Shown piece after piece: positions 1-64,000 of a DNA stretch of 64,000 nucleotides. Numbering within the stretch: position 1 is the first letter of the stretch; each line of letters opens with the position of its first letter. A program made the translations under genes and the position numbers. Source of the stretch: Isurus oxyrinchus (Eukaryota); contig JANJGN010000034.1 in NCBI GenBank assembly GCA_026770705.1, positions 4,340,001 through 4,404,000 on the forward strand, in the 5' to 3' direction. The notes under the pieces are model-generated. The model saw only the letters and a list, made by a program, of their open reading frames with translations. It was not told the origin of the DNA and did no database searches.

Positions 1-1342
1 GAAATTCGTCTTGGGTAGTTCAACAAAGTTAGCATTAACTGCTCATTTTGCACCGTGCATGTGATACAGTTCGAACAATCTTAAAAAAAAGAAATAATTT
101 GAATGAAAGGATAAATCTTCTGCTTTACACTAATGCCATTGAGACTCTATATCATGCCTACCACCTTGGTCTCCGAATTGTACCAACACACTTCCGAGAG
201 AAATTGATTTAACAAAAAGGGAATTCCCAAAAACTGTTGCTATGATACGCTCAATTGCACTCAAAATCCCAGTTCCATTGACAAGTATGGAAATCAGATA
301 TATTATTCACCGTGTTCCTACCTTACCTTAGGCGCAATTTAACCTACACAGTGTCTTGTTTTTGCCATATCTCAAAGATCTTAAGCCTGCTTCATGATGA
401 AGATTGTAATGCCCATGCTTCTCCGACTGCCTTCCACATCCAAAAATTTTCATTCCCACTTCCGAACTCCAACCCTGTAAAATAAATTAAATGCATCTGC
501 ACAGCCGCTGACTCTGTTATTCAACCTTGTTTTCATACCACCGACTGCACCCCCTCCTTGATATTTTAGAAACTTCGATTCAACTACATTCGTCATTCGC
601 CCGTATTAACTACAGCCACTCGCCGCTTAATTTCTCTGCAACCACCGCAAATGAATGTGCTCCCTTCACCCGACTACAAGCAACAAGCGCAACTCCAATA
701 ACCAATGCTACTCTGAATTACAGTCCCAGAAAAGTACACCATCAAAAATGTGTTCTCCCCAAACCCCTTTTACCCATCCCCTATTATGTTACTTGTCTGA
801 ACTCCAAACCCGCAAACATCCTCTGCAAACCCTGGCTATGGTCCCAACGCAGCACTACCAAGCAACCTCTGTGTAACCGCGCCACCCAACCCCCCCCCCC
901 CCCCCCCACCCTCCATTCCAGCCATTGTCCATCGTACCCACAACTGGCCATCCACCTAACCACTTGAATAGCCCAACTAGCTCCAACTCCCAGCCCCCAA
1001 ACAACCGTCAGCTACCAACTGCTCAACCCCCATTGAACATCGGACCACGACATCCATCACTTCTTCTGACGATCTGACACTACAACATATGCCTTTTCGT
1101 CCCCCTGCACGTGACAATGTCTACATGACCAGCCTGCAATGATAACCGGAGCTCTGCTGGCATTCACGATTGTCTATTCAGGGCCCTTCAGATGTCCTTC
1201 AATAACCACCAGACTCTCACTCCACTGATCTTACGGCCATAAAAGACAACGGCCTCTAACGAAATTATGTACATTTCTAGCCACTTTGTATAGGTGAAAC
1301 GTATTGTCCTATCCTTTTCAATATGAAGATGGGAGTTATGCT

Positions 1343-1357
1343 GCATTGTAGAATTAT
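1343..1357 (+). repeat. Left target-site duplication of the palindromic PLE (GCATTGTAGAATTAT)
   Basis: Identical 15-mer at 2747-2761, directly after the right arm. Confidence 0.9.
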
Positions 1358-1454
1358 AAAAACAAAGAGAACTGCGGATGCTGGAAATGCAAAACAAAAA
1401 CAGAATTACCTGGAAAAACTCAGCAGGTCTGGCAGCATCGGCGGAGAAGAAAAG

Positions 1455-1493
1455 AGTTGACGTTTCGAGTCTTCATGACCCTTCGACAGAACT
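1455..1493 (-). ncRNA. Minimal type I hammerhead ribozyme-like motif in PLE pLTR
   Basis: AGUU-CUGUCGA-A-GGGUC(AUGAA)GACUC-GAAAC-GUC-AACU: stem I AGUU/AACU, stem II GGGUC/GACUC, palindromic minimal stem III ACGU, GUC site. The core has U at the normally conserved A6. Confidence 0.7.
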
Positions 1494-1889
1494 TGATTTC
1501 GAGTCCAGGAAAGAGTTGAAATATAAGTTGGTTTAAGGTGTGTGTGGGGGGGGGGGGGGGGGGGCGCGGAGAGAGAGAGAGAGACAGAGGTGCTTGTGTA
1601 GACAAACAAGCAGTGATAGAAGCAGATCATCAAAAGATGTCAGTGACAATGGGACAAAAGAACACATAGGTGTTAAAGTTAAAGTTGGTGATATTATCTA
1701 AACGAATGTGCTAATTAAGAATGGATGGTAGGGCACTCAAGGTACAGCTCTAGTGGGGGTGGGGGGAGCATAAAAGATTTTAAAATATTTAAAAATAAGT
1801 GGGAAAAGAAAAATCTGTAAAATTTATAGGGAAAAAAAAGGGGAAAAAAAGGGGGGAAACAGAAAGGGGGTGGGGATGGGGGAGGGAGC

Positions 1890-2100
1890 TCACGACCTAA
1901 AGTTATTGAATTCAATATTCAGACCGGAAGGCTGTAAGGTGCCTAGTCGGAAGATGAGGTGTTGTTCCTCCAGTTTGCGTTGGGCTTCACTGGAACAATG
2001 CAGTAAGCCAAGGACAGACATGTGGGCAAGAGAGCAGGGTGGAGTGTTAAAATGGCAAGCGACAGGGAGGTTTGGGTCATTCTTGCGGACAGACCGCAAG
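1890..2100 (-). pseudogene. PLE GIY-YIG endonuclease C-terminal fragment (left arm)
   Basis: Translates LRSVRKNDPNLPVACHFNTPPCSLAHMSVLGLLHCSSEAQRKLEEQHLIFRLGTLQPSGLNIEFNNFRS*. The VAxHF, RxxxExxxI and PxGLN motifs are typical of the PLE GIY-YIG end. Confidence 0.85.
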
Positions 2101-2292
2101 AATGACCCAAACCTCCCTGTCGCTTGCCATTTTAACACTCCACCCTGCTCTCTTGCCCACATGTCTGTCCTTGGCTTACTGCATTGTTCCAGTGAAGCCC
2201 AACGCAAACTGGAGGAACAACACCTCATCTTCCGACTAGGCACCTTACAGCCTTCTGGTCTGAATATTGAATTCAATAACTTTAGGTCGTGA
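2094..2292 (+). pseudogene. PLE GIY-YIG endonuclease C-terminal fragment (right arm)
   Basis: Mirror copy of the left-arm fragment; stop at 2290-2292. Confidence 0.85.
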
Positions 2293-2695
2293 GCTCCCTC
2301 CCCCATCCCCACCCCCTTTCTGTTTCACCCCTTTTTTTCCCCTTTTTTTTTCCCTATAAATTTTACAGATTTTTCTTTTCCCACTTATTTTTAAATATTT
2401 TAAAATCTTTTATGCTCCCCCCACCCCCACTAGAGCTGTACCTTGAGTGCCCTACCATCCATTCTTAATTAGCACATTCGTTTAGATAATATCACCAACT
2501 TTAACTTTAACACCTATGTGTTCTTTTGTCCCATTGTCACTGACATCTTTTGATGATCTGCTTCTATCACTGCTTGTTTGTCTACACAAGCACCTCTGTC
2601 TCTCTCTCTCTCTCCGCGCCCCCCCCCCCCCCCCCCACCCCTCCCACACACCTTAAACCAACTTATATTTCAACTCTTTCCTGGACTCGAAATCA

Positions 2696-2734
2696 AGTTC
2701 TGTCGAAGGGTCATGAAGACTCGAAACGTCAACT
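2696..2734 (+). ncRNA. Minimal type I hammerhead ribozyme-like motif in PLE pLTR (right arm)
   Basis: agttctgtcgaagggtcatgaagactcgaaacgtcaact; same fold as 1455-1493. Confidence 0.7.
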
Positions 2735-2746
2735 CTTTTCTTCTCC

Positions 2747-2761
2747 GCATTGTAGAATTAT
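2747..2761 (+). repeat. Right target-site duplication of the palindromic PLE
   Basis: Identical to 1343-1357; the first GC also matches the element (microhomology). Confidence 0.9.
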
Positions 2762-3137
2762 TGTTGGTGGAATTCACAAATGCTAGAATAGCATGCTAAT
2801 TAGTTATAAAATTCAAAATGCAGATCAGGGTCGTCGCAATTTCTATTGTAAATGTTCATCAATATGATTTGTTAAATGTATTTTTCTTCCTTTGTCCTAG
2901 CTGAGCTGCGTATAATTTCCGACCTTTTATTTTCGTTAAAGCATTAAAATTTAATATGTTTTATAATATTTATTTTCTTTCCAAATTTCCTTCGTGGTCT
3001 GAAAAAGGCCGGATGTTCTTCAGTTACAATAGTCGGCCGCCTTATCCATTAACACATCTACTGGTGTGATCTCCCTCCAGCAATGCATGGGTTTCAGTCC
3101 AGACGATGTCTCAGTTTTTTTTCTTTTTGCCTTTCAG

Positions 3138-3173
3138 AATTGAAAATGCTGAGAAAGGTTTTGGGTGAATTAG
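3138..3173 (+). CDS. 36-nt phase 1-1 microexon (E)LKMLRKVLGEL of coiled-coil gene
   Basis: Acceptor tttttttctttttgcctttcag, donor AG|gtgggg, open frame; shares tttgcctttcagaatt with the exon at 47293. Confidence 0.8.
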
Positions 3174-3989
3174 GTGGGGTAAACTATAAAATGGGACTAA
3201 TCTATCCTTCTGATAACATAAAAAAAGAATCAGAGTGCACCTGTTTAAAAATGGCATCATGCAATAATACAGGACAAACCTCCTCCAGCCAATAGTGCTC
3301 GTTGAATTATCTACCAAAAATGTGCGATATCTTGGCTCTTTCTGTATCATATCTGATATATTTGAAACAATTTTCCACATGAATACTTGAAAGATACAAG
3401 CGCCATGCATCCCCCAGCATCTTGTGCAGATGCTTTGAATAATATTTTTCATTTCTCTTTCAAAGGCTTTGCAAATCTCTTCCCTCAGATTTCTTTGCCG
3501 GATATATAAATATGTGTTCCTTGCAAGTGACAATTTGGCAAAGTAAATACATTTACCTACATGCGTTAGCAAAACCTCTCATATTTTGGTGAGAGTTCAA
3601 CATCTTCCTTTTGACTCAAATGCGGAATAATTCAATGGTGCATAATTCGTTAACACCCGTGAATCTCTGAATTCCATGGAAAGGGAAAATATGATTTAAT
3701 AAGAAGTAATCATATCTGTAATCCAAGTGATGTAGCTTATTATGTACAATTAGGCATTATGTATAGTGGAAAATGAGAATATGCAGATTGTGTTCGATGA
3801 AATCGGCAGGCACATAACACAGAATGTGACCAATCCAACAAGAAAATGCGGGCTGAGGGGACATGGTTCTTGGAAATAAGTTGGGTAAAGAAGATCAATT
3901 GTATGTGGGGGAAATTTAGCAGGCAGTAATCATTGTATTGTACATTCTCGGATGACGATTTAAAAGGAAGCAAGGCAATTCACAGTAAG

Positions 3990-5560
3990 TATAAATAACT
4001 GGACGAGCGCCGATTCTGAAGGGCAAGAAATGCCCTGGATCATAGGGACAGGAATAAAAGATTGCAGGGAAAAAAAAAACCTGCAGCAGCACAATGGGAT
4101 GACTTCAAAAACAATTGGCAGAGCATAGCCAAGGTAGATTCCACCGAAATGGAAATGTAACCCAAACTAATCCTTAGCTCCCTCAGCTAAAAATGAGACA
4201 GGAATAAAGATAAAGAAGAAAACATCTGTGTATCACAGATGCCAACCAGAAAATACAATTGAGAACGAAGAGAAATGCAGAAGCTTCAGAGGTGGTGTTA
4301 AAAAGAATCGGACAGAAGCGAAGAGATTTTATGACAAGCGACTGGCAGCCAACTTAAAGGGGAATCACAAAGTCCTCTATAGGACATTAATAGTAAAAAG
4401 CGTCCTACAAGGAGGAGAACTAATTTGTAAGGCCCAAATACAGAAGTTCCCATGGACGACAGAGGTATGACTGAGATATTAAATCATTATTTTGCGTCGG
4501 ACTTTACGAAGGAGGTTACTGCTACCCAGGCCATGGTGGCAGGCGAGGAAACCCAGTCACAAGAAGGATTCAAAATTAAGAAGCAGCAAACGGTGGATGG
4601 ACTGACAGTAGTGAAAGTTGGTAAGGCATCGCGACTGGATGAGTTGCATCCTACGATATTGAAGCGAGTATGAACAGGCAGTGCAGGTGCACTGGCCATA
4701 ATCTGGTAGTAGTCCTTGTACTCAGGGGAAGCGACAGACGACTGACAAATTGCAAGCATTAGGCCGTTGTTACAAAAATATTGTAAGGTGAGTCCCAGTG
4801 GTAGACAAGATTATAGATACAATTATTGCGGAGAGAATTAGTAGTCACAAAGGAAAAAACATCATTTTTCCAGGAAGAACCAGCATAGACTTGGAAAGGG
4901 GAAATCGTATGTAACTATATTACGGCAGCTTTTTGGGGAAGTAACAGAAAGTGTCAATGAAAGTGATGCAATTGATGTGGTTTTCATGGATTTTCAAAAG
5001 ACATTTGATACAATGCCACACGACATGCTTGCGAAAAAACAAAGTTATTGTTCATGGGTTAAAAGGAAAAACAGCAATTTGGATGCAACTTTGGATAAAA
5101 AGAAAAGGAAGCATATAGTAATTGCCAATGAATAATTTTTCGGGCTGGAAGAATGTTGGTAGTGGGTTTCCAAAGGAATCTGTATTGGGACTCTTGTTTT
5201 TCATGATATGCATAATGATCTGGACCATGGAGTGCAGAGGACAATATCAGATTTGTGGATGATACGAAGTGTTGGTAGTGTCGTGGACTGTGAGGAGGAG
5301 GGCGGGGAAATGCAAGGTGACATATGCAATTTTGTGGAGGCGGAGGATAGTTGGCAGATGAAATTCAATGTGGAAAAGTGGGAGGTAATGCATTTTGATG
5401 GTAAAAATATGGGCAGACCATTTAAAGGAAGCGGTGAACTTGTGAAGGCAGAACAGGAGCAGGACAGGTGAGTGTATATGTCTGCAGATCAATGAAGCTG
5501 GCAGGAAAGGTGGAGAATTCACTTGACGAAGCATATACTATCCTTGACCTTATTGCTACT
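3990..5560 (+). mobile_element. Degenerate CR1 LINE ORF2 (RT region)
   Basis: Frameshifted motifs EILNHYFASDFTKE, DELHPTILK, DVVFMDFQKTFD, WQMKFNVEKWEVMHF. Confidence 0.85.
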
Positions 5561-6212
5561 GTCATACTCAATAAGGTTATGTCTGACCTTATCCTAACCA
5601 TACCTTTGGTTAATGTTTGCCAACCAGAAGCGTTGATTCCCCGTTCGATTGAGATCTGCTTAACTGAAACTTCATGATAATCAATGGCATGCCTTCACTG
5701 CATACTGGCCAAAAATATGCTACCATTACTGGTCACCTGAAAGAAAAACATGTTCCTCGTTAACAATTTTTTAATGGCATCACCTACATTGACATTGTGC
5801 CTCCTTCTCATTTTCCCCACGTAAAACGTTTGTTGAACAATTCGCCTGACAGGGCTTCTCTTATGATTCTGTGAGAGTAGTTCAATTTTTGTAAACTCGA
5901 ATAAAGCAATGTTCAATTAACTGAACATTTCGCCAGATGACAGTCACATCATGGCAGAGAACAACAGGCCTTCACTTATATCTCTCCTTATTTAATGATT
6001 TTAATACCGTGTCACATTATTTTCAGTAACTGTAGAAATCCTGTGTCGTCTGGCACATAACCTTCCACCCCAATACCCGTTTATCACTGAGTGATGAGCA
6101 ATTGCCTGAAACATTTAGGTTTGAGACGCTCGTTTGTAGCATTAACTATAGCATAAACAAACGCATCAAATGCCACTTTCTGCACTGTAAATACTATTTG
6201 TTCGTATTTCAG

Positions 6213-6239
6213 AAGGAAAACTCCACCAACGTGAGAACA
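6213..6239 (+). CDS. 27-nt phase 1-1 microexon (E)GKLHQREN
   Basis: Acceptor tttgttcgtatttcag, donor CA|gtaagt, open frame, continues the heptad register of 3138-3173. Confidence 0.8.
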
Positions 6240-9200
6240 GTAAGTGCTGACAGATTTTTCCACCTGCATTGTGAGTAATTCCTCCATCTGTTAATTACTA
6301 TGTGAATAAATCAATTGAAAAAGTTAAGCAGCATGTATTTCTTTTCTTCTCCTCTTGACAATAATCAGGTTCTGTATTACCTAGCGATTAAGTAATTTAC
6401 TTATTAATCGTTAACAAGATTGCTTCCGCTTATAAGTCATTACTAATACAATGTTTTATAACTGGAAACAAAATTGAGAAATATTACCTGAAATCTTAAA
6501 AAGATTCTCCCTACAACAGGCATTGATATAGCGTCATTAAAGGTGCTATACATTAGAAGTCACTGCACAGCGGAACTATTAAATCGTGGTTTTTCCACAA
6601 AGTACTCGCTAGAAGCTAACCTTTGAATGGCAATACAAATGTTGCAATGTTGGTGTTTATAGGGAAGTGACTGGGGCGTAGATATCTGAAGACACTGTCG
6701 GCAGTGCTGGAGCATTTACAGTTGTGAATAAGAAAGCTTGTAAGATAACAAATAACCAGGATGTCGAAGAGCTAGCAGCTTGCGGAAATAGAGATTTGAA
6801 AGCAAAGTTGGAATGTTCAATGTTATGAAGTTGTAATTTCCTAACCCAGTATATCTTAGTTGGTATATGTTGAAATAGCCGAAATAACTTTTATCTTGTT
6901 TGCCAACTCGGTTCAAAATGGACCACAGTGATGAACGGAGAAAATGAGAGGCCATTTCAGGTCTGAGTCTTCATCAGAGCATTGGGTTTCTTTGGGGTTA
7001 TGTTCGGCTGTCATTGCTGTCAAATGCGATCAGAGCTGCTCACCATCTTTAGCATATTAATGTTCAACAGAATTACGTGTATGCTCGGAATTGGAAATAA
7101 AAAGAAAATAAATTTTAAAAAGTAAACAGGAAACACTGCACAGGATATGCTCTGAAATGGATTAATTCGTTGTTGAGTCTTCTGGGCTCTAAAGCGCCGA
7201 ATCGAAAGTTGTCTTGTTGCTAATCAACCCTAAATTGAATCCCACCTGAGAAACACTATCTCTTAATCTCTTTTGCAAGTCAAGGTTTAAGTGAAATTAA
7301 AATACTCGATATCAAAGCAGGTTGAAAGGAGATGTTGCAGCTTGATCCTGTTCTTTGTTTTTCCCCTCACACTTGTTGCAAGATAACTTTAGTAACGGGA
7401 TCCATGATTTCAAATAACCTCACGCATAAGTAACTTGTTCAGACCTGTCGACTTATTTATCAATGGGGCATTCTTCCGGAGAATGACAAACTTTTGCTCC
7501 ACATCGAAAACCCTTTCAACCCATGCAAATTTGGTTCATTTTCTTCAGTATCTGAATCCTTATCGGATTTCAGCCTTCTCAGCAGACACTTAGGCTCCTG
7601 CTACTTATTAACTGCTTGGAAGATATCGCCAGCAATCCAGAGAACGCACTCTTCCATCATCCATTCATTGAATATTACAGTTGTGGCATGAAGAACATTT
7701 ATTGCCAGGCATGTTATTCCTGAGAATGTGACAGTGATTAACCTTCTGGAAAAGTTCACTTAAATGCTCTGCATTCTTTCAAATGCAGCATTGGATATGG
7801 CATTTGGGATTTTGGCACAACAATGATAAATTAACAGAAATATTAATCGACCATGTTGGCATTTAACGTAGTTTTTATTGTACAAACTTCTCTACTGCAT
7901 CTAGGTGTCAGAGTTTAAAGTGTCCTACCAGTTTCTGTATAAAACTCAGCACCGTGTTTCAGTATATCTTTTAAACAAGATGAAAACAGGTTTGCCGAGT
8001 GAGCATGGTGGGAGACTGGGCAGGATATTGTTGGATCGTTATAATGCATTCTTCATAGACAAAAAAACTCTATATTTATCACAGAAGCCAGCTTTCATAA
8101 AAGAGAAGGAAATAAAAATTGTTTTTTTTTACTTGCCCTCCCGTAAAGGAACTCTGCTTTTTATATGTCACTGATAAGATTTTGCTTGGATTTTCAACTA
8201 TTTATTTTAATTTCACTGCTGGATATTTGATTAATTTCTCCTTTGATTTAGATATGCGATAACATTTTAAATCAAAGAATATTTTTTATTTACCTGTGGC
8301 AACAATTGTTACACTTGAATTTAAGGAGAATGGAGAATTCTACGAAATTGCCCTGATGGCTCATAAAAGAACCACTCGGCAACATCACATAAAGTAAAAT
8401 CTTATGTTTCATGCTGGAAGATCAGTAGCTCAGAAGTGAATAAATTTGAATAAAGGAAGTGTAATCCAATTAGACGGCTGTTGCATCAGCCAGATCTCGG
8501 AAGAAAGGCTCAGCAAGTTTTCCTCTCCTTACTGATGGGAAGCAAGCTGTTTTGCTCCTTGAGCAAAAAATTTGGAGAGGCTTCGGTTTCATTTAGAAAA
8601 CTGAAATATTCGATTACTTCAAAGGAAGAGGTTGGTAACAAGAGAGCATTTTATGGATAGCGCTAGAACGATGAATGCTTGTTCTATAGATAAATAAAAC
8701 TTATAGAATGGTGTATGAATCTTTTGTTATATACTAAAGCAAAGGTGATCCGATAGTACTGTGTATTGTGAATATTCAGTGACTGCATTGAAACTGAATA
8801 TCATTACTAGTATGCAGTGAGCGGGAATAGACACATCAAAGGCTGAAATAGCACAAAATTCAGTTGGATCGAACAGTTGTTCTTCAGAGTGCTTAATTGT
8901 GTAATTTTGCGGGTAAGGAAGTAGGTAAGGATGAGTCAAGTTGTGAATTTATCGTATTTAACAAACTAAGGAATGCACGATGGCAGGGACAATGGAACAA
9001 ATAAACTTCAGAGCTGAAGTCGTGAGGCTTGAAACAGAGCACAGCTGAGTTGTCTTTTAAAAATAGTTTAACTTCAAATGTGTGCTGTTGTCAAAAATAA
9101 GGCTGGTAAGGCGTACAAAATTAATTACATAATTTTAATGACTTACGGACACATACAACAACAGATAATCTATAAATACCGGCGTAATATATGCAATTAT

Positions 9201-9772
9201 TTAAAATTTTACAAATGTAACACATGTCAGGTAATATAGAGGTAATATTGTGCAAAACTTTGGATAACAGGACAATTGCACGCAAACATGAATCAAGATG
9301 TTGCAGATCATTATTCTCAGGCTGCGAGCCATTGATTTTGAGTTTGATTTGCGAGATACGACTGAGCATAAGGAAGTGTGATATGTCGATATCTTATTGA
9401 TAATACACTCACACGGCCGAAGAAACCCAATTTTGTCAGACGGAGGCTTTGTCCGCGAAGGGATAGGGTCATGTGCATTCAGCAGATGCTCCCAAAGAGT
9501 TTGACAAAAACTGGCCTTGACCAAAAAGTACGATACACTTCCCACCCATAAGAGAGCAAAAAATAAAGGTAAAGACAACCAATTAAGGCATTCAAAATGA
9601 GGTCTAATTCATCGCAGTTCAAAAGGCTGCCAAGGTGGTGAAGGCAGATTAGTCATTTGGCAACGATAAAAGGCTCTCTTAGTTAGCCAGATGGACGACC
9701 CCCTCGAAGTTAGAGTGCAAGAATCCAGAAGAGAGCATTTACCAATCAAGTGCGAGGATGATAATATCTGGA

Positions 9773-10333
9773 TAAAAACAAAAAACAAAAACAAAAACAG
9801 AATTAGCTGGAAAAACTCAGCAGGTCTGGCAACATCAGCGGAGAAGAAAACAGTTGACGTTTCGAGTCCTCATGACCCTTCGACAGAACTTGAGTTCGAG
9901 TCCATGAAAGAGTTGAAATATAAGCTGGTTTAAGGTGTGTGCGTGGGGGGCAGAGAGAGAGAGAGAGAGAGAAGTGGAGAGGGTTGGTGTGGTTGTAGGG
10001 ACAAACAAGCAGTGTTAGAAGCAGATCATCAAAAGATGTCAACAACAATAGAACAAAAGAACACATAGGTGTTAAAGTTAAAGTTGGTGATATTATCTAA
10101 ACGAATGTGCTAATTAAGAATGGATGGCAGGGCACTCAATGTATAGCTCTAGTGGGGGTCGGAAGAAAATAAAATATTTTATTTTTTTAAAAAAATAATG
10201 GAAATAGGAGGGAAAAGGAAAATCTATATAATTTATTGGGAAAAAAAGGGAGGGGGAAACAGAAGGGGGTGGGGATGGGGGACGGAGCTCACGACCTAAA
10301 GTTGTTGAATTCAATATTCAGTCCGGAAGGCTG
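9773..10333 (-). mobile_element. 5'-truncated Penelope-like element copy, same family as 1358-2746
   Basis: Colinear with about 1395-1935 and carries the last GIY-YIG codons (LQPSGLNIEFNNFRS). Flanked by direct repeat TAATATCTGGA at 9762-9772 and 10334-10344. Confidence 0.9.
9852..9890 (-). ncRNA. Minimal hammerhead ribozyme-like motif in second PLE copy
   Basis: AGUU-CUGUCGA-A-GGGUC(AUGAG)GACUC-GAAACGUC-AACU; differs from the first copy only in the stem II loop. Confidence 0.7.
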
Positions 10334-11049
10334 TAATATCTGGAAACAGCTGGAGAGGACACCGAAAACAAACTTCATGATCGCTGTTGGAACAAACGAT
10401 ATGACTATGTACAGAGAGCTTGTTCTGCTGAAAAAAATAATAAACAAAAGGAGTTAGGTGCTATATTGAATAACATGATTTCGGGCCTCATTAGCACCGG
10501 TTCATTACTGTTTGCATCTCCCAATTGTCAAAGGAGCAGACAAAGCATGACAATTATCATGTAGCTAAAGTGTTAATGGGAAATAGCTTTTTTTTTATGC
10601 AACACCATTAATAGTTCTTAGGCTGTACATTTCCGCACCTATGAGCTAGGCATCATGTGAAATGGGTTGGAACAGGTGCGCATGTGACACGTAAAGTGGG
10701 AACTCTCAAGGTCTTGGAAAGAGCATGATTGTTGCGGCTGTAGAGTGTATTGGGTTTGTCTATAATACACATAAGCAGAACAAGTGTAAACAATACATGC
10801 AAGGGCAACACCGTAAGTAATGATATTAGAGCGGGAATGGATGACATCGAATTACAGAATAGTCTCGAAACGAAGATTACACATAAAATGGGATAAAACG
10901 CTTCAAAAGTGAGTTGGCATCTCTGTACAACGTTCATAATGTAGCAGGGGAGCTGTGTCCAATCAAACATTTGTAGGAAACTGGCTTCATACTGAGGATT
11001 GAGTTTTGCCAAACTTTTTGTGCTGTTAGAAACGATAGCCATACGAGCA

Positions 11050-11620
11050 AATAAGACCATACTGACGACTTAAAACGTCAGATGGCTAGATAAATGTTGA
11101 TACCTAAGAAGTATGTTATCAACGGATGGAACATGCGAACAAGGACTGGAGGAGATGATCCAAAACATCATTTCAAAACCCTTAAAATAATTATTCTGAA
11201 CTCAAAATTAGGGACATAAAGCTCTGAAAACTGAAATGCTGAAAGACACCAATTTTATTTCCTGGAATTGATTGTTGGACGATACGTGAAGCAGAAATTA
11301 GCTTGAATAACTTTGGTTTTGAGGCAAATATTGGAATTAGTGTGGAGATTTCAAACTACCAATGAGGACATCCAGGTATAATCTGAGAGCATAATTATTC
11401 GACTCACCAAGATCAGGAAGAGAGAATTGGAATTTCCTGGGTATACATTAAGAGACAATATGTCATAATGCCTGATGCTGATAGGAAAATAGATGATGAA
11501 TCGCATCGAGGTTAGCAAAGAATTATTTTTCCAAGCAGCCTAGCAAATTATATCTAAGTACCACCTATGACGATGGTCCACGCCTCCAGAGCAAGTTTAC
11601 CTTGGAGCTCCCTGGTACCA
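11050..11620 (+). mobile_element. Degenerate RTE-clade LINE 3' fragment
   Basis: Broken motifs YL.SMLSTDGTCE, CWTI, TNED, IRKRELEF, GKI...HRG match the post-RT C-terminus of RTE elements. Confidence 0.55.
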
Positions 11621-12487
11621 AAAAACTTTTAGGGCTTGGTTACTGATGAAAAAGTAGGCAAAAGGGAAAGAGTTTAATGATGTGCAATATTAAGGTAAAC
11701 TTGGCAAAGAACTCGTGTTTCACAGATATTTACAAGTCTGCTTTTGACGCCAACATCTAAAAATCCAAGCAAAAGTAGATTTGTCACTGAATACTAAAGC
11801 AGAAATATGACATAGTCGGCAGGAGACGGCAACATATTTGTTCAGGTAGGCAAGAATGATCATAATATAAACCAATTGAAAATGCCATTGCAGAGGGGCG
11901 CTTGGAAGGACAAAATCGGACCAATAATTTGAAGAAAAAGTTTTCTATTGGCTCAACTTGAAGCTTAACGAAATAACTGAATGAACAGAATGGCAAACAA
12001 CGATTTAGAGATTATTGTAAGGTGAACAGTTGAATGGTATGCAGGAGCATGCCGTAAAATATATTCCACTAACAGGAAATAAAGCTAACCAATCACAAGA
12101 ATCTATTGATGCATCAAATCAGAAGAGATGGTTAAATAGTAGGAAACAGGCATCGAAGGCATGATCGGAGAGACTATGCAGAGATTAGGTTAGAAACATG
12201 CGGACCTTAGCTGTATTGGTGCTCAGTGACTAACTTTCCTCCACAAATCTCCCAGTACCTCCTCCATTGTCTCTTCTCTTTTTTTCTAAAAACTTATCTC
12301 TTTTGATTCCAAGATCAAATATCTCCTTATTTTGCAGAATGCCAATGTCGGTTTCATCAGGCCATGGTGGCATTTGCATCGTTATTATAGCCGATTAAAG
12401 TAGCTGCATTGATGCTAGTTTTTATGCAGGTAATTAATTTTAAAGTGCGTAAAAAGTGCTTCAAAAATTGATTTTTTTTTTTTGCAG

Positions 12488-12514
12488 CCGGGAATGCATG
12501 CAATGCAACCTCAG
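12488..12514 (+). CDS. 27-nt microexon homolog, array unit 1 (x)GNACNATS; non-canonical GC donor, possibly pseudo
   Basis: Acceptor poly-T gcag, donor AG|gcaatc, open frame. Confidence 0.4.
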
Positions 12515-13788
12515 GCAATCGGCCGTTTAATCGTTTTTTCACAACTTTTTGCTGAAAACATGCCTGTAATTACAGAACAATGGACTGATAAAGGAAATGG
12601 CAAAATCGTACATGACTAGTACACAAGATAGCTTTTAATTAGATTAACCAAGCGTGCATACTTCATTGGATGTTTTGAACTTCCTTTTAAAAAAAAATGA
12701 CGTTTATTGCAGTTAGTTAATATCTTCAGTCTGTTTGAACCGATGTTTCAAATGCTGAGCTATAAAATTTGCTCTTAGCCAAATGCCAAACAAACAACAA
12801 GCTAACATCTGGAGTTAGATCAGATATGATCTCATTTGATGACAGAACATGATCGAAGGGAGAATCACCCACTATACTGTCAATACTATGCATCCCAGTC
12901 AACTGAAAAATAGATCTTCATGTTGGAATTTCACTAATAACAAATTATTACTATTATTTTAAAAGTTTATGGGCAATTTTATTATTTTTACTATTATTAT
13001 TAATAACATTAATAATTATAATAATAATCATCATCTGAATCATGACCATCATCAATATAATCACAATAATCATTACAATTTTAATATTACTTAGACTTAA
13101 TGGTTATTATTAGACAAATACTTTAAAGGACTCGATGAAAATTGGGGTATCTGGAGTGGTTTAAACATGTTCACCTTGGTTAATGGAATATGTTCGAAGG
13201 GGATATATTTCTAACTACTTTTCACATGCTCCTATTGATACTTGCATCCAGGTCCATAACTTAAGCCAAGTAGCGCCGTAATTCTCTGACTGATTGAAAA
13301 TCTGGGTGTACGTTAGCTGCATTGGTGCACAGCTTTCAAATTTCCCCCCTCAACAAGCAGGCCTCTGAACCACTGCTTCTTTATTTCAATCGATAAACCC
13401 ACCTGTTTACTCTTCTCAGCAATCAAATGAAGTAAATTAAAGGAAACGAGGGAAATGGTAAACAAAAAACAATCTGTTAACCCATCACTTTAGTGAAGCT
13501 TCTGATTACCAGACCAATTATCCCGTTACGTCGTGTGGTCAATATAGCTTTCATAAGGCTGCAATGATGTGTGTTTGGGTTTTTCACCTCATTGATTCCT
13601 TGCATGAGTTTTTTTTTTTATTGGTCAGGAACGTGAACTTCACTAGTTAAGCATTTATTGTCCATGCCAGATGCTTTTTGACACGGCACTAATGCCTTCT
13701 TGATCCGTTGCTCTCTACTGTCCATTGGTCAACAGGAAATATTTTTATTAGAAGAATAAATGCTTCAAATGTTTAACTTTGCCTGCAG

Positions 13789-13815
13789 TAGGGGCTACTC
13801 CTAAAACAACCTCAG
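13789..13815 (+). CDS. 27-nt microexon, array unit 2 (V)GATPKTTS
   Basis: Acceptor tttaactttgcctgcag, weak donor AG|gttcga, open frame. Confidence 0.5.
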
Positions 13816-15389
13816 GTTCGAATAAACATGTTTTGCAGTTATTATATTGACGAAAGTTTGTATTTTCAGTAGTGCATTGAAAATAACTATAGACTGATAC
13901 ACGATATGAGGAAGTAATACTGTTTTCGAGCAAACGGCTGCTTTCACTTAGAGCTATCCAGATTCAATTACGTCTTTGGATGTTGCGTAGAAACATAGAA
14001 CTGAGAGCACAAGTATGTCATGCCACCCGCCATGACTGATCCGTCTTTTAAATTGATAATGTTTAATATTTTTTCTCAAGGAGGTACTCGTGTTACCTTC
14101 CCATACCCCGAGACGACTTTGGAGTCCAGAGATCTATCTATCCATGTCTATATTTTTGAAATTGGTCTGTTTTTCACATCTGCACATATTATGAATTTAC
14201 TGTCGTGCATTGAAAAGAAGATAGACCGATATTGGGCAGGAGGAAGTCATGCTGATTTTACACATTCACTTTGAGCTATACAAACACATTTAGCCTTTGA
14301 GCGTTACTTTTAACAGAGTTAATAAGTGCATGAATAGGTATGTCGAAAGTTAGAGCCTACTCTGCCCTTAAAAGTGGTGATGTTTCATATTTTATGTCAA
14401 CGCCATATGCACACCCTCTCGAAATACCCCTAGATATTTAGAGGCTAGACATCTATGTATCAATTTCCATGTTGTGGTAATCTGGAACATCTCATTCGAT
14501 GGTGAACAAAATCGATAGTTCAAAATGATAACTTTTTTATGTTTTTATGGATAAATGTATTCAGGCCATTAACACATGCTAAATAGTGTTGTAGACATTA
14601 TGCTTCACTGGTTAACACCTCATTATACTGGAATAAAAGCAAGGGAGATAATAATAATAATTAATAATAATAACTGTAATAACAAAAATACCGAGATTTA
14701 GAGGTAGTTATTAGCGCATCCATTTAAATGACATGAGAAAAATGCTGGCATCTACAGTTTCATAACGCATAATTTCGATGGAAAATGGAACATGATCGAA
14801 GAGCTAAATTTTCAACTATGTTCCTGAAGGTATTTGCAACCAGCTCAATAATTTATACCAAGTAGAACAGTGGTCATATTACAGCTTGGTATTTTTTTCT
14901 TGTATCTGACCTGCATTGATGCTCAGCTTTTAAATTTCCTCCATGAACATTCTTTTCAAGCCCCTGTTTCTCTTTTTCTTCCTTTCAATTCATAATCTGT
15001 ACTCTTCAATGTTTTGAGCAACTAAAGAAGATAAGTTATATAAAACGAGGGATGAAGTAAGTAGCAGCCCCGAAACCCGCCTCTTCCAAATATTCCGATT
15101 AGCTGACCAGTTATTCCTTTATGTTATGCCATCCCAATAGTGGTTTCAAAATGCTGTGATTGCATGACTTTGGACGTTTCAATCCATTCTTCGTTTTATT
15201 TTTATGTTTTTTTTTCTTTTTTGTTCACGTCCCTAGGACAGCATTTATTGCCCATCATGATTTTTTTTTTTGACAAGTTGGAATTAAAGCTGCATTCGTG
15301 AATCGTTTCAATCCAATGATGGTTGTTGCATAGGCAATATATTTCGACTTTTTAAAACAAACTCTTCAAAAATGAATCTTTGTCTACAG

Positions 15390-15416
15390 CACGGAGCACA
15401 TGTAAAGCAGCCTCAG
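15390..15416 (+). CDS. 27-nt microexon, array unit 3 (A)RSTCKAAS
   Basis: Acceptor tctttgtctacag, donor AG|gtacta, open frame. Confidence 0.6.
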
Positions 15417-16837
15417 GTACTAGACATTTAATAACATGTTTTACACTTATTACACTGAAGAATGTTTGAATTTACTGCATGCATTCAAGAGGCGATGAAC
15501 TGATGCGGGGGAGGGGTGAAGTGATGCTGCTTTGATTAGAGTTTACCAAACAGATTTACCTCTTTGGGTGTAAAAAAGCAACAAATGAAAATATAAGGGC
15601 ACAAGTAGGTCATTTGACCCTTCGAGCCTGCTCCGCCCTTCAATGTGATCGTAGATGATATTTTACCTCAATGCCATTCTCCCGCTCTCTCTCCATGACT
15701 GTAGACGCATTTGCAAATAAGAAATCTATCTATCCATTTCCATGATTTCGAAATGGCTATTATTTGCACATCGTGCACATGTCCAATAGTCCTACATCTG
15801 TTAAAAAAATGCATTATTTAACACGGAGGTTTATAACCTTTGATAGTTTGGTGCTTCTAAGTTCACACATAAAATGTTGGCATCTATAATCACATCAGCC
15901 ATGATCTCATTGGATGGCGAAACGTAATCGAGATGATAACATTCTGACTGTTTTTGCAATTTTCCTTTGGATAAATAATTTCAGGCAAATCACATATACC
16001 AAATTGAACCTTGGATAATATAACTCACTGTTAATATTTCATTATGTGGAATTAATGGCAGCAACAACTTCATTAATACTAAAATAATAATGTTATAATA
16101 AAAAAGTGTAAATAATAATGGTAGCAATAATAATAATAGTACGAGATTTAAATGATATTATTAGCCTAATACTTCAAATGATACGAATCAAGTGCTGGTC
16201 TCAGAAAGTTCATTAGCATTGAATTCGTTGACTAACGGAACTTGCTCGAGGAGATACATTTCCAATTAGTGCCCGTATGCTCCTATGGATATTTGTGTCC
16301 AGCTCTTCAGCTTATATCAAGTAGACTCGCAGATCTATTAGAGATTGTGACATCTATTTTATCTTACCTTCATTGCTGCTGAGAATTCACATGTCCTCCC
16401 TTAAAATCTTAGCCTCTGATGCACTGTCTCTTCCTTTCAATCCGAATACCCACCTGTTTACTCTTTTGAGAAACAACATATGCTAAAGATTCACGAGGGA
16501 CAAATAAGGAACAGCCCTTTAGCCGACACCTTCACTGAAGCTTCCGATTACCAGGTCAGTTTTCTCATTGTCTTGTGAAACCCAATATCAGTTTTAATAG
16601 CCTGTCATGATATGTTTTTGGGCGTTTCACACAATCATTCGCTGCATTTTTTTTTTACCTTTTTTGGTCACGGAACTTGAGGGTCGGTGGGCCAGCATTT
16701 ATTTTCCATCCCATATTGTTATTGAATATTTGGTGATGAGTTGTCTTCTTTAAATACTGTTGCCCAATGTTTATAGTTGTATAGGCAACTTATTTAAAAG
16801 AAAAATAAATGCTTGGAAAAAATGTTTTTGTCTGCAG

Positions 16838-16864
16838 CAGGGGAAACACGTAAAGCAACCACAG
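16838..16864 (+). CDS. 27-nt microexon, array unit 4 (A)GETRKATT
   Basis: Acceptor tgtttttgtctgcag (tandem CAGCAG), donor AG|gtacca, open frame. Confidence 0.6.
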
Positions 16865-17559
16865 GTACCAGATCTTTAAATCATGCTTTACACTTGTTAT
16901 TCTAAAAAAAAATGCTTGGATTTGCAGCGGTGCATTGGATGGACAATAGAATGGCATAGGACTCGAGGAAGTGGTGCTGGTTAGCTGCATGAGGCTGCTT
17001 TCACGTAGAGCTATTAAAATAGGTTTACCTATTCGGCTGTTACATAGAAGCATAGAAAATTGACGCACTAGTCGGTCATTCGACCATTCGGGCCTGCTCC
17101 ATCATTCAATATGATCATGATTAATACTTTATCTCAACCCTTATTCCCGCTGTCTCCTCATAAAACTTGGTGCCTTTAAAGATCAGAAAAATATTTATTA
17201 ATTTCTATGTTTTCGACTTATGTCTGTTATTGACATTGTTCACTGCCTAATCGGCTCTGTACTATCAAACTGGAATGATTGAAACACTGATTTAATGATT
17301 TGAGTTGGCACAAAGCATTTGAGAATTTGAAAAATTGCTGGAGTTACACAAGACCGGATTTCTTGGATGGCAGAACAAAATCGAGAGAAGAAAATTCTAA
17401 CCGGTTTTGCTATGTCCCCTTAGGTAACTGCATTCATGACATTAACAAATATCAAGCTTGTAGTGTCGAACAATCTTCAGTACCTTCAGAATGACATTTC
17501 TTCCAACATAATGTAGAAACTGGGTTTACCACTAATCAGAAACTGGACGAACCTTATAG

Positions 17560-18180
17560 TAAAGTGTCTAGAAGGACTGTTCACAGGCCTGGAACTCTGC
17601 GACGAGTAACTCACACCCTGACTCCCCAACACTTCTAGTGTATGTACAAGGCATAAGTCAAGATTGTGATATAATATTCTCAAGTGCACAGTGTGAGAGC
17701 AGTTCCAACAACTGTCTGCACAATGCACGGCAAAGCAGACTGCTTACGTTTGCACCACATCATAAATTCACTTCCCCCATCCCCCACCCAACCAAAGCGC
17801 AGCAGCAGTATGCAAATCAAGAAGTGCACTGCAGAATCTCAACAAGTCTCCTTAGAAAGCGCCTTGCAAAACCGGGCTGCTCCTATCTAAAAGAGAAAGG
17901 GCAAGAAACACATGGGAAGGCCAGCACTTTCAGTCACTCCCACAACCCCCTGCGCCTCTTCCCCTCATCTGAATCACCATCCTGGAATGGAAGCGTATCG
18001 TAGTTCCTTCGTCACGATCCTATAAGCCTTTCCCAAAATGTACTGCACCTATGCAAAGACACCAAACAGGCTGCATTGGGACAAGAAGGCACCTCACCAC
18101 AACTTTCTCAATTGCAGTTAGGGATGGGCAATAAATATTGGCCTAGCCAACGATGCTCACATGCCATGAATGAATAAAAC
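17560..18180 (+). mobile_element. L2/jockey-group LINE 3' end inserted in the tandem array
   Basis: LRRVTHTLTPQ..MYKA*V motif and tail ttagggatgggcaataaatattggcctagcc..gaatgaataaaa; same family as 22120-22830 and 63020-64000. Confidence 0.75.
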
Positions 18181-18995
18181 AAATCATAAAGTGATCTATA
18201 AAATGAGTGGAAATAGGGGATCAGTTTTCAAAAATGTATCTTCCTCCTTAGGTGGAGCAGTGCATAAACGGAAGCCAGGTAATGGAACATTTGACCATTA
18301 ATTTCTACAGATTTCGTATAGCTGCGTTATGTTTGTATTTGCAGTCGTGCACAGTTAGGCCGATGGACTAATGCATTGAAACAAAAAAACAATACAGTAT
18401 ATACTGCATGAAGCTGTTTTTTTATGCAGAACTATTCAAACAAACTAACTTATGTTTTAGCTTTTGGATCTCCTAAATTTTGCTCATTGGATAGCTACCG
18501 TATATTCTTCCGATCATGACAGCTGAATATTTAATAACGAAATTAAATGCTATGACGGGTCAAATTACTTAGAAAATATGAACAAAATTCTGGTATCAGA
18601 ATGTAAATCAGCCATGATCCCATTGAATTGTGGAACATGATCGAGGAAATTTTAACTACTGTTAATACGGATATATGCACACTGATCTTCAATTTATACA
18701 ACATAAATCAATGTCTCTATTAATTTATCGGAGCTGGTTAGGTGCGCAGAGTTTAACTTACCTCCTTTAAAGTGCGAGTGAATCCTTTTAACCCAGAAAC
18801 AGCCCTCATTTTTGAACCTTCAGGTTACCAGGCCAATTATTCGCTTATGCTTTCCGGTGACAAGACCGGTTATAAAATAACATGGTGAGTTATGTTTGGC
18901 ATTATAACCAGTTGAAATGGCTGCATAAGTGCGGTTGAAAAACAAATAAATTTGAAATAAAAAAAAATGTTTTAATAACATATCTATGCTTGCAG

Positions 18996-19022
18996 CAGAG
19001 AAAGTTTGGAAAGCGACGACAG
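18996..19022 (+). CDS. 27-nt microexon, array unit 5 (A)EKVWKATT
   Basis: Acceptor tctatgcttgcag (tandem CAGCAG), donor AG|gtaacg, open frame. Confidence 0.65.
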
Positions 19023-19956
19023 GTAACGGACCACTTAATACTTTTCTTTCTTTTGAGAATTTGCTTCCAATTGCCGTCGTGCCGCGGTGGATCGATAGGT
19101 GGATACAGTACAGCAGGAAGTCACGCTGTTTTATTTTCCCTCCCTTGCAAGGCAGCTTTTAGATAGGACTTTCCAAGCAAAAGGAATTCAATTTATGTTT
19201 CCCAATCCCTCATTTGTCTCGCCAACAATTATCCGATAGTCTTCCAATTATTAAAATTCAATATTTTAGACTAGGATTAATAAGGCGTTGATTAGCCGAA
19301 TTCCTTAAAAACGCCAGAAATTCTTGGTATTTAGTATTGGATCAGTCATGATCTAATCGGATGGCATAATATGTCTGGGGGGATAAACCTCTAACTCCTG
19401 TTGTGATGTTCGTATAAATTTATTCATCCACGTAATTAGAGCCATTGTTCGATAATAGTTCATTTCAAAGTAACTCCTTATTTTGGACTAATACTTATAA
19501 TGATGGTAATGATAATAATAGATAAATTCCCCATTTAGCCCTGCTCAATTCGCTTGCTGTGCTAAGTATATGCTAAAGGCTGAAGGAAACGTACATGCTT
19601 AAGCCTGAAATGGAATACAACGCCATGGTGGATGGAGTGCTGTGGACTCTCCTTAGCACATTTATATTAATACGTAGGGTCATAATATGCATTGCCATCA
19701 GAATGAACAAAGGAGATAATACCATTGAAGTGTAGGTTATTCAACACTTCTGGCGTGTTTCCTCATTTACTTGATTAGAATTGACTGACATGGACCAACA
19801 GCTCTTCTACACAATTCAGACTGCTGTCTTACAAATAACATGGCTGCTACATATTTTTGAGAATTAAATCCGTCCTCCACTATCTTTTATGGAATGAAGC
19901 AATTAATGGGTTTTTCCTAATTTTGAGCTTTTGAAACCATGATCCGATCATGCCGC

Positions 19957-19998
19957 AACATCGTTATCTAGAGTCTAAACATCGTTATCTAGAGTCTA
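19957..19998. repeat. 21-bp perfect tandem duplication (aacatcgttatctagagtcta x2)
   Basis: Directly visible. Confidence 0.85.
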
Positions 19999-20648
19999 TC
20001 TACCAATTTGCATTGTTCAGGAAGCTGATGGCTTCCATGATTCTGTTTTCAAGTTACATTTTTTACTGAACATTCCATTTTTTTGGCTGGGTACTGGGAG
20101 GTTGAAGAGAATTGATTAAATCCAAATCAGAGTCACCAGCTTCTTGGTAATATGTGAGAACTAATTGGGCTCGCATAACAAGTTGAAGCACAGCAAATTT
20201 ATGCCACAGTGATTAAGTCTTTCAGCCCTCCGTACTACTCCTAAAAGGGGATATTGAACTTGGATTGCGTGGAGCATATATTCAGTGGTATGAAACTTGG
20301 TCTAAAAAAATTGAATCGTGAATGTAGGTGGCATGGCATATTGTCCATTGCTGCTGTGCAGTGCTTAGTAGAGTTGTTCAGATGACTAAAATGTTATTAT
20401 TGCACATGAAGATCGAGTAGATTATATAGTTTCAGCCGCAGGAAGGGACAGTTGATTAATCCGGCTGAATATCCTACTCTACTTTCTGTTTAAGTCAAAC
20501 ACATCTTATGTTATATGCGTATTCACCATGATTTGCAAATGATTTTGATACTGATTGACTAGCTTACCCGGAAACCACCGGGAAGATGATTCAAAAATTC
20601 CATTCCACCTAATTTTCAGCTATTTTTTGTTTTTATTTATTTTTGTAG

Positions 20649-20675
20649 AGCTTGATCGACTCTTCGAAGATCTTG
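20649..20675 (+). CDS. 27-nt microexon (E)LDRLFEDL
   Basis: Long T-rich acceptor ttttatttatttttgtag, donor TG|gtaagc, open, amphipathic; resembles 38734-38760. Confidence 0.85.
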
Positions 20676-22119
20676 GTAAGCACAGTATGTTTTGAATGTA
20701 ATATTTAGGCCTTCTCTAGCCAGGCGTATAACAGAACATAAAATAAAAAACTTGGTAATTTATATAACACAGAGTCTCTTGTTGTATTTTTCTGTTCCCT
20801 ACTGTTCGCAAAGGAAACGGTGCAGGCAACGCGTACTCAGGCCTGTCCGGGTTCTAGGTCTCAGCGGAACCAGTTGACAATTTTGAAAAACTTTGACTGT
20901 TAAATTTACGTGCATTAATCTCATTTCCAAGTCCTACATGGCAGCCCGTTCTTTTCTTCAATAATTGTGCTGCTCAAGTATTGTCGTGCTTAAATGCTGC
21001 TGCGCAGCTACTTATGGATTAAGTTAGCTTTTTCTCGTCACTGAAAATGGAAGGGGAATTTACATAGGGCTTGCATCACAGGACAAGCTTCTAGAAGAAG
21101 GTCGAAGGAGAGTTAAAAAAGTGCTCTAAGCGCAATGTCATTTCTGTGGAGTGTGTTCATGCAACACCTTTATTTGGGTTTCTGCCCTATCCATGAATTA
21201 AATGTTTACATTTCGCCAAACACAATATACCGAAAATATTTTAAAGACTGCAGCGAATCTGCAAAGTCAAGAAAGTAGTGCCAATGGATGTGAAGACGAC
21301 ATTGGCAGACGGACTTTTTACTTGAGATTTTCTGCATTGGCTTAGAAAGCTTAGATCACTTCTCGCAATTTGAAGGTCGTTTTCTTCCCAATGGAGGCCA
21401 ATGAGTCACTCAGCTTTAACTCAGTTCCTATTCCCGAATAGAAGTAGTGATACAGATGCGACGGTTGGCAGGAACTGAGAACATCACCACGATGGGCTTT
21501 GCATTGATGAAATAATCACTGTTTTGAGCACATCTCACGTGTGTTCGATGGGTTGTTTGAACTTTCAGGCATTCCGCTCCTTCAGTAAACAATGCTGTAC
21601 TATCACCGACTGCTGGTCAAGCAGCTCAATCTCAGTGTTCTCCACAACAAGCCTTATTTGGTATTTCAATGGGACATTTCGGTGTCGTGTTCTCTTCACC
21701 CACCAGAGCAAGAATGATTTATTGGTGGCGCACATCATGCCTCAGCTCCAGATCCCATACCATGTGCAGCAGCACAGTAAAGGGAGACATGCAGCTACTG
21801 AATGTCTGGTATAACAAACAATTGTCATTACCAATTAATGTCTCTTACATTTAGTTTTAAATCTCCAAAACTCAATTAAGCTAGACAGAAAATTTTGAGC
21901 GTCATGCAGCACGGCAAATAGTCTTTCCATCCTGACGACCTTCATTGCTACCACCAGCCAAGCTGAGATCCATGCGCCCAATATACAGTAGGTGGAGGAA
22001 GAAAATAATTTTAGGCTGCGATCTGGCACCGACCTTTGGTGCGGGCCGCACCTGAACAACACAAGCTTCAAGGATTCTAATAACACCAACTCCCATTCCT
22101 TTGTTTTAAGAAAAATATT

Positions 22120-22830
22120 CTTTCATGCAATTTGGTTACGCTGCTGGGCCAGTGTTTAGTGCCCATCCTTAATTGCCCTTGAGAAGGTGGTGGTGGCGAG
22201 CTGTATTGTTGAACAACTGCAGTCCTTGTGGTGTAGGTACAACCACAGTGCTGGAAGGAAGGGTGTTACAGGATTTCAACTCAGTGATACGGAAGGAACT
22301 GTGATATATTTCCAAGTCAGGAAGGTCAGTTATTTGCGGGCTAACTTCTGGCTGGTGGTGTTCCATTCTATCTTCTGCCCTTGTCCTTCTAGGTGGCAAT
22401 GGTCTTGGGTTTGGAAGATGCTGCCTAAGGAGACTTGGCAAATGCTTTGCAGTGCATCTTGTAGATAGTGCCAAGGTGCGTCGTTGCTGGAGGGACTGAA
22501 CCTTTGTGGATGTTGTGCTGAACAAGCGTGCTGATTTGTTCTGGACAGTGCCCATCTACTTCATTGTTGTAAGAGTTGCATCCTTCCAAGCAACTGGGGA
22601 GTACTCCATCACATTCAAGACTTGTGCCTTGTAGAATGTGGACAAGATTTGGGGGGCCAGGTGGTGCTTTAATCATCACTCGACCCCTAGCCTCTGACTT
22701 GCACTTGGAGCCACAGTATGTATATTGCTCTTCCAGTGTAGTTTATGCTCAATGGCAAACCCTAGGTCGTTGAAATTAGGGGGATCATTGACGGCATGGC
22801 CTTTGAACAGCAGTTCTGCAGTATTCACAA
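22120..22830 (-). mobile_element. L2/jockey-group LINE 3' end, degenerate
   Basis: Reverse complement carries HHLLKGN* plus the agggcaattaaggatgggc tail and the ORF-track peptide LPSLLRQHLPNPRPLPPRRTRA. Confidence 0.75.
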
Positions 22831-23262
22831 ACATATATTTTCTCCAGAGACAAACACACACAGTGCTAAGTTGTTGCCCGTTACCGACAAACACGATGGT
22901 TATTTCCTATGAAATGGAGAAAAGAAGCAAGATTAATGTTTTTTTTTACTCACAATAATTAAGTAAACCATGTGTGACTGTGCCTGTGTGCTCACAATTA
23001 ACTGCTCTTCCATATGAATTTCAATACAACAGCAATGTCGCAAACTGCTTCCGCAGTGCCTGGAGCAGGCATGTTTGAATGCTGCTGACTTTAAAGAGAT
23101 AAATTTGTAGGTTGCCTTGGAGGGCGAGTCCGACAACTGCTGAGAATGAATGCACGACTACATGTTTCAGTATCTCACTTTCTGTTTTAACAATTTGCGT
23201 TCTCTGGATGATTGCAAATGGAAATGTCAGTGTCGGGATCTTAGGCCTAGCAGGAACTTAAT

Positions 23263-23308
23263 AGGAGCTCTGACCAGTTTCAAGAGCTCTGACCAGTTTC
23301 AAGAGCTC
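23263..23308. repeat. About 19-bp tandem duplication (gagctctgaccagtttcaa x2)
   Basis: Directly visible. Confidence 0.8.
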
Positions 23309-23818
23309 TCGGTATGTTGTTGGAGACCAGATCGCGAGAAATGCGTACATTTATTGAAATACATTTCCATGCTGCTACCCAGATGCCAGACAGAAAAAAA
23401 GAAAAACATCTTAATTGCAGTAAATTATAACTGCATAATAACAACCTGAGCTGTCACTGCAGTGCCTAGTTGTTGATTGGATTGTACATGTGAAGCAATG
23501 GAATTGGATGAATCAGCTATTCGATGCTGCAACACCATGTTGATTAATCGTATGGACGATTCAGCCTTCTACTGCTTTCTGGTCCATGAAAATATTGTTC
23601 TGCGTGTGCTCAGCAATAATGACTAGCGGCCATTTTCCCCCATATAGAGCCATTTATTGTCGCTTTATAATTGCATGTAATTAAGTGCTACAATTTGCAT
23701 TCATATTTCGTTGAATTGTTTTTTGTTTCGAACGTTGTGACTGCAAAAACATTCAAAAATGTGATCATCTTAGATCCATCAGTATTAACAGAGCCCTTAA
23801 CTATTGGTATACTTGCAG

Positions 23819-23845
23819 CAAAATCACAGTTGGATAAAGATCAAG
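23819..23845 (+). CDS. 27-nt microexon (A)KSQLDKDQ
   Basis: Acceptor tatacttgcag with upstream cttaac branch-like motif, consensus donor AG|gtaagt, open. Confidence 0.8.
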
Positions 23846-24629
23846 GTAAGTTTCTCAAATGTGAACATATAAAATTACTGAGGTGCGGTTGAACACTATT
23901 CTATTGCGTTTGGTGGCATTCTGGAAATGATATCGGAGTGATATTGACCAACAACTACCACACAAAGGGCTGGAAATCAAATTAACACTTAATCCGGTCA
24001 TTCCAATATTTGGTTATTTTGATGTAAATGAAGCTTACATCTTGGGTGCAGGGGATTTACGGCGCATAATAAGGTACTTTGCCATTCAGCCTGTGTTTCA
24101 TTTCAGCCAGTTTAGTTTGGATTTTAAAGAACGTTTGAATGACTGGATTCTTAAATTCTTCGTGCGTCTGTATTTCAAGCGACATTTTTTGCTGATATTT
24201 TTTACACTGTGTCACGTTTTAGGCAATTTATGGTCACCTGTGCCTGAACCATGCTAGAGCCCCTTGTCAATTATGACGTTATTCATTCCTCGGATAATCA
24301 TCTGTGGAATACACTTCTCCACCTTAACTTCATATGTTGAATGCTGTGCGGAACTGTTCTCCAAACAGCAAATGAATGAAATTAATGGGTCAGAGCTTCG
24401 AAGCGTGGCATCACAGTTGGATTGCCAATTCAGCCCTCATACGTAAGCAGCAGATTTGTTGCCCAACCTCCTGTCTCGTGCCTGGTAAGAAATGTACAGT
24501 AGACCCGTTCCTCAGGCAATTCTGGACAGTGCAGCAGAGTCGGGAGCATAGGAAAGTACTCCATAATTTTAGCTCATTAATGTCCCTAATATAAGTCAAT
24601 TTTCTTCATGGCTCAGCAAAGTTGAGAAG

Positions 24630-25520
24630 ACAGGGGTAATTTAACTCTATAAAGTGGTTGGTAAGGGCGCGGAAATGCTTGGTCGGGGTGGAAAGGATGG
24701 ATCAGGGTAGGATGGATGGTGATGCTAGGATCGGTCAGGAGGGGAGTTTGGGTGGATTGGTAGAATGGTTTTGTGAGTGGTGTTTATTTGGAGTTGTGTA
24801 CGGACGTTGCCTGTGATAGTCGGGATGGGGTAGTCATTATGGAATTGTCAAGTGTGGGCGATTTGCGATATTGTTTACTGGTCATGAGGTGGGGAATGTA
24901 GTCAGGGTGTTTGAGGGGAGCCAGTGAGTTGGGGATACTCGATCGTCGCCGATTAGTCCTGGTCTGTGGGCCTAGACAGAGTTCTGGTGGGTAGTCATGA
25001 GATGGTGTTGTTGTCATGATGTGGGTTTATTGGGGTGGGGGATGGCTGATTGGAGACTCTAGTCGAGGGTTATCAGAGTGTGGAGTAGTCAGAATTTGGG
25101 GTTGAAGCGGTGGGCCAGACTGTCGTCAATGAGCTGGGGGATAGCCCAGCCTCCAGAGGGAGCCTGGGTGCTCCGTGGTGTAGTTAACCAGGAGGACGAT
25201 AGGGTTCTATTCCTTCTAACATATATAGTAACTGTTCGGCTAAGACTTGGAAACATCCAGAGTCTCAGGCTTGAATCTGAGTATAGGATGCTTCCAAGTG
25301 GAGAGTGATTGCTCGTTGTTACTTTGAACTTCCTGGCTAATTGCCGTGAAGTTCTTGTGTGGGTACTTCTGAGGGGTTGCCTCAGCGCACTTTATGGGTT
25401 TCCTTGCTGGAAAATGCCTTAAGTCTTCTATGGTACTGCCCCATAACATTTTGAGAATTATATGTTTCTTTAGGCGAGGGTTTAAGCAGTTCAGCACAAT
25501 GGTAAAGATTTGATGTCAGT
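24630..25520. repeat. G-skewed degenerate interspersed repeat, unclassified
   Basis: Strong G/T skew at 24660-25180 that contrasts with the flanks; no recognisable protein motif. Confidence 0.35.
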
Positions 25521-26284
25521 TAGAACCTTAGGCATGATCTATTGGAATTGGTGAATTTGTTCATGATGTTTAATAGCCTATTTTTCTTCATGTGTATCCA
25601 TGCAACCAAACTGAAAGCGGCATTTACAAAGAGAATAAGCAACGGAAACAAAGACGCGAATTTAAGGCTTTGTCAATGTTATGAGGAAGAGGATACCCGA
25701 GCTGATTCATTTTGCAAATGAGAAAAAAAAACAGAACGGGATAATGGGAGGCATGGTGGTGAAGTGATGCGGTGTAGGGCGGGTTGGAATGGGTTTTTTT
25801 AAAGCACATGTTTAAACACATTAACAACACCAAAGTACTTAAGAGGGTGGAAACAAATCCAAAACACTCTCAGTTTCAGAACTCGGGACATCTCGGTATA
25901 TTTGAGCTCGAAGTTGTAATGGTTGCTTTTTAAGCTTGGAAATTGGCCAGTGAATTAACGCACAAATAAACGAAGAAAATATAGTTCAGAAATGAGCCCA
26001 GCAAACGGCTTCAAGACTAAATGCAGCAGCACACTTGGCGATGTACTCGGATGTGAGGTTTTGCTTCCAAAGCTCCCGGCTCTTGATCCCACAATATTAC
26101 AACACACACGTGATATTATCCAGAAATAATTCGTACGAGACACTGTAAGGATTGATGTATGTATATTATGGCAATAAGTAAACAATTGCCAAAATAAAAA
26201 AGGAATTACGCATGCAAGCAGGGATCTAAAAGCAAAGGAAACAAAAAAATGCCCCAATTTTGTCAATGGGATTTTTACAAACAG

Positions 26285-26311
26285 CTTATGAAGTCTCAAC
26301 TTACAGAGACG
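26285..26311 (+). CDS. 27-nt microexon (A)YEVSTYRD
   Basis: Acceptor atttttacaaacag, donor CG|gtgaga, open. Confidence 0.6.
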
Positions 26312-27322
26312 GTGAGAGTATGGGAGTGCAATGGATCCTGAATAATAACGAATGAGCGAAATATTTTTTCATGTCAAATAAACAAGATTATGATATTAAG
26401 GGCGTCCATATAGAACATCAAACTAATAATAATCGAAAAAAATGTATTTTTTTCTTGTTGGAGTCACAAAGCGAAATTGTTTGATTCCTGCACATACTGC
26501 CAAACTCTAGTAACAGTGGAAAGCTGGAGATTTTAACTTTGTTCTTGGAAAATAAAATGCGGTTATGAATGTATTTAATGTATGTATGGAAATTCACAAA
26601 TAGTTTCGATGGAGGGAACAATACTTAATTAATGATGGTGACAGAAATGCCTCAAATAGAAGGGATTATTTAAGGTTTTTGGCAAACGAACTGAAGACAT
26701 GGATATGTATTGTTCTTTAAGCAGCAAATTGTCATTCTTTAGGTACCACTATCTGAACTGGAGCTAGATTATAATTAATCTCTTAAATTAAAATCATATA
26801 TATATTTAAAAGGGGGCTAGAAGGAATACGAAGTTTGAGCAGCGTAACGTGGTTTATAAGGATGCTTTGTCGAACATGTGGTGTATGACAGTTTTTCAGT
26901 TGCACGTTCGATAATTCCATTAAGAATTAAGAAGATAAGCTACTTGTAAACAACTGGGTTATTACATTCAGTTGAAACAAAACATACTTCTGCTCGGTTG
27001 TACTTTGTGGGCGTTTCCGTTCAATTATAATACCCGTTAACAGGCAAATTACCACATAGTATTGCAGGAAGAATGCTCTTTTATGAATTATAGTGCCGAT
27101 GAACTGTAGTTTTCGTGTTGGAGGATTGCTGCATATCATAGGATTTGTTACATGCTAATAAATACCCCCTAAGGAGGTCAAGGTGAGGTGAAGCCATACT
27201 GGTTATATCACAGAGTGATTGGTAGAGCACATAGTTTTGATGAAGAACAAATGTTTAAATGAATCCTAATTATGTGAATGGATTCGATTTCCATTACTCA
27301 ATATTTCCATTCTGCTGTTCAG

Positions 27323-27358
27323 AAATACGAAAATTGAAAGTTGCACTCAACGATGCAG
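27323..27358 (+). CDS. 36-nt microexon (E)IRKLKVALNDA
   Basis: Acceptor tttccattctgctgttcag, donor AG|gtgaga, open; clear paralog of 42733-42768. Confidence 0.88.
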
Positions 27359-28195
27359 GTGAGAAAGCAGTACAGCATTGATTGAGGTCGGTGGTGGTCA
27401 GAAATTAAAGTGTGCAGGATGCAATTGAATTTGGATCGTATTCTGTATTCAATACGAAATTTGTCTCAGTTGGCAAATTTTGTACCATTGCAAAAACTAC
27501 AGATTTGACATATCCTTTGTTTCTCATTCCAAATGTATTCAGTAGAGATGACAATGGGAGGGATATAAAATGTGTTGCTCTTGCATGATAACACATTTTT
27601 TCCTCATCCTTCAAATTGAAAGTTCTTGTGCAGAGACAACACATCTAAAATCAAGTTTGCATATCTACTGAAATTTTAAAGAACCACGTATAATTCACAG
27701 AACAGAACCAAGACCACTGACGGTGTTGCTTTCAAATATCGAAATGCTTCCTCCTATCCGACTTCACCTCATGGTATTAGATTATGCTCCCTTGACGGAA
27801 TTCACTCTTGTGTTTATCGATTATTCCCATACATGCCGCTGTGCTACTTCAGTCAATTAAGTGCCGTGCTAGGGAAGCCCATGATATCAGGCTCCCCTGG
27901 AATCAAGATTTTTTTTCCTAAGATACCAAAACATGCACGACAGCTCAGTTACTTGAAATATCATTGCAATCCTTAGAGAATGTCAACATTCATGACAAGG
28001 CCACGTCGTCCATATTTGTGATTGACGCCTAACAAAAGGGCGCACTGCCAATTGAACCATTGCACGGCAAAATAATTATATAATTCCAGTGAAACACCGT
28101 TCCCTTTTAAACTACCTTGGACAATTTTGTCCGATAGCACATGAACATTTTTTTTTTGGCTCCACCTGAAGAAGAAACTCCTCGAATTGTCTCAG

Positions 28196-28231
28196 GAAAG
28201 CACCATCGCATGAAGGAAAAATCCAAAGTAG
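28196..28231 (+). CDS. 36-nt microexon candidate (G)KHHRMKEKSKV
   Basis: Acceptor ctcgaattgtctcag, donor AG|gtattg, open. An alternative in-frame AAG acceptor gives a 60-nt form from 28172. Fits the heptad pattern poorly. Confidence 0.5.
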
Positions 28232-29016
28232 GTATTGTGTCAGCACCTTTATAATGGCAATGCTTTGTTCGAACCGGATTCTTTTCGAAAATGAAGACTC
28301 ACACAAAGCAAGTAGGAGATGCGAATTCTGGGTAACTATTCAAAGGTAAGTAAATGTATGTTTGATATATTCCAAATAATTGCATGATTATAAGTACATC
28401 CCGAAGGCCAGCAGTGCGTCTCCTACATCGCAGAGAAAAGAAACTCATTATACTCTTTATTCATGGCAATGTGTACATATCCTTCAGGGTTTAAGCTTTA
28501 CAATATTATTGCAGATTTTTCACAAAATCCACTGTGTTGATCAATGTCCGCACATAATGTTTTCGGCCTTAAGTAATTTGCATTGGATTCGAACGCATAC
28601 CACCTAATTCACAGCACGAATAAATACCCCAAGTAAGAATTAATTCATATCAGATTGTTTCAGCAGAAACATATTTCCAAGCCGTGGTTAGGTGAATGCA
28701 AACCGTGATAAGATATATTCTGTGCAAACATTTTCTGCAATAGCCGCTTCATGGCTACCATGTTGTAAAGGATGGCCTATATTGCTGGAAAAATCTTTGA
28801 TCGCTCGCAATCTTAACTGTACATTATGACCTCCATGACTAGAAATACGATAGCGACGCTCTCCATTTGGTGGACACTCGAGAAAAATTGGATTATCCGC
28901 TTTACAACAAATACAAACAGGGGAAATATTGTATGACATTTAAACTTATGAATAATTCGTTCGGGTATATGCAGCGCAATTCTTTACTTTCAACAACAGA
29001 AGCATCGGTAAACTAA

Positions 29017-29046
29017 ACACACACACATACACACACAGACACACAG
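29017..29046. repeat. (CA)n imperfect microsatellite
   Basis: acacacacacacatacacacacagacacacag. Confidence 0.85.
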
Positions 29047-29337
29047 ATATTTACGGTGCTACACAAAGGAACTGCATGATAAATGAAAATGTGTCCATTA
29101 GGGACCTGTTTATGATCATGCAATCATCGAATAAATGAGTGGGATAGGCATATTTCATGTTAACTTCCAGGAACCGTTATAGAATAATCTCTGCAAATTG
29201 AATCATTTGTTCATTTAAAATGAAAAATTTCGCAGCTTTGTTGGAAGACATATTGGCTGGAATCCCCTTCGGTTGTGACTTGTTATTCTGTGATTTTAAT
29301 GAAGCTGTAAATCTCATTCATTTCTAATCTGCTATAG

Positions 29338-29364
29338 AAGAAAAATTGCGCACATGCCAGAAGG
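29338..29364 (+). CDS. 27-nt microexon (E)EKLRTCQK
   Basis: Acceptor ttcatttctaatctgctatag, donor GG|gtaagc, open. Confidence 0.85.
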
Positions 29365-29882
29365 GTAAGCAAAAACAATATTTGCAATATGCCTTTCAAA
29401 AAGCTTGATGTGTCATTCAATATAGCATAATAACCTGTGGAATAGGAGCAGTATTTTGCCATAAGGTTTACAAAAAATATTCCATTACTCAAAGATTAAG
29501 GCTATCTGATCATCAGTTCAATACGGCTTTCATGTATATTTTGCTTTGCTCAAACTTCACAGCGTTGTGAAATAAATAATTACACATTTTTAACCTATCA
29601 GCGAGAGAAATAAAGTTCTCATCATCGCGGGTTTAAACAGGCTACAGCTTATGCTGAAAATATGCCCCCTTCATTTAGATTTCCTCACCGTCCGGAGAAT
29701 CCTTTCAAAATCGACAATGTAAACCCCCCTCAGAACCTGATATGCTTAAACAAACACAATTTGTAGCCTTTACGGGAATTCATACGTTTTGAGATTTAAG
29801 ATGCATTTAGCACTATGTGTGATCAATATTTATGTTTTAACCCGATTATCTAGTATATATTCTATTTCCCTGTTGCAATTAG

Positions 29883-29909
29883 AGCTGGAAAACTGCAGGA
29901 AAAGTGACG
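29883..29909 (+). CDS. 27-nt microexon (E)LENCRKSD
   Basis: Acceptor tatttccctgttgcaattag, donor CG|gtgcgt, open. Confidence 0.8.
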
Positions 29910-30539
29910 GTGCGTAGCGAGGGATATGTTGATCTCTGAGAACACAGGTTTCTGTAGTACAACTGCATCCTTTGCTCGTGCAGCTTTGCAAACGTAATTA
30001 TTAATAAGATTAAATGCGAATTTTGACTTAGAAAAACCGCTTTCCCTTGAGCGTCAGCCAAAAGTAACATGTCATAGCACCGTTTTCTTATGGCCCTGTT
30101 CATTACATAGATGTATAGGAATTGAATGCTTTCAAATGCACAACTTATCTTTTCGCAGACATATAGAGGCACTTAAACTGGCATATTATGAGGACAATTT
30201 TTGATTTCAGTTAGCAAGGAGAAAAGGGAAAGTAATTGTTTTTCATTAAGTGGAAGGTAGCCTCTTTAAAATTTCAGCATGCGTTGCTAACCATAATTTC
30301 CCTGTGAAAGGTAGAACTGAGCCACCTTTGAAATAAAACAATCTGCAGCCTGTGTCAATTTCGTACACACACAGTGTTGTTAACGACAAGCACAACTACT
30401 TTGACCCGCAATAACAGTCAGGTGGCATGGCTCCAAATCCGGGTTTTGAGTTAAATGAGAGAGAAGTAGGAAATGCACGCATGCCTCCAGATGTTCTACT
30501 TTTATTCACCTTGGTCAAAGTGTGAATTTCAGCAAGCTT

Positions 30540-31010
30540 TCAAGGCATTACCGAATGAAGCCCAGCGGGTCAATGCCCTGCATGATATCGATTTTGAACA
30601 CTGCTGCCATGTTCGCCAGTGGTGGAAAATGGGAAAATTCCAGGTGTTGGACAGACTGCGGGTAGATTTTACTCCGTGGCCCTTCAAAGGATCAAACTCT
30701 TTCAGTGCTGTTGAAACTAATCTCATCAAGGCAAATGGCGCATTTTTAATCCTGACCTCAGAGTTAATGATGGTGCTCATTTTTTATTTTCCGTACTTAG
30801 GTAATATGCCATTCGCCACACAATTTAGAACGTCTACTAGGTTATCTATTTTCACAAAATATTCGTAAGGTTGCTCCAATTAAATTTCTGGTCCATGGTA
30901 ACCTGTCGGATCGAGAGGATTTCAGCTCTGGTAATGCTGAAAAATGTTTCAGGAAGTTTATTGTCTTCTCCCTTAACGTACAAGGCCATTGCATGGCACT
31001 TAATTAGTAT
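30540..31010 (-). mobile_element. Highly decayed L2/jockey-group LINE fragment
   Basis: Patchy similarity to 22440-22830 (gccactg..cagtggtgg, ttctggtc.atggtaacc blocks). Confidence 0.4.
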
Positions 31011-32913
31011 GAACATTTCGTAACAATGACATACCTAACATAATTGAATAATGTGATGTATTTTGTAGACGAAATGTATAGCAACTGGAGCAAGAGATAT
31101 CTCAATGCGTAATTAACGTCAATTTTATTCAAAAACAGAGAAGAGTCTTTTTAAGCAGCAGCGCGTCGCACAACGGGCGTTAGAAGGATGGAAAGTTCCC
31201 CAACCCATCGCCTTTAAAGCACAAAACCATTGTAAAGAACGTTCAATAAATTAACAGTATTTCAAACAAAAAAACAGCAACTTTGGAAAGAAAATCTTGG
31301 AAGGCTTGTTAGCACAAAGACTGATTTTGTTTCTCACTGAAAATATGAATTGAAAGGAAATGATTAAGAATAATGCAACCCACAAGAAATGGATGCCAGA
31401 TTAAATTTTAAAAAGGCAATCAGCAAATGGGAGTCTTCAGAGAAAAACATAATAATTTTCCATTTTCATAACATGGAAAGGACACAAAATGCCAACAGCC
31501 GAAAGGGCGCTAACATAAACCTATGTGAAGGATTTTTGTATATTAATACAATGGCGAACGCCTTAGAATTCCCAGCACAATTCATTAAGCCTATGAGAAG
31601 ATAGACTTTTTTTTAATGATGCAATGGCCAGAACGTATCAATGCGTTCTGAATTCAGCAATGTGCTTTAAACTGTGAGAGTGCAAACGTCACCGAATATT
31701 TTTAATAGAGGGATGGGAAATGTAATAGTCCACCTCTCAGTTTAGCATCAATAATGCAAAGAAAATCGGATGACTCAGGCAAATATCCGTTGAGAAAAAA
31801 TCTTTTATATTATGGAATGATTGAAAGAACAGTTACTTCATTGAACAGAGATCGCAATTGTGGTGATTGGTTTCAAATGGTGCAATATCTGCAATGAGCT
31901 ATGAATATATTTTATGGATTTTTACTGCAAGAGGACAATTGTTAAAAGTGGTGGTGTATTCAGCACCGTAAAGGGCAGGATGAAATTGTGCCGCCAAGTT
32001 ATTGGAGGACCTGTTGTTAGATAGATATTGACGGTTCACAGACTTCAATTGCATGTTACACTGTACGTCTGTTTACATTATAAATCAATATTATGCCCTG
32101 CTTAATTTTGCTGAGCATTGCATATCCACCTCCCATTACTTTTTGCTTCTATCAGGCCAGCGCATACAAGAAGCAATAGCAGCTAAACAGAGAAATAAAC
32201 AAAATAATCCTTAATAACACTTTCATTTTCACATCACATGTATCGCATCACAAATCATAATTGATAGCAAAATTTATGCTCTACTGAAATGTGTCAATGT
32301 TTATACTCTACATTTTATTCATCCTACCATTCTTCACCTAATAATCACATTGTGACATTTTATTCATTGCTCCGCCACGAACGCTGAAATGCACTGAACT
32401 TATTCAGATCAATCAACACTACTCCATGCTCAGTTCACAAAAAGATGAAATTGCCTCAATCTCGCAAATGTAAGAGATCGAGTTTATGCTTGTGAATGTG
32501 CGCATTTGCGTGTGCGTGTATATGTGTGTATGGGAGAGAGAGTATGTGTGTGTTTATGCGTGTTTGTTTGCATGTGCGTGTTATGCGAGCATATTTTTCT
32601 TATTTCCTTTTCGCGAGATGTAGGCCATTTTGAAATGATTAGTCATTATGCCCGTACTTGTTAGTGCAAAGGGTCTGGTAAGGGCCCTTTGTGAACCGCT
32701 GCAGTCCATCTGTTTTCCGTAAACCCAAAACGCATTTATTTTTGTTTAATGTTTATATTGTTTGCATGATTTTTTTTTCATGTATTACTTTTTTTCATCA
32801 GAAGTAAATGATAGGAGGATACTTATGAACCCCAAAACAGCCAGTGCACAAAAAGACAAATGCATATGAATAAATAAATTAATAGTAAACATGGTTGATC
32901 TGCCTTTTTTCAG

Positions 32914-32949
32914 AAAAGACGAGGCTCAGAACAGTTGGAAAGCATAAAG
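32914..32949 (+). CDS. 36-nt microexon (E)KTRLRTVGKHK
   Basis: Acceptor tctgccttttttcag, donor AG|gtgagg, open. Confidence 0.8.
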
Positions 32950-33244
32950 GTGAGGAAAAAAAAACGTAATGATAAAAACATCAAAAAAGATGTTCAAATT
33001 TATTGAGGCTAGATTTTGCACTCACTACCATTATTTCTGACACGTTTTTTTTTAATTCAAATTGTGTCCAGTTCTCCGCCAGGTATCATTTTCTACAATA
33101 AGGGAGCTTGAGACGTTTCTACTACGGTGATTGCTGCTTCATGAAGTTCGGGGATTAAAGAAGCTAGAAGAACTCTCAGAGCTAGCGAAATTCATGTTGA
33201 ACGACCAGGGATTTCAATACCACCATCCCAAAGATGCCTGAAAT

Positions 33245-35040
33245 CATTACATAGCAACATACGGAATAGAAGCAGGGACAATTCATTTGTCCTTTCGAAC
33301 ACGCGTGGCCATTCAACAAGAGTATCACGGAACTGATTGTGGCATTAACTCCATATTCCATTTACCCCTATAATCTTTACCTCCCCTGTCACACAACAAC
33401 CTACCCAGTACCGCCTTTAAACATTGATAGACCCTGCCTTCACCAATCTCTCGGGAAGAGAACTCCAAAGACTAATAACCCTCAGAGAGAAAACAAAAAG
33501 TTTTCATCCCCTACTTAAATGGACCAATCCACTGTCCTCTGGTTCCAGTGTCTCGTACAAGTGAACATATCCTTTCAGCCTCCATATTTTCAAAACCCGT
33601 GAGGATAATTGATTTTTCAATATGATCACCTTTCAATCTTGTCAATTTGAATTGAAGTATATCAAGCCTGCCCAGGCCTTTCTCATAAGCTAAATCATCA
33701 CTGATGGTTGCGGCACTCCTCTTGTCACATTTTGCCAATCCCAAAAACTTCTATCTATCCACAACCTCTTCATTTTCTTGGATAGCCAATCCGCTACCCA
33801 TGCCACTATGTTAAATCCTACACATGAGCATCGTGAATTTTGATATCAAATACCATCTAGAAATCCAATGGCAGCACATCCACAGCTTCATTTGTATTCA
33901 CGTTGCCCGAGTCGTTCTCAAAGAACTTCAATACATTAGTTAAAAAATATTTTGCTTGCATAAATTTGCGTTGATTCCATTTGATTGTAAGGAGAATTGC
34001 TAAGTGCTCCAACACAACTTCCTTAAAAATAGTTTCCAGCAATTGCCCTACAACAGGCATTAAGCTAACTCCGCTCTAGTTTCCTGATTTCCCCTACTTG
34101 GTTTGTCGAAAAGAATGATTTACTGTATATATATATATTTTTCAAACCTGGTGGAACATTTTCAGAACCTAGGGAAATTTTGAAATTTCCATCAAATGTA
34201 TGTATTATCTCAGAAGTTATTTATTTAAGACCGTGGTATGAAATGAAATTTATCCGAGTATGCGGATTTCTCACCTTTTAGGTCAAATATATTTTCTCAG
34301 TAATGTTTCCTTGGTGATTGTAAATGTTTTGACTTCCATCCCATTCACCTCCTGATTGGAAGGCAGCTCTGGGATAATATTTCTTTCAGGTAGTGTGACG
34401 GCAAACGCAAAATATCTAGCCAGTGCGTCTGCAGTTTCATGACTTTCTTTTATTAATTCCTCACCCTCACTATGTATCGGACCACTGTTGCCTTACTTAG
34501 ATTTTTCTGAAATTTTTAATGACTGTAAAAGTTCTTATAATCTGCTTTTATATTTCTAGTTAGATTTTGCTGTTATTCTGATGTCTCCCTCCTTAATACA
34601 TTGTAGTATTTTTTTCTGTACTTTTTATTCGGCTGAATCTTTTTGAGTGTCACTCATCTTTGCGGAATTTGAAACCTTTTGTCTCTTTCTTCGATTTGAT
34701 AATTCATTCCATTTGATACTTTATTTAACTTTTTTTCTTAGCCGTGGGTGGTATGGACTTCTCTTAGATCATTCATTTCTCATGGAAACGTAATTGTACT
34801 AAGGATTCTGATTTGGATCCTGAAATAGCTGCCGCTATCTGTATACTGATTTATCTCTTGACCTAATTAATCAGCTCGCTGTAGCCAGCTGTGTCTTCGT
34901 GCTCTCATTATTTCCCTTATTTACTCTACAAATCTTAAAACCATTCCTGTCTTTCTCCAAATAAACATTTAATTCAATCGTATTATGATCAAAGTCATCA
35001 AGGGGCGCAATCAAAATGAAGTCATCAATTAATTCCTGCA
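33245..35040 (-). mobile_element. Degenerate CR1 LINE (ORF2 and 3' end)
   Basis: Minus-strand peptides VVGQLLETIFKEVVLEHL, FLTNVLKFFE..AVDVLPLDF, LAYEKGLGRLDIL..RLKGDHIE; CR1-type 3' tail near 33250-33330. Confidence 0.85.
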
Positions 35041-35734
35041 TAATTTAATTCATGTACACGACTGACAGGAAGGCATTAGCACTGTTCGATTATGTTGCTT
35101 CAGCTGTTAGAAGTCACTCAGTGTCACAATTCATATCCCTGATAATCCACCTCTCCACACAAGAAGCCGAACCCTGGGAATGCATCAGCTCGTTTCTGTT
35201 TAATTTATGGTATTTACTTGTGGAAACAAGAAACACACCTGTTTAACGAATTAGGGAGATTTCAAACTTGTCTCTGGAGATTAAAATCTCTTGTATGTTA
35301 CCCACTTTTGTCACGTGACTTAGCAGCAGCTATGTTTGGAAGAGGAATTTCCAACAAACAACAAGGTTTTACTGTTGAGATCAACTGGTCATGACGCAAC
35401 GGCCATAAGTAATTAAAATTTTTTTAATGATATTTGTAGAAGACAACCTCTCTACCCCTTGCACGAGGGGGTAAAATTCACTCCGATTAAGTTATCCGCT
35501 ATAACTCGGTACCAACAATAGTTTGGTACTCAGTAAGTAATGCGCTGACATACCAGGTTATTTTATGAGTTCCAATCAGCAATACTCTTACTCAGAACTG
35601 ACAAAACGCTATGCTGAAGCAGGCCATATTTTTTTTTTCATGAGGCATGATGTTCAATTTTGAACGTGTTAACCATGCACACATTCTAAAATCACAAAAT
35701 CCATATTTAAGTATGGAAGTGATTATTTTCGCCT

Positions 35735-36060
35735 GATATTCATTCAAGACATGTGGCGGTCGTTAACAAGGTAAGCATCAGCTGCCCAAATATAATTGTC
35801 CTTGAACTGAGAGTCACGCTCAGCCATTTGAGAATCAATCAAATTGCATTGGGTCTGGAGAAGCATGCAAGTCAGCCCCGGTAAAGGGGACAGCTTTCCT
35901 TTGCAGGAGAACATTACTGCAGTAGGCCGGTTTTAATGGTTTTTATCAAAGGTGTACTGCAGCTAATATAATGAATCTAACTTTCTGTTCAGATCTTAAT
36001 TATGTTAAAATTTCCTGCCAGGAACATAACTTAGATAATCTGAAATAATGATGCAATGAC
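35735..36060 (-). mobile_element. Decayed SINE
   Basis: Begins with the reverse complement of the LINE-shared tail (gcccaaatataattgtccttgaactgag); related to 45940-46260. Confidence 0.5.
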
Positions 36061-36636
36061 ACGAACAGTGGATTAACCATAAGCAGCTGTTTTACACAAG
36101 GTTCTGCATGAAATGGAAGGATAATTGTGGTTTGCAACGTTCACCTTTTTCACGTACTTTTTTATACTTGGATCATTCCTGCCCCCAAACTATATTATTT
36201 CAATTTAATTTGTTTTGCTTCAAATATCTTAACTTTTCAGATCAATAGATAAGCCGTTGTGTGAATATGTAATAACAGCTCCATATTTTTCTTCTGAGTG
36301 CAATCTATTTGGAAAACATACTATTTGACTGATGTATAGTTTTAGACGAATCACTTATATTTCACTTTAAATCATTACTAATAGATACTGATTGGGCGAC
36401 AAAAATCGAAGGTGTGTAAAATAGAAATACTCCCTGAACTTTTTTAAAACCATAACTTCATTAATTACCCACTTGTGTGATTCAGTGACTGAGGTTTGAT
36501 AACCGGTGCATCCCATCAGGTGTCAACCAAATCATGTCCATTTCCGCTCCCAGAGAGCTGCTTTGGAGAAATGATAAAATATGACAGAGCAACCAGATAG
36601 TGCTCTTTACAGCTTATTTTGTTGCTAAATGTTCAA

Positions 36637-36766
36637 TTAGAGAAAATATGATTCAAAACAAAAATCCACCCTACAATTTTGATTTAATTAATTGTCTCTG
36701 TTATTAGAGACAATATGATTCAAAACCAAAATCGAACCTATAATTTTGATTTAATTAATTGTCTCA
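36637..36766. repeat. About 67-bp imperfect tandem duplication
   Basis: aatatgattcaaaac.aaaatc...aattttgatttaattaattgtctc occurs twice. Confidence 0.8.
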
Positions 36767-38733
36767 GTAATGTCTGCAGATTATCTCTCCAACCAATGTT
36801 GGACATTTCACATTACCCTGATGTTCAACAAAGCATATGCTTGCCTTAGACGACTACATTACTCAACCATCATCCAAAACCTTTCACCTGTGGTTGTTCC
36901 TCTGAATAAATTTTATTCTCCATACCCAGTCATGGAACTGTGCACAATTTTGAAAAAAAATATTATATTAAGGATATCAATGCTTTGAGAAAAAACAGTG
37001 TGCTTTGAACAAAACCATTTAAGAGAGAGCGGATTCAATTATCTGGAGATATTAAAGAAACCACGATTCTTCCCTTAATAGAAGTGCGGTTTTATGTTGA
37101 CCACAATAGGGTAGTAAAAATATTGTTTTGTAATGGAGTAAATCAGGGCATTTTATTTGTTCTGAGGAAAGGATCAATAACTAAGAAATGCATATTTAAG
37201 ATGAGTGTAAAGATTATGCAATAAAGAAAAGAAATACAATCCAAAATGCTAACTACTCTGACCTCGAATGCATTTCTTAAAAAGACATCCAAAGTATACT
37301 TCAACAAGCTATTAAATACATTATTGAAATGAAAAGTATTACAGGGTTATCCAGAAACTTTACGGTAATGGCACTGATTAGATTGATCTTCCAAAGAGCT
37401 CATAAGCTCGTAATGGGCTGCATGTCTCTTACTTGGTCTAACATTTAATAACATCCAGAATTTATTAAACTATACACTCGTATCACCTGATTTCCTGAAC
37501 GAGTATTAAGCATAAGTAAGTACCGAGCAGCTCAACCGAGATTACTAGTTGTAGGAAAGCTGCTATTAAGAATTTCCACCTGTCAACATCTGACTCATGG
37601 CCGAGAAGAAATTATAGCAGTTCTTTTTTTATAATTCCTCCATTGATGTGGTTTCCAAAGTTTAATCTTCCTCAGACTTTGACGTCATGGTACAACTGAT
37701 GTTATTGCTTTGCCCGTTTAATTTCTAAAGATTCTATTAGCTAATGCTTGTAAGCTCCTGATATGTTTTCTCCCTGACCTAATTCCAACACCACTTCATC
37801 ATGGAGGCTGCACCTACATCAGCACCTTTGCCAGCTGCCAAGTCCACCATTTCTTCAATCTTCCAGCTGATTTTACCAATGCAGATGTTGTTTTATATGT
37901 AATGGAAGCCAGAAGCGGCTGCACAAAATGTTCCCTTACCCTTTGAGAAATTTGATGTCACACCATCTGCTGCCTGGGCCTTAAACAGCAGCTGGTTCCA
38001 ATCATCATTACAATTCCACTAATTGATTGCGGTTCCAACCCACATGAGTGCATGAACTTTAAAAGACAATTTTGCAAAAAAAAATGCCGACACAGTCTTT
38101 CCCATCACCTTTTCTGCAGCCTCCTCCCTCTGGTAAGCTGTGCAGCTGTGACAAGAAATGCGAAATTCCCACGCCATCTCGACACAGTTGGGCCCATTAA
38201 ATTCCTCTGCATTTACTGGCTATTAAGAAAACAAAGAAAATTTAAATCACGAGCACACTTAATGGGAAATGAAAGTAAAAGAGGGTAAGTTGCATGTAAC
38301 GTCCTATGAAATTTTTACTCCCGCAATTTCCTTTCTTGTACCTCTGAATATATTCAATTCGCCTTTAGGGGCTGCATTTCATGAAGCCAGGTATCAGAGC
38401 TCTGAAATAACATACCTCAAAACACAAACACTCGGTGAACCACTCCAACCTCTAACCCACGCCCACCTACCCATTCCCCGCACTCTTTCCTCCATTAAAG
38501 TTTGATCAATTTCAGCTGGGTCATTCTTTGATAATCTATCGCAATATATGACGATGACACTTGGTAAAATTTTTTGTCCAAAAACAAACCTGACCACGTC
38601 ACGTTAGGTATCACTAATGCGTGGTGTATTATTTACACTCCAGTACAATCGATAGAGAAAACTTTATTTGAACACAATTGAGTTTTTCTTCCATGGAAAT
38701 AACGTTACAGACTGACGTATGACCACATTTCAG

Positions 38734-38760
38734 AGCTGGAACGAATTTTGGAAAAGATGG
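38734..38760 (+). CDS. 27-nt microexon (E)LERILEKM
   Basis: Acceptor ccacatttcag with ctgac branch motif about 20 nt upstream, donor GG|gtaagc, open; resembles 20649-20675. Confidence 0.85.
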
Positions 38761-40239
38761 GTAAGCAATGATTTGTCAAGAATTGAGCCAGAAAAATAGT
38801 CATTCGCTCCCAGCCAAGGGACTGTGACAGATAAAAAATGTATTGACAGCAAGATGGAATGTCACTGAATACATATTTACATAGAGGGAATTATTAACGC
38901 CATACTTTATGGGATCGGTCAGAAATAAATTGGTGGCAGGAGGTATGGCGGGTGGAGCATGTGACTAATGTTTTTTTTTTCCCCCATGTTATGAATTCCG
39001 TTAAATCAGATTCATAAAGTTACAACGGGATTTACGTCGCAGAGTGACGTGAAAAGCACCATGGAATCTCATTTAAACAATGCAGTGAAAGTTTCCATTC
39101 AATCCCCGGAGCGGACGATTGTTTATTTAATATATTTGCCCGTCCTCTGCTGTTTTGCAAACATTGGTCGTAAGAGCTCCCATAACCCCACTCGGACACA
39201 AGTTCCAGGGCATTGGCAGAAAAATTGAAAAAAAAATATTCACGTCTATAAAAACTTCCTTTGCTTTCACTTATTCCTTGCACCATCATTTAACATGTGA
39301 ACAGTTTTTCAGTGTCCTATCTAATCGAATCTTGTTACAATTTTCTTCACCTCCACCAAATACATCATCAATTTTCTTTGCTTCAAGGAAGAAATCCATA
39401 CAATCTTATCAGCTTGAAATTGGAGCAAAAATCCCCCTTCCCTGGAATCAGTCTGTTAAAAGCCTTCTCAAACTCTTAGGAACCTCACATTATTTCCAAA
39501 GTATGGGACTCAAAACTGAATGCGAAACTGTGGTTATGGACAGATAAGACCACTATTAAGATTGATTAAAGAAAAACATTTCTTCAATGTTGTTTAAAAA
39601 TATATAAATATTTAATTTACGAAGCACAATATCTGACGTGGTTTACCAAACGGGCTCTCTTTATGTTCTGCCACCTTCAAAGATATCTGCACCTACAAAT
39701 TCAAGTCACTCTGCCCATACATTCTTAAGAGCTATTGTATGTAGAACTCCATGTCTACAATAATATAAGTAATAGTGTACATATCTAAGCTTAGTCAGTT
39801 GAATTCAATAGCGAAGTTGAAGATCACAGGAGAGGAGGAAATGAAGAGAATAATGATATGTTAAAAAGTGCAGGAAAGTTGATTCCGGAAATGAGTGCTA
39901 AATGATCAACAGCTCAAATACTCTTTGCTTCAAATGCAACTCCTTATCCATTATCCATTATCCAAAAACTTATCCATTATGATGCGAAGTGGCTCAGAAG
40001 CACGGCAGGAAAAGGCACCATTTTAAACCAAAGGACTGAGTTGATCGCTTTCGAGAAACAGAACAAATAGAAACAAAAAAACTTCTGTATTGGACAAAAA
40101 AAACGTACATTTAGTCATTAAGTCGCGCAATATCGATCTTCAATTAAACCAGATCATGGTTGATCTGCATCCGACTGCTGGCCCCCCAATTAACACACTC
40201 TTGATAAGTTTCTCCTGTATGCACATATATTTAAATCAG

Positions 40240-40545
40240 TAAAGAAACAAACAGATGGATTGATAAATAAATAATGAGATAAATAAATGTACGATTCAAC
40301 AAATAAATAAATAACTAGATAGAAAAAAAAATAAATATATGAATAAATGTGTAACCAATTAAAAGCAGTGTAAACATATAAATATAGGTAGTGGGATAGG
40401 CAGATGGATACATACATATTTAGTTGGCTGTATAGATAGATGGATAGATGTATAGGTATAGATAGAGAAATAGAGGAATAGATACAAAGAAAGAGAGAAA
40501 GGTGGATTGAAAAATAGATAGATAGATCGATCGAAAGATACACTG
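40240..40545. repeat. Degenerate (ATAA/GATA)n simple repeat
   Basis: Runs of ataaataa and gatagataga; explains low-complexity ORF 40190-40564. Confidence 0.8.
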
Positions 40546-41204
40546 CCAGAAATATGGCAGTCATTCTGAAGACTAATTGATCAAGCTATTGTTGCTATCC
40601 CTAAATGACAGCAGGTTAACAGATAACATAAACTGATTATCAAAATGATGACTTTTCCTGAAAGTGCGGAGAAAGAGCCAGAGAGAGATATTAAGTAACA
40701 TCTCGTCCTAGTGGGGGAACAGGAAAAGATGATAGATCCACAATTATTGGCAATAAATATTGGTGGAAGATCAGTTTTTGGTAAATATCACAATTTGCAA
40801 GCACTTTTGCTGGGCTTTGGAATGTGCAATTACAAATTAACGAGGAAGATTATTCATTATCGAATTTTAAGAGGCATTTAGATTTCCACCGGAGTATGAT
40901 GTCATTACCTGATAATGAAAAAATAATTCTGAATGTGGTATCAACTAAAACTGCCCTTTAAACGATACAGCAAAGAGATAATGTACCAATTCATCAATTT
41001 CTGTGTCCCATGTATTCAAAAGCACAATCTTTTATTTTACGTTAATGCCTCTGCGTGGATTTCCACATTCCTGTCAGCTATTGCAATCCCTACAATTAAC
41101 TGTACTGATTTGCCGTTAATATTGAACACATTTTAAGGTAAGTAATTGGAGTGTTATGCTCTTAAGCATAACGTCCACCATTGCAGATGATCATATATCC
41201 CGAA

Positions 41205-41290
41205 TTAATATTATTATTATTGTTATTATTATTATTATTAGCAGTATTATTAATAGTAATATTATTATTATTTGTTTTATATATATATGA
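41205..41290. repeat. (ATT)n-rich simple repeat
   Basis: Directly visible. Confidence 0.8.
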
Positions 41291-42732
41291 TTTCAGCCAA
41301 AAATATCATAGTAAAGGAAAAAGGTAACTCAGTTATCCCATATATGCAAAGTTTTAGATGAGGTGCAAAATCATTGTGATTTCATGACATATTATTAAAC
41401 GGTTCATGTGATCCCTATGCATGGGAAATTGATTGTGACTGTTCTTAGGATTTGCCCAACACAAGCCCTTTATCTAGTAGTTATGATTGCCGAGTACCAG
41501 GACAAGAAATATTAGTGGAAGCAGTCGTAGGATGGGCAGCTTCGTGTATGCCAAGATTTGGAGACCATGGCTACATTTTGTATCAAGGTAAGGGGAATGA
41601 AAGATAATGCAATTAAACCTGAGAACACTCTAGATAAATTCACAGTATACATATGGAGAGGAAGCAAATTTCGCTTGGCCAATCACTCAAGAGCATTGTC
41701 ACAGGCATGGAAAATCATGTAAGATCAAAGTTACATTAGCTCAAAGATTTGTGAACATTTGGAATAATCTACCCCACAAGCCACTGGAATGCTGATTCAT
41801 TCAATATATGCCAGGTACTCATGTATGATTGAGCTATATGTATGAACACAAATATAATGAAGAAAATGGGGCGAGGAAAAAAAAAGAGAATTGAGGTGCT
41901 TTTCAGAAATTACATCACTGAAACAGCAAGTACTCCCAAGGGCCTAATGGCAAGCTCCTGCTCACATTTTATGCTATTTATGTGACAATTTTCCACTGCT
42001 TTATCAATCACAGAGGTGCCCATGTTATAGCGCTAATGTTGCTGCATATGTAATCGAGGCTACTGCTCAGTAGGCAAGAAATATACACCCTAATATTGGC
42101 GGATCAGATCTAAGAGCACGTCTCTTCGGTCATTCCCCGTGGCAAGGTGCAGATCATACCCAACAATCCCGTGCTTGACAAACTCAAAAGGCTGTGTCCA
42201 ACATTAAACAGGACCTCCACGACTTGAAAACTTTGGTACATAATCTTAAACTTGCTAAAGATTATGCTGTTAACAAAATTAAGATTGTCAGTTGTGCTCG
42301 CAGTGTGATGAATTGTCGTGTACAGAAAGCGCCTTACTCTTTGTAGGCAGAAATGACATGTATATACCTTGTGCCTGTTTCTGCGAAACATTATAATTAA
42401 CAGGCATTCAGACGTTCGTTCCCAGGACAAGCTCTTGCCAATCAGAGTCAAGTGGCCCACCTTAAATTTCAAACAACACTTAGCAGTTAACTGTCAGTTA
42501 GCATTAAGTGATGGATTACACTTGGCATCGAGTCTAACACTTGTCAAATAATCAGCGCACTTCTGTCCTGTTGCATAAATTATTTGTTCCGTGACATTAA
42601 TATTTTCTTGAGAATTGTCCAGATGAGTGCAAGTAAAATGCTTCGATAAAAAGCTCTCTTTCAGCAATCCTCAAAAGCTTTAATGGTACGGGTTTTCACT
42701 TTTGAACATTCCTCTTTTGTTTTCCTCAACAG

Positions 42733-42768
42733 AAATTCGCAAGTTGAGAAAAGCCCTCGGGGACAATG
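42733..42768 (+). CDS. 36-nt microexon (E)IRKLRKALGDN
   Basis: Acceptor ttcctcttttgttttcctcaacag, donor TG|gtgaga, open. Confidence 0.9.
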
Positions 42769-43867
42769 GTGAGAAAATCCATTTTTGCCTTTGGAGCTTT
42801 GGGTCGATGAGTATGAAGAGCATTGGGAGAATGCAAATTAGTGATATAAATCACGATTATAGTGTTTGCGCACTCCTGGTACTTTGCTCAGCCGGTGTGA
42901 AAATATTGGGCACGTCAGGCTGGCCAATGGCCTTATTTGTTATCCTTGTTCACTGCCTACTTGAAATCCCCTCACTGTCCCACTGCACGAACGTCATGCA
43001 GGTTGATATAGTTAAATAGAAACACAAATTGCTTTTGCCAATATGCAAGCAGCGACAAATGTGTCGATTCCATTGGCAAATAAAGTTGCTTCAGCGTGAC
43101 TGGATCTTCCAAAAACAGAACTTTTATTTTACTCCATGATCTCAGGTGTAACATAATGAAGTGCGTGATAATTAATGTGATCGTTTGTAATACAAAATGT
43201 CCTCAATGTAATGTTAATGCGCATCATTCTTTCCCAAAAAAATAATTAAAGGTTAGTGTCTATGACTGATTAAATTTTCCACTGCATTCATTAGGATAAT
43301 TTATAATAATATCAGTGCCATTACTGATTACTACCAGGGAGCTTCATCTACAGTGATAGTTAGTAATATTGAAGTTTTTGAGGAGCTTGAAGTGCGACAC
43401 CACTTCTGCTCCTATCACAAAGGGCAGCCCAAATCCACAGACTTTCACTAAAAAAAAAATTCTTAATTAGTGTGTCGCTCTCGCGTGGGTTTTGAAACAG
43501 GTTTCTCTCAGTCAGGTGGAATATGTGTTACATTATTTGGTTAACATATAATTCCAGTTAATAGCTAAGGACTTGTTGTATAGCAAATCAGTCGCATCAG
43601 GCTTTAAAGCATTTTCTAGCAAATCTGCCATTGAACCATTGAATGAACCCTTTGGTCGTCAATCTGATAATACCAGTGCACTCTGATTCTGAATTTGTGC
43701 CAACTACCAAATTTCCACTTTTCTGAGTTAACTCACAGTTGCAGCTCCAAAGGTGCACAAATTACAACTACGACACCAAAGTGTAACGCCAGTTTGTTTA
43801 CCGGCTGCAAAAAATAAAATGACTTCCTTTTTCTCCCGATTGATTTTCAACTTTCTCTTGACAACAG

Positions 43868-43894
43868 CTAAACAGCTTCGTGAATGTATGCAAG
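43868..43894 (+). CDS. 27-nt microexon (A)KQLRECMQ
   Basis: Acceptor ctttctcttgacaacag, donor AG|gtaatg, open. Confidence 0.85.
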
Positions 43895-44299
43895 GTAATG
43901 TTGCTCTTCATTTGTGCTCTTCATTATATATCAATTTTCAACTTTAATGTTGTTAACTATTAGTTTCTGCGCTTTCAGAGATGTAAAAAACGAACCAGTG
44001 GCACACTGGTTTGGGAAAAATAAGATTTGCAAGTCGATCAATTTGGATCCAATGTTTTGCTTGACAATTGGGAAATAGTATCTTCATAAGTTAACGAGGA
44101 CATTCCATGCAAAAAAAAAACACTGAGGTGCACTTATTGATTATCAGAAGAAGGAAAACAGAATTTTGCATTTAACTTATATAAAAAAAGTCTTTAAACT
44201 AGCAGCCATATAAGCATAACTACATTGTTGAATCGAGAGAATAAAATACACGGGAGAGGTTTTTTTTTGCTTATACATAGAACAATTATGGTAGTGCGT

Positions 44300-45610
44300 A
44301 ACTTAAAACAGCAGGCTCTTAAAATTACCAATTGAGCTTAAAACTGTAGCTGGAGACTGATGTTTGCATCTGCGATAAGCATAAAAATGGTAGTTACGAA
44401 AAATTTGTAGCCAACGAAGAGTGGAAAGTCAGGCCAGCATTAAAACAATTCCTTTAAATGGCAAAAGAAAAGAAAGCATAGAAACGAATGTTAAAGCAAT
44501 CGGAACATTTGGCTGAGAGTTCCTCGCGCCTGATTGTCTATGTCTTTGCCATCAAGTGGTTATGGAAATATTAATTGAATTGCTTGCAACCTTGCAGATT
44601 ACACTAGAATCTGGAAGGATACCTTTGTATTTGAATAACACAACTCTAACGCTTCTGCTGAAGGAAAGAGGGATGACGAAGTCTGAAAATTGAGGGCGAC
44701 TTCACCAAAATACCAAGTTTAAATTGATCGGAGCACTTATTAAAGAGGTTGAGACAGGGCATTTAAAATATAAATTTGCATTCACACAGATTCAACACGA
44801 TTGGGTTAAAGGGAAATAATGATTAAAAAATTAGGTTAACTTTAGGATCACAAACCAGAGTAGAGACACAAAAAGGTGTTGATAAATTGTTTTGAATTAC
44901 AAAATCGATCAGGACACATACGATGTTAACGGCAAACAAAGCAATCCGGATGTTGGAAGTGATGTTATAGCACACATGTGGAATTATCTTTGTATCAGGA
45001 AATAGAGTCGTTATGAATTGATCATTTACTGCTTGGCAAACTTTACTTACAGTGGATGACTGTACTTGGATTAATGCTGTGATTTCTTGAATGAATTATC
45101 TATAATGATGTCATACCTGAAGCAAGCCAATGACATTAAGAACATAGCTAGATTTGGAAGTTGTGCAGGAGATGCAATAATAATGCAAAAAGATATAGAC
45201 ATGTTAAGTGAGTGAGCAAACACAAAAACAATGGCCGATGGAAAATAACGTGGAAAATATGTGAGAATGCCCAATTTCTCAGAAATATAATGTGGCGAAA
45301 GGAGAAACTGATGGGGACTGCCATATGGTGCCGAAGGAATGTTACAAAAATAATGTTTGTCCTATTTCAGACGAACATGAAGGGGATTTTTTCACTAGAT
45401 TATTATTATTTTGTATTCTCTTCCGTATCAAGGAGTGAATGTTGGGCGTTGCATGAATTGAATTTTGAGTTGGAATTAATATTAAATGACAAGGGATTGA
45501 AATGTAATGGGGTCAGAGAAGGAAGTTTAAATACGAAAATGATTATGTTGGATGGTGTAGTAGTGTGGAAGGGACGCAAGGACTACTATTTCCCTTATTC
45601 CCTCTGTTTT
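44300..45610 (+). mobile_element. Highly decayed CR1 LINE ORF2 and 3' end
   Basis: Remnants of LESGRIP..TLTLLLKERG, QHDWVKGK, QKDIDMLSE*A and a CR1-like 3' tail. Confidence 0.6.
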
Positions 45611-45939
45611 TATGTCCTTGATTACGTGACAATTTCAGGATAAATCTCCGTTCTCATAAATTAACTTGAATGTCTGGTTAGCAAGCATATAGAATAAATA
45701 TCATAGCTGCTTTCAATAAGAAGTCAGATAAGTGTATGAGGGAGTATAACGACAGCACATCCCAAGCATCCTCAGATACCTTAAATTACAGGTGAAATAC
45801 GGTCCTAGGCATAAGGCATGAAATGGGGAGATAAATCGTTTACATAAATTTTCCACAAGTATTATTGTCAACTAGCCATGTCACCTGATTACCGACTGAC
45901 GGAAAACCAATTGTAAGAACATCAAAAGACATAGAAGGT

Positions 45940-46260
45940 TGTGGCATGCCGGTAATGTCACTGGGCTAGTTTTTAAATGGCCCAGGGTAATCCTCAAGGG
46001 GCCCAGGTTCCAACCTCACCACGACTAGTACTGGAAATGTTTATTCAAGAAAAAAATATTTTTTTTGTCGTAAAATCAATTCTGTTCACTGATGCAATTT
46101 AGTTTAGGAAGCCTGCCATCTTTAACTGGTCTGGCTGGGCCTACATATGAGTCAAGTCCAGCCAACACGTGGTTCACTATTCTTTCCCTTCTCAATACGG
46201 ACCATTAGGGATTGTGAACAAATACTGGCCTAGCCAAGGCAGCCGCATCCCTTAATTATA
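45940..46260 (+). mobile_element. tRNA-type SINE with LINE-shared tail
   Basis: gtggcatgccggtaatgtcactgg (A-box-like), ggttccaacc (B-box-like), and tail ttagggat..aaatactggcctagcc matching the LINE tail at 18118-18150. Confidence 0.6.
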
Positions 46261-47292
46261 TAAGAAGTGCTGCCAGAGGGACTGCATACACTGCCTATAT
46301 TCAACTTGTCAGCCAAGAGACAACATTTGTAAAATTACAGCGGATATATATAGGCATTTACGCATTTCTGAGGCTCAAGTGCAGTATCAGGGAATTTGGA
46401 TGCGTGTCTCCAGAACCAACTGGACCTCAGTTACTACGTGCTTCCAGTGAAATTGTTCGTGTGGAGGTTCCTCTGATGGAAAAAAAACGGTTAGGCCATG
46501 TTTTTAAGTTCCACTCTATTAAGTTCTGATAGTAATGTTCAATTAGTTTTGGTATGCTTAATTATGTAAAATGACGTTGCATTTCAAAGCATATGTTTGG
46601 AAAAGCATCATTGTTTTAGCTTGTGTTGTAATTTTCAGCTTAGAATATAGGTAATTGCTGTGCAAATACAAATAAAGCCAATCACTTTATGGAGGGATCA
46701 TCATTAACAGTAGCTGAAAGGAATAGCATAAACGAGGAGAATAACTTAAAACAAAACACATTTGAGAACATAGCTCTGAAAGCAAACTAATACATATGCA
46801 GCTAAATCGCACATGTCACCATGTTATCCTTTTCCAATGTGTTCTGCAGCCAATATATCACATTTCAGCAAACAGAAAAAAAAGAGGAGACACGGCTTTC
46901 AATTGTTAATGCAGCATGTGCCTACAAACGGCAATGTGACAATATCTGGTCGAACAGTTTCAGTGGTGCTGATTGAAATTAAAATATTTGTCAGGGTATC
47001 AGATAATGCACATCTTCTGCTTTGAGCTGAGAGCAGTAGGATGTATTGCACTAGCCTCAGAGAGTAAACGATGCATTGGATTTTGTGTCTACTGATGGTG
47101 TCGTTTATTGCTCAGCCAAACTTCCAATCAAATAGATTATTTACATGTCAGTGAGCAGTATTAAACATTAAGCTTTATAACAACCGATGCATGCAGCATC
47201 GAAATTTTGAGCTACAAACGAGAAGAAACAGCCATCCAAAATTTGCCGAACCATGACAAAATTCTTTGACTGAATATGTGTTTGCCTTTCAG

Positions 47293-47328
47293 AATTAGGT
47301 CAAACGAAGAAAACTCTCACAGAAATAG
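47293..47328 (+). CDS. 36-nt microexon (E)LGQTKKTLTEI
   Basis: Acceptor tgtgtttgcctttcag, donor AG|gtgagc, open. Confidence 0.88.
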
Positions 47329-49049
47329 GTGAGCCCATGTTCTGTTGACAACTTGTTTTTCAATTTATGTTGTTTCATAAGTCCGTTTCATTAGTCATAT
47401 AAACTGTAAAAAAAATGAAAGCTGACTGTGCTCACTTTATATTTTTGTTTGATGGAATAACTTATCACATTGAAATAACAACGAGCAATATAGGGAAAAA
47501 GCATGGGATGAAGTGATATTTTTCTGACGTTAATTGATCAACTGACTGAAGATTAAACCGAGGCATCAACATGAAAATCTGGCTCCAGTGCATTCATTTC
47601 AATAAGATGATATTTCAATAGGAAAATAAAACGAATATTACAAGAGTGATAAAAAATTCCACTCCACAGTCCCCATAAATTCGCAATGTTCTACAAGGGC
47701 GTATAAGAATTTGCAAAGAAACGATGGACAAAATTTCCAAACACTGTGCTGTAAAATTCCAGACAATCGACCGATGTTAATAATTGTTTTTTGGTGAAGA
47801 AGAGGCACGCTATCGAAGCTTGCTATCTTGCAAATGGTGCACATCCAGTTTGAAAGAATATCAAATCTCAAAGGGAACACTACTTTATACTACATGACTA
47901 GAGGATAGTGCTTCTTTGGCAATTGGGATTTGCTTGTTCGAAGCTTTGTCCCCAGGCTTTTGGTACATGGCAAACATTGCAATGCATGGAAATGTTACTT
48001 TTGATTTTATAGGGGAAGGACTCATTTGTGAATATATTAATTTTCTACCATGCGTATGTGAGACCAACTGATAGCCAAAATGATATTAATGAACTTATTG
48101 CTCCTGAAATTCCTGAAACAATCATGATTGTATCGGAAGTATTGTCCAGTAGTGTATCCATATCAAATGTTGTACATTATGTTCTGAGTTTTGCACACTC
48201 AGTATTTTTCTTGTGGTGAACAACCAAAGGGGAGGGAGTTTCATGCTATACAGAAGTCAATGGCACATAAGACCTACTTGCCTGGCATCACTTGGCTTGA
48301 TGGCAGGATGCTGATAAAGGAGAATACCACTTCTATTGCTAGGCAAAATAGTGGCTCCAAAGGGCTAGCTTTCCTCATTTCACAAAAGGTGAGACATTTT
48401 CCCTCAAGGGCAATGTGAGGGAATCTGGATACTTTTCAGTACGGAAGCTGGGGGCCTTAAGCTATGGCAAAGTAATGATCTATTTATCTGAAATGTGCAA
48501 GGCTACAAGGTTTAAGGACTATCGATCGAAGCCACCGTTCTAGTAGAAACCAACAATTTGTTTTGGCGACAGCTATAACCAGAGATAATTCAATTGAAAC
48601 ACGATATATAAGGGCAAACATAAAATGTTTACTTCCATGAATTGTTCCTTTTTAAACCCCAAAGAAGTGTATGGTGATTAGTAACGCGCCCTTTTCGCAC
48701 GGCAAAGCCTTGCCCAGTCAGATTCTGCTTGTCTGGCTTGAATTTAAGCATTGTCCTGGCAGTTGTCTGTCCCATCCACGATTTACACTGGCAACACCTC
48801 TACGAATTATAGCCCACTTGCTAACCAAACAGTGCCGTCTCCAGAAACAGCTTAAATTGCTGTTGCATTTGATATTTGATAATCTTGAGAATCTATCGTG
48901 ATGAATGTAAGACAAAAAATTCCTAAAACAAGTGTCCTTTTCAGCAATTCACAAGTTTTGCATTAGCAGGCCATTACCTGAAATGATGAAGGTTAAGCAA
49001 ACATGAAGCAATCTATGACTGTGACTATTCCCGAATCAATTCATTTTTG

Positions 49050-50900
49050 AAATTAGCCCATGTTGCAGCTATATTTTTTCCCACCAAACTATGGTTTCAT
49101 CTATCTGACCCAATTCTGTTCTTGTATCAGCGAAGGTGGCACTGGTCCATTTAAGTATTCCTACTCTGGATTGCTTATCGTAATTTTCTATCATCATTCT
49201 AAAGCATACAATACGATGATCATTGTATCCTAAATGTTTCCCAAGAGAAAGTTGATCTACATTGCCCACCTCGTTTTCAAGAACCAGGTAAAAGAGAGTA
49301 TCGTTTCTGGTACCATTGAATACATAATGGAATAGAAAAGTTTCCTGCACAATATAATACATTTGCCCCTCTCCGCCTTTTACACGACTAATGTCCCAGT
49401 ATAAATTCGGGTAATTGCTATTATATCATGTTTGCATCTGCCAGCAATGGCCCTGAAGATTTGCTCTTCTACACCTTCTTACTTTTCCCTAACCAAATTG
49501 ATTATGCCCTTGAACCATCTGGGAGGACGTTTTTCCTCCATACTGCAATTTCCTCCTTAATCTATGCCACTATGCCTCCTCCATTCCTATCAGTAATGAA
49601 CATTATTTGACCAAGAAATATTTAAAACTCATTCCTGCTATTCCTTGTTCCACGTTTCTCTCATCGCCACAGCATCATGTGGCAATAATAGCAACATGGC
49701 AATCGGTGCCTGTAAATATCAGACCCTTTTTTTTTACTAAACCCCGGGCATTGACATAATAAGTTTATTAACTCTGGCTTAGATGTCTTTACATTCCCCT
49801 GCACATACACATATCTAATAATTTTATTATTCTTTATCATGGTGATAACTAACCCTCCGAGAAATTTATACACCCAAGAGCATTCCTCTCTAATAATGTA
49901 ACTTTGTTCCCAACCGCTGCTGAGTTAATTAAAAGCCCTCAAAAACTTACGAGCAAAACCAATAAGGAACTCAGCCACAGCTCTGTTCAGATGCAGCCCA
50001 TCGGCTTGTAAAGTTCCCATCTCACCCTTGACAGTCCGAGTGTACCAGGAATCTAATGCCCACCCTCCAGCACCATTCTTCCAGCCATGCATTTGTTTGC
50101 ATTATTCTCCTACTCCTGTGCTCGTTGGCCCGTGACACATGGCATAATCCGGAGATTACTACATTTGAGGGACTGCTTCCTAATTGTCTAGCTAGCTCCC
50201 TAACTTCTGATTTTAGGATGAAACCCCCTTCCTACCATTGCTGCCAATGAGAGCCTCGAACTATGGCTGTTAACCTGCCTCTAGAAGAATGGCATGTAGC
50301 TGCTCTGTGACATAATTCCCCCTGGTATCAGGGATCTGACAGACTATCCTGGTGTCACATATACTGGCCACAGGAACGTCTCTCCGCTCCCCTAACCAAT
50401 GTATTACCTAGTACTATTACCGTTTCTCTCTTCCGCCTCTCTTCCTGCACAGCCCAGCCGTTCGTTTTTCCACAAACCTCCCACTGACTGCATTCCACTA
50501 AAGAATTGGCGACCTCACAAACTTCCAAAATGGAAAATCGATTTGCGAGTGGAACTCCAGTGGTCTACATCAATAACAATCTACATATAGTGGACTGTCT
50601 GGTGGTCAGCAATTCCCTTATTTTCCAGTCACTAATGCCGCCATGTGAATATCTCTCTCAGCATGCACTCAGCCCCGCTGCTGTGCCACAGTGACCCCAA
50701 CCGCTCCTTGATTTCTGAATGTCGGAAGTCAATTTCTGCAATTGACAGTTTTTCCTGAAAATGTGGTCATCTAGGACACCGGTAGTGTCCATTACTTGTG
50801 ACATATTGTGGAACAATCGTTGTTTTGGAACTCTTGGTTGATGACACCACTGCTTGGAGCAAGTGAACGTTTGAACATAATACAGAATGGATGTCTCTGA
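49050..50900 (-). mobile_element. Degenerate CR1 LINE 5' half (ORF1 and APE region)
   Basis: LVLENEVGNVDQLSLGKHLGYNDHRIVCF (APE C-terminus); QVMDTTGVLDDHIFRKNCQLQ (ORF1 N-terminal Cys region); esterase remnants at 49950-50400. Confidence 0.8.
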
Positions 50901-51016
50901 AAGTCCTTCTGTTTTGCATCCCAGGCTCATGTGCTGCATAAACTGTAAACCTCACTTCAAATTTATACCTGCTTCTGGCGCTACACATGTCATTGCTAAG
51001 AAATTACATTTTTCAG

Positions 51017-51043
51017 AGGCAAGTTTGGACCAATGTCTGAAAG
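51017..51043 (+). CDS. 27-nt microexon (E)ASLDQCLK
   Basis: Acceptor ttacatttttcag, donor AG|gtgaat, open. Confidence 0.85.
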
Positions 51044-52414
51044 GTGAATTACGACAAAGCATGTTTTGTTCGTTATTGCGGTGAACAATGTTTGCATTTT
51101 TGTAGACAATGATGCTGAGCGAACCAAGAGTGAAATTTTTTGAAGTATTAAACACGATTTTTAAAACTCTGCTTATGATGCCGGATAATAAGAGAAGAGT
51201 GGTTATTTGCAGAAGTAGCGCCCTTGGTCAGAAATGGTTTTAAAGATTAGCCCAGAAACACAACTCTCAGTTTAGAATGGGTGATCAGAAATAAATTGAA
51301 AGAGATCATCATTTCGAAAAATGGGTTTGGATGAATACATTTTTATTACTCATAGAAAGCCGGCACACATTTGCAACGGTAATCTGTTTTATCTAATAGA
51401 ACAAGTTTCATTTTCAGGAAGTAAGATAATATGTTGAGATGAAGAAACAGATGAAGGCAGTAGTTATAGCAAAGGTTTTGGCACTTGTCCAAATGGCATC
51501 AATTGGGATCATAGGACGTACTGGAAAACTCCCAATATTACCACTGACCTAACATTTAACTGCACTAGCATTATCGATGATCAGGCCAGAGCTTGGAAAT
51601 CCTATGATGACTAACTGACCTCATAACTCTCTAGTGCAGCATGCTCAATGCATGTGTCAGCGTTGAGTTGGAATACATCCCAATTTCATGAATGGGTGAA
51701 GGAACACCAAAAAAAAAATAGGCATGAGTCACGAAAATTTAACCCACTTGATCCAATGTACCGCCTTAAACCTCCCGCCTCCAAAACAGAGTGGACGCAG
51801 TGAATACCACATGCATGATGCAACACAGGAAGTCGCCAGATTTCCTTCAACAGCACATTCAAAACTCACGGCCTCACCACATTGGAGTACATGTTCAAAC
51901 AATACCCTAATACCTCAACAAACCACAAGCACTGAGAACACGGAACAAAATGTTTAATCCTTTAGTGTTTTGACATCATAATCATGGAGATCACTTTTCA
52001 AAAATGACGGCGAAAGACAGGCCGGCAAAAAATCAAGACAACATACCACCACTATCTTTTCCAGGACAATTGGCGTTGGGTAGTAACTTGTGGCCCTTCC
52101 AGCGAAGCTGAAATTACATGCAAGTATAACAAAATTAATCAACGCTGTAGTTCTGGTGTGAGTGTCCTAATGGAATAAGTTTTACAAAACTTGTTAACAT
52201 CTTTTCATTGAAATAAAGTGGTCAATAGAAGCATAGATGCAAATTCAGTTATGGGAGAGGAAAGTGTGAGTCGTGTTGAATGGTAGTATTTCTCTCAGAC
52301 TAGCGAAAAATACGATGGAGGAGCAACATAAAAGTACTTGCACAAACTAAGCAAACGTGATATAAGAGATCAGAACCTGCTGTATAAGCGTTCAAGTTGG
52401 CAAAACATTGACGA

Positions 52415-52865
52415 ATTGAAAATAGGAGCAGCAGAATGTCACTCAGCCCTTCGAACCTTTTCCGCCATTGAGCATGAGCATGTCTGATCATTTATCTCAA
52501 CGCCATATTCCCACTCTCTCTCCATATACTTTGACACCTTTAGTGCCTATAAATCTACGTATTTCTTTCAAAAGTATATTCAATGGCATGTCCTCTACGG
52601 CACTATGTGGCAGAGAATTCGATAGAATCAGCACTCTCTGAGTGAAGGAGCCTCTCGTGACCTCTGTTCCAAATGGCCTAAGTGTATCCTGTATTTGCAA
52701 CTACTGGTTCTACACCCCTCTCCAGAGAAAACATTTTCTCCACGTCCAGTCTGTAGAGCCCGGTTAGAATTTCATACATTTCAAATGAGATCCGCTCTCA
52801 TTCTTCTAAACTCCAGTGAATATAGTTCTAGTCGAACCTATCTCTCCTCATACTACAATTCCACC
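52415..52865 (-). mobile_element. CR1 LINE 3' end
   Basis: Minus peptide RGSFTQRVLILSNSLPHSAVE and a CR1-type tail. Confidence 0.8.
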
Positions 52866-52889
52866 AACCAAGCACCTAGGTGCCATTGC

Positions 52890-53560
52890 GCAGCAATCAC
52901 TGAAATTAAGAAGCAGGTGCAGCAAGCAGTTAAGACGGTAAATGGTATGTTAGTCTTCATTGCTTGGGTGCAGGAGCAAGCAGGTCTTACTGCAGCAATT
53001 CTGGTCCTTAGTGAGATCAGAACTGGAGCTCTCTGTCTAATATTAATCTCCTAACATAAGTATTGGCGCATGTTTAATCGAGATCGGGCACCGAGTGTTT
53101 GGCAGACCGATTTCCGCTATTGCAGAATCGTTGTATGAGGAGAGATTGGGTAGACTAGGCATGTACTCACCGGAGCTTTGGAGATTGCAATGAAATATAT
53201 AACATTTTGACAGAGCTCGGCACACTGGTTGCAGGGATAACGGTTTCTCTGCCTAGAGGTCTGGAAAGAGGGACAAAAACTCTGGGTACCGAGGAGTGCA
53301 TTGATGACTCAGATGAGTTCATGCTTCTTCACTCATACGTAGGTTGAGCTGTGCAATTCTCTACTACTTTGTTGTCGAGGCAAAGTTACTGAAAACCTTG
53401 AAGAAATAAATAAGTCGATTATTAGGATGTAAAATTGTCAAGAGGTATGGGAAGAAGGCAGGATTATGTCCTGGAGCCAGAGGATCAGCCATGATCATAA
53501 TGTATGGTGGAGCAGGCTCGACAGGAAGAATGGCATACTCCTGTATCGATTATCTCTTTC
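52890..53560 (+). mobile_element. CR1 LINE 3' end
   Basis: QVQQAVKTVNGMLVFIA, LYEERLGRLGMYS, tail gatcagccatgatc..ggagcaggctcg. Confidence 0.8.
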
Positions 53561-53677
53561 TCTGAAGGGACAGGGTGAATAGTTTCCTTCTATATTGTGA
53601 TACATCTCTGAATTTATGATGGAAACTTCTTCATTTCATTCTAACTTCATCTATATTTTTACCCACAATGTTTTCAG

Positions 53678-53704
53678 CGGTGGGGGATATGTGCAAAACT
53701 GATG
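53678..53704 (+). CDS. 27-nt microexon (A)VGDMCKTD
   Basis: Acceptor tttttacccacaatgttttcag with ctaac branch motif, donor TG|gtatgt, open. Confidence 0.75.
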
Positions 53705-56700
53705 GTATGTCGTTCTAATTATGCACAGTTGTGAAAAAAAAAAACTCCCAGGCTGCTGTACATTCAGCTTAGTTGTTGTGTGAATGGATTATGGAACAGA
53801 TTTCAAAGAGCAATAAAAAAACAAATTATGTGCGGTTAGATCATGAAATTATCTTAATGATCAGATTCCAAAAAATAACAATGTTGCATAGCATAATGCA
53901 TTATAGGGCATGTGCAGCACCGAATGAGAGAAAGAAGCCCAGTTGGTCCATGCATTCCTTTACGTCTAGGCGAATATACACACACCCTTCTCCAAGTAAT
54001 CTCAACAAAATATCCTTATATTGAAATTCCCAGCACCAGCCGCCAAAATGTACATGTCTGCTCTAAGTCAAAACTATCCAACCATTTAAGAATCTTGGAG
54101 GCCTTAATGTGCGCATCACTCAAATGTATGATTCTGCAGGGATATTGAACCTGACAATATTACATTGACATTCTTTATCTCCCAGTTATTACATCTTTCT
54201 TGTAAATGAAAATTGCTTGTGCAATTTATCCAATGCGATTGTGTTTTTTTGTTCTGTAGAATGGTAAATCGAGCGTTGCATAGTGCTCCAAAGTTATTCA
54301 ATGCATTTTCTATAGAAATTCAGCACAGCTTCCTTAACTTTACATTATCTTCCTCTGGAATTAATTAGCAGCGTTTTTGACTCCGTTTACTGTATTCTTC
54401 TTAAACTGTGCCAACATTTAATAAAATTGCACTGTGAAGATTGTTCAGTTTTACACTTGATTTGGATACGTTAAATCCAGCGAAAATTTGCCTCGTTTAT
54501 TCTCGCTGAGAAAATGTTCATAACATTTATTAACCAATTCCATGAACAATCAGTCAGTTTGTTAATGCATTTCTTACATTTGTCCCCTTAGCCGTATTTT
54601 CCAACGGGGAGTGGTGCTATTTGCAAACATTTATTCACTTTAGTCGATTTTGCAGTTGGAATTATTTATATAAATGGAATGCGGCAGTGGATGCCATGAC
54701 TGCTTTTGTGGGACACCGCTTCACGCAATACTCCAGAGTGAGTACTTGCCTGCAACACTTCTTCTTAGTTTTCCGTTCAATTTCTGATTATCCACCTTGC
54801 GACTTATTTCTAGACTGCACATGTTCTGACCTTAACCATAATTCATGTTATTGCATTACTTTGCCTTTTAACACCCCTTCCGATTGTCAGTTCCATTCAA
54901 TTGTTATCGGTTATGTAATGTGATGAACGAGAATAGGAATTATATATGTTTTGCGTCACTCTCTTATCCAACTTCTCAAAGTATAGTATAGCTTGACGCA
55001 ATGCCATTCAACAGTGTGCCTTCAATCGCAAATATTCCACATGAGAATGGAATTTGGGGGAAAAGGAAAAACTCAATGTAAGTACGGTGAACTATTTGAC
55101 TCCATTCCACAATCACATATTCCAATGAGGGTAAATACTACAAAGCTGTTTAAATGAAGGTAGAGCTTTACGATCTCATGATGTATCACATGTTATGCAC
55201 AACTCTCAGATCAAAGGTTAATTTCATCCATTTCGAACCGTTGTTGCTTGATTGCACTGTCAACCCACAGCTTTGCAGTTTGAGGTTCACAGGATAATCA
55301 TCTATGTAACAACGTTGACTGAACACATGCATCCTTATTTACTCAAAGATTCAGAAGATACATTTTTGGCATATAAACAATTTGGGCGCCTGGGGGTTAT
55401 GAAAGGGGCGAAATAAATGGGAATTAGTTCGTTATTTGATATGTGCTTAATCCAGTCAGGCACTTCAAATTACCCTTCAAACTCGTACAGTAATCAATTA
55501 ATTATTTTAAATTATAATATCACTGTTATGATGTCGAGTTGAAATTATTTCGCCATTGCAGATGAACGACTGCTTGAAGCAGAACATGTTAAGGAAGCCT
55601 TTAATGGTATCTCATGTGTAAACATTTATAAAAGCAACACTCCAATTATTTAACTTTAAATCTCCTCTAATGTATCACGGTAATTTGAAAGGGTGTATTC
55701 AATCGGGCGTGTGCAATATTTGAAGCAAGTGCAACTGATAGCAGTTTAATTCATCCTTGGAGGTTAGCATGTAATGGGGGTAGGCATTCAGTGACCAATT
55801 GTGAGCCTAACTCTTTCATCATTATTACCTATGCCCTTGTTTGGCATTTTCATTTCATCTTGCCATTTCATCACTCCTACGCTCCAAGATATCACAACAC
55901 AAACATTTTCTTATATCTTGTTAAATGTTTACATGCCACTGTATGTGCCTAAAAACTGCTAGATTCTCACCTCCATCTATACAGATGAAAATCCAGCGCC
56001 CTGAAATCTGGTATATATTTCTTTGTCCAAGGAGGTGATTCAAAATTTGCTCATGGTGTAGAACAAGGTGCTGAAGCAAAGGCTCGACATAATTTGGTCA
56101 TTATAGAGCGAAAAAAAATCAGTACAGCCCTAGCTTTATTATTACAAGACGAATTGCAGACTGCAAAATGTGCATCAGGAGCACTATCTTATATTTTCTA
56201 TTAAAGGCGATGGGCAACAACATATGCACCAGAAATTCGTGCTAATAATTTGATAATGCAGTCGTGACATAGATTCAGACATCGAGAATTTACTCCAGAA
56301 TCTATTAGTGTTAATTCAAGGATGCGTGCAACATTGCAGAATGTGTAGCCATTCAAATCATTGAACACTTTGCTGGCTCTTTGAGATTATTTTTCAACTG
56401 ACCCAATTTCCGGCCCTCTTTCTTCTGAAACACAATGCTTTTTAAGATCATTCAATTGCAATCCATTTGCCACGGAAATCTGACAGGACAACCAGTTCCA
56501 ATATTCTTTTGGGCAAAGGATTACAAATCATTATAAGTCAATGAAAGATAACAAGCCCAAAGCATCCCTCCCTTCGCCACTTAAAGGAAATGTGTCTTTC
56601 CTGGCTACCCATGATCCTACCATGGGGGATAAAAAGAAGCATCTCCTGTTCTGCTATATCAAAAGCCGTGGCTGTATTAAAATTTGAATTTAACAACTGC

Positions 56701-56759
56701 TTTTATTTAATGTAGAATAATCTCATCTAAAGCCTTTTTGTCACTTATATTCTCTTCAG

Positions 56760-56795
56760 AACTTAAACATCTGAAAAGCAGCATGAAAGATAAAG
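56760..56795 (+). CDS. 36-nt microexon (E)LKHLKSSMKDK
   Basis: Acceptor cttatattctcttcag, donor AG|gtgacc, open. Confidence 0.8.
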
Positions 56796-58714
56796 GTGAC
56801 CAAGAACACATTTGGAAAATATAACTTTAAAGTGTTTGTCCATTTATTTATTTTCCGTGAGGGCATTCAAATCTACTTGCATCAACATCCTTTAGCAGTG
56901 ATGCTCTAAAGTATCAACATTACTATAGAGTGGAGATGGATTAAAATCACCCTAATTGCCTTGATGCTCCTGCAGCGCTCACTCTCAAAAATGAAACAAG
57001 GGTTGAATTTCTGAGGACAGCCTCAATAGATTCGGCATGTATTCCTTTTAAATTAGGAGATTAATCACATTGAGAGGTTCAAGAGTGTTAAGTAAGTTTA
57101 CTGGCTTCAGAAAACAGCTATTTCCTTTCTATGAGGAGTAAAGAAACAGGAGGCAAATTATTAAATTAGATCTGGGGCATTCCGCTGTGACGTTAGGAAA
57201 GTTTTCTTGCCATTAATGCCAATTAAAATGCATAACACTAAAGAATAAAGGCATTGATAATTGATCATTTCAACATTTGCAAATTGTGATTCCGCCCCGC
57301 TCGCCACCGGGATCCGTGAATCTCGCCAAAACTCAATGGTGGTTTGGCTCGGCCATCGTTTCTAAAACAGCAGATCCTGCTACCATGTTTTTTTTTCCTC
57401 TTTGGAATGGCATTGAATTTGCTCAAATAAAGGTGAAACAGACCGTAAATTTTCCAGGTCAGCTGTAATCAATTTGAATTGAAGGTCTCAATGATTGACT
57501 GACCTACTGATTTTTCCTGTTCCAATTTTCTAATTTTGTGTCAATTTCAGAATATATAATTGAATCTGCTCAGTTCCTTATGCATTATAATACCATCGCT
57601 AATGTTAAGTTGTTAAACAAACGTTTGATTTTTCGTTGACTAAAATGTTAAGTATTTCATATTTCAGTAATGAGAGGTGCTGCGTGTGGAAAGGTCCACA
57701 TTTGTTTCCCATCGTTATTGGCTTCTCTTAGTGTAGTTAAGCATCAACCAGATGGTTGTGATCCTGGAGTTGCACTTTGGCCAGGCTGGGCCACATTATA
57801 CAGCTCGTTTCTCAGCAATGTATCAATGGATGACCAGAGCGCTACTTTCCAGCAGAATTCGAGGAAAGAGTTGCAGTCAGTCGATTTCAGGACTGGATCT
57901 GGAGCTTCAGGAGCAGCTCTGTTTGCTATCCAAGTTATTGATGTTTCTTCTCTTCGAAATTAAAAGCAAAACCACTTTGTAACACAGCGTTTAATGCAGT
58001 TCCCACCTACTCTAATCCCCGCTGCAAAACCATTGTCCAAATTGCGACGGGTCTCCAATGAGCCAGCCAACTTCAAGGGTTTCCTGCTTCTTTAAAACTG
58101 CAAAATTGCTTCTCCTTGTAAAATTTAGCCTTTCCAAGGAACAACAGCTACAAGATATTTGCAGTAACCCTTTAAGGAACAGCTCTCTTTAGAAAAATCA
58201 GACAAATTGTTGTCAGTTGTAGGAGATGAACCATTTTCCTCATTTACAATTGTCATGACACGTCCCGCTTCGGAGAAATCAACTGAAATATATATTTGTC
58301 TTCCTTACTATGTGTAACAAAATTACAGCACACAAGCACACATGCACTCATTCACTATTTTTTAATACGAATTGAATACACTATTATTTTGGCCTGTAGT
58401 GAATTTTGTATTTAATTTACATTCCAGACAAAGCATTGACAATTGCATTGTTTTTCCCGGCCATGTGGACAATTTTTAAATGAAATGGGAGTAATGATGA
58501 ATGCCATAGAAATACATAGTCGACGGGGTTAAATCAGTGTATCCCGGTGACTCCATATATGTGTCCTGAATTTATGTCAAAATGTTTAAGAGATAATATC
58601 AAGTCAAGGATTTCCAGTTCAGCAAAAGAGTATGTTTTCCTGTTATCGATTTAGCTTTTTATTCAAAAAATATCTGCTTGGCCTTCCTCTGCCTTTTCCG
58701 ACTTCTTATAACAG

Positions 58715-58732
58715 AACTGAATCTTGTCCCAG
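58715..58732 (+). CDS. 18-nt phase 1-1 microexon candidate (E)LNLVP
   Basis: Strong pyrimidine tract ccttcctctgccttttccgacttcttataacag, donor AG|gtcagt, open; size differs from the 27/36 pattern. Confidence 0.4.
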
Positions 58733-59539
58733 GTCAGTAGCAGCAATTGCTACTTATAAATATTTAGTGAAATTTGGAGCTGTTAACAGTGCTTCCTTGA
58801 CAAAAATGGCTACCAACGTTACAAAATAAACTTCGCCACACCGTGTCCACACTTCATTTCCTTACTCTTGCAGCAAATCAATTACCAGAGCAACTGGATT
58901 GTTTACCTTTGGTACAAATTTCCATTAAACCGCACTGTTCTTCAACAGCCTCAGAAATGGTCGTTTAGTTTTCGGGGTAGGCAACACCCTCAACTCCAGA
59001 AAGTTCGTTATTTAAAGCAGAAATTCTCCTTACCATCTATAAAGCTGAGGTAACTCCCCTTGCTTTCCCAAACTCAATTTTGCTAATTGTTATTTAGAAA
59101 CTAGCTGCCTGTATTGTTTCTGATCAGAGCTTCTGGTTGTTTAAGTGGTGCATACTTATGACAATGAACATAGATTTGTATCATCAGCATTAACCACACA
59201 TTTAGGAAAACTCATGGCATTTATTTTGCTCTGTCATTGGAAACTTGATGAGGATTTTTATTTTTTTTTATTTTTTAGCCCGAATGGCTTTATGTGCCTT
59301 TGGAAAATGCCGTTTGGTTTGACAGATGTCGACATTTTTTCAGCTTGGCGAGTTAAAAGATACTTCCAATATCCTTTCAGCAAAAATCTATTTTAGTAAA
59401 ATACATGGCACTTCCAACTCTCTCAAAACAGTATTTCCAGCGAATATTTCGGTAGGCATATGTTTTTATTAGACATTAGCCATGTGGGCGCCTATGTAGA
59501 ATCTGTTCGAATTATCTCATTAATGAATTAATACTACTG

Positions 59540-60620
59540 AGGAACTGCAACTGCTTACAATATGTTCTGTTAAGTCCTTTTCCAACAAGAACTAGAACTC
59601 TGTTTGCACCTTTGACTCTTTATCTACAAATCATCATTAAGGATGTTCTTCAATAGGTGAGGGTTCTGCTACATCTATGTCTTGTAGGGGTAAGGTTGTG
59701 AAAATTGGTTTGTCCTTGCAGGCTCCTTTAAATGCTGCTAAAGGCCTTGAGAGCTTTTTTGCTGTTCTGCATCTGAATATGAAAGCATGGTTTCCAATCT
59801 TCCTCAAAGCGCATTGTTTGTTAAGGGGATAGCAGGAGGTTTGTGAATTGTCAGGGCATCCTTCCGCCTCGGTCTCATATCTACTTCACCTACCACTGCT
59901 CATGTTACCTAGCACAGCTTAATTTCATCATCCTTCACTCAGCTTTGATGTTGCATGAACATATTGATTTGACATAGCCAATAATTTTCTTTACTGTGTC
60001 TTGGATTATTAATCATATAATTCAAAGTACAAATCCGTTTGACTGTTTTATATAGATCACATGACCGTGCCTTTACTGGTTTGCCCTGTAAAGGCATTAA
60101 GGCTACCTCATAATCCTTGACGGAACGTTTGTCTGCTTGTCCACCATTTTGTCATGGTTGTTTGGGAATCTTTAAGCTGTCCCTAAGACGCATTGTTGAT
60201 AATGCAAGCGGCTCCATGCACCCAGATACATTATCTACAATCCCATCTTCGTCTTTCTGTTCCAAAAATCGTTCTTTGATCAGTTTGAAATGGCCATTTC
60301 GCATCCATGTCCAAAACATTACTCAATACGATAGAAACCAACAGCGTGATTCTCTGAATCCCTAAATGCAAACAAAATCAATATTGTCTTTTGTTCCAAT
60401 CACAGCTTTAGCATTTACAGTAGGCCCAAAGCGTCATGTATTTTTTTTTAGGGTCTGATTTTAATGTTGTAAAGCTCTTTGCGTGGGTGGACATATCCAA
60501 GGAATTCCTTATTTTATCCCCCCGGACGAGTCATCACTTCATGACACAAAATATAAATGAAATTGGAACTTTGCTCCGACTGGACCTCACTTGAGAATCC
60601 ATACGAGTGAAAAATATAGT
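59540..60620 (-). mobile_element. Possible very old RTE-like LINE remnant
   Basis: Faint minus-strand motifs (VRQG, LVLVGK); heavily broken. Confidence 0.3.
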
Positions 60621-63019
60621 TGAGTTCAATAGCTGTTGGAAGCTATTACTTCCGCTGTGGCCTGCAAATTTCCAATCAGTAAATCTAAACCGTCTACAAT
60701 CAAACTATGAACGGCTACTAACGTTATCATTCGAGTCATTAAGTCGCACTAAAGGTGCAGACTGTACAAAACAACGGGTATGAGCTCACTGGCAAAGACA
60801 TTTTTATTCTAAATCCTTGCAGTTTAGTGAACATTCTGATGCATAAAGTCATGCCTTTTCCCCAGCAAAAGAATATCATAGCCACCATATAATTCAGTAT
60901 AACTAGAGGGTATACTGCTTCATTTCAGCCACACTTGGTTACTTTTTCTATTGACAAACATTCCATGCATCCTTTCTGTACATTGTCGCCCTTCCTCATA
61001 CTCACAGCACTGCTTTTACTTGAATTTAGATCTGCAGTCAGAGCTACAATTTGGCCTGCGCTAGTGTTCGCCTGGGCACCTTTCTTTGTGTCATTTTTCC
61101 CACCCTAATAAGTCCAATAGATTTAGAACGTCAACTTCTGAAATTTGCATGTACGTGTCATAGCTTGTGACAAATGGAAGACTTAGGCCTTCGGACTTCA
61201 CTCCAGCCCTCACGACATTCCTTACTGGCCTGAACAGGATACTCTGGTACATTCCCAGCTGTTCCTTTTCGTCGCTGCCTAATTGCCTTCTCGTGATGCT
61301 GGCACCTTCTATCTTTCTCAGACTTGTGGAGGTGGCGGGAGTAATATTGGGCTCAAAGACAACCTAATAATCATCAGACCGCTCAGTTGTGTTTGAAAAA
61401 AATTCGTTCCTTACATGGGCCGTATTGATACAGTGTGTGTGGGGGTGGGGGGCCGTGTTGCGGGGTGGGGGGGTGGCTATGGGGGTTGGGGGGTCAATTT
61501 GGGGAGCAGGGGCTGGGGTGTTGGGGTATTATATTCGGCAGGAGAATTATTTCGCTAAACGTCTTCCTCATGACTCCTGTGTTTCATGCCTTATCCAACG
61601 ATCAAAATCGGTTTGCTTTACACTCTCAAATTCTATGCAAGTCTGCAACAGATTTTTCCAGAAATTCTGAAATATCTGGCGTAAGCTTCAGGAATCCACT
61701 CATAAGCAGCGAGAAAGCTTTGACACACACAAACGCACAAGGATGTAACAAAATGCAAAAGAGGAATCGTGTAAAAAGTCCTTGGAATTTGATGGCTCGG
61801 TCATTGCTTTTAAGGCACAGGTTGAAGACAACTTGCAGGCAGTAAATTGCAGATGGAAAGCAATTTAAGTGCAACTTCCATTCAATCTCTGCGTTGGGAA
61901 TGGGCCTGGAGATTCCGTAGCCAGTGTGCTCATTACCCAATTAGTTGATTTTTTATTTTCTCTCCTTCAATGCAAAACCAAAATCACCTTTTAAGCAGTT
62001 TTCAAAGCAGTTTTGCTTCGTCCGAAAGTCACAAACCACCATGTTACCCTTTTCAAAACATTTCTCCAAGTCGAGAGATGTCCAACTCATTTAGAATTGC
62101 TTACTTATCTTTTATTGTAAAATGCTGTCTTTTCTAGCAGCAACCACCGCCAGGCTCGTTGCAGTGACCCATTAAGGAACAGTGTTTAAAAAAAAAAAAC
62201 ATGTTTTTGCAGGATGCTCTTTGTCCTTGAAGATGAACTGTTTGCTGTTCCTAAAGGATTTGCTGCGTGGAAATTAATTAAACAGTTTAGAAAAATCGAT
62301 TGTAAGTTAATGGCTAACATCATTGAGGCTAGTTTTATAGTTCGGGTCTCTTAACTGTACTTAAATACTCGAGCAGCTGTGGTGAGATTTGAACACGTTT
62401 TGCCTGAGATTATTTTTTTTTACAGACCATACGCCCCTGGACATTGGTGTTAGATTACCTATAATCTCTACGTGCAGAATGAATGCAAATTCAAACAAAA
62501 AATGGCCCTTTGCAATGTGATTTGTGTAGAAATAACATATTATTGTTGCAATCATAATTTTATTCTGGTTCCAATTACTTTGATACTAATGATGCCCCCA
62601 GCATTACAAATTCGGCATAAATGCAACAATGAGTTACCAGGCTGCGTTTCGTACTGCCACTGCTTGCACCGCAGTTTGGACGAACAGGGATGCCCAGAAT
62701 CTACGCCAGCCGAAACGGGGATACAAGTCAGTGCTTTGTGCACCAATCAGCTCCATTCCAGCCGTCCAGCCAACTGGTACGCCAGGGAGGGCTCCAAAAT
62801 ATATGTTGAAGCCTGAAGCTTTGGATTGGAATGGTAGACGGTCGAATTACCTCCTTACAACCTGTGATTGCTTTATCTTTCTTCTTTCTGTTCACCTTAT
62901 ATCGCTCGTAAGCTGTTCCAGTACAAGTACGTAACTGGCATTGATTTATTAGTTAATTTTGTTTGTTTTTGCTGGAAAGAATTACAACATTGGCATCTAA
63001 ACGGCTATGTAGAAAATTG

Positions 63020-64000
63020 CCCAGATATGTCTATACACATAAGCAGGAGAAGTCAAACTGTTCCAGTTACCACCCCATCAGTCTTATCTTCATAATCAGT
63101 AAAATAATGGAAGGGACCATCAACATTGCTCCAATGGGGCTCTTGCTTTGCAATAGTTTGCTCATTGGCGAACAGTTTAATTTCCACAATGGCCTCGCAA
63201 CTCCTGCCTTCATTACATCCATGTTTCAAGCATAGTTAACGTAGCTAAATTCCAGAGGTGAGGTGTGAGTTTCGGCCCTTGACGTAAACTTCTCATTGGA
63301 CCAAGGCTGGCATCAAGGATTCCCTGAAAAAAAAACTGGTATCAAAAGAGATGAAGCTTAAAACTCTCAGCCTTTTGGAAACATACCTGGCCAAAAAGAA
63401 AAATAAAATAAATGGCTGTGGTTGTTGAAGGTCAATAATCTCAGCTCCAGGACCTCACTGCATGAGTTCCTCCGGGTACTGGTCTTGAAGCATCGATCTT
63501 GAGCTGCTTCAAGAATGATCTTCCGTCCATCATAAGGTCAGAATTGTGGAAGAGCACTGAAAATTGTATAAAGTTGAACACCATTCGTGAGTCCTCAAAT
63601 ACGGAAGCTTTCCATGTCCAAAGGCATGAAGTCCTGGGCAACATCCATGCTTGGGCTGACAAGTAAAATTTTCGCCACACAATTGTCAGGCAAAGACAAA
63701 CTTCAACAAGACAAAATCCAAACATCACCCCTTGATGTTCAATGGATTAATATGACTGAATGCCTCAGTATCAAATCCTTGGACGTTACCTTCCTTCAAA
63801 ATACATATATTCTGTAGCTACAAGTGCAAGGCAGATTCTAAACATCCTGCGATGAGTAGCTCAAATTCTGACTGCCTAAATATTTGGCAACTATCTACAT
63901 GGCAGAAGTCAATAGTGTGATGTAATGCTCCTCATTGGCTTGAGTGAGTGCAACTCTCACTACTCTCTAGAAGCTTAAAAGCATCCAGGGCAAAACAGCC
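63020..64000 (+). mobile_element. L2/jockey-group LINE RT region, degenerate, runs off the window end
   Basis: HKQEKSNCSSYHPISLIFIISKIMEG, QFNFHNG, SRGEV*VSALDV, VPPGTGLEASILSCFKNDL, YMAEVNSVM. Confidence 0.85.

Follow-up and report, generated by a model that had tools for sequence, protein, structure and literature searches.

A palindrome in the Isurus oxyrinchus genome turns back on itself exactly at a small hairpin. How was this mirror-image insertion made: by one cDNA that folded back on its own 3' end, as the original prediction had it, or by two cDNAs that met there? The palindrome lies in the window, i.e., the 64,000-nucleotide stretch of DNA analysed here. Positions 1358–2748 are confirmed as a 5'-truncated, head-to-head insertion of a Penelope-like retrotransposon within a single 15-bp target duplication. 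The palindrome consists of two 3' parts of the same element whose 5' ends meet at the centre, and the arms (1441–2088 and 2094–2748) are 98.5% identical. We refer to this insertion (locus L069) as the index copy. The direct repeat GCATTGTAGAATTAT is found at 1343–1357 and 2747–2761, with a 2-nt overlap at both ends, AT at 1356–1357 on the tail side and GC at 2747–2748 on the right. The features are as follows, where A and B denote the short and the long end site of the family.

1343–1357, plus strand: left target-site duplication GCATTGTAGAATTAT, 15 bp; its last 2 nt (AT, minus strand) match the native continuation of the element
1358–2098, minus strand: left arm, a 3' part of the element that ends at the long site B and includes both strands of the stem together with its native loop, TCTGT
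1358–1390, minus strand: 33-nt "tail" between the fixed end sites A and B (end-site histogram), as in the available text of PMC11167929, PMC8557442 and PMC3846280
1391–1440, minus strand: 50 nt absent from the index right arm and present in most partner arms (end-site histogram)
1455–1493, minus strand: minimal hammerhead-like motif, mirror of 2696–2734, read from the sequence
1890–2093, minus strand: C-terminal coding remnant of a GIY-YIG endonuclease (SVRKND...NNFRS-stop), matching the end of the 926-aa ORF of L036
2084–2098, unstranded: junction micro-hairpin TGCGG-ACAGA-CCGCA, native, a 5-bp inverted microhomology with a 5-nt loop
2094–2748, plus strand: right arm, the same 3' part in sense, which stops 83 nt short of site B
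2095–2292, plus strand: second copy of the GIY-YIG C-terminal coding remnant (translation)
2696–2734, plus strand: minimal hammerhead-like motif AGTT CTGTCGA A GGGTC-ATGAA-GACTC GAAA C GTC AACT, read from the sequence
2747–2761, plus strand: right target-site duplication, whose first 2 nt (GC) belong to the arm end too

The two arms differ in length by 83 nt, of which 33 nt are the tail, while a further 50 nt are missing in the index copy. The right arm ends at reference position 645, where the mode of such partner arms is 690–696, and it belongs with the shortest such arms, 10 of the 187 stopping at position 654 or earlier. We regard the extra length of the left arm as mainly the known tail, since the tail lies between two start sites of the reverse transcriptase (RT) in the available text of PMC11167929. 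The index copy belongs to a young subfamily that has an intact-ORF copy. A C/T difference between its arms was considered as a trace of two templates and rejected, given CpG decay and the mixed states in other palindromes; the poly-C variant of its right arm was not found in the other loci of that subfamily listed. An older simple copy of the same family (86%) is also present in the window, at 9788–10336 on the minus strand; it ends at site A and has an 11-bp duplication, TAATATCTGGA.

The element is a Penelope-like retrotransposon. A single 926-aa ORF in L036 contains a reverse transcriptase domain (RVT_1, 32.8 bits, above the cut-off of 29.6) and, at residues 829–863, a GIY-YIG match (PF01541, E 4e-4) that at 21 bits lies below the cut-off of 22.6; the motif VYC...LYIGET is visible in this ORF. 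The 65-aa GIY-YIG remnant at 2095..2292, searched alone, gave no Pfam match. Other features of Penelope elements are the inverted 5'-truncated copies with a 30–40-nt tail on one side and the partial-tandem organisation with pseudo-LTRs, seen in L032, L033 and L036; the family sequence carries the same 900 nt (98.7%) in direct orientation at either end. Going by its domain order, the element probably belongs to the Poseidon clade, and it presumably resembles elements of cartilaginous fishes. The fold at 2696–2734 reads by eye as a minimal hammerhead-like motif with one core change and is a candidate ribozyme. An Rfam search gave no hammerhead match for it; the Rfam matches were microRNA models only, below their gathering scores, and are a by-product of the palindrome. 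The hammerhead-like core (2700–2706) and its mirror read CTGTCGA in the young subfamily, with T where the consensus has A, and in hammerhead cores this A is generally invariant. Many tiny palindromes are centred at reference 587–617, just upstream of this motif (L028, L034, L043, L046, L048 and L051), and may mark the transcript start. At L041:3951 a full-length copy starts 9 nt before site B of its upstream repeat and overlaps its duplication by 4 nt.

The turn point of the index copy, positions 2081–2101, reads TCTTGCGG ACAGA CCGCAAGA. The minus strand translates through the centre as LRSVRKND and the plus strand as RTDRK, just as first described. The window's L codon, TTG, is however taken from the mirrored arm, the native codon being CTG. 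The predicted presence of the hairpin in the element itself is borne out by copies that read through this point. These comprise 30 loci fetched out of 40 hits scored, all 100% identical to 2094–2290. Since 28 of the 30 contain CACC-TGCGG-TCTGT-CCGCA-AG (the exceptions are CGCGG in L010 and TGCAG in L012), the palindrome turns at a hairpin, with a stem of 5 bp and a loop of 5 nt, that the element itself possesses. As single-stranded DNA it would fold with −5.2 kcal/mol, which ranks second in stability among the 251 stems of the element (at least 4 bp, spanning up to about 35 nt). Pairing between two strands at the index junction is possible at 12 of its 15 positions, as read from the letters.

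Turn points in the family were searched genome-wide as an anchor plus its mirror with a gap of at most 40 nt, and compared with a null of uniform blunt joining within each search window; the search windows beyond the index site were chosen after the hairpins had been ranked. Inversion points do cluster on short native hairpins, as the original prediction required. Pooled over five search windows (151 loci, 121 with clean and 30 with complex junctions), 29 clean junctions lie on stems of at least 4 bp with loops of at least 3 nt, where 3.6 are expected. Around the index site the TGCGG product is found in 8 of 34 loci, excluding the index copy and one duplicate, against a null share of 1.3%. The top-ranked hairpin is used in 7 of 50 loci and an 8-bp stem in 3 of 24, while three nested stems account for 21 of 50 among the loci listed (of 103; a by-eye count, null share 4.8%), i.e., stable hairpins with 8–12-nt loops are heavily used. 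A search window lacking a stable hairpin gave five loci, none recurrent, against 24–103 in the others, a comparison with one control window and unequally conserved anchors. In a wider search window, with 48 of 56 loci parsed, at least 4 bp were found in 4 of 21 clean junctions (1.2% expected).

Hairpins are only part of the pattern. A 2-bp pairing with a loop shorter than 3 nt occurs in 19 of the 121 clean junctions (2.3 expected; TA centres four times); a single strand cannot fold that tightly. A perfect 14-bp palindrome whose hairpin is weak (−0.6 kcal/mol) is no less of a hot spot than TGCGG (7/28 clean, 8/38 by eye). Where homology is 0–1 bp, 31 of 46 junctions lie within 10 nt of symmetry (19.7 expected). 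By permutation, near-symmetric centres number 6 of 24 against 0.74 (p 1e-4), although sampling may favour these loci by a factor of up to two. The near-symmetric excess thus shows that the two arms are coupled. Additional bases are present at the 30 complex junctions (e.g., L109, L125, L225 and L250), several of them copied from neighbouring parts of the element, as might be left by repair through repeated short priming.

The outer ends of the palindromes are as regular as their centres. Sites A and B are about 33 nt apart and fixed across the family. Both ends could be resolved in 191 of the 212 loci selected by junction, and they pair as A with B in 140, as B with an end upstream of A in 46, as B with an intermediate end in one, as B with B in three and as A with a short end in one. 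Exactly one arm thus ends at B, the tail end, in 187 of 191 palindromes; in 140 of these 187 the partner arm ends at A (688–700) and in 46 its end varies upstream, with an overlap of at least 2 nt in 38/133 and 16/42, respectively. A duplication of at least 8 bp is found in 175 of the 187, and it measures 13–15 bp in 133 of these, so that, as described for L1, two opposite cDNAs lie within one duplication. Simple copies without an inverted arm (n = 12) end at A in 11 cases and at B in one, and 10 of the 11 have a duplication at the 5' end or close to it; A thus acts like a place where priming starts. Having the tail on one side only follows from the two fixed end sites and holds throughout the family. 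It had earlier been put down to fill-in followed by joining through a GC microhomology. The GC at 2747–2748 is indeed part of both arm and duplication, but as an account of the longer left tail neither the fill-in nor the GC join is supported.

The relation between the arms is best seen in copies picked regardless of their 5' structure, namely 40 hits matching 2094–2290 and sorted by eye. Fifteen have no inverted arm, six are near-symmetric, 18 are lopsided by more than 100 nt and one was left unassigned; inverted copies make up 24 of the 40. In 10 of the lopsided copies the tail-less arm extends more than 100 nt further 5', in five the opposite is true, and in three one end is outside the locus. 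Each arm of these 10 copies contains sequence missing from the other, hence neither was copied from the other, and they are not fill-in products because a fill-in arm cannot hold sequence absent from its template. A second arm wholly contained in the first cDNA is thus not what the family has, although the index copy is compatible with it. Some long tail-less arms, which must be cDNA, end short (681–687 in L035, L044 and L050), so a short end is no mark of fill-in. Subfamily alleles are common to both arms in nearly all of 129 pairs. In L003, a lopsided copy with the longer arm on the tail side, the arms differ at six linked subfamily sites, pointing to two RNAs; L116 and L118, with 4–5 linked subfamily differences between arms, are together with L003 candidates for two RNAs at one target.

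The original prediction also tied the asymmetric loop to the tail. At hairpin junctions the loop is found on the tail arm 12 times and on the other arm 15 times (p 0.70), which does not bear this out. At the 19 sites with the index junction it is on the tail arm in 11 and on the tail-less arm in eight (five read from one resolved arm), and of 21 short-ended copies 13 have it on the short arm. We give little weight to these counts because the orientation of small loops changes, either after insertion or during assembly. L068 (G000:C30:9748675) and L071 (C405:222226) are identical over 3,023 nt except for one base and a flipped 5-nt loop; they are the same insertion assembled twice, and the flip is either a real micro-inversion or a polishing artefact. 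Loop orientation was consequently downgraded as a decisive test, and the 12 to 15 split may have been scrambled after insertion or by polishing of the assembly. L099 and L106, with the loop ACAGT, show a mixture of both orientations. L061 and L070 are a second duplicated site, with 33 differences, most within the palindrome and few in the flanks.

The exact 23-nt index junction occurs 21 times, whereas the reversed control occurs 0 times. The 21 occurrences correspond to about 19 sites, as two pairs have common flanks, and the duplications differ among sites. Eighteen copies were placed in a tree; they are scattered over several subfamilies (AU p 6e-9 against a clade), and the index junction therefore arose repeatedly. 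One master palindrome spreading as a unit was rejected on the same grounds, the absence of a clade and the differing duplications.

We suggest, with a probability of about one half, that the index insertion was made by twin priming and that the two cDNAs were joined through the native 5-bp match. Judging from the duplications, staggered nicks about 14 nt apart would leave two 3' overhangs. One cut end would prime at the long site B (1358) and the other normally at A, though in the index copy at a point 50 nt upstream of it, where the GC may have helped. The two cDNAs, usually of the same RNA or source, would stop near each other, as the near-symmetric excess suggests; the 3' CCGCA of one would then pair with TGCGG of the other, and each would template the second strand of the other. 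That a cDNA 3' end paired its CCGCA with TGCGG, as proposed from the start, is very likely; the partner strand, however, need not be its own. The index hairpin is in that case the best available microhomology and not proof of fold-back. The one-B pairing, the duplications of 13–15 bp, the simple copies ending at A, the lopsided copies, the two-subfamily arms of L003, the lack of a link between loop and tail, the tight 2-bp junctions, the hot 14-bp palindrome and the near-symmetric blunt junctions all fit, as does the cutting and extension of both strands in the anole element. Against this, hairpin use and the near-empty hairpin-poor search window fit snap-back equally well, the index copy has a non-canonical right end and a loop on its tail arm, as the original prediction requires, and common alleles of the arms are also predicted by fill-in. 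Pairing within and between strands yields an identical junction sequence; the index junction alone proves nothing, and element and layout are ordinary. More tentatively, and with somewhat less than even odds, double priming could be routine in this family. An RT dimer would use both target ends to begin two cDNAs on one RNA, at points 33 nt apart, both would run off together, and their self-complementary 3' ends would pair, each priming on the other, which would make inverted copies a main integration route (24/40).

A different reading keeps twin priming and lets either cDNA snap back on its own hairpin, after which the new sense strand would anneal to the other cDNA and bridge the gap. It draws on hot spots that track single-strand hairpin stability (8/34, 7/50, 3/24 and, among the loci listed, 21/50), on the heavy use of stems with 10–12-nt loops and the nearly empty hairpin-poor search window, and on R2, where such junctions are documented in the available text of PMC11204384; near-symmetry (6/24 against 0.74) would be explained without cDNAs stopping together. 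It leaves out, however, the 19 junctions of 2 bp with a loop shorter than 3 nt as well as the near-symmetric blunt junctions, and an equally stable 6-bp stem that lies 20 nt upstream but is used in 0 of 28 clean junctions does not fit. We find this reading possible but rather unlikely, and rank twin priming with microhomology joining above it because one mechanism then covers all junction classes. The original prediction needed one priming event only, i.e., target-primed reverse transcription from 1357, snap-back, fill-in to 1441 and a GC join. As a history of the family it is not supported, in view of the single B end in 187 of 191 palindromes and of the 10 lopsided copies with a longer tail-less arm, impossible by fill-in. 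The partner arms also end mostly at the fixed site A, and loops on the tail-less arm (8/19) and on the short arm (13/21) argue in the same direction, both counts being weakened by flips. For the index copy the native hairpin, the loop on the tail arm, the alleles common to both arms and a right end that misses the usual site by 50 nt, a non-canonical position with a 2-nt overlap, do agree with a single-priming history, which is nevertheless less likely; we consider this account improbable.

Two further accounts place the turn after or before integration. A larger palindrome could have lost its middle through slippage or break repair between matching 5-mers of its arms, which would result in the same junction sequence. 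Centres may indeed change, as the loop flip between L068 and L071 indicates, and 30 of 151 junctions are complex. On the other hand many near-symmetric copies have no arm differences at the compared sites (arm-to-arm conversion could hide age), the index copy belongs to a young subfamily with an intact-ORF copy, and 18 lopsided copies remain untrimmed, which makes such trimming very improbable. Alternatively, an antisense transcript could self-prime on the hairpin, and the endonuclease could resolve and integrate the intermediate so that a tail is left on one side. This was proposed by Arkhipova 2013 and Craig 2021, from palindromes at inverted junctions (PMC3846280, PMC8557442, in their available parts), and fits the hairpin preference. 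However, the arms of L003 come from two subfamilies, some loops are too small to fold, simple copies end at A, and RT was later found to initiate in vitro at both tail borders (PMC11167929, available text). We give self-priming of an antisense transcript hardly any credence.

Twin priming of the kind suggested here can be compared with published systems as far as the available text of the cited papers goes. Inverted truncated copies and a one-sided tail are described for Penelope-like elements in PMC8557442 and PMC3846280, and PMC3846280 inferred self-priming, on an antisense template, from palindromes at inverted junctions. Pen2/Pen2a of Adineta vaga (PMC3846280) shares with the shark family the head-to-head truncated copy, the 30–40-nt tail at one end, the one duplication and the palindromes at the inverted junction, read there as self-priming. 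In the shark family, unlike Pen2/Pen2a, turn points anywhere along the body were counted against a null, and the A/B end pairing, like the pairings too tight for a hairpin, speaks for two primed cDNAs rather than for self-priming by an antisense RNA. The anole element PAc, a Poseidon of Anolis carolinensis (Frangieh 2024, PMC11167929), is comparable; it has an RT, a C-terminal GIY-YIG and a tail downstream of a hammerhead. Both strands were cut and extended in vitro, and two RT start sites bound the tail. Second-strand synthesis and inverted copies are left unexplained in the accessible parts of that paper and are addressed by the shark family. Minimal hammerheads in repeats of Penelope-like elements, including opposite-strand pairs, are described in PMC4209133.

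In twin and dual priming of L1 (PMC2837659, available part), both nicked strands prime and inverted cDNAs lie in one duplication, and microhomology at the inner junction may occur there too. The non-overlapping fragments with an internal deletion of L1 twin priming are, however, not what the shark family has; the same 3' region is duplicated in its arms because both cDNAs would start from fixed sites close to the 3' end, and most arms share their source, unlike two unrelated RNAs. In the snap-back junctions of R2 (PMC11204384) and the small-hairpin inverted duplications at L1 sites (bioRxiv 2024.12.14.628481), a short hairpin lets a DNA 3' end prime and copy itself before it joins the target. 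Both result from a single priming event, and a fixed second end is not mentioned in the available text, whereas the second end of the shark family is mostly fixed and can carry sequence missing from the loop-bearing arm. Among the papers searched by title and start of abstract, mostly outside the subscription literature, none applied twin priming to Penelope elements and none counted Penelope junctions against hairpins. The inverted, tailed layout and the idea of self-priming are thus already in print, and the twin-priming model with its hairpin rule is a probable answer to the mirror-image copies.

The value of this answer is a testable model for a known and unexplained layout. The accessible text of PMC8557442 names the origin of Penelope inverted repeats as an open question, and that of PMC11167929 leaves the steps after priming unvalidated. 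The shark family is a large natural data set, and its predictions (A and B ends in pairs, nicks staggered by 14 bp and junctions that can be foreseen from self-complementarity) are suited to the existing in vitro system. If true, routine double priming would solve second-strand synthesis in Penelope elements, and turn points would be predictable from sequence alone. The shark family also shows how near-perfect palindromes of kilobase length are supplied steadily to a genome of vertebrate size.

What the first reader, a model, noticed from the sequence alone, without database searches (positions are those of the whole stretch)
3138..58732. Hidden gene built from about 22 symmetric 27/36-nt microexons over 55 kb, invisible to the ORF track
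Seen: AG..GT-bounded segments with pyrimidine tracts at 3138, 6213, 12488 (GC donor), 13789, 15390, 16838, 18996, 20649, 23819, 26285, 27323, 28196, 29338, 29883, 32914, 38734, 42733, 43868, 47293, 51017, 53678 and 56760. All are on +, exactly 27 or 36 nt, phase 1-1 and stop-free in that frame, and several are paralogous (EIRKLKVAL/EIRKLRKAL; ELDRLFEDL/ELERILEKM). Known: arrays of tiny phase-1 exons encode the heptad tails of butyrophilin and chicken BG genes (mostly 21 nt) and the lumenal region of triadin. Inference: this is the repetitive stalk or tail (about 220 aa) of one large gene whose globular domains lie outside the window. Symmetric exons would allow combinatorial skipping, giving a length-tunable rod. 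Caveat: once the pattern was noticed I searched for these sizes, so the weaker members may be chance matches.
Basis: partly seen in the sequence, partly recalled or inferred. Interest (0 to 1): 0.88.

Follow-up and report, generated by a model that had tools for sequence, protein, structure and literature searches.

The report
Giant shark genes built of microexons
The tiny 27- and 36-base segments look like real exons and are about a tenth of a predicted 820-kb shark gene of roughly 240 such exons that likely spells one very long helical rod tipped by a B30.2 binding domain, one of five such giant genes lying side by side that existing annotations appear to catch only in fragments.

Summary
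Confirmed, and much larger than reported. All 22 segments exist. On + the window has 15 well-scoring 27/36-nt AG..GT candidates, all open in phase 1, against 0 on - and about 1 in shuffles. The array runs about 810 kb: 244 predicted exons of 21, 27 or 36 nt (9 on the opposite strand at that cut-off), ending in an intact B30.2/SPRY exon. A 36-nt plus a 27-nt exon make three heptads, a 21-nt exon one; 27 and 36 alternate far beyond chance. Four paralogous genes fill a 4.8-Mb cluster; the signal follows each gene's strand and vanishes outside. Their B30.2 domains form a cartilaginous-fish clade apart from the sampled TRIM and Ig-bearing proteins. No Ig, RING or B-box exon was found upstream; a conserved ATG-less donor points to a soluble protein. 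Database models of relatives differ by 9-residue blocks. Best reading: a cytosolic coiled-coil tether, about 350 nm, adjustable by splicing. Splicing in this species, tissue, ligand and function are untested.

The parts
1..64000 (+). Whole window lies inside gene 1 (about C34:3,998,400-4,817,027). Outside the window: predicted non-coding first exon with donor at C34:3,998,628; 111-nt exon with first in-frame ATG at C34:4,005,537; 21-nt exon block at C34:4.07-4.19 Mb; terminal B30.2 exon at C34:4,816,507-4,817,027
3138..3173 (+). 36-nt phase-1 microexon, heptad type
   Evidence: strong
6213..6239 (+). 27-nt phase-1 microexon (alternative donor at 18 nt)
12488..12514 (+). 27-nt microexon, GC donor; first of five tandem G/A/T/S-rich non-heptad copies (predicted hinge)
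13789..13815 (+). 27-nt microexon, hinge copy; weak splice score
15390..15416 (+). 27-nt microexon, hinge copy; weak splice score
16838..16864 (+). 27-nt microexon, hinge copy
18252..18278 (+).
18996..19022 (+). 27-nt microexon, hinge copy
20649..20675 (+). 27-nt microexon
   Evidence: strong
23819..23845 (+). 27-nt microexon
26285..26311 (+). 27-nt candidate; weak
27323..27358 (+). 36-nt microexon, heptad type
   Evidence: strong
28196..28231 (+). 36-nt candidate; weakest member
29338..29364 (+). 27-nt microexon
29883..29909 (+). 27-nt microexon; moderate
32914..32949 (+). 36-nt microexon
   Evidence: strong
36385..36411 (+).
38734..38760 (+). 27-nt microexon
41297..41323 (+).
42733..42768 (+). 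36-nt microexon, heptad type; one genomic match for it with its flanks
   Evidence: strong
43868..43894 (+). 27-nt candidate; weak under the locus model
47293..47328 (+). 36-nt microexon
   Evidence: strong
51017..51043 (+). 27-nt microexon
53678..53704 (+). 27-nt candidate; weak
56760..56795 (+). 36-nt microexon
   Evidence: strong
58715..58732 (+). 18-nt phase-1 microexon

Best explanation
The window lies inside a predicted 820-kb shark gene whose roughly 240 phase-1 microexons would be spliced into a coiled-coil rod of about 2,400 residues ending in a B30.2 domain, likely a soluble cytosolic dimer that works as a long tether, with exon skipping predicted to set its length. SHOWN in the sequence: the exon array, its frame, its heptad pattern (36+27 nt = three heptads, 21 nt = one), the intact terminal B30.2 exon, four paralogous genes, and a separate cartilaginous-fish B30.2 clade. 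INFERRED: a non-coding first exon and a start codon in the 111-nt exon, hence no signal peptide or membrane anchor; a parallel two-chain coiled coil of about 350 nm (0.15 nm per residue, recalled) with both B30.2 heads at one end; cysteines buried at core d positions; a flexible hinge from the five non-heptad exons at 12488-19022. With no RING it would not ubiquitinate; it would hold a B30.2-bound partner at a set distance or bundle along a filament, as the BG-derived zipper protein is reported to do with actin-myosin. Skipping a 21-nt exon or a 36+27 pair would shorten the rod in register; skipping one 27- or 36-nt exon would keep the frame but shift the register and add a kink.
For: Length spectrum at generic score >=7 over gene 1: + 21:21, 27:32, 36:62, other lengths 0-8; - 6, 4, 3. 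Model trained on gene 1 only, applied to held-out stretches (+/-): gene 2 start 22/2, gene 2 end with gene 3 start 14/1, gene 4 2/38, gene 5 start with gene 4 end 0/9, gene 1-2 spacer 0/1, C21 member 13/0; twenty 10-kb samples 46/1 and 0/12; 0/0 in both 70-kb flanks. Hydrophobic residues at positions 2, 5, 9 (68-86%) and 12 (45%) of 36-nt exons, 4 of 27-nt (77%), 2 and 5 of 21-nt; 153 of 193 neighbours alternate vs 96+-7 shuffled; top periodicity 3.5 in the one block tested; 48 of 68 Cys at position 5 of 21- and 36-nt exons. SPRY E 3.4e-14; five C34 B30.2 exons without stops; dN/dS 0.31 and 0.45 in two pairs of them. 18-row clade 100/100. Database models of relatives are coiled coil + SPRY with no RING, B-box or Ig in 6 of 6 scanned; their isoforms differ internally by 9, 9, 9, 7 and 6 residues, and two of these proteins match 27/36-nt exons of the C21 member in order. 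Shared donor without ATG in genes 1-3, low-copy.
Against: Exon joining is predicted, not observed. dN/dS among duplicated microexons is inconclusive: 0.65 pooled (23 pairs), 0.42 older, 1.6 younger with 3 synonymous changes, so some copies may be decaying. The joined 244 predictions hold 5 stops, so a few are false or unused. The first ten codons of the 111-nt exon are hydrophobic and conserved as if coding, upstream of gene 1's ATG, and gene 2 has a strong hydrophobic 30-nt exon candidate upstream; a membrane anchor is not excluded. Three database models begin hydrophobic, though I read these as intron read-through (inference). Nothing here identifies ligand or tissue; 'tether' rests on analogy.
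Confidence: 0.6

Rival explanations
1. Same exons and rod, but membrane-anchored or secreted: an unrecognised short upstream exon plus the hydrophobic start of the 111-nt exon forms a signal or anchor, and the core cysteines form a disulphide ladder in an extracellular fibre.
For: Conserved hydrophobic first 9-10 codons, dN/dS 0.18 on 10 codons; 30-nt hydrophobic candidate at 512725 in gene 2; 48 of 68 Cys in one core position.
Against: No counterpart of that 30-nt exon in gene 1; the shared upstream donor has no ATG reaching it; gene 2 has ATG where gene 1 has ATT at codon 3, which would explain the conservation; sequons 10 vs 9.2+-2.8 expected; five of eight relatives' models (two are isoforms of one gene) have no hydrophobic start.
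Confidence: 0.15
2. Real gene, but a large share of the predicted microexons are duplicated, drifting copies that are rarely included; the usual protein is far shorter than 2,400 residues.
For: Young duplicates show dN/dS 1.6 on small counts; a near-perfect 7.4-kb duplication; most database models of relatives are 175-460 residues.
Against: Only 12 of 174 unselected candidates have a phase-1 stop vs 109 and 66 in the other frames; alternation is kept across hundreds of kb; a chimaera model reaches 1,697 residues.
Confidence: 0.12
3. A butyrophilin/BG or TRIM gene whose Ig+TM or RING/B-box exons lie further off or are too diverged to see; an immune receptor or ligase with an extreme tail.
For: Best PDB matches are BTN3A1 B30.2 domains, E 2e-20; best longer protein hits are TRIM-like at 29-35%; a small family member lies on the MHC class I contig C21.
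Against: No such domain in 150 of 152 ORFs >=52 aa scanned in the 42 kb before gene 2, nor in 133 of 133 ORFs >=62 aa in the 65 kb before gene 1; gene 4 starts head-to-head about 30 kb away; separate clade; BTN3A1 H351 is Ser.
Confidence: 0.06
4. Genes 1-3 form one 3.5-Mb read-through unit with alternative B30.2 last exons.
For: All internal exons are phase 1 and on one strand; gene 3 lacks the 111-nt exon.
Against: Each of the three has its own copy of the upstream element and donor; gene 3 is explained as a tandem duplicate of gene 2 with an internal deletion.
Confidence: 0.05
5. Chance AG..GT pairs picked after the pattern was noticed.
For: Seven window members are singly at chance level.
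Against: Strand, length, frame, shuffle, held-out and flank controls.
Confidence: 0.01

Closest known systems
Chicken BG genes and the zipper protein (PMC4046983, passages read; PMC8813856, passages read)
   Same: Long heptad coiled coil coded by tiny exons, 21 nt = one heptad; tandem gene cluster; the zipper protein was described as a soluble tail acting on actin-myosin.
   Different: BG has IgV + TM, 13-36 tail exons and no B30.2 as described there; this has about 240 or more exons, mostly 36+27 nt, a B30.2, and no Ig or TM found.
Butyrophilins (PMC8813856 passages; PMC12841164 part 1 of 4 read)
   Same: Heptads followed by a terminal B30.2; BTN3A1 is the best PDB match.
   Different: No IgV/IgC/TM found; about 340 heptads' worth of residues instead of a few; B30.2 in a separate clade; H351 absent.
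TRIM-B30.2 proteins such as TRIM39, TRIM58, A33-like (definition from PMC8813856 passage)
   Same: Coiled coil then B30.2; databases label family members with these names.
   Different: No RING or B-box, so no E3 activity expected; the rod is built of repeated microexons.
Guinea-pig enterophilins (architecture recalled: up to about 45 heptads + B30.2, cytosolic; only a table row and a reference title seen, PMC13749957)
   Same: Soluble long heptad rod + B30.2 without Ig or RING: the nearest working analogy.
   Different: About seven times longer; kinship not tested; likely a separate origin (inference).
Titin (PMC3575840, passage read: 363 exons, called the largest exon number)
   Same: Giant gene whose length is tuned by exon skipping.
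   Different: Unrelated; coiled coil from 21-36-nt exons. Gene 2 extrapolates to about 490 exons, an estimate from samples.

Membership tests
Butyrophilin | Extracellular IgV (+IgC) exons upstream | tested here: not met
   Pfam on + ORFs before genes 1 and 2, motif scan, tblastn with a neighbouring V exon
Butyrophilin | Transmembrane exon | tested here: inconclusive
   No TM exon shared by genes 1 and 2; one hydrophobic 30-nt candidate in gene 2
Butyrophilin | Heptads then terminal B30.2 | tested here: met
Butyrophilin | B30.2 groups with Ig-bearing proteins | tested here: not met
   18-row clade 100/100 apart from 12 Ig-motif rows; midpoint root, labels by motif
Butyrophilin (BTN3A1 type) | H351 for phosphoantigen sensing | tested here: not met
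   Ser at that column in gene 2's domain (residue role from PMC7348870 passage; numbering matched by me); Ser in five and Cys in one of the six own domains
TRIM | N-terminal RING and B-box | tested here: not met
   0 of 6 relatives' models carry them
TRIM | Coiled coil + PRY-SPRY | tested here: met
TRIM | Antiparallel dimer (recalled) | not tested
   open
Chicken BG | Tail of 21-nt heptad exons | tested here: met
   38 of 244 exons are 21 nt, nearly all in one block
Chicken BG | Single IgV + TM, no B30.2 | tested here: not met
   no IgV found; B30.2 present
Tetherin / TMCC(aT) / PLVAP cluster | Next to PLVAP; TM + coiled coil, GPI end | tested here: not met
   PV-1 family hit is on C12, not C34 (strict first look); gene ends in B30.2; definition from PMC10617486 passages
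Enterophilin | Soluble long heptad region + B30.2 (recalled) | tested here: inconclusive
   architecture fits if the start is in the 111-nt exon; no enterophilin sequence was compared
Enterophilin | Enterocyte expression, SNX1 binding | not testable with these tools
   needs tissue RNA and binding assays

The most novel reading that the evidence does not exclude
Cartilaginous fishes have an undescribed family of megabase genes that write 300-700-nm coiled-coil rods in a three-letter exon alphabet (7, 9 and 12 residues), each tipped by a family-specific B30.2 head. This shark has five in a 4.8-Mb cluster with roughly 1,200 microexons, and the largest (1.5 Mb, about 490 exons by extrapolation) would exceed titin's exon count. 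Splicing would dial both rod length and the position of kinks.
Probability: 0.5. Interest if true: 0.9.

Novelty: new variant of a known kind. Interest (0 to 1): 0.8.

Why it matters
It shows megabase-scale coding genes that annotation largely misses: relatives are filed as lone SPRY domains or as TRIM39-, TRIM58-, TRIM69-, A33- or 'nuclear-pore anchor'-like. If long reads confirm inclusion, gene 2 is a candidate for the most exon-rich vertebrate gene. The locus would be a natural test of how hundreds of microexons are spliced in order over 1 Mb, and of how exon duplication builds a molecular ruler. It also adds a chondrichthyan branch, with an MHC-linked member, to the history of B30.2 immune and epithelial proteins.

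Tried and rejected
RNA: no RNA holder was listed for window 42400-44200; contigs of four same-species runs (X1, X2, X4, X5; X3 left out) gave no cover on the B30.2 exon. Neither says anything on expression. No dimer or structure model was obtained, so chain orientation is open (no verdict). Tetherin/PLVAP idea dropped; the original paper was not held. The 111-nt exon found no protein relatives, no Pfam family and one genomic hit; one search covered a repeat by a coordinate slip and is void, as is the gene 2 row. A supposed match of that exon to the chimaera protein's start is not significant (257 and 102 of 1,000 shuffles reach it); that protein's first 396 residues found nothing in the genome and residues 1-260 nothing in the Atlas. 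tblastx and donor-pair scans for a shared first coding exon gave noise. No 111-nt paralog was found at the starts of genes 3, 4, 5. Microexon dN/dS and sequon counts were uninformative. Literature: seven full-text searches listed no paper describing this family; only listings were seen for most hits, no supplements were read, and subscription journals are not covered. PMC11788884 (passages) did not bear on it.
Full report
OBSERVATION. All 22 of 22 listed segments are AG..GT (GC at 12488) pieces of 27 or 36 nt on +, open in phase 1. A generic splice matrix (frequencies recalled, not fitted to the candidates) gives 15 candidates of these lengths at score >=5 on +, 15 of 15 open, against 0 on -, 0-4 for other length pairs, and a mean of 0.98 (max 3) in 40 shuffles. 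Seven members are singly no better than chance. 3138 is better read as 36 nt; 18252, 36385, 41297 and an 18-nt piece at 58715 are additions.

WHERE IT LIES. The window is C34:4,340,001-4,404,000 of a 4.98-Gb genome. The closest relatives of its terminal domain are from catshark and bamboo shark, so I take it for a shark (inference). Coordinates outside the window below are contig position minus 4,340,000 unless written with C34.

EXTENT OF THE GENE. Scanning 1.06 Mb around the window shows the array continuing both ways. Between a 111-nt exon at -334463 and a B30.2 exon at 476507, candidates at generic score >=7 number 21, 32 and 62 at 21, 27 and 36 nt and 0-8 at each other length from 15 to 60; the - strand has 6, 4 and 3. 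Of 174 such + candidates at score >=5, not chosen for openness, 12 have a stop in phase 1 against 109 and 66 in the other phases. Most 21-nt exons form one block from -269502 to -148011. The last exon starts in phase 1, is intact and scores as SPRY at E 3.4e-14. Median predicted intron 2.0 kb; the microexons are 0.9% of the span.

A CLUSTER OF FIVE. The B30.2 exon has four close paralogs on C34, at 2.71 and 3.47 Mb (-) and 6.40 and 7.50 Mb (+), 40-59% identical, and a further one on C21 at 36% (150 of 283 candidates scored). The model trained on gene 1 follows each gene's strand in held-out DNA: 22/2, 14/1, 2/38, 0/9 (+/-), 0/1 in the spacer; 46/1 in fifteen 10-kb samples from 5.1-7.4 Mb and 0/12 in five from 2.9-3.6 Mb; 0/0 in two 70-kb flanks. 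Extrapolating: gene 2 about 490 exons (30 in nine 10-kb samples over 1.39 Mb, plus 22 counted; about 320-650 on counting error alone), gene 3 about 280, gene 4 about 85, gene 5 about 160, in all roughly 1,200. These are estimates, and unsampled DNA could hold further gene starts. Titin has 363 exons (PMC3575840, passage).

WHAT THE EXONS SPELL. Counting the split codon as position 1, 36-nt exons are hydrophobic at 2, 5, 9 and 12, 27-nt exons at 4 (Lys at 7), 21-nt exons at 2 and 5. So 36+27 nt puts core residues at 2, 5, 9, 12, 16, (19): three heptads. The two sizes alternate in 153 of 193 neighbours against 96+-7 shuffled; the one block tested (46 exons) peaks at period 3.5. The joined prediction is 2,432 residues, 21% Lys, 17% Glu, 13% Leu, charge-balanced, with 5 stops that mark false or unused predictions. 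220 of 244 exons end in G and 735 of 29,646 ordered pairs would make a junction stop, so nearly any skip keeps the frame. 48 of 68 Cys sit at position 5 of the 21- and 36-nt exons. The window is an irregular part: five tandem copies at 12488-19022 code small polar residues without heptad pattern, which I read as a hinge. Amino-acid constraint on microexons is unclear (dN/dS 0.65, 0.42, 1.6); two pairs of B30.2 exons give 0.31 and 0.45.

THE FRONT END. No Ig, RING, B-box or lectin domain scored in 150 of 152 + ORFs of >=52 aa in the 42 kb before gene 2's 111-nt exon, nor in 133 of 133 ORFs of >=62 aa in the 65 kb before gene 1's; gene 4 begins on the other strand about 30 kb from gene 1. Two non-coding blocks are shared, in order, by genes 1, 2 and 3; the second ends at a splice donor in all three (-341372, 508607, C34:6,454,050) and no ATG within 300 nt reaches it. 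Genome searches with it returned 2 and 1 places, so it is not a common repeat as far as that search sees. The first in-frame ATG is then in the 111-nt exon: codon 3 in gene 2, ATT there and ATG eight codons later in gene 1. Neither start is hydrophobic enough for a signal or anchor. Against this: the first ten codons are conserved and hydrophobic, and gene 2 has a strong 30-nt hydrophobic exon candidate upstream. A soluble protein is my reading, not a result.

THE FAMILY. Searches with the B30.2 exon found 51-61% identical lone-domain annotations in two sharks and, among 150 listed representatives, longer members, named in databases as TRIM39-, TRIM58-, TRIM69-, A33-, BTN3A1- or nuclear-pore-anchor-like in catshark, skate, electric ray, epaulette and basking shark and chimaera. 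Six scanned have SPRY but no RING, B-box or Ig; the chimaera model is 1,697 residues with the same Leu-x-x-Cys heptads. A tree of 61 B30.2 domains (6 own, 13 named or picked, 12 Ig-motif, 22 RING-motif, 8 other; 10 isoforms or near-duplicates and the remaining hits left out; midpoint root) puts 18 rows, all chondrichthyan where named, in one clade at 100/100. Isoform models in three species differ internally by 9, 9, 9, 7 and 6 residues; such variants usually rest on RNA alignments (my knowledge, not checked here). Two of these proteins match 27- and 36-nt exons of the C21 member in order, and C21 carries MHC class I. This is the best, indirect, evidence that exons of this kind are spliced and skipped. 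The BTN3A1 sensing residue H351 is not kept.

HOW IT LIKELY WORKS. Shown: array, frame, heptads, terminal B30.2, paralogs, clade. Inferred: splicing into one mRNA; a cytosolic parallel dimer of about 350 nm with both heads at one end; no enzyme activity; a role as tether or spacer between a B30.2-bound partner and a structure along or at the other end of the rod. Analogies are the BG-derived zipper protein, reported to control actin-myosin interaction (PMC4046983, passages), and enterophilins (recalled). Skipping 21 nt or 63 nt would change length in register; skipping 27 or 36 nt alone would add a kink. Confidence 0.6 for the architecture and soluble dimer; about 0.97 that the array is real; about 0.35-0.4 for 'tether' as the actual job.

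KNOWN OR NEW. It works like a BG/butyrophilin tail or an enterophilin but fails the membership tests for butyrophilin, BG, TRIM and the tetherin cluster. Seven literature searches listed no description of the family; supplements and subscription journals were not seen. Two earlier AI notes from other shark genomes describe similar arrays; I reached this reading before looking, and they are not independent support. Verdict: a new variant of a known kind, at a scale about ten times that of BG tails. Interest 0.8.

Noticed in passing
G000:C34:6,433,700-7,520,000 (L119-L123, L151-L153, L201): Gene 3 looks like a tandem duplicate of gene 2 (about 76-88% DNA identity at both ends), keeping the upstream element but missing the 111-nt exon and the first 27/36-nt exons; B30.2 intact.
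   Followed up: partly
G000:C34:7,513,578 (L201) and 6,424,337 (L118): A nectin/PVR-like IgV exon with a TM-like exon at 7,524,026 follows the cluster; a broken copy of the V exon sits between genes 2 and 3, carried by the same duplication.
   Followed up: partly
G000:C34:7,545,000-7,580,000, minus strand (L204-L207): Ig V-like and I-set exons (titin, contactin and MAG among best PDB hits; Siglec-like by my recall) and a cobalamin-binding protein gene flank the cluster.
   Followed up: partly
G000:C21:89,660,000-89,723,000 (L142-L148): A small family member, about 13 predicted microexons + B30.2, on the contig with the MHC class I cluster (most hits at 93-100 Mb) and over 130 other B30.2 exons; matches catshark and Narcine models exon by exon.
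   Followed up: partly
G000:C34:3,975,000-4,005,500: Genes 4 (minus) and 1 (plus) start head-to-head about 30 kb apart; possible shared regulation.
   Followed up: no
G000:C34:4,626,732-4,640,124: Two exons recur 7.44 kb apart, one pair with identical flanks: a very recent duplication or an assembly artefact.
   Followed up: no
G000:C34:4,609,338: A 36-nt exon that by eye differs from its paralogs by a 1-nt loss and a later 1-nt gain, staying 36 nt and open.
   Followed up: no
window 1774-2324: Hairpin-like inverted copy of a common repeat: the same peptide text reads on both strands; Penelope-like 3' end by my recall.
   Followed up: no
G000:C12:24,455,463 (L102): PV-1/PLVAP family hit; the tetherin cluster of this genome probably lies there.
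   Followed up: no
L196:3936-4136, minus: Myb/SANT-like domain exon about 55 kb beyond gene 5's end.
   Followed up: no

Follow-up and report, generated by a model that had tools for sequence, protein, structure and literature searches.

The window (the whole stretch of Isurus oxyrinchus DNA analysed here, 64,000 nucleotides in length) contains an array of tandemly duplicated intron-plus-exon units on the forward strand (12204..19433), in which six copies of a 27-nt exon have retained their splice signals, length and reading frame beyond neutral expectation. The non-chance signal resides in the splice signals. This six-copy tandem array is real and old, and its linker micro-exons are probably functional. 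We consider it reasonably probable that these exons are spliced, that they form a flexible hinge, and that they have been kept for their inclusion, their frame and their low hydrophobicity.

Structure of the tandem array

The exons of the array are spaced 744-1601 nt apart and the units are about 51-65% identical. An earlier note on this DNA had described five tandem homologous intron-plus-exon units; these lie where it had placed them and are homologous, but the array contains six exon copies, one of which had been overlooked. Copy 1 (12488..12514, phase 1-1) combines a GC donor (gcaatc) with the strongest acceptor of the array. It is followed by copy 2 (13789..13815; donor gttcga, CAG/TAG tandem acceptor), copy 3 (15390..15416; donor gtacta), copy 4 (16838..16864; donor gtacca, CAG/CAG tandem acceptor), the overlooked copy 5 (18252..18278; acceptor TAG, donor gtaatg) and copy 6 (18996..19022; donor gtaacg, CAG/CAG tandem acceptor), which is the fifth exon of the earlier note. 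All six are 27 nt long and lie on the forward strand. The five exons originally described each consist of CAG, 27 nt and GY with an open phase-1 frame, and their peptides and donors had been given correctly.

The heavy divergence with indels ascribed to the units was borne out by pairwise comparisons of copies 2, 3 and 4, which gave 62.6-63.6% identity over 1178-1418 columns, with 32-39 gap openings; the unit-length diagonals that the earlier note had suggested looking for are therefore present among these copies. The alignment diagonals of copies 1 and 6 were shorter. Three exon-context pair scores (43.5, 44.0 and 48.5) were on a par with the top score among 300 random windows (48), so that the case for including copies 1 and 6 depends mainly on copies 3 and 4 and on the profile. 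Copy 5 was recovered with a profile of the other five copies (nhmmer, E=1.8e-10; unit profile, E=1.9e-14); it is identical to the other copies at 8-13 of 27 nt, and its acceptor and donor scored 5.5 and 4.0, respectively. The same profile search recovered a half unit (14192..14480, forward strand) consisting of the downstream flank only, without an exon, which may have arisen by partial duplication or through the loss of the exon from a copy. The 16 other candidate exons had a DNA context unlike that of the array units (scores of 18-44; control maximum 48).

The units carry fragments of high-copy repeats. A high-copy interspersed repeat on the reverse strand (17522..18176) splits the flank upstream of copy 5; it has an inverted match to 22116-22762 and a summed contig depth of more than 100,000 in the DNA runs. 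We take this repeat to be LINE-type. An Rfam search of positions 10000-22000 gave no matches. The contigs of the source run, which is not independent of the assembly, agreed with it across the array with few differences, and on this agreement the array is not an assembly artefact.

The predicted host gene and the array peptides

The window is made up of intron-rich vertebrate DNA with a GC content of 34-44%. The list of six-frame ORFs includes no evident long coding one, and the repeats presumably resemble those of cartilaginous fishes. The array is predicted to sit inside a plus-strand coiled-coil gene composed of 27- and 36-nt phase-1 micro-exons. When splice sites were scanned for with a generic matrix, AG..GT pairs with a length of 27 or 36 nt accounted for 17 of the 75 on the plus strand versus one of the 54 on the minus strand (Fisher P=5e-4). 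Fifteen such pairs lie beyond the array and translate into open phase-1 peptides; these have a hydrophobic period of 3.6 residues, equally strong in 2 of 1000 shuffles, and in four 36+27 pairs the hydrophobic residues fall mainly at positions 2, 5, 9, 12, 16 and 19 of 21. In all eight host exon pairs compared, pS exceeded pN. The sequence predictions upstream of the array include a 36-nt rod exon of heptad type P (3138..3173) and a 27-nt rod exon of type Q (6213..6239), the last confident one before the array. The first predicted rod exon after it is 27 nt long (20649..20675), and further candidate rod micro-exons, all plus-strand, open, in phase 1 and 27 or 36 nt in length, start at 23819, 27323, 29338, 32914, 38734, 41297, 42733, 43868, 47293, 51017, 53678 and 56760 (within 23819..56795). 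Candidate exons 7963, 29883 and 20814 were too weak and were excluded from the host counts, and 53678 was counted as a host exon. One contig of a second species (organism B) lacks the stretch 20580-20828, which includes the first rod exon after the array; in this contig, from a run of which half was read, position 20579 is joined to 20829 via 10 letters. A protein search with the exon alignment, using a profile of 11 columns that is too short to give the search much power, returned 211 candidates, none with E≤10.

The composition of the array peptides differs from that of the host peptides. Leu, Ile and Met account for none of the 48 array residues versus 35 of the 138 host-exon residues (P=9e-6). 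When Phe is added, the count remains 0 of 48, with 5.7 expected (P=0.006; one of seven groupings tried). Ser and Thr are found at 14 of 48 array positions versus 11 of 138 host positions, and Ala, Gly, Ser, Thr and Pro together at 28 of 48 versus 21 of 138. The earlier description of a small, polar, Ser/Thr-rich and non-heptad insert in the rod agrees with these counts, which support the view that the array would encode such an insert within the predicted coiled-coil rod.

Splice frame, splice signals and readings of the array

The exon interiors have similar pN (0.44) and pS (0.43) values. Among the five copies of the earlier note, 13-20 of 27 nt are identical. The identity of the interiors fits the neutral simulation (P=0.72 for nucleotides, P=0.31 for amino acids). 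Gap-free flank windows numbered 159 of 967, and 36 of these 159 were as conserved as the exon. The comparison of exons with flanks proposed in the earlier note thus gave a divided answer: the interiors are not better preserved, whereas the splice frame is preserved beyond chance. Neutral simulations were based on the flank tree, with two indel rates, a majority root and a single substitution/indel model. A copy counted as intact if it had kept AG, GY, the length of 27 nt and an open frame; this held for all six copies in 4 of 286,764 and 2 of 256,917 simulations, and for at least five of the six in 107 of 286,764 and 35 of 256,917; the corresponding counts for five copies intact were 28 of 286,764 and 6 of 256,917. 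Splice dinucleotides alone were kept in six copies in 183 of 286,764 neutral runs, and the length of 27 nt alone was kept in five copies in 6-16% of the simulations. Chance AG-27/36-GY sites occur 3-9 times per unit, and the five-copy family-wise figure is nevertheless about 1e-3. Copy 5, which was located by its flanks, retains AG, 27 nt, GT and an open frame (neutral chance of 12-15%). Of 29 majority AG sites, four have AG in all five alignment rows, and the linker exon accounts for two of these four; the sole gap-free AG..GY pair (12-60 nt, all five rows, either strand) is the linker exon.

The exon-end CAG is present in all six copies (P=0.002). The +5G is missing from five of the six array donors and present in 11 of the 15 host donors. 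On a simple matrix, the donors of copies 1-6 scored 0.8, 0.6, 0.7, 0.9, 4.0 and 4.2, respectively, and those of the host exons 2.5-8.0; the GC donor of copy 1 is non-optimal. A compensation pattern between exon-end and intronic donor positions is described for human splice sites in the available text of PMC8283771. The “poor” donors of the array are probably better than they look, because the invariant CAG would compensate for the missing +5G. No upstream AG was found within 25 nt of the acceptor in any of the six copies, and a branch-point-like motif is missing in two. The GC content is 52% in the exons versus 37% in the region, and the introns between copies are 717-1574 nt long. Four contig sets, two labelled as RNA and two from DNA, gave no exon-exon joints on 10500-30000 among the matches listed, in which repeats dominated. 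No RNA run was among the matches listed in a search of the runs with 31-letter words, which cannot fit inside 27-nt exons and are therefore uninformative as to expression. An inverted repeat pair surrounds copy 4 (16647-16750 with 18083-18190; duplex z=-7.7), with weaker equivalents at copies 2 and 3. This pair could promote skipping, but the repeat is a very common one and its position is perhaps incidental.

We propose that a unit of intron and exon bearing a 27-nt phase-1 cassette underwent ancient tandem duplication inside a micro-exon rod gene. All or most of the six exons would be spliced in, the 5' copies with weak donors probably variably, to give a product of up to 54 residues, rich in Ala, Gly, Ser, Thr, Pro and Lys and non-heptad, which would act as a flexible hinge or spacer between rod segments. 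Selection would act on inclusion, frame and non-hydrophobicity, leaving the exact residues free. Each exon is in phase 1-1 with G or A as its last letter, so that skipping any combination of copies would neither shift the frame nor create a stop at a junction. Variable inclusion is plausible given the weak 5' donors, the GC donor of copy 1 and the tandem acceptors of copies 2, 4 and 6. A more speculative extension, in which we place limited confidence, is that the hinge is tunable by splicing from 0 to 54 residues, in steps of nine residues with extra one-residue shifts at the tandem acceptors of copies 2, 4 and 6; the combinatorial inclusion of micro-exons might then set the reach or flexibility of a giant, unannotated coiled-coil protein of the shark that may serve as an immune-type sensor.

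It is unlikely, in our assessment, that the copies are decaying passengers, once included, now unneeded or leakily spliced, and surviving since their inclusion is harmless. The neutral-like interiors and the weak donors of copies 1-4 are consistent with such a history, as is the half unit without an exon, which would allow for past losses, and the organism B contig lacking 20580-20828 hints at loose constraint on single exons. However, neutral runs preserve the splice dinucleotides of all six copies in no more than 183 of 286,764 cases, the copies still end in CAG and still avoid hydrophobic residues, and the onset of decay would have to be recent relative to a tree of 1.96 substitutions/site. 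The progressive decay that the earlier note had offered as one of two options for the donors is likewise disfavoured, by six copies intact over 1.96 substitutions/site and by the pairing of weak donors with an invariant CAG.

We regard as improbable a second alternative, in which the six exons are mutually exclusive cassettes, one 9-residue exon per mRNA, providing variants at a single hinge position. The tandem arrangement of homologous exons, their equal length and the gradation in their donor strength would suit this model, and the accessible text of PMC9741552 describes tandem duplicated exon substitutions as generally ancient. The non-heptad 27-nt exon 53678 might be the unexpanded equivalent, its peptide being similar to those of the array (score of 7.5, found for 0.2% of random 8-mers and 0.8% of self-shuffles), but the ordinary heptad exon 47293 scored 8.2 (18 peptides scored), so this link is weak. 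Introns of 717-1574 nt imply no steric exclusion, joint inclusion would stay in frame and hence would face no NMD filter, and the regions searched for shared docking sites yielded none above the control (the best common duplex reached -19.1 kcal/mol, that of the control -19.3 kcal/mol). Furthermore, in the human cases key residues are maintained and changes are conservative, again as far as the accessible text of PMC9741552 goes, whereas pN equals pS in the array.

There is very little likelihood that the copies are not exons at all, with a chance AG-27-GT motif lying in an old duplicated intronic segment of repeat fragments. Fragments of high-copy repeats do occur within the units, the interiors are no more conserved than the flanks, and no RNA junction was found among the matches listed, but the neutral simulations, the tests of CAG and composition and the unique all-row AG..GY pair are all against chance, the copies share their length and phase with the exons of the gene around them, and the sixth copy, which was held out, carries the same signals. 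Spliced linker exons forming a hinge thus remain our preferred reading.

Age of the duplications and comparison with known systems

Pairwise flank distances among the copies ranged from 0.47 to 0.78 substitutions/site, and the branches of the copy tree add up to 1.96. The distance between the source organism (organism A) and organism B was 0.057 (over the 8 contig pieces listed). The copy-to-copy flank distance is therefore 8-14 times the distance between the two organisms, and the duplications are 8-14 times older than the A-B split. Organism B contigs (run X6) bridge copies 4, 5 and 6, with a copy 4 piece corresponding to 16689-17091. The organism B contig over copy 1 stops 16 nt beyond the donor, and contig cover in this organism has holes at copies 2 and 3 and is uninformative as to their presence. 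The copy tree shows no simple match to array order (bootstrap values of 65-96). An absolute date was rejected: a per-generation rate of 7e-10 (PMC10587355, available text) leads to more than 3e8 generations, which gives no sensible date, and the age is used here as a relative one only. Given these flank distances, the presence of at least copies 4-6 in organism B and the lack of a simple array order in the tree, it is highly unlikely that the array represents, as the earlier note had it, exon birth caught in the act, a young duplication heading to exonisation or loss, despite the increase in donor strength towards the 3' end, and the array is no demonstration of ongoing exon birth.

The array would instead provide a natural example of selection for inclusion, length and low hydrophobicity without sequence constraint (pN equals pS). 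Such exons escape annotation based on protein conservation and RNA indexes of 31-mers. The array also locates a probable hinge within a large rod gene of cartilaginous fishes that is composed of micro-exons and apparently lacks annotation; if splice-tunable, this hinge would be a vertebrate counterpart of micro-exon-gene diversification.

The heptad tails of the chicken BG genes, members of the butyrophilin family, are encoded by strings of micro-exons, and their length is altered by alternative splicing (available text of PMC4046983 and PMC5938342). The BG exons are 21 (sometimes 24) nt long and encode one heptad each, their number varying from 13 to 36 between genes (PMC4046983, same text). 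As in BG, the coiled coil of the shark host gene is predicted to be built from many tiny symmetric exons. Unlike those of BG, the host exons are 27 and 36 nt long, such that 36+27 makes three heptads, and are separated by kilobase introns, and the array, unlike the BG heptad tails, is non-heptad. No Ig-V or transmembrane exon was found within the window; one larger candidate was not domain-like by eye. Butyrophilins with variable heptad numbers are reported from jawed vertebrates, including cartilaginous fishes, in the accessible part of PMC12841164. Among the mainly open-access papers listed in a search of the literature, none dealt with a shark rod gene of 27/36-nt micro-exons or with a hinge array.

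Human symmetric exons encoding disordered modules arise via internal tandem duplication (PMC3632108, in the text available). The array resembles these exons, as far as they are described there, in its phase symmetry, its tandem origin, its low-complexity polar product and its compatibility with alternative splicing, but differs from them in being a micro-exon expanded six-fold within a coiled coil that is itself encoded by micro-exons. It also resembles tandem duplicated exon substitution, as presented in the accessible text of PMC9741552, in consisting of ancient, equal-length, tandem homologous exons, but the regions of it that were scanned showed no docking site above the control and it lacks conservative amino-acid constraint. 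The array is thus a variation on the known duplication of symmetric exons in tandem, and the host gene is the more unusual object.

Host exons surrounding the array

The predicted coiled-coil rod gene around the array contains a block of five predicted host exons (27, 27, 36, 27 and 36 nt) that is present twice, at 20649-32949 and 38734-47328. The peptides of the two blocks are homologous, and a self-blast of the window detected no intron similarity between them. Judging from the sequence, we regard the two blocks (20649-47328) as a higher-order repeat reflecting a much older block duplication. The host exon counts leave out three weak 27/36-nt candidates with an open phase-1 frame (7963-7998, 20814-20840 and 29883-29909). 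A lone 27-nt exon candidate at 53678-53704 encodes a non-heptad peptide weakly resembling those of the array, with an offset of one codon, and is possibly an unexpanded hinge exon.

In a second species (organism B; contigs from run X6, half of which was covered), a single contig, record 28, joins position 20579 to 20829 with just 10 letters between them, such that 20580-20828 is absent. If this single-contig join holds, the 27-nt rod exon at 20649-20675, after the array, would be missing from this species, with the frame kept.

Acceptors and inverted repeats of the probable linker exons

NAGNAG tandem acceptors are present at array exon copies 2 (13789), 4 (16838) and 6 (18996), and would permit 24-nt in-frame variants; for copy 6, the analysis listed the 24-nt form at 18999. 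Copy 4 is flanked by repeat fragments (16647-16750 and 18083-18190) inverted relative to each other (65% over 108 nt), with a predicted RNA duplex of -63.5 kcal/mol (z=-7.7). Weaker versions were found for copies 2 and 3 (z=-2.3 and -3.7, respectively). Such pairing could loop out exons, but the inverted pair around copy 4 may be incidental.

Repeats within the units and the window

Every array unit carries, in its downstream part, sequence similar to repeat fragments scattered through other parts of the window (52405-52562 and 53402-53555), so a SINE/LINE tail was already part of the unit before its duplication. Two further repeats, at 1391-2748 (arranged as an inverted pair) and 9788-10336, are related (83-86% identical) and are presumably Penelope-like.

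Follow-up and report, generated by a model that had tools for sequence, protein, structure and literature searches.

Micro-exons of the window and the predicted gene

The stretch of DNA analysed here, 64,000 nt of Isurus oxyrinchus (the window), falls in its entirety (1..64000, + strand) within a predicted shark gene of ~811 kb. About 220-230 micro-exons of 21, 27 and 36 nt were called in this gene, the last exon of which encodes a PRY-SPRY/B30.2 domain, as listed in Table 1. Alternating 36- and 27-nt exons extend along most of its length, ~180 of them as 36+27 pairs, and all exons are phase 1-1 and preserve the frame. When 221 exons were joined, 2171 residues were obtained with no stop, while five called exons, probably broken copies, introduce a stop at their junction. 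With a probability of about 0.75, the four segments starting at 42733, 43868, 47293 and 51017 are predicted AG/GT-bounded micro-exons of the same phase in the middle of this gene, the pairs of which encode three heptads each of a likely 2,200-residue rod tipped with a B30.2/SPRY domain.

Table 1. Predicted exons and exon blocks. Positions are those of the window, or of the contig where preceded by C34; decoy counts are those scoring as high as the exon.
Feature	Position	Strand	Splice ends	Remarks
Most 5' exon found	C34:4005537-4005647			111 nt; outside window
21-nt exon block, ~36 intact	C34:4070498-4191989			outside window
36-nt predicted micro-exon	3138..3173	+		weaker alternative donor at 27 nt
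27-nt predicted micro-exon	6213..6239	+		0/2984 decoys
Irregular micro-exon, 36-nt-like start	20649..20675	+		better donor 27 nt, weaker 36 nt
27-nt predicted micro-exon	23819..23845	+		0/2984 decoys
36-nt predicted micro-exon	27323..27358	+	AG/GT
27-nt predicted micro-exon	29338..29364	+	AG/GT
Irregular micro-exon, 36-nt-like start	29883..29909	+		better donor 27 nt, weak donor 21 nt
36-nt predicted micro-exon	32914..32949	+		0/2488 decoys; not in earlier list
Possible irregular 27-nt micro-exon	38734..38760	+		splice-only model yes, full model no
27-nt predicted micro-exon	41297..41323	+		0/2984 decoys; immediately 5' of 42733; not in earlier list
36-nt phase-1 predicted micro-exon	42733..42768	+	AG/GT	12 aa, heptad g to d
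27-nt phase-1 predicted micro-exon	43868..43894	+	AG/GT	9 aa, completes 21-aa unit
36-nt phase-1 predicted micro-exon	47293..47328	+	AG/GT	0/2488 decoys
27-nt phase-1 predicted micro-exon	51017..51043	+	AG/GT	weak acceptor
36-nt predicted micro-exon	56760..56795	+		0/2488 decoys; series goes on
Strict 36/27 alternation, 39 exons	C34:4570771-4619152			outside window
Terminal PRY-SPRY/B30.2 exon with stop	C34:4816507-4817027			Pfam SPRY E=2.9e-14; outside window

Nine micro-exons of the window had been cited in an earlier note, and each of the nine, 27 or 36 nt long, has a preceding AG, a following GT and no stop in the phase-1 frame. For the chain 42733/43868/47293/51017 and for 3138/6213, that note had also given correctly the codons at the junctions and which residues occupy positions 2 and 5 of the heptad. 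Regarding its third chain, 27323+29338+29883, the splice ends hold, whereas the sizes are 36+27+27 nt (or 21 nt for the last, with a weak donor), only the first seven residues of which had been taken. The exon at 42733 has generic acceptor and donor scores of 6.9 and 4.2, matched by none of 2488 decoys, and that at 32914 scores of 5.5 and 7.1. Between 42733 and 51043, no further candidate of 21, 27 or 36 nt exceeded the threshold; for the best one below it (48440), 34 of the 2984 decoys scored as well. In the left part of the window, irregular exons (20649, 29883, 38734) are out of keeping with a clean 36/27 series. RNA contigs from four runs of the same species, compared with window positions 42001-62000, matched at repeats alone, exons of 27-36 nt being probably too short for such matching, and this outcome speaks neither way on expression.

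The length spectrum was obtained with a generic splice-site score from which coding information was left out. On the + strand of the window, six of 42 candidates were of 36 nt and four of 27 nt, with a mean of 0.3 for each other length; on the - strand there were none of either size among 34. Over the 811-kb span, 58, 36 and 22 of the 602 + strand candidates were of 36, 27 and 21 nt, respectively, while other lengths had a mean of 4.6 and a maximum of 12; the - strand gave 5, 6 and 7 among 544. The phase-1 frame was open in 56/58, 34/36 and 21/22 of these + strand candidates. It should be noted that two of the segments, considered one by one, are weak, which would agree with chance AG...GT segments picked by eye: 43868 lies slightly below the model threshold (2 of 2984 opposite-strand decoys as high) and 51017 is equalled by 1 of 2984. 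Against such an origin, which has a negligible probability, stand Poisson p values of about 1e-42 (36 nt) and 2e-20 (27 nt), the lack of a like excess on the opposite strand, and paralogs outside the training sample: models trained on the main gene gave alternation at 16/21 and 20/30 junctions in two neighbouring paralogs, with 0 and 1 calls on their opposite strands. Chance is refuted for the exon set as a whole.

The model of one gene over 811 kb is based on the same strand, the same phase and a sole terminal exon. The many broken copies would also fit a set of shorter genes, or an array in decay in which the exons of the window are partly dead, and so would the database relatives, which are mostly short models of 200-460 aa. 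This arrangement is quite improbable, as a single 111-nt start-type exon and a single B30.2 exon were detected within the span, the candidates are open in phase 1 as given above, and a chimaera has a relative of 1697 aa. Five B30.2-type terminal exons lie on the same contig, and the gene would be one of several predicted genes of 0.5-1.5 Mb that annotation pipelines have shortened and misnamed. Searches for the first coding exon by ATG-to-donor scans, comparison of paralog upstream regions, and tblastn and ungapped scoring with the N-termini of relatives gave nothing above the opposite-strand background.

Exon order, heptad register and the likely rod

Exons of 36 and 27 nt called with exon-interior models, which are blind to exon order, alternate at 149 of 180 junctions, compared with 90.5 after shuffling (0 of 20000 shuffles), leaving 31 junctions that do not alternate. 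Calls from splice sites alone alternate at 87 of 138 junctions against 68.5 shuffled (p=6.5e-4). In the strict 39-exon stretch, the hydrophobic pattern has a period of 3.50, which disappears on shuffling the exons. The Fourier power at 3.5 amounts to 49; 300 shuffled orders never gave more than 9.5, and omission of all 27-nt exons leaves 0.4. The claim that 36+27 nt, or 21 aa, forms a repeat unit of three heptads is thus borne out for the gene. In the 36-nt exon the heptad runs g-a-b-c-d-e-f-g-a-b-c-d and in the 27-nt exon e-f-g-a-b-c-d-e-f, which is why an unbroken 3.5-residue stripe appears in the natural order only. Among splice-only calls, 72 exons of 36 nt are hydrophobic at positions 2, 5, 9 and 12 in 88, 86, 65 and 43%, respectively, and 47 exons of 27 nt at position 4 in 81%, compared with about 35% in decoys. 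Position a is L/I/V/M/F/C in 84%, while d is hydrophobic in 47% and e and g in 5-6%; the 3.5 period, the a/d core and the charged e/g positions of a heptad coiled coil are therefore all present. Of the cysteines, 56 of 58 are at d. Position 7 of the 27-nt exon, also d, is mostly Lys, a weak core. Glycosylation sequons are not enriched (8 vs 7.7).

A hendecad period was rejected, with a power of 1.2 at 3.67 as against 49 at 3.5, as were collagen-type exons in multiples of 9 nt (Gly 2.8%, Pro 0.2%). An apparent 36+36+27 (33-aa) repeat downstream proved to be an artefact of missed weak 27-nt exons. The 21-nt exons comprise one class similar to the start of the 36-nt exon (its first 21 nt) and another similar to the end of the 27-nt exon (its last 21 nt), each at 52% and by small margins.

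The rise of a coiled coil is 0.15 nm per residue. The product would be a spacer about 300 nm long, formed by a parallel coiled coil, which may keep the B30.2 binding head distant from a short hydrophobic N-terminus. A hydrophobic N-terminal stretch (hydropathy 2.9 over 11 residues and 1.5-1.6 over 19), either a signal peptide or an anchor, occurs in two relatives, in both cases in predicted gene models of other species. By analogy with the tails of BG and butyrophilins, a membrane anchor with a cytosolic rod has perhaps an even chance; a signal peptide for a secreted fibre stapled by disulfides is a possible but lesser candidate, and that the hydrophobic N-terminus is absent is unlikely. The AlphaFold model of the skate protein, made with no alignment and of low confidence (pLDDT 45), consists of a pair of long helices plus a beta domain.

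Duplication and possible loss or skipping of exon pairs

Intron-containing tandem duplications were observed, one of 7455 bp at 99% identity with one 27+36 pair and another of 22 kb at 83% with several, and broken exon copies are numerous within introns. Within 231 kb, 33 of 136 recognizable copies are broken, and the intact copies alternate at 92 of 102 junctions. Neighbours of the same size number 10, compared with about 22 expected under independent single losses. Several broken copies were probably duplicated together with their block, and when they are counted as ~20 independent losses the deficit has p=0.07. At several sites, at least two broken 36-nt copies lie amid intact exons that still alternate. 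The two copies of the 22-kb duplication show 21 differences in exons, 17 of which change the residue by a crude count, implying that sequence constraint is loose.

The best reading of these data is that the 36+27 pair is a tandem duplication unit held in register by selection. Blocks of whole pairs, introns included, have been duplicated in tandem, and exons appear to be gained and lost in evolution two at a time; the gene would grow and shrink through exon birth and death, with selection on register keeping the surviving exons alternating, so that any "code" would operate mainly on an evolutionary time scale. The record of broken copies hints that, in evolution, what becomes of an exon is tied to its neighbour through the structure of the protein. 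A two-exon module may instead have been copied many times, the alternation being a by-product of inheritance with little selection on register. The whole pairs inside duplicated blocks, the loose residue constraint and the weakening of the broken-copy test when copies are non-independent all agree with simple copying, which is nevertheless unlikely, because the pair is exactly three heptads with the a/d stripe running across both junctions, the pattern persists in diverged paralogs and chimaera, and intact exons alternate around multiple broken 36-nt copies.

It had also been suggested that splicing could exploit this design, with pair skips setting rod length and single skips deliberately placing hinges. 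The arithmetic behind this suggestion, that one skipped exon keeps the frame and shifts the register while a skipped pair keeps both, is correct. The term "stutter" is wrong: loss of a 27-nt exon amounts to an insertion of 5 and loss of a 36-nt exon to one of 2, whereas in PMC4786415 a stutter is an insertion of 4 and a stammer one of 3. According to the same paper, an insertion of 5 can be absorbed by the helix as a 19/5 periodicity, while an insertion of 2 breaks it. The frame-preserving phase of every exon is favourable to regulated skipping, as are the generic splice sites, which are much weaker for 27-nt than for 36-nt exons (median 3.5 vs 7.7; 1.5 vs 10.1 in the strict stretch), so that the skip tolerated by the helix is easier than the disruptive one. 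Furthermore, in each of three relatives a predicted isoform is missing a single 9-aa block, and both skipping of BTN3A heptad exons and shortening of chicken BG tails by splicing are reported in the literature (for BG, PMC5938342, PMC4046983). However, the four internal differences in the RefSeq isoform sets are of 9, 9, 9 and 6 aa and never of 21 aa, and introns within and between pairs are similar in length (median 1694 vs 1547 nt, p=0.33), leaving the pair unmarked as a splicing unit. Moreover, duplication and selection suffice for the pattern, and a regulated splicing code is doubtful.

Equally speculative is a family of cartilaginous-fish megabase genes with ~ninety two-exon modules, in which a 300-nm rod is tuned by splicing. 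If this were true, a coupled 36+27 skip would shorten the rod by 3 nm with the register kept, a lone skip of a weak 27-nt exon would give a locally unwound insert and that of a 36-nt exon a nonad break, and the gene would constitute a splice-programmable molecular ruler for the B30.2 head. Neither size is a heptad multiple, and gain, loss or skip would shift the register predictably (0, +5, +2), making this a single gene suited to testing the old question of whether the fates of adjacent exons are linked by protein structure, both evolutionarily and during splicing.

Relatives and known systems

Comparison with relatives from chimaera, skate, ray and shark revealed a common architecture with differences in blocks of 9 and 12 residues. 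Callorhinchus XP_042192744 has a hydrophobic N-terminus, a coil of about 1450 aa and a B30.2 domain of the same clade, and the skate protein XP_055510696 likewise begins with a hydrophobic stretch. Where the two Callorhinchus models of the gene disagree, it is for the most part over blocks of 9 and 12 aa. The chimaera models lack a clean Fourier peak at 3.5, likely owing to missing exons, and their autocorrelation is led by lags 12, 33, 21, 7 and 42. In a B30.2 tree, rooted at the midpoint and containing only three BTN rows, all 14 B30.2 domains of this kind fall into a single clade with a support of 0.99, separate from 17 BTN/TRIM domains. Word-index protein searches with queries of up to 2000 aa found no close long relative, and that with the chimaera protein gave two matches only, apparently the same gene. 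The RefSeq names of relatives, "TRIM39-like", "A33-like", "nuclear-pore anchor-like" and "myosin-2 heavy chain-like", appear to have been assigned automatically.

The earlier note knew of no such architecture. No description of the 36/27 split and no mention of the gene family turned up in the open-access literature searched; heptad-coding phase-1 micro-exons, on the other hand, are known from BG and butyrophilins, of whose heptad-exon design the shark gene is an extreme and apparently undescribed version. According to PMC5938342 and PMC4046983, the tail exons of chicken BG genes number 13-37 and encode one heptad each, their length being 21 nt or, in rare cases, 18 or 24 nt, from which it follows that any BG exon can be removed singly. 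As described there, the BG tail shares with the shark gene a long coiled coil in many phase-1 micro-exons, the number of which varies by gene, and a true heptad that crosses exon junctions. The shark gene also contains a BG-like block of ~36 21-nt exons; the rest is 36/27, in pairs that are in register only jointly, which differs from BG. BG is described there with an IgV and a transmembrane exon and without B30.2, whereas the shark gene ends in B30.2 and no Ig exon was found.

BTN1A1, BTN2A and BTN3A likewise have short heptad exons and, after them, one terminal exon for B30.2, according to PMC6790196 and PMC4046983, and the best PDB match of the domain profile was the BTN3A1 B30.2 (E=1.4e-30), followed by TRIM21/7/58. 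Despite that top match, the shark B30.2 lies in the separate cartilaginous-fish clade, and butyrophilins, as described there, carry IgV+IgC as well as a transmembrane helix and have a handful of heptad exons, compared with about 310 heptads in the predicted shark rod. No Ig domain was found among 229 stop-to-stop frames of at least 72 aa upstream of three paralogs (with the neighbouring gene as bound, frames over the 10-kb locus edges cut and, for the third + strand paralog, 105 upstream frames left out), nor in any of six relatives. A coiled coil followed by a C-terminal PRY-SPRY is shared with TRIM21, TRIM39, TRIM58 and TRIM69, after which RefSeq named the relatives, although the RING or B-box that precedes the coiled coil in a TRIM was found neither in the same upstream frames nor in the six relatives. 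Guinea pig enterophilins combine B30.2 with a long leucine zipper, in which the heptads number up to about 30, and are not known to have an Ig domain; their coil is about ten times shorter than the predicted shark rod. The stalk of CD23/FCER2, which carries a C-type lectin head, consists of 21-aa three-heptad repeats, each encoded by one of three 63-nt exons. In this unrelated family a whole repeat thus occupies one exon, compared with two exons per repeat in the shark gene.

Micro-exon content and extent of the predicted gene

All nine exons cited in the earlier note are preceded by AG, followed by GT, 27 or 36 nt long and open in phase 1, and the residues it had written across them are reproduced by the junction codons. 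A generic splice-site score, built on approximate site frequencies and using no coding information, gave 42 candidates on the + strand of the window; 36-nt candidates account for 6 of these and 27-nt candidates for 4, where other lengths average 0.3 each. Neither size occurs among the 34 on the - strand. Exons 42733 and 47293 have strong scores, and each of 43868 and 51017 is weak on its own, being matched or beaten by 2 and 1 of 2984 opposite-strand decoys, respectively. Between 42733 and 51017, no additional 21-, 27- or 36-nt candidate lies above threshold. The chain 27323+29338+29883 is less clean, the better donor of 29883 lying at 27 nt. The exons at 20649, 29883 and, if real, 38734 are 27-nt exons with a 36-nt-like start (hydrophobic at 2 and 5), some having two possible donors; these irregular exons interrupt the regular alternation and may represent natural breaks in the register. 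Simple tandem repeats occupy 36636-36765, 40263-40540 and 41204-41272 of the window, and most RNA contigs map to its interspersed-repeat fragments at 42462-42498 and 52766-53543.

In a genome of 4.98 Gb, in which the window occupies C34:4340001-4404000, micro-exons of this predicted gene run for 811 kb from a 111-nt exon to the B30.2 exon. Over this span the generic score yields 602 candidates on the + strand, 58 of them 36 nt long, 36 of 27 nt and 22 of 21 nt (mean of other lengths, 4.6), versus 5, 6 and 7 of these sizes among 544 on the - strand, and the phase-1 frame is open in 56/58, 34/36 and 21/22 of the + strand candidates, respectively. Leave-one-out models, with a threshold taken from the opposite strand, called 231 exons (96 of 27, 91 of 36 and 44 of 21 nt); after removal of 10 weak or T-ending calls, the remaining 221 encode 2171 residues with no stop. 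A block of 21-nt exons at C34:4070000-4192000, on the contig that holds the window, comprises two sequence classes and about 18 broken copies, and is interrupted by occasional 45-48-nt exons with aromatic residues.

Exons of the gene and paralogous terminal exons (positions counted from the window start, negative values lying 5' of it; Mb values are positions on C34)
Feature	Position	Strand	Detail
Most 5' exon found	-334463	+	111 nt, phase 1; start of micro-exon run
Additional window exon	20649	+	
Additional window exon	23819	+	
Additional window exon	32914	+	
Possible additional window exon	38734	+	perhaps an exon
Additional window exon	41297	+	
Additional window exon	56760	+	
Terminal phase-1 exon	476507	+	172-aa PRY-SPRY/B30.2, Pfam SPRY E=2.9e-14
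Paralogous terminal B30.2 exon	2.71 Mb	-	172 aa
Paralogous terminal B30.2 exon	3.47 Mb	-	172 aa
Paralogous terminal B30.2 exon	4.82 Mb (the exon at 476507)	+	172 aa
Paralogous terminal B30.2 exon	6.40 Mb	+	172 aa
Paralogous terminal B30.2 exon	7.50 Mb	+	172 aa

Exon order, heptad register and duplication

In the 36/27 zone, calls from splice sites only alternate at 87/138 junctions against 68.5 after shuffling (p=6.5e-4). Models that use exon interiors, and are blind to exon order, raise this to 149/180 junctions with 21-nt calls excluded, against 90.5 after shuffling, and 149 was reached by 0 of 20000 shuffles. An unbroken alternation of 39 exons extends from 230771 to 279117, and their conceptual product displays a hydrophobic peak at period 3.50 with a power of 49; shuffling the exon order 300 times never gave a power above 9.5, and removing the 27-nt exons lowers it to 0.4. 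The claim that a 36-nt and a 27-nt exon form one unit of 21 aa, or three heptads, is borne out by this alternation and by a period of 3.50 that appears only in the natural order; the pair is real.

Among splice-only calls, positions 2, 5, 9 and 12 of the 36-nt exons (n=72) are hydrophobic in 88, 86, 65 and 43%, and position 4 of the 27-nt exons (n=47) in 81%, compared with about 35% in decoys; position 7 of the 27-nt exons is mostly Lys. With the register set by exon size alone, a is hydrophobic in 84%, d in 47%, and e and g in 5-6%, and 56 of 58 cysteines sit at d, figures that are partly circular as the underlying calls used exon interiors.

Self-comparison reveals tandem duplications containing introns and whole 36/27 pairs. 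A 22-kb duplication of 83% identity carries several pairs, and one of 7455 bp with 99.2% identity (C34:4625475-4640371) carries one identical 27+36 pair, being either very recent or an assembly artefact. A copy scan that did not require AG, GT or an open frame found 136 exon copies in 231 kb, of which 33 are broken or have a questionable GC donor. Among the 103 that are intact, the two sizes follow each other at 92 of 102 junctions. Had exons been lost singly and independently from an ancestor that alternated, about 22 neighbours of equal size would be expected, against 10 observed (p<1e-4). If no more than about 20 of the losses were independent events, some broken copies having been duplicated along with their block, 14 such neighbours are expected (p=0.07). 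Selection on heptad register is thus likely, though unproven. The amino acids themselves are under loose constraint: of 21 differences that separate duplicated exons, 17 lie in changed codons, with exon identity at 91% and that of the whole block at 83%.

Paralogs, relatives and the predicted protein

The five terminal exons on C34 mark a group of clustered genes of very large size, the other four showing 40-59% identity to the B30.2 of the window's gene. Scanned with models trained on that gene, two paralogs alternate at 16/21 (p=0.02) and 20/30 (p=0.015) junctions, with 0 and 1 calls on their opposite strands; a third alternates at 3/4, and a fourth has 21-nt exons only. A second gene, whose first exon found is homologous to the 111-nt exon, begins 42 kb past the B30.2 exon of the window's gene. 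The window's gene and its - strand neighbour start head-to-head within about 30 kb (C34:3974961-4005537). The third + strand paralog (C34:6459146-6478453) apparently begins with 21-nt exons, has a B30.2 nearly identical to that of the second and is possibly a partial recent duplicate. An open frame at C34:6415857 (5857-6288 of contig stretch L103) is, by resemblance, a candidate G-protein-coupled receptor fragment. On another contig, C21, one region at about 83-118 Mb holds 141 of the 150 B30.2 matches listed, a very large B30.2 cluster.

HMMER, covering 1.84 billion representatives, and cluster look-ups recovered B30.2 domains of this type from skate (XP_055510696), catshark, electric ray, basking shark and chimaera. 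SPRY/PRY are the sole Pfam domains above noise in 6/6 relatives. The Callorhinchus protein XP_042192744 (1697 aa, named 'nuclear-pore anchor-like') consists of a hydrophobic N-terminus, a basic cluster, a coil of about 1450 aa and B30.2. A B30.2 tree (FastTree, midpoint root, 3 BTN rows) groups the 14 long-coil domains in a single clade (0.99), separate from 17 TRIM and BTN domains; the C21 member at 89.72 Mb falls in this clade. The source organism is accordingly regarded as a cartilaginous fish, in agreement with the earlier note. The top PDB match of the window gene's B30.2 is BTN3A1. PMC5938342 and PMC4046983 describe chicken BG tails with 13-37 exons of 21 nt, heptads across junctions and shortening by splicing, and PMC6790196 describes BTNs with few heptad exons before B30.2 and exon skipping in macaques. 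The window's gene works like such a BG/BTN tail. No Ig, RING or B-box was found in 229 frames upstream of three paralogs, in intervals bounded by neighbouring genes; differing thereby from BTN and BG (Ig) and from TRIM (RING/B-box), the gene is therefore filed as a separate cartilaginous-fish family. Searches of openly accessible papers listed nothing on this long-coil family or on the 36/27 design.

We infer that the product would be a spacer of parallel coiled coil, about 300 nm long at the textbook rise per residue, carrying a B30.2 domain as its head. Single-sequence AlphaFold gave a pair of long helices plus a beta domain for the skate protein, at low confidence. A search for the first coding exon did not find it; two relatives start with a short hydrophobic stretch. 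This N-terminus has perhaps an even chance (about 50%) of anchoring the protein in the membrane, the rod then lying in the cytosol, an arrangement favoured by the basic cluster after the hydrophobic stretch in chimaera and by the BG/BTN analogy. A secreted fibre stapled by disulfides, favoured by the cysteines at d, is a more tentative possibility. Sequons are uninformative between the two.

Predicted consequences of exon skipping

If a 27-nt exon is skipped, a unit of 12 residues is left, equal to an insertion of 5; if a 36-nt exon is skipped, the remaining nonad amounts to an insertion of 2. According to PMC4786415, the former can be absorbed by a helix over two heptads (19/5), the latter forces a beta-layer in trimers, and a stutter and a stammer are insertions of 4 and 3. 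Hence the earlier proposal that single-exon skips shift the register stands, and its label of 'stutter' does not. Splice sites are weaker in 27-nt exons (median 3.5 vs 7.7 in 36-nt exons), which fits the 9-aa isoform differences in relatives: internal differences in predicted RefSeq isoform sets of three relatives are 9, 9, 9 and 6 aa, with none of 21 aa and no paired skip. The two database models of XP_042192744 have 14 listed differences, and 10 of these are 9- or 12-aa blocks. Intron length does not differ within and between pairs (p=0.33). Given equal introns and no paired skip in these isoform sets, the 36/27 code is established as gene architecture only, and its regulatory role is putative; the 36/27 observation is confirmed, and its earlier interpretation is partly supported, for the three-heptad unit and the arithmetic of skipping; a setting of rod length or hinges by splicing is hypothetical. 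Among the degraded copies, a 36-nt copy at C34:4475148 has a broken acceptor and a good one upstream that would give 45 nt, and a 27-nt copy at C34:4537903 has a broken donor and a good one at 24 nt; these shifted sites would alter the register by 3 and 1 residues, respectively.
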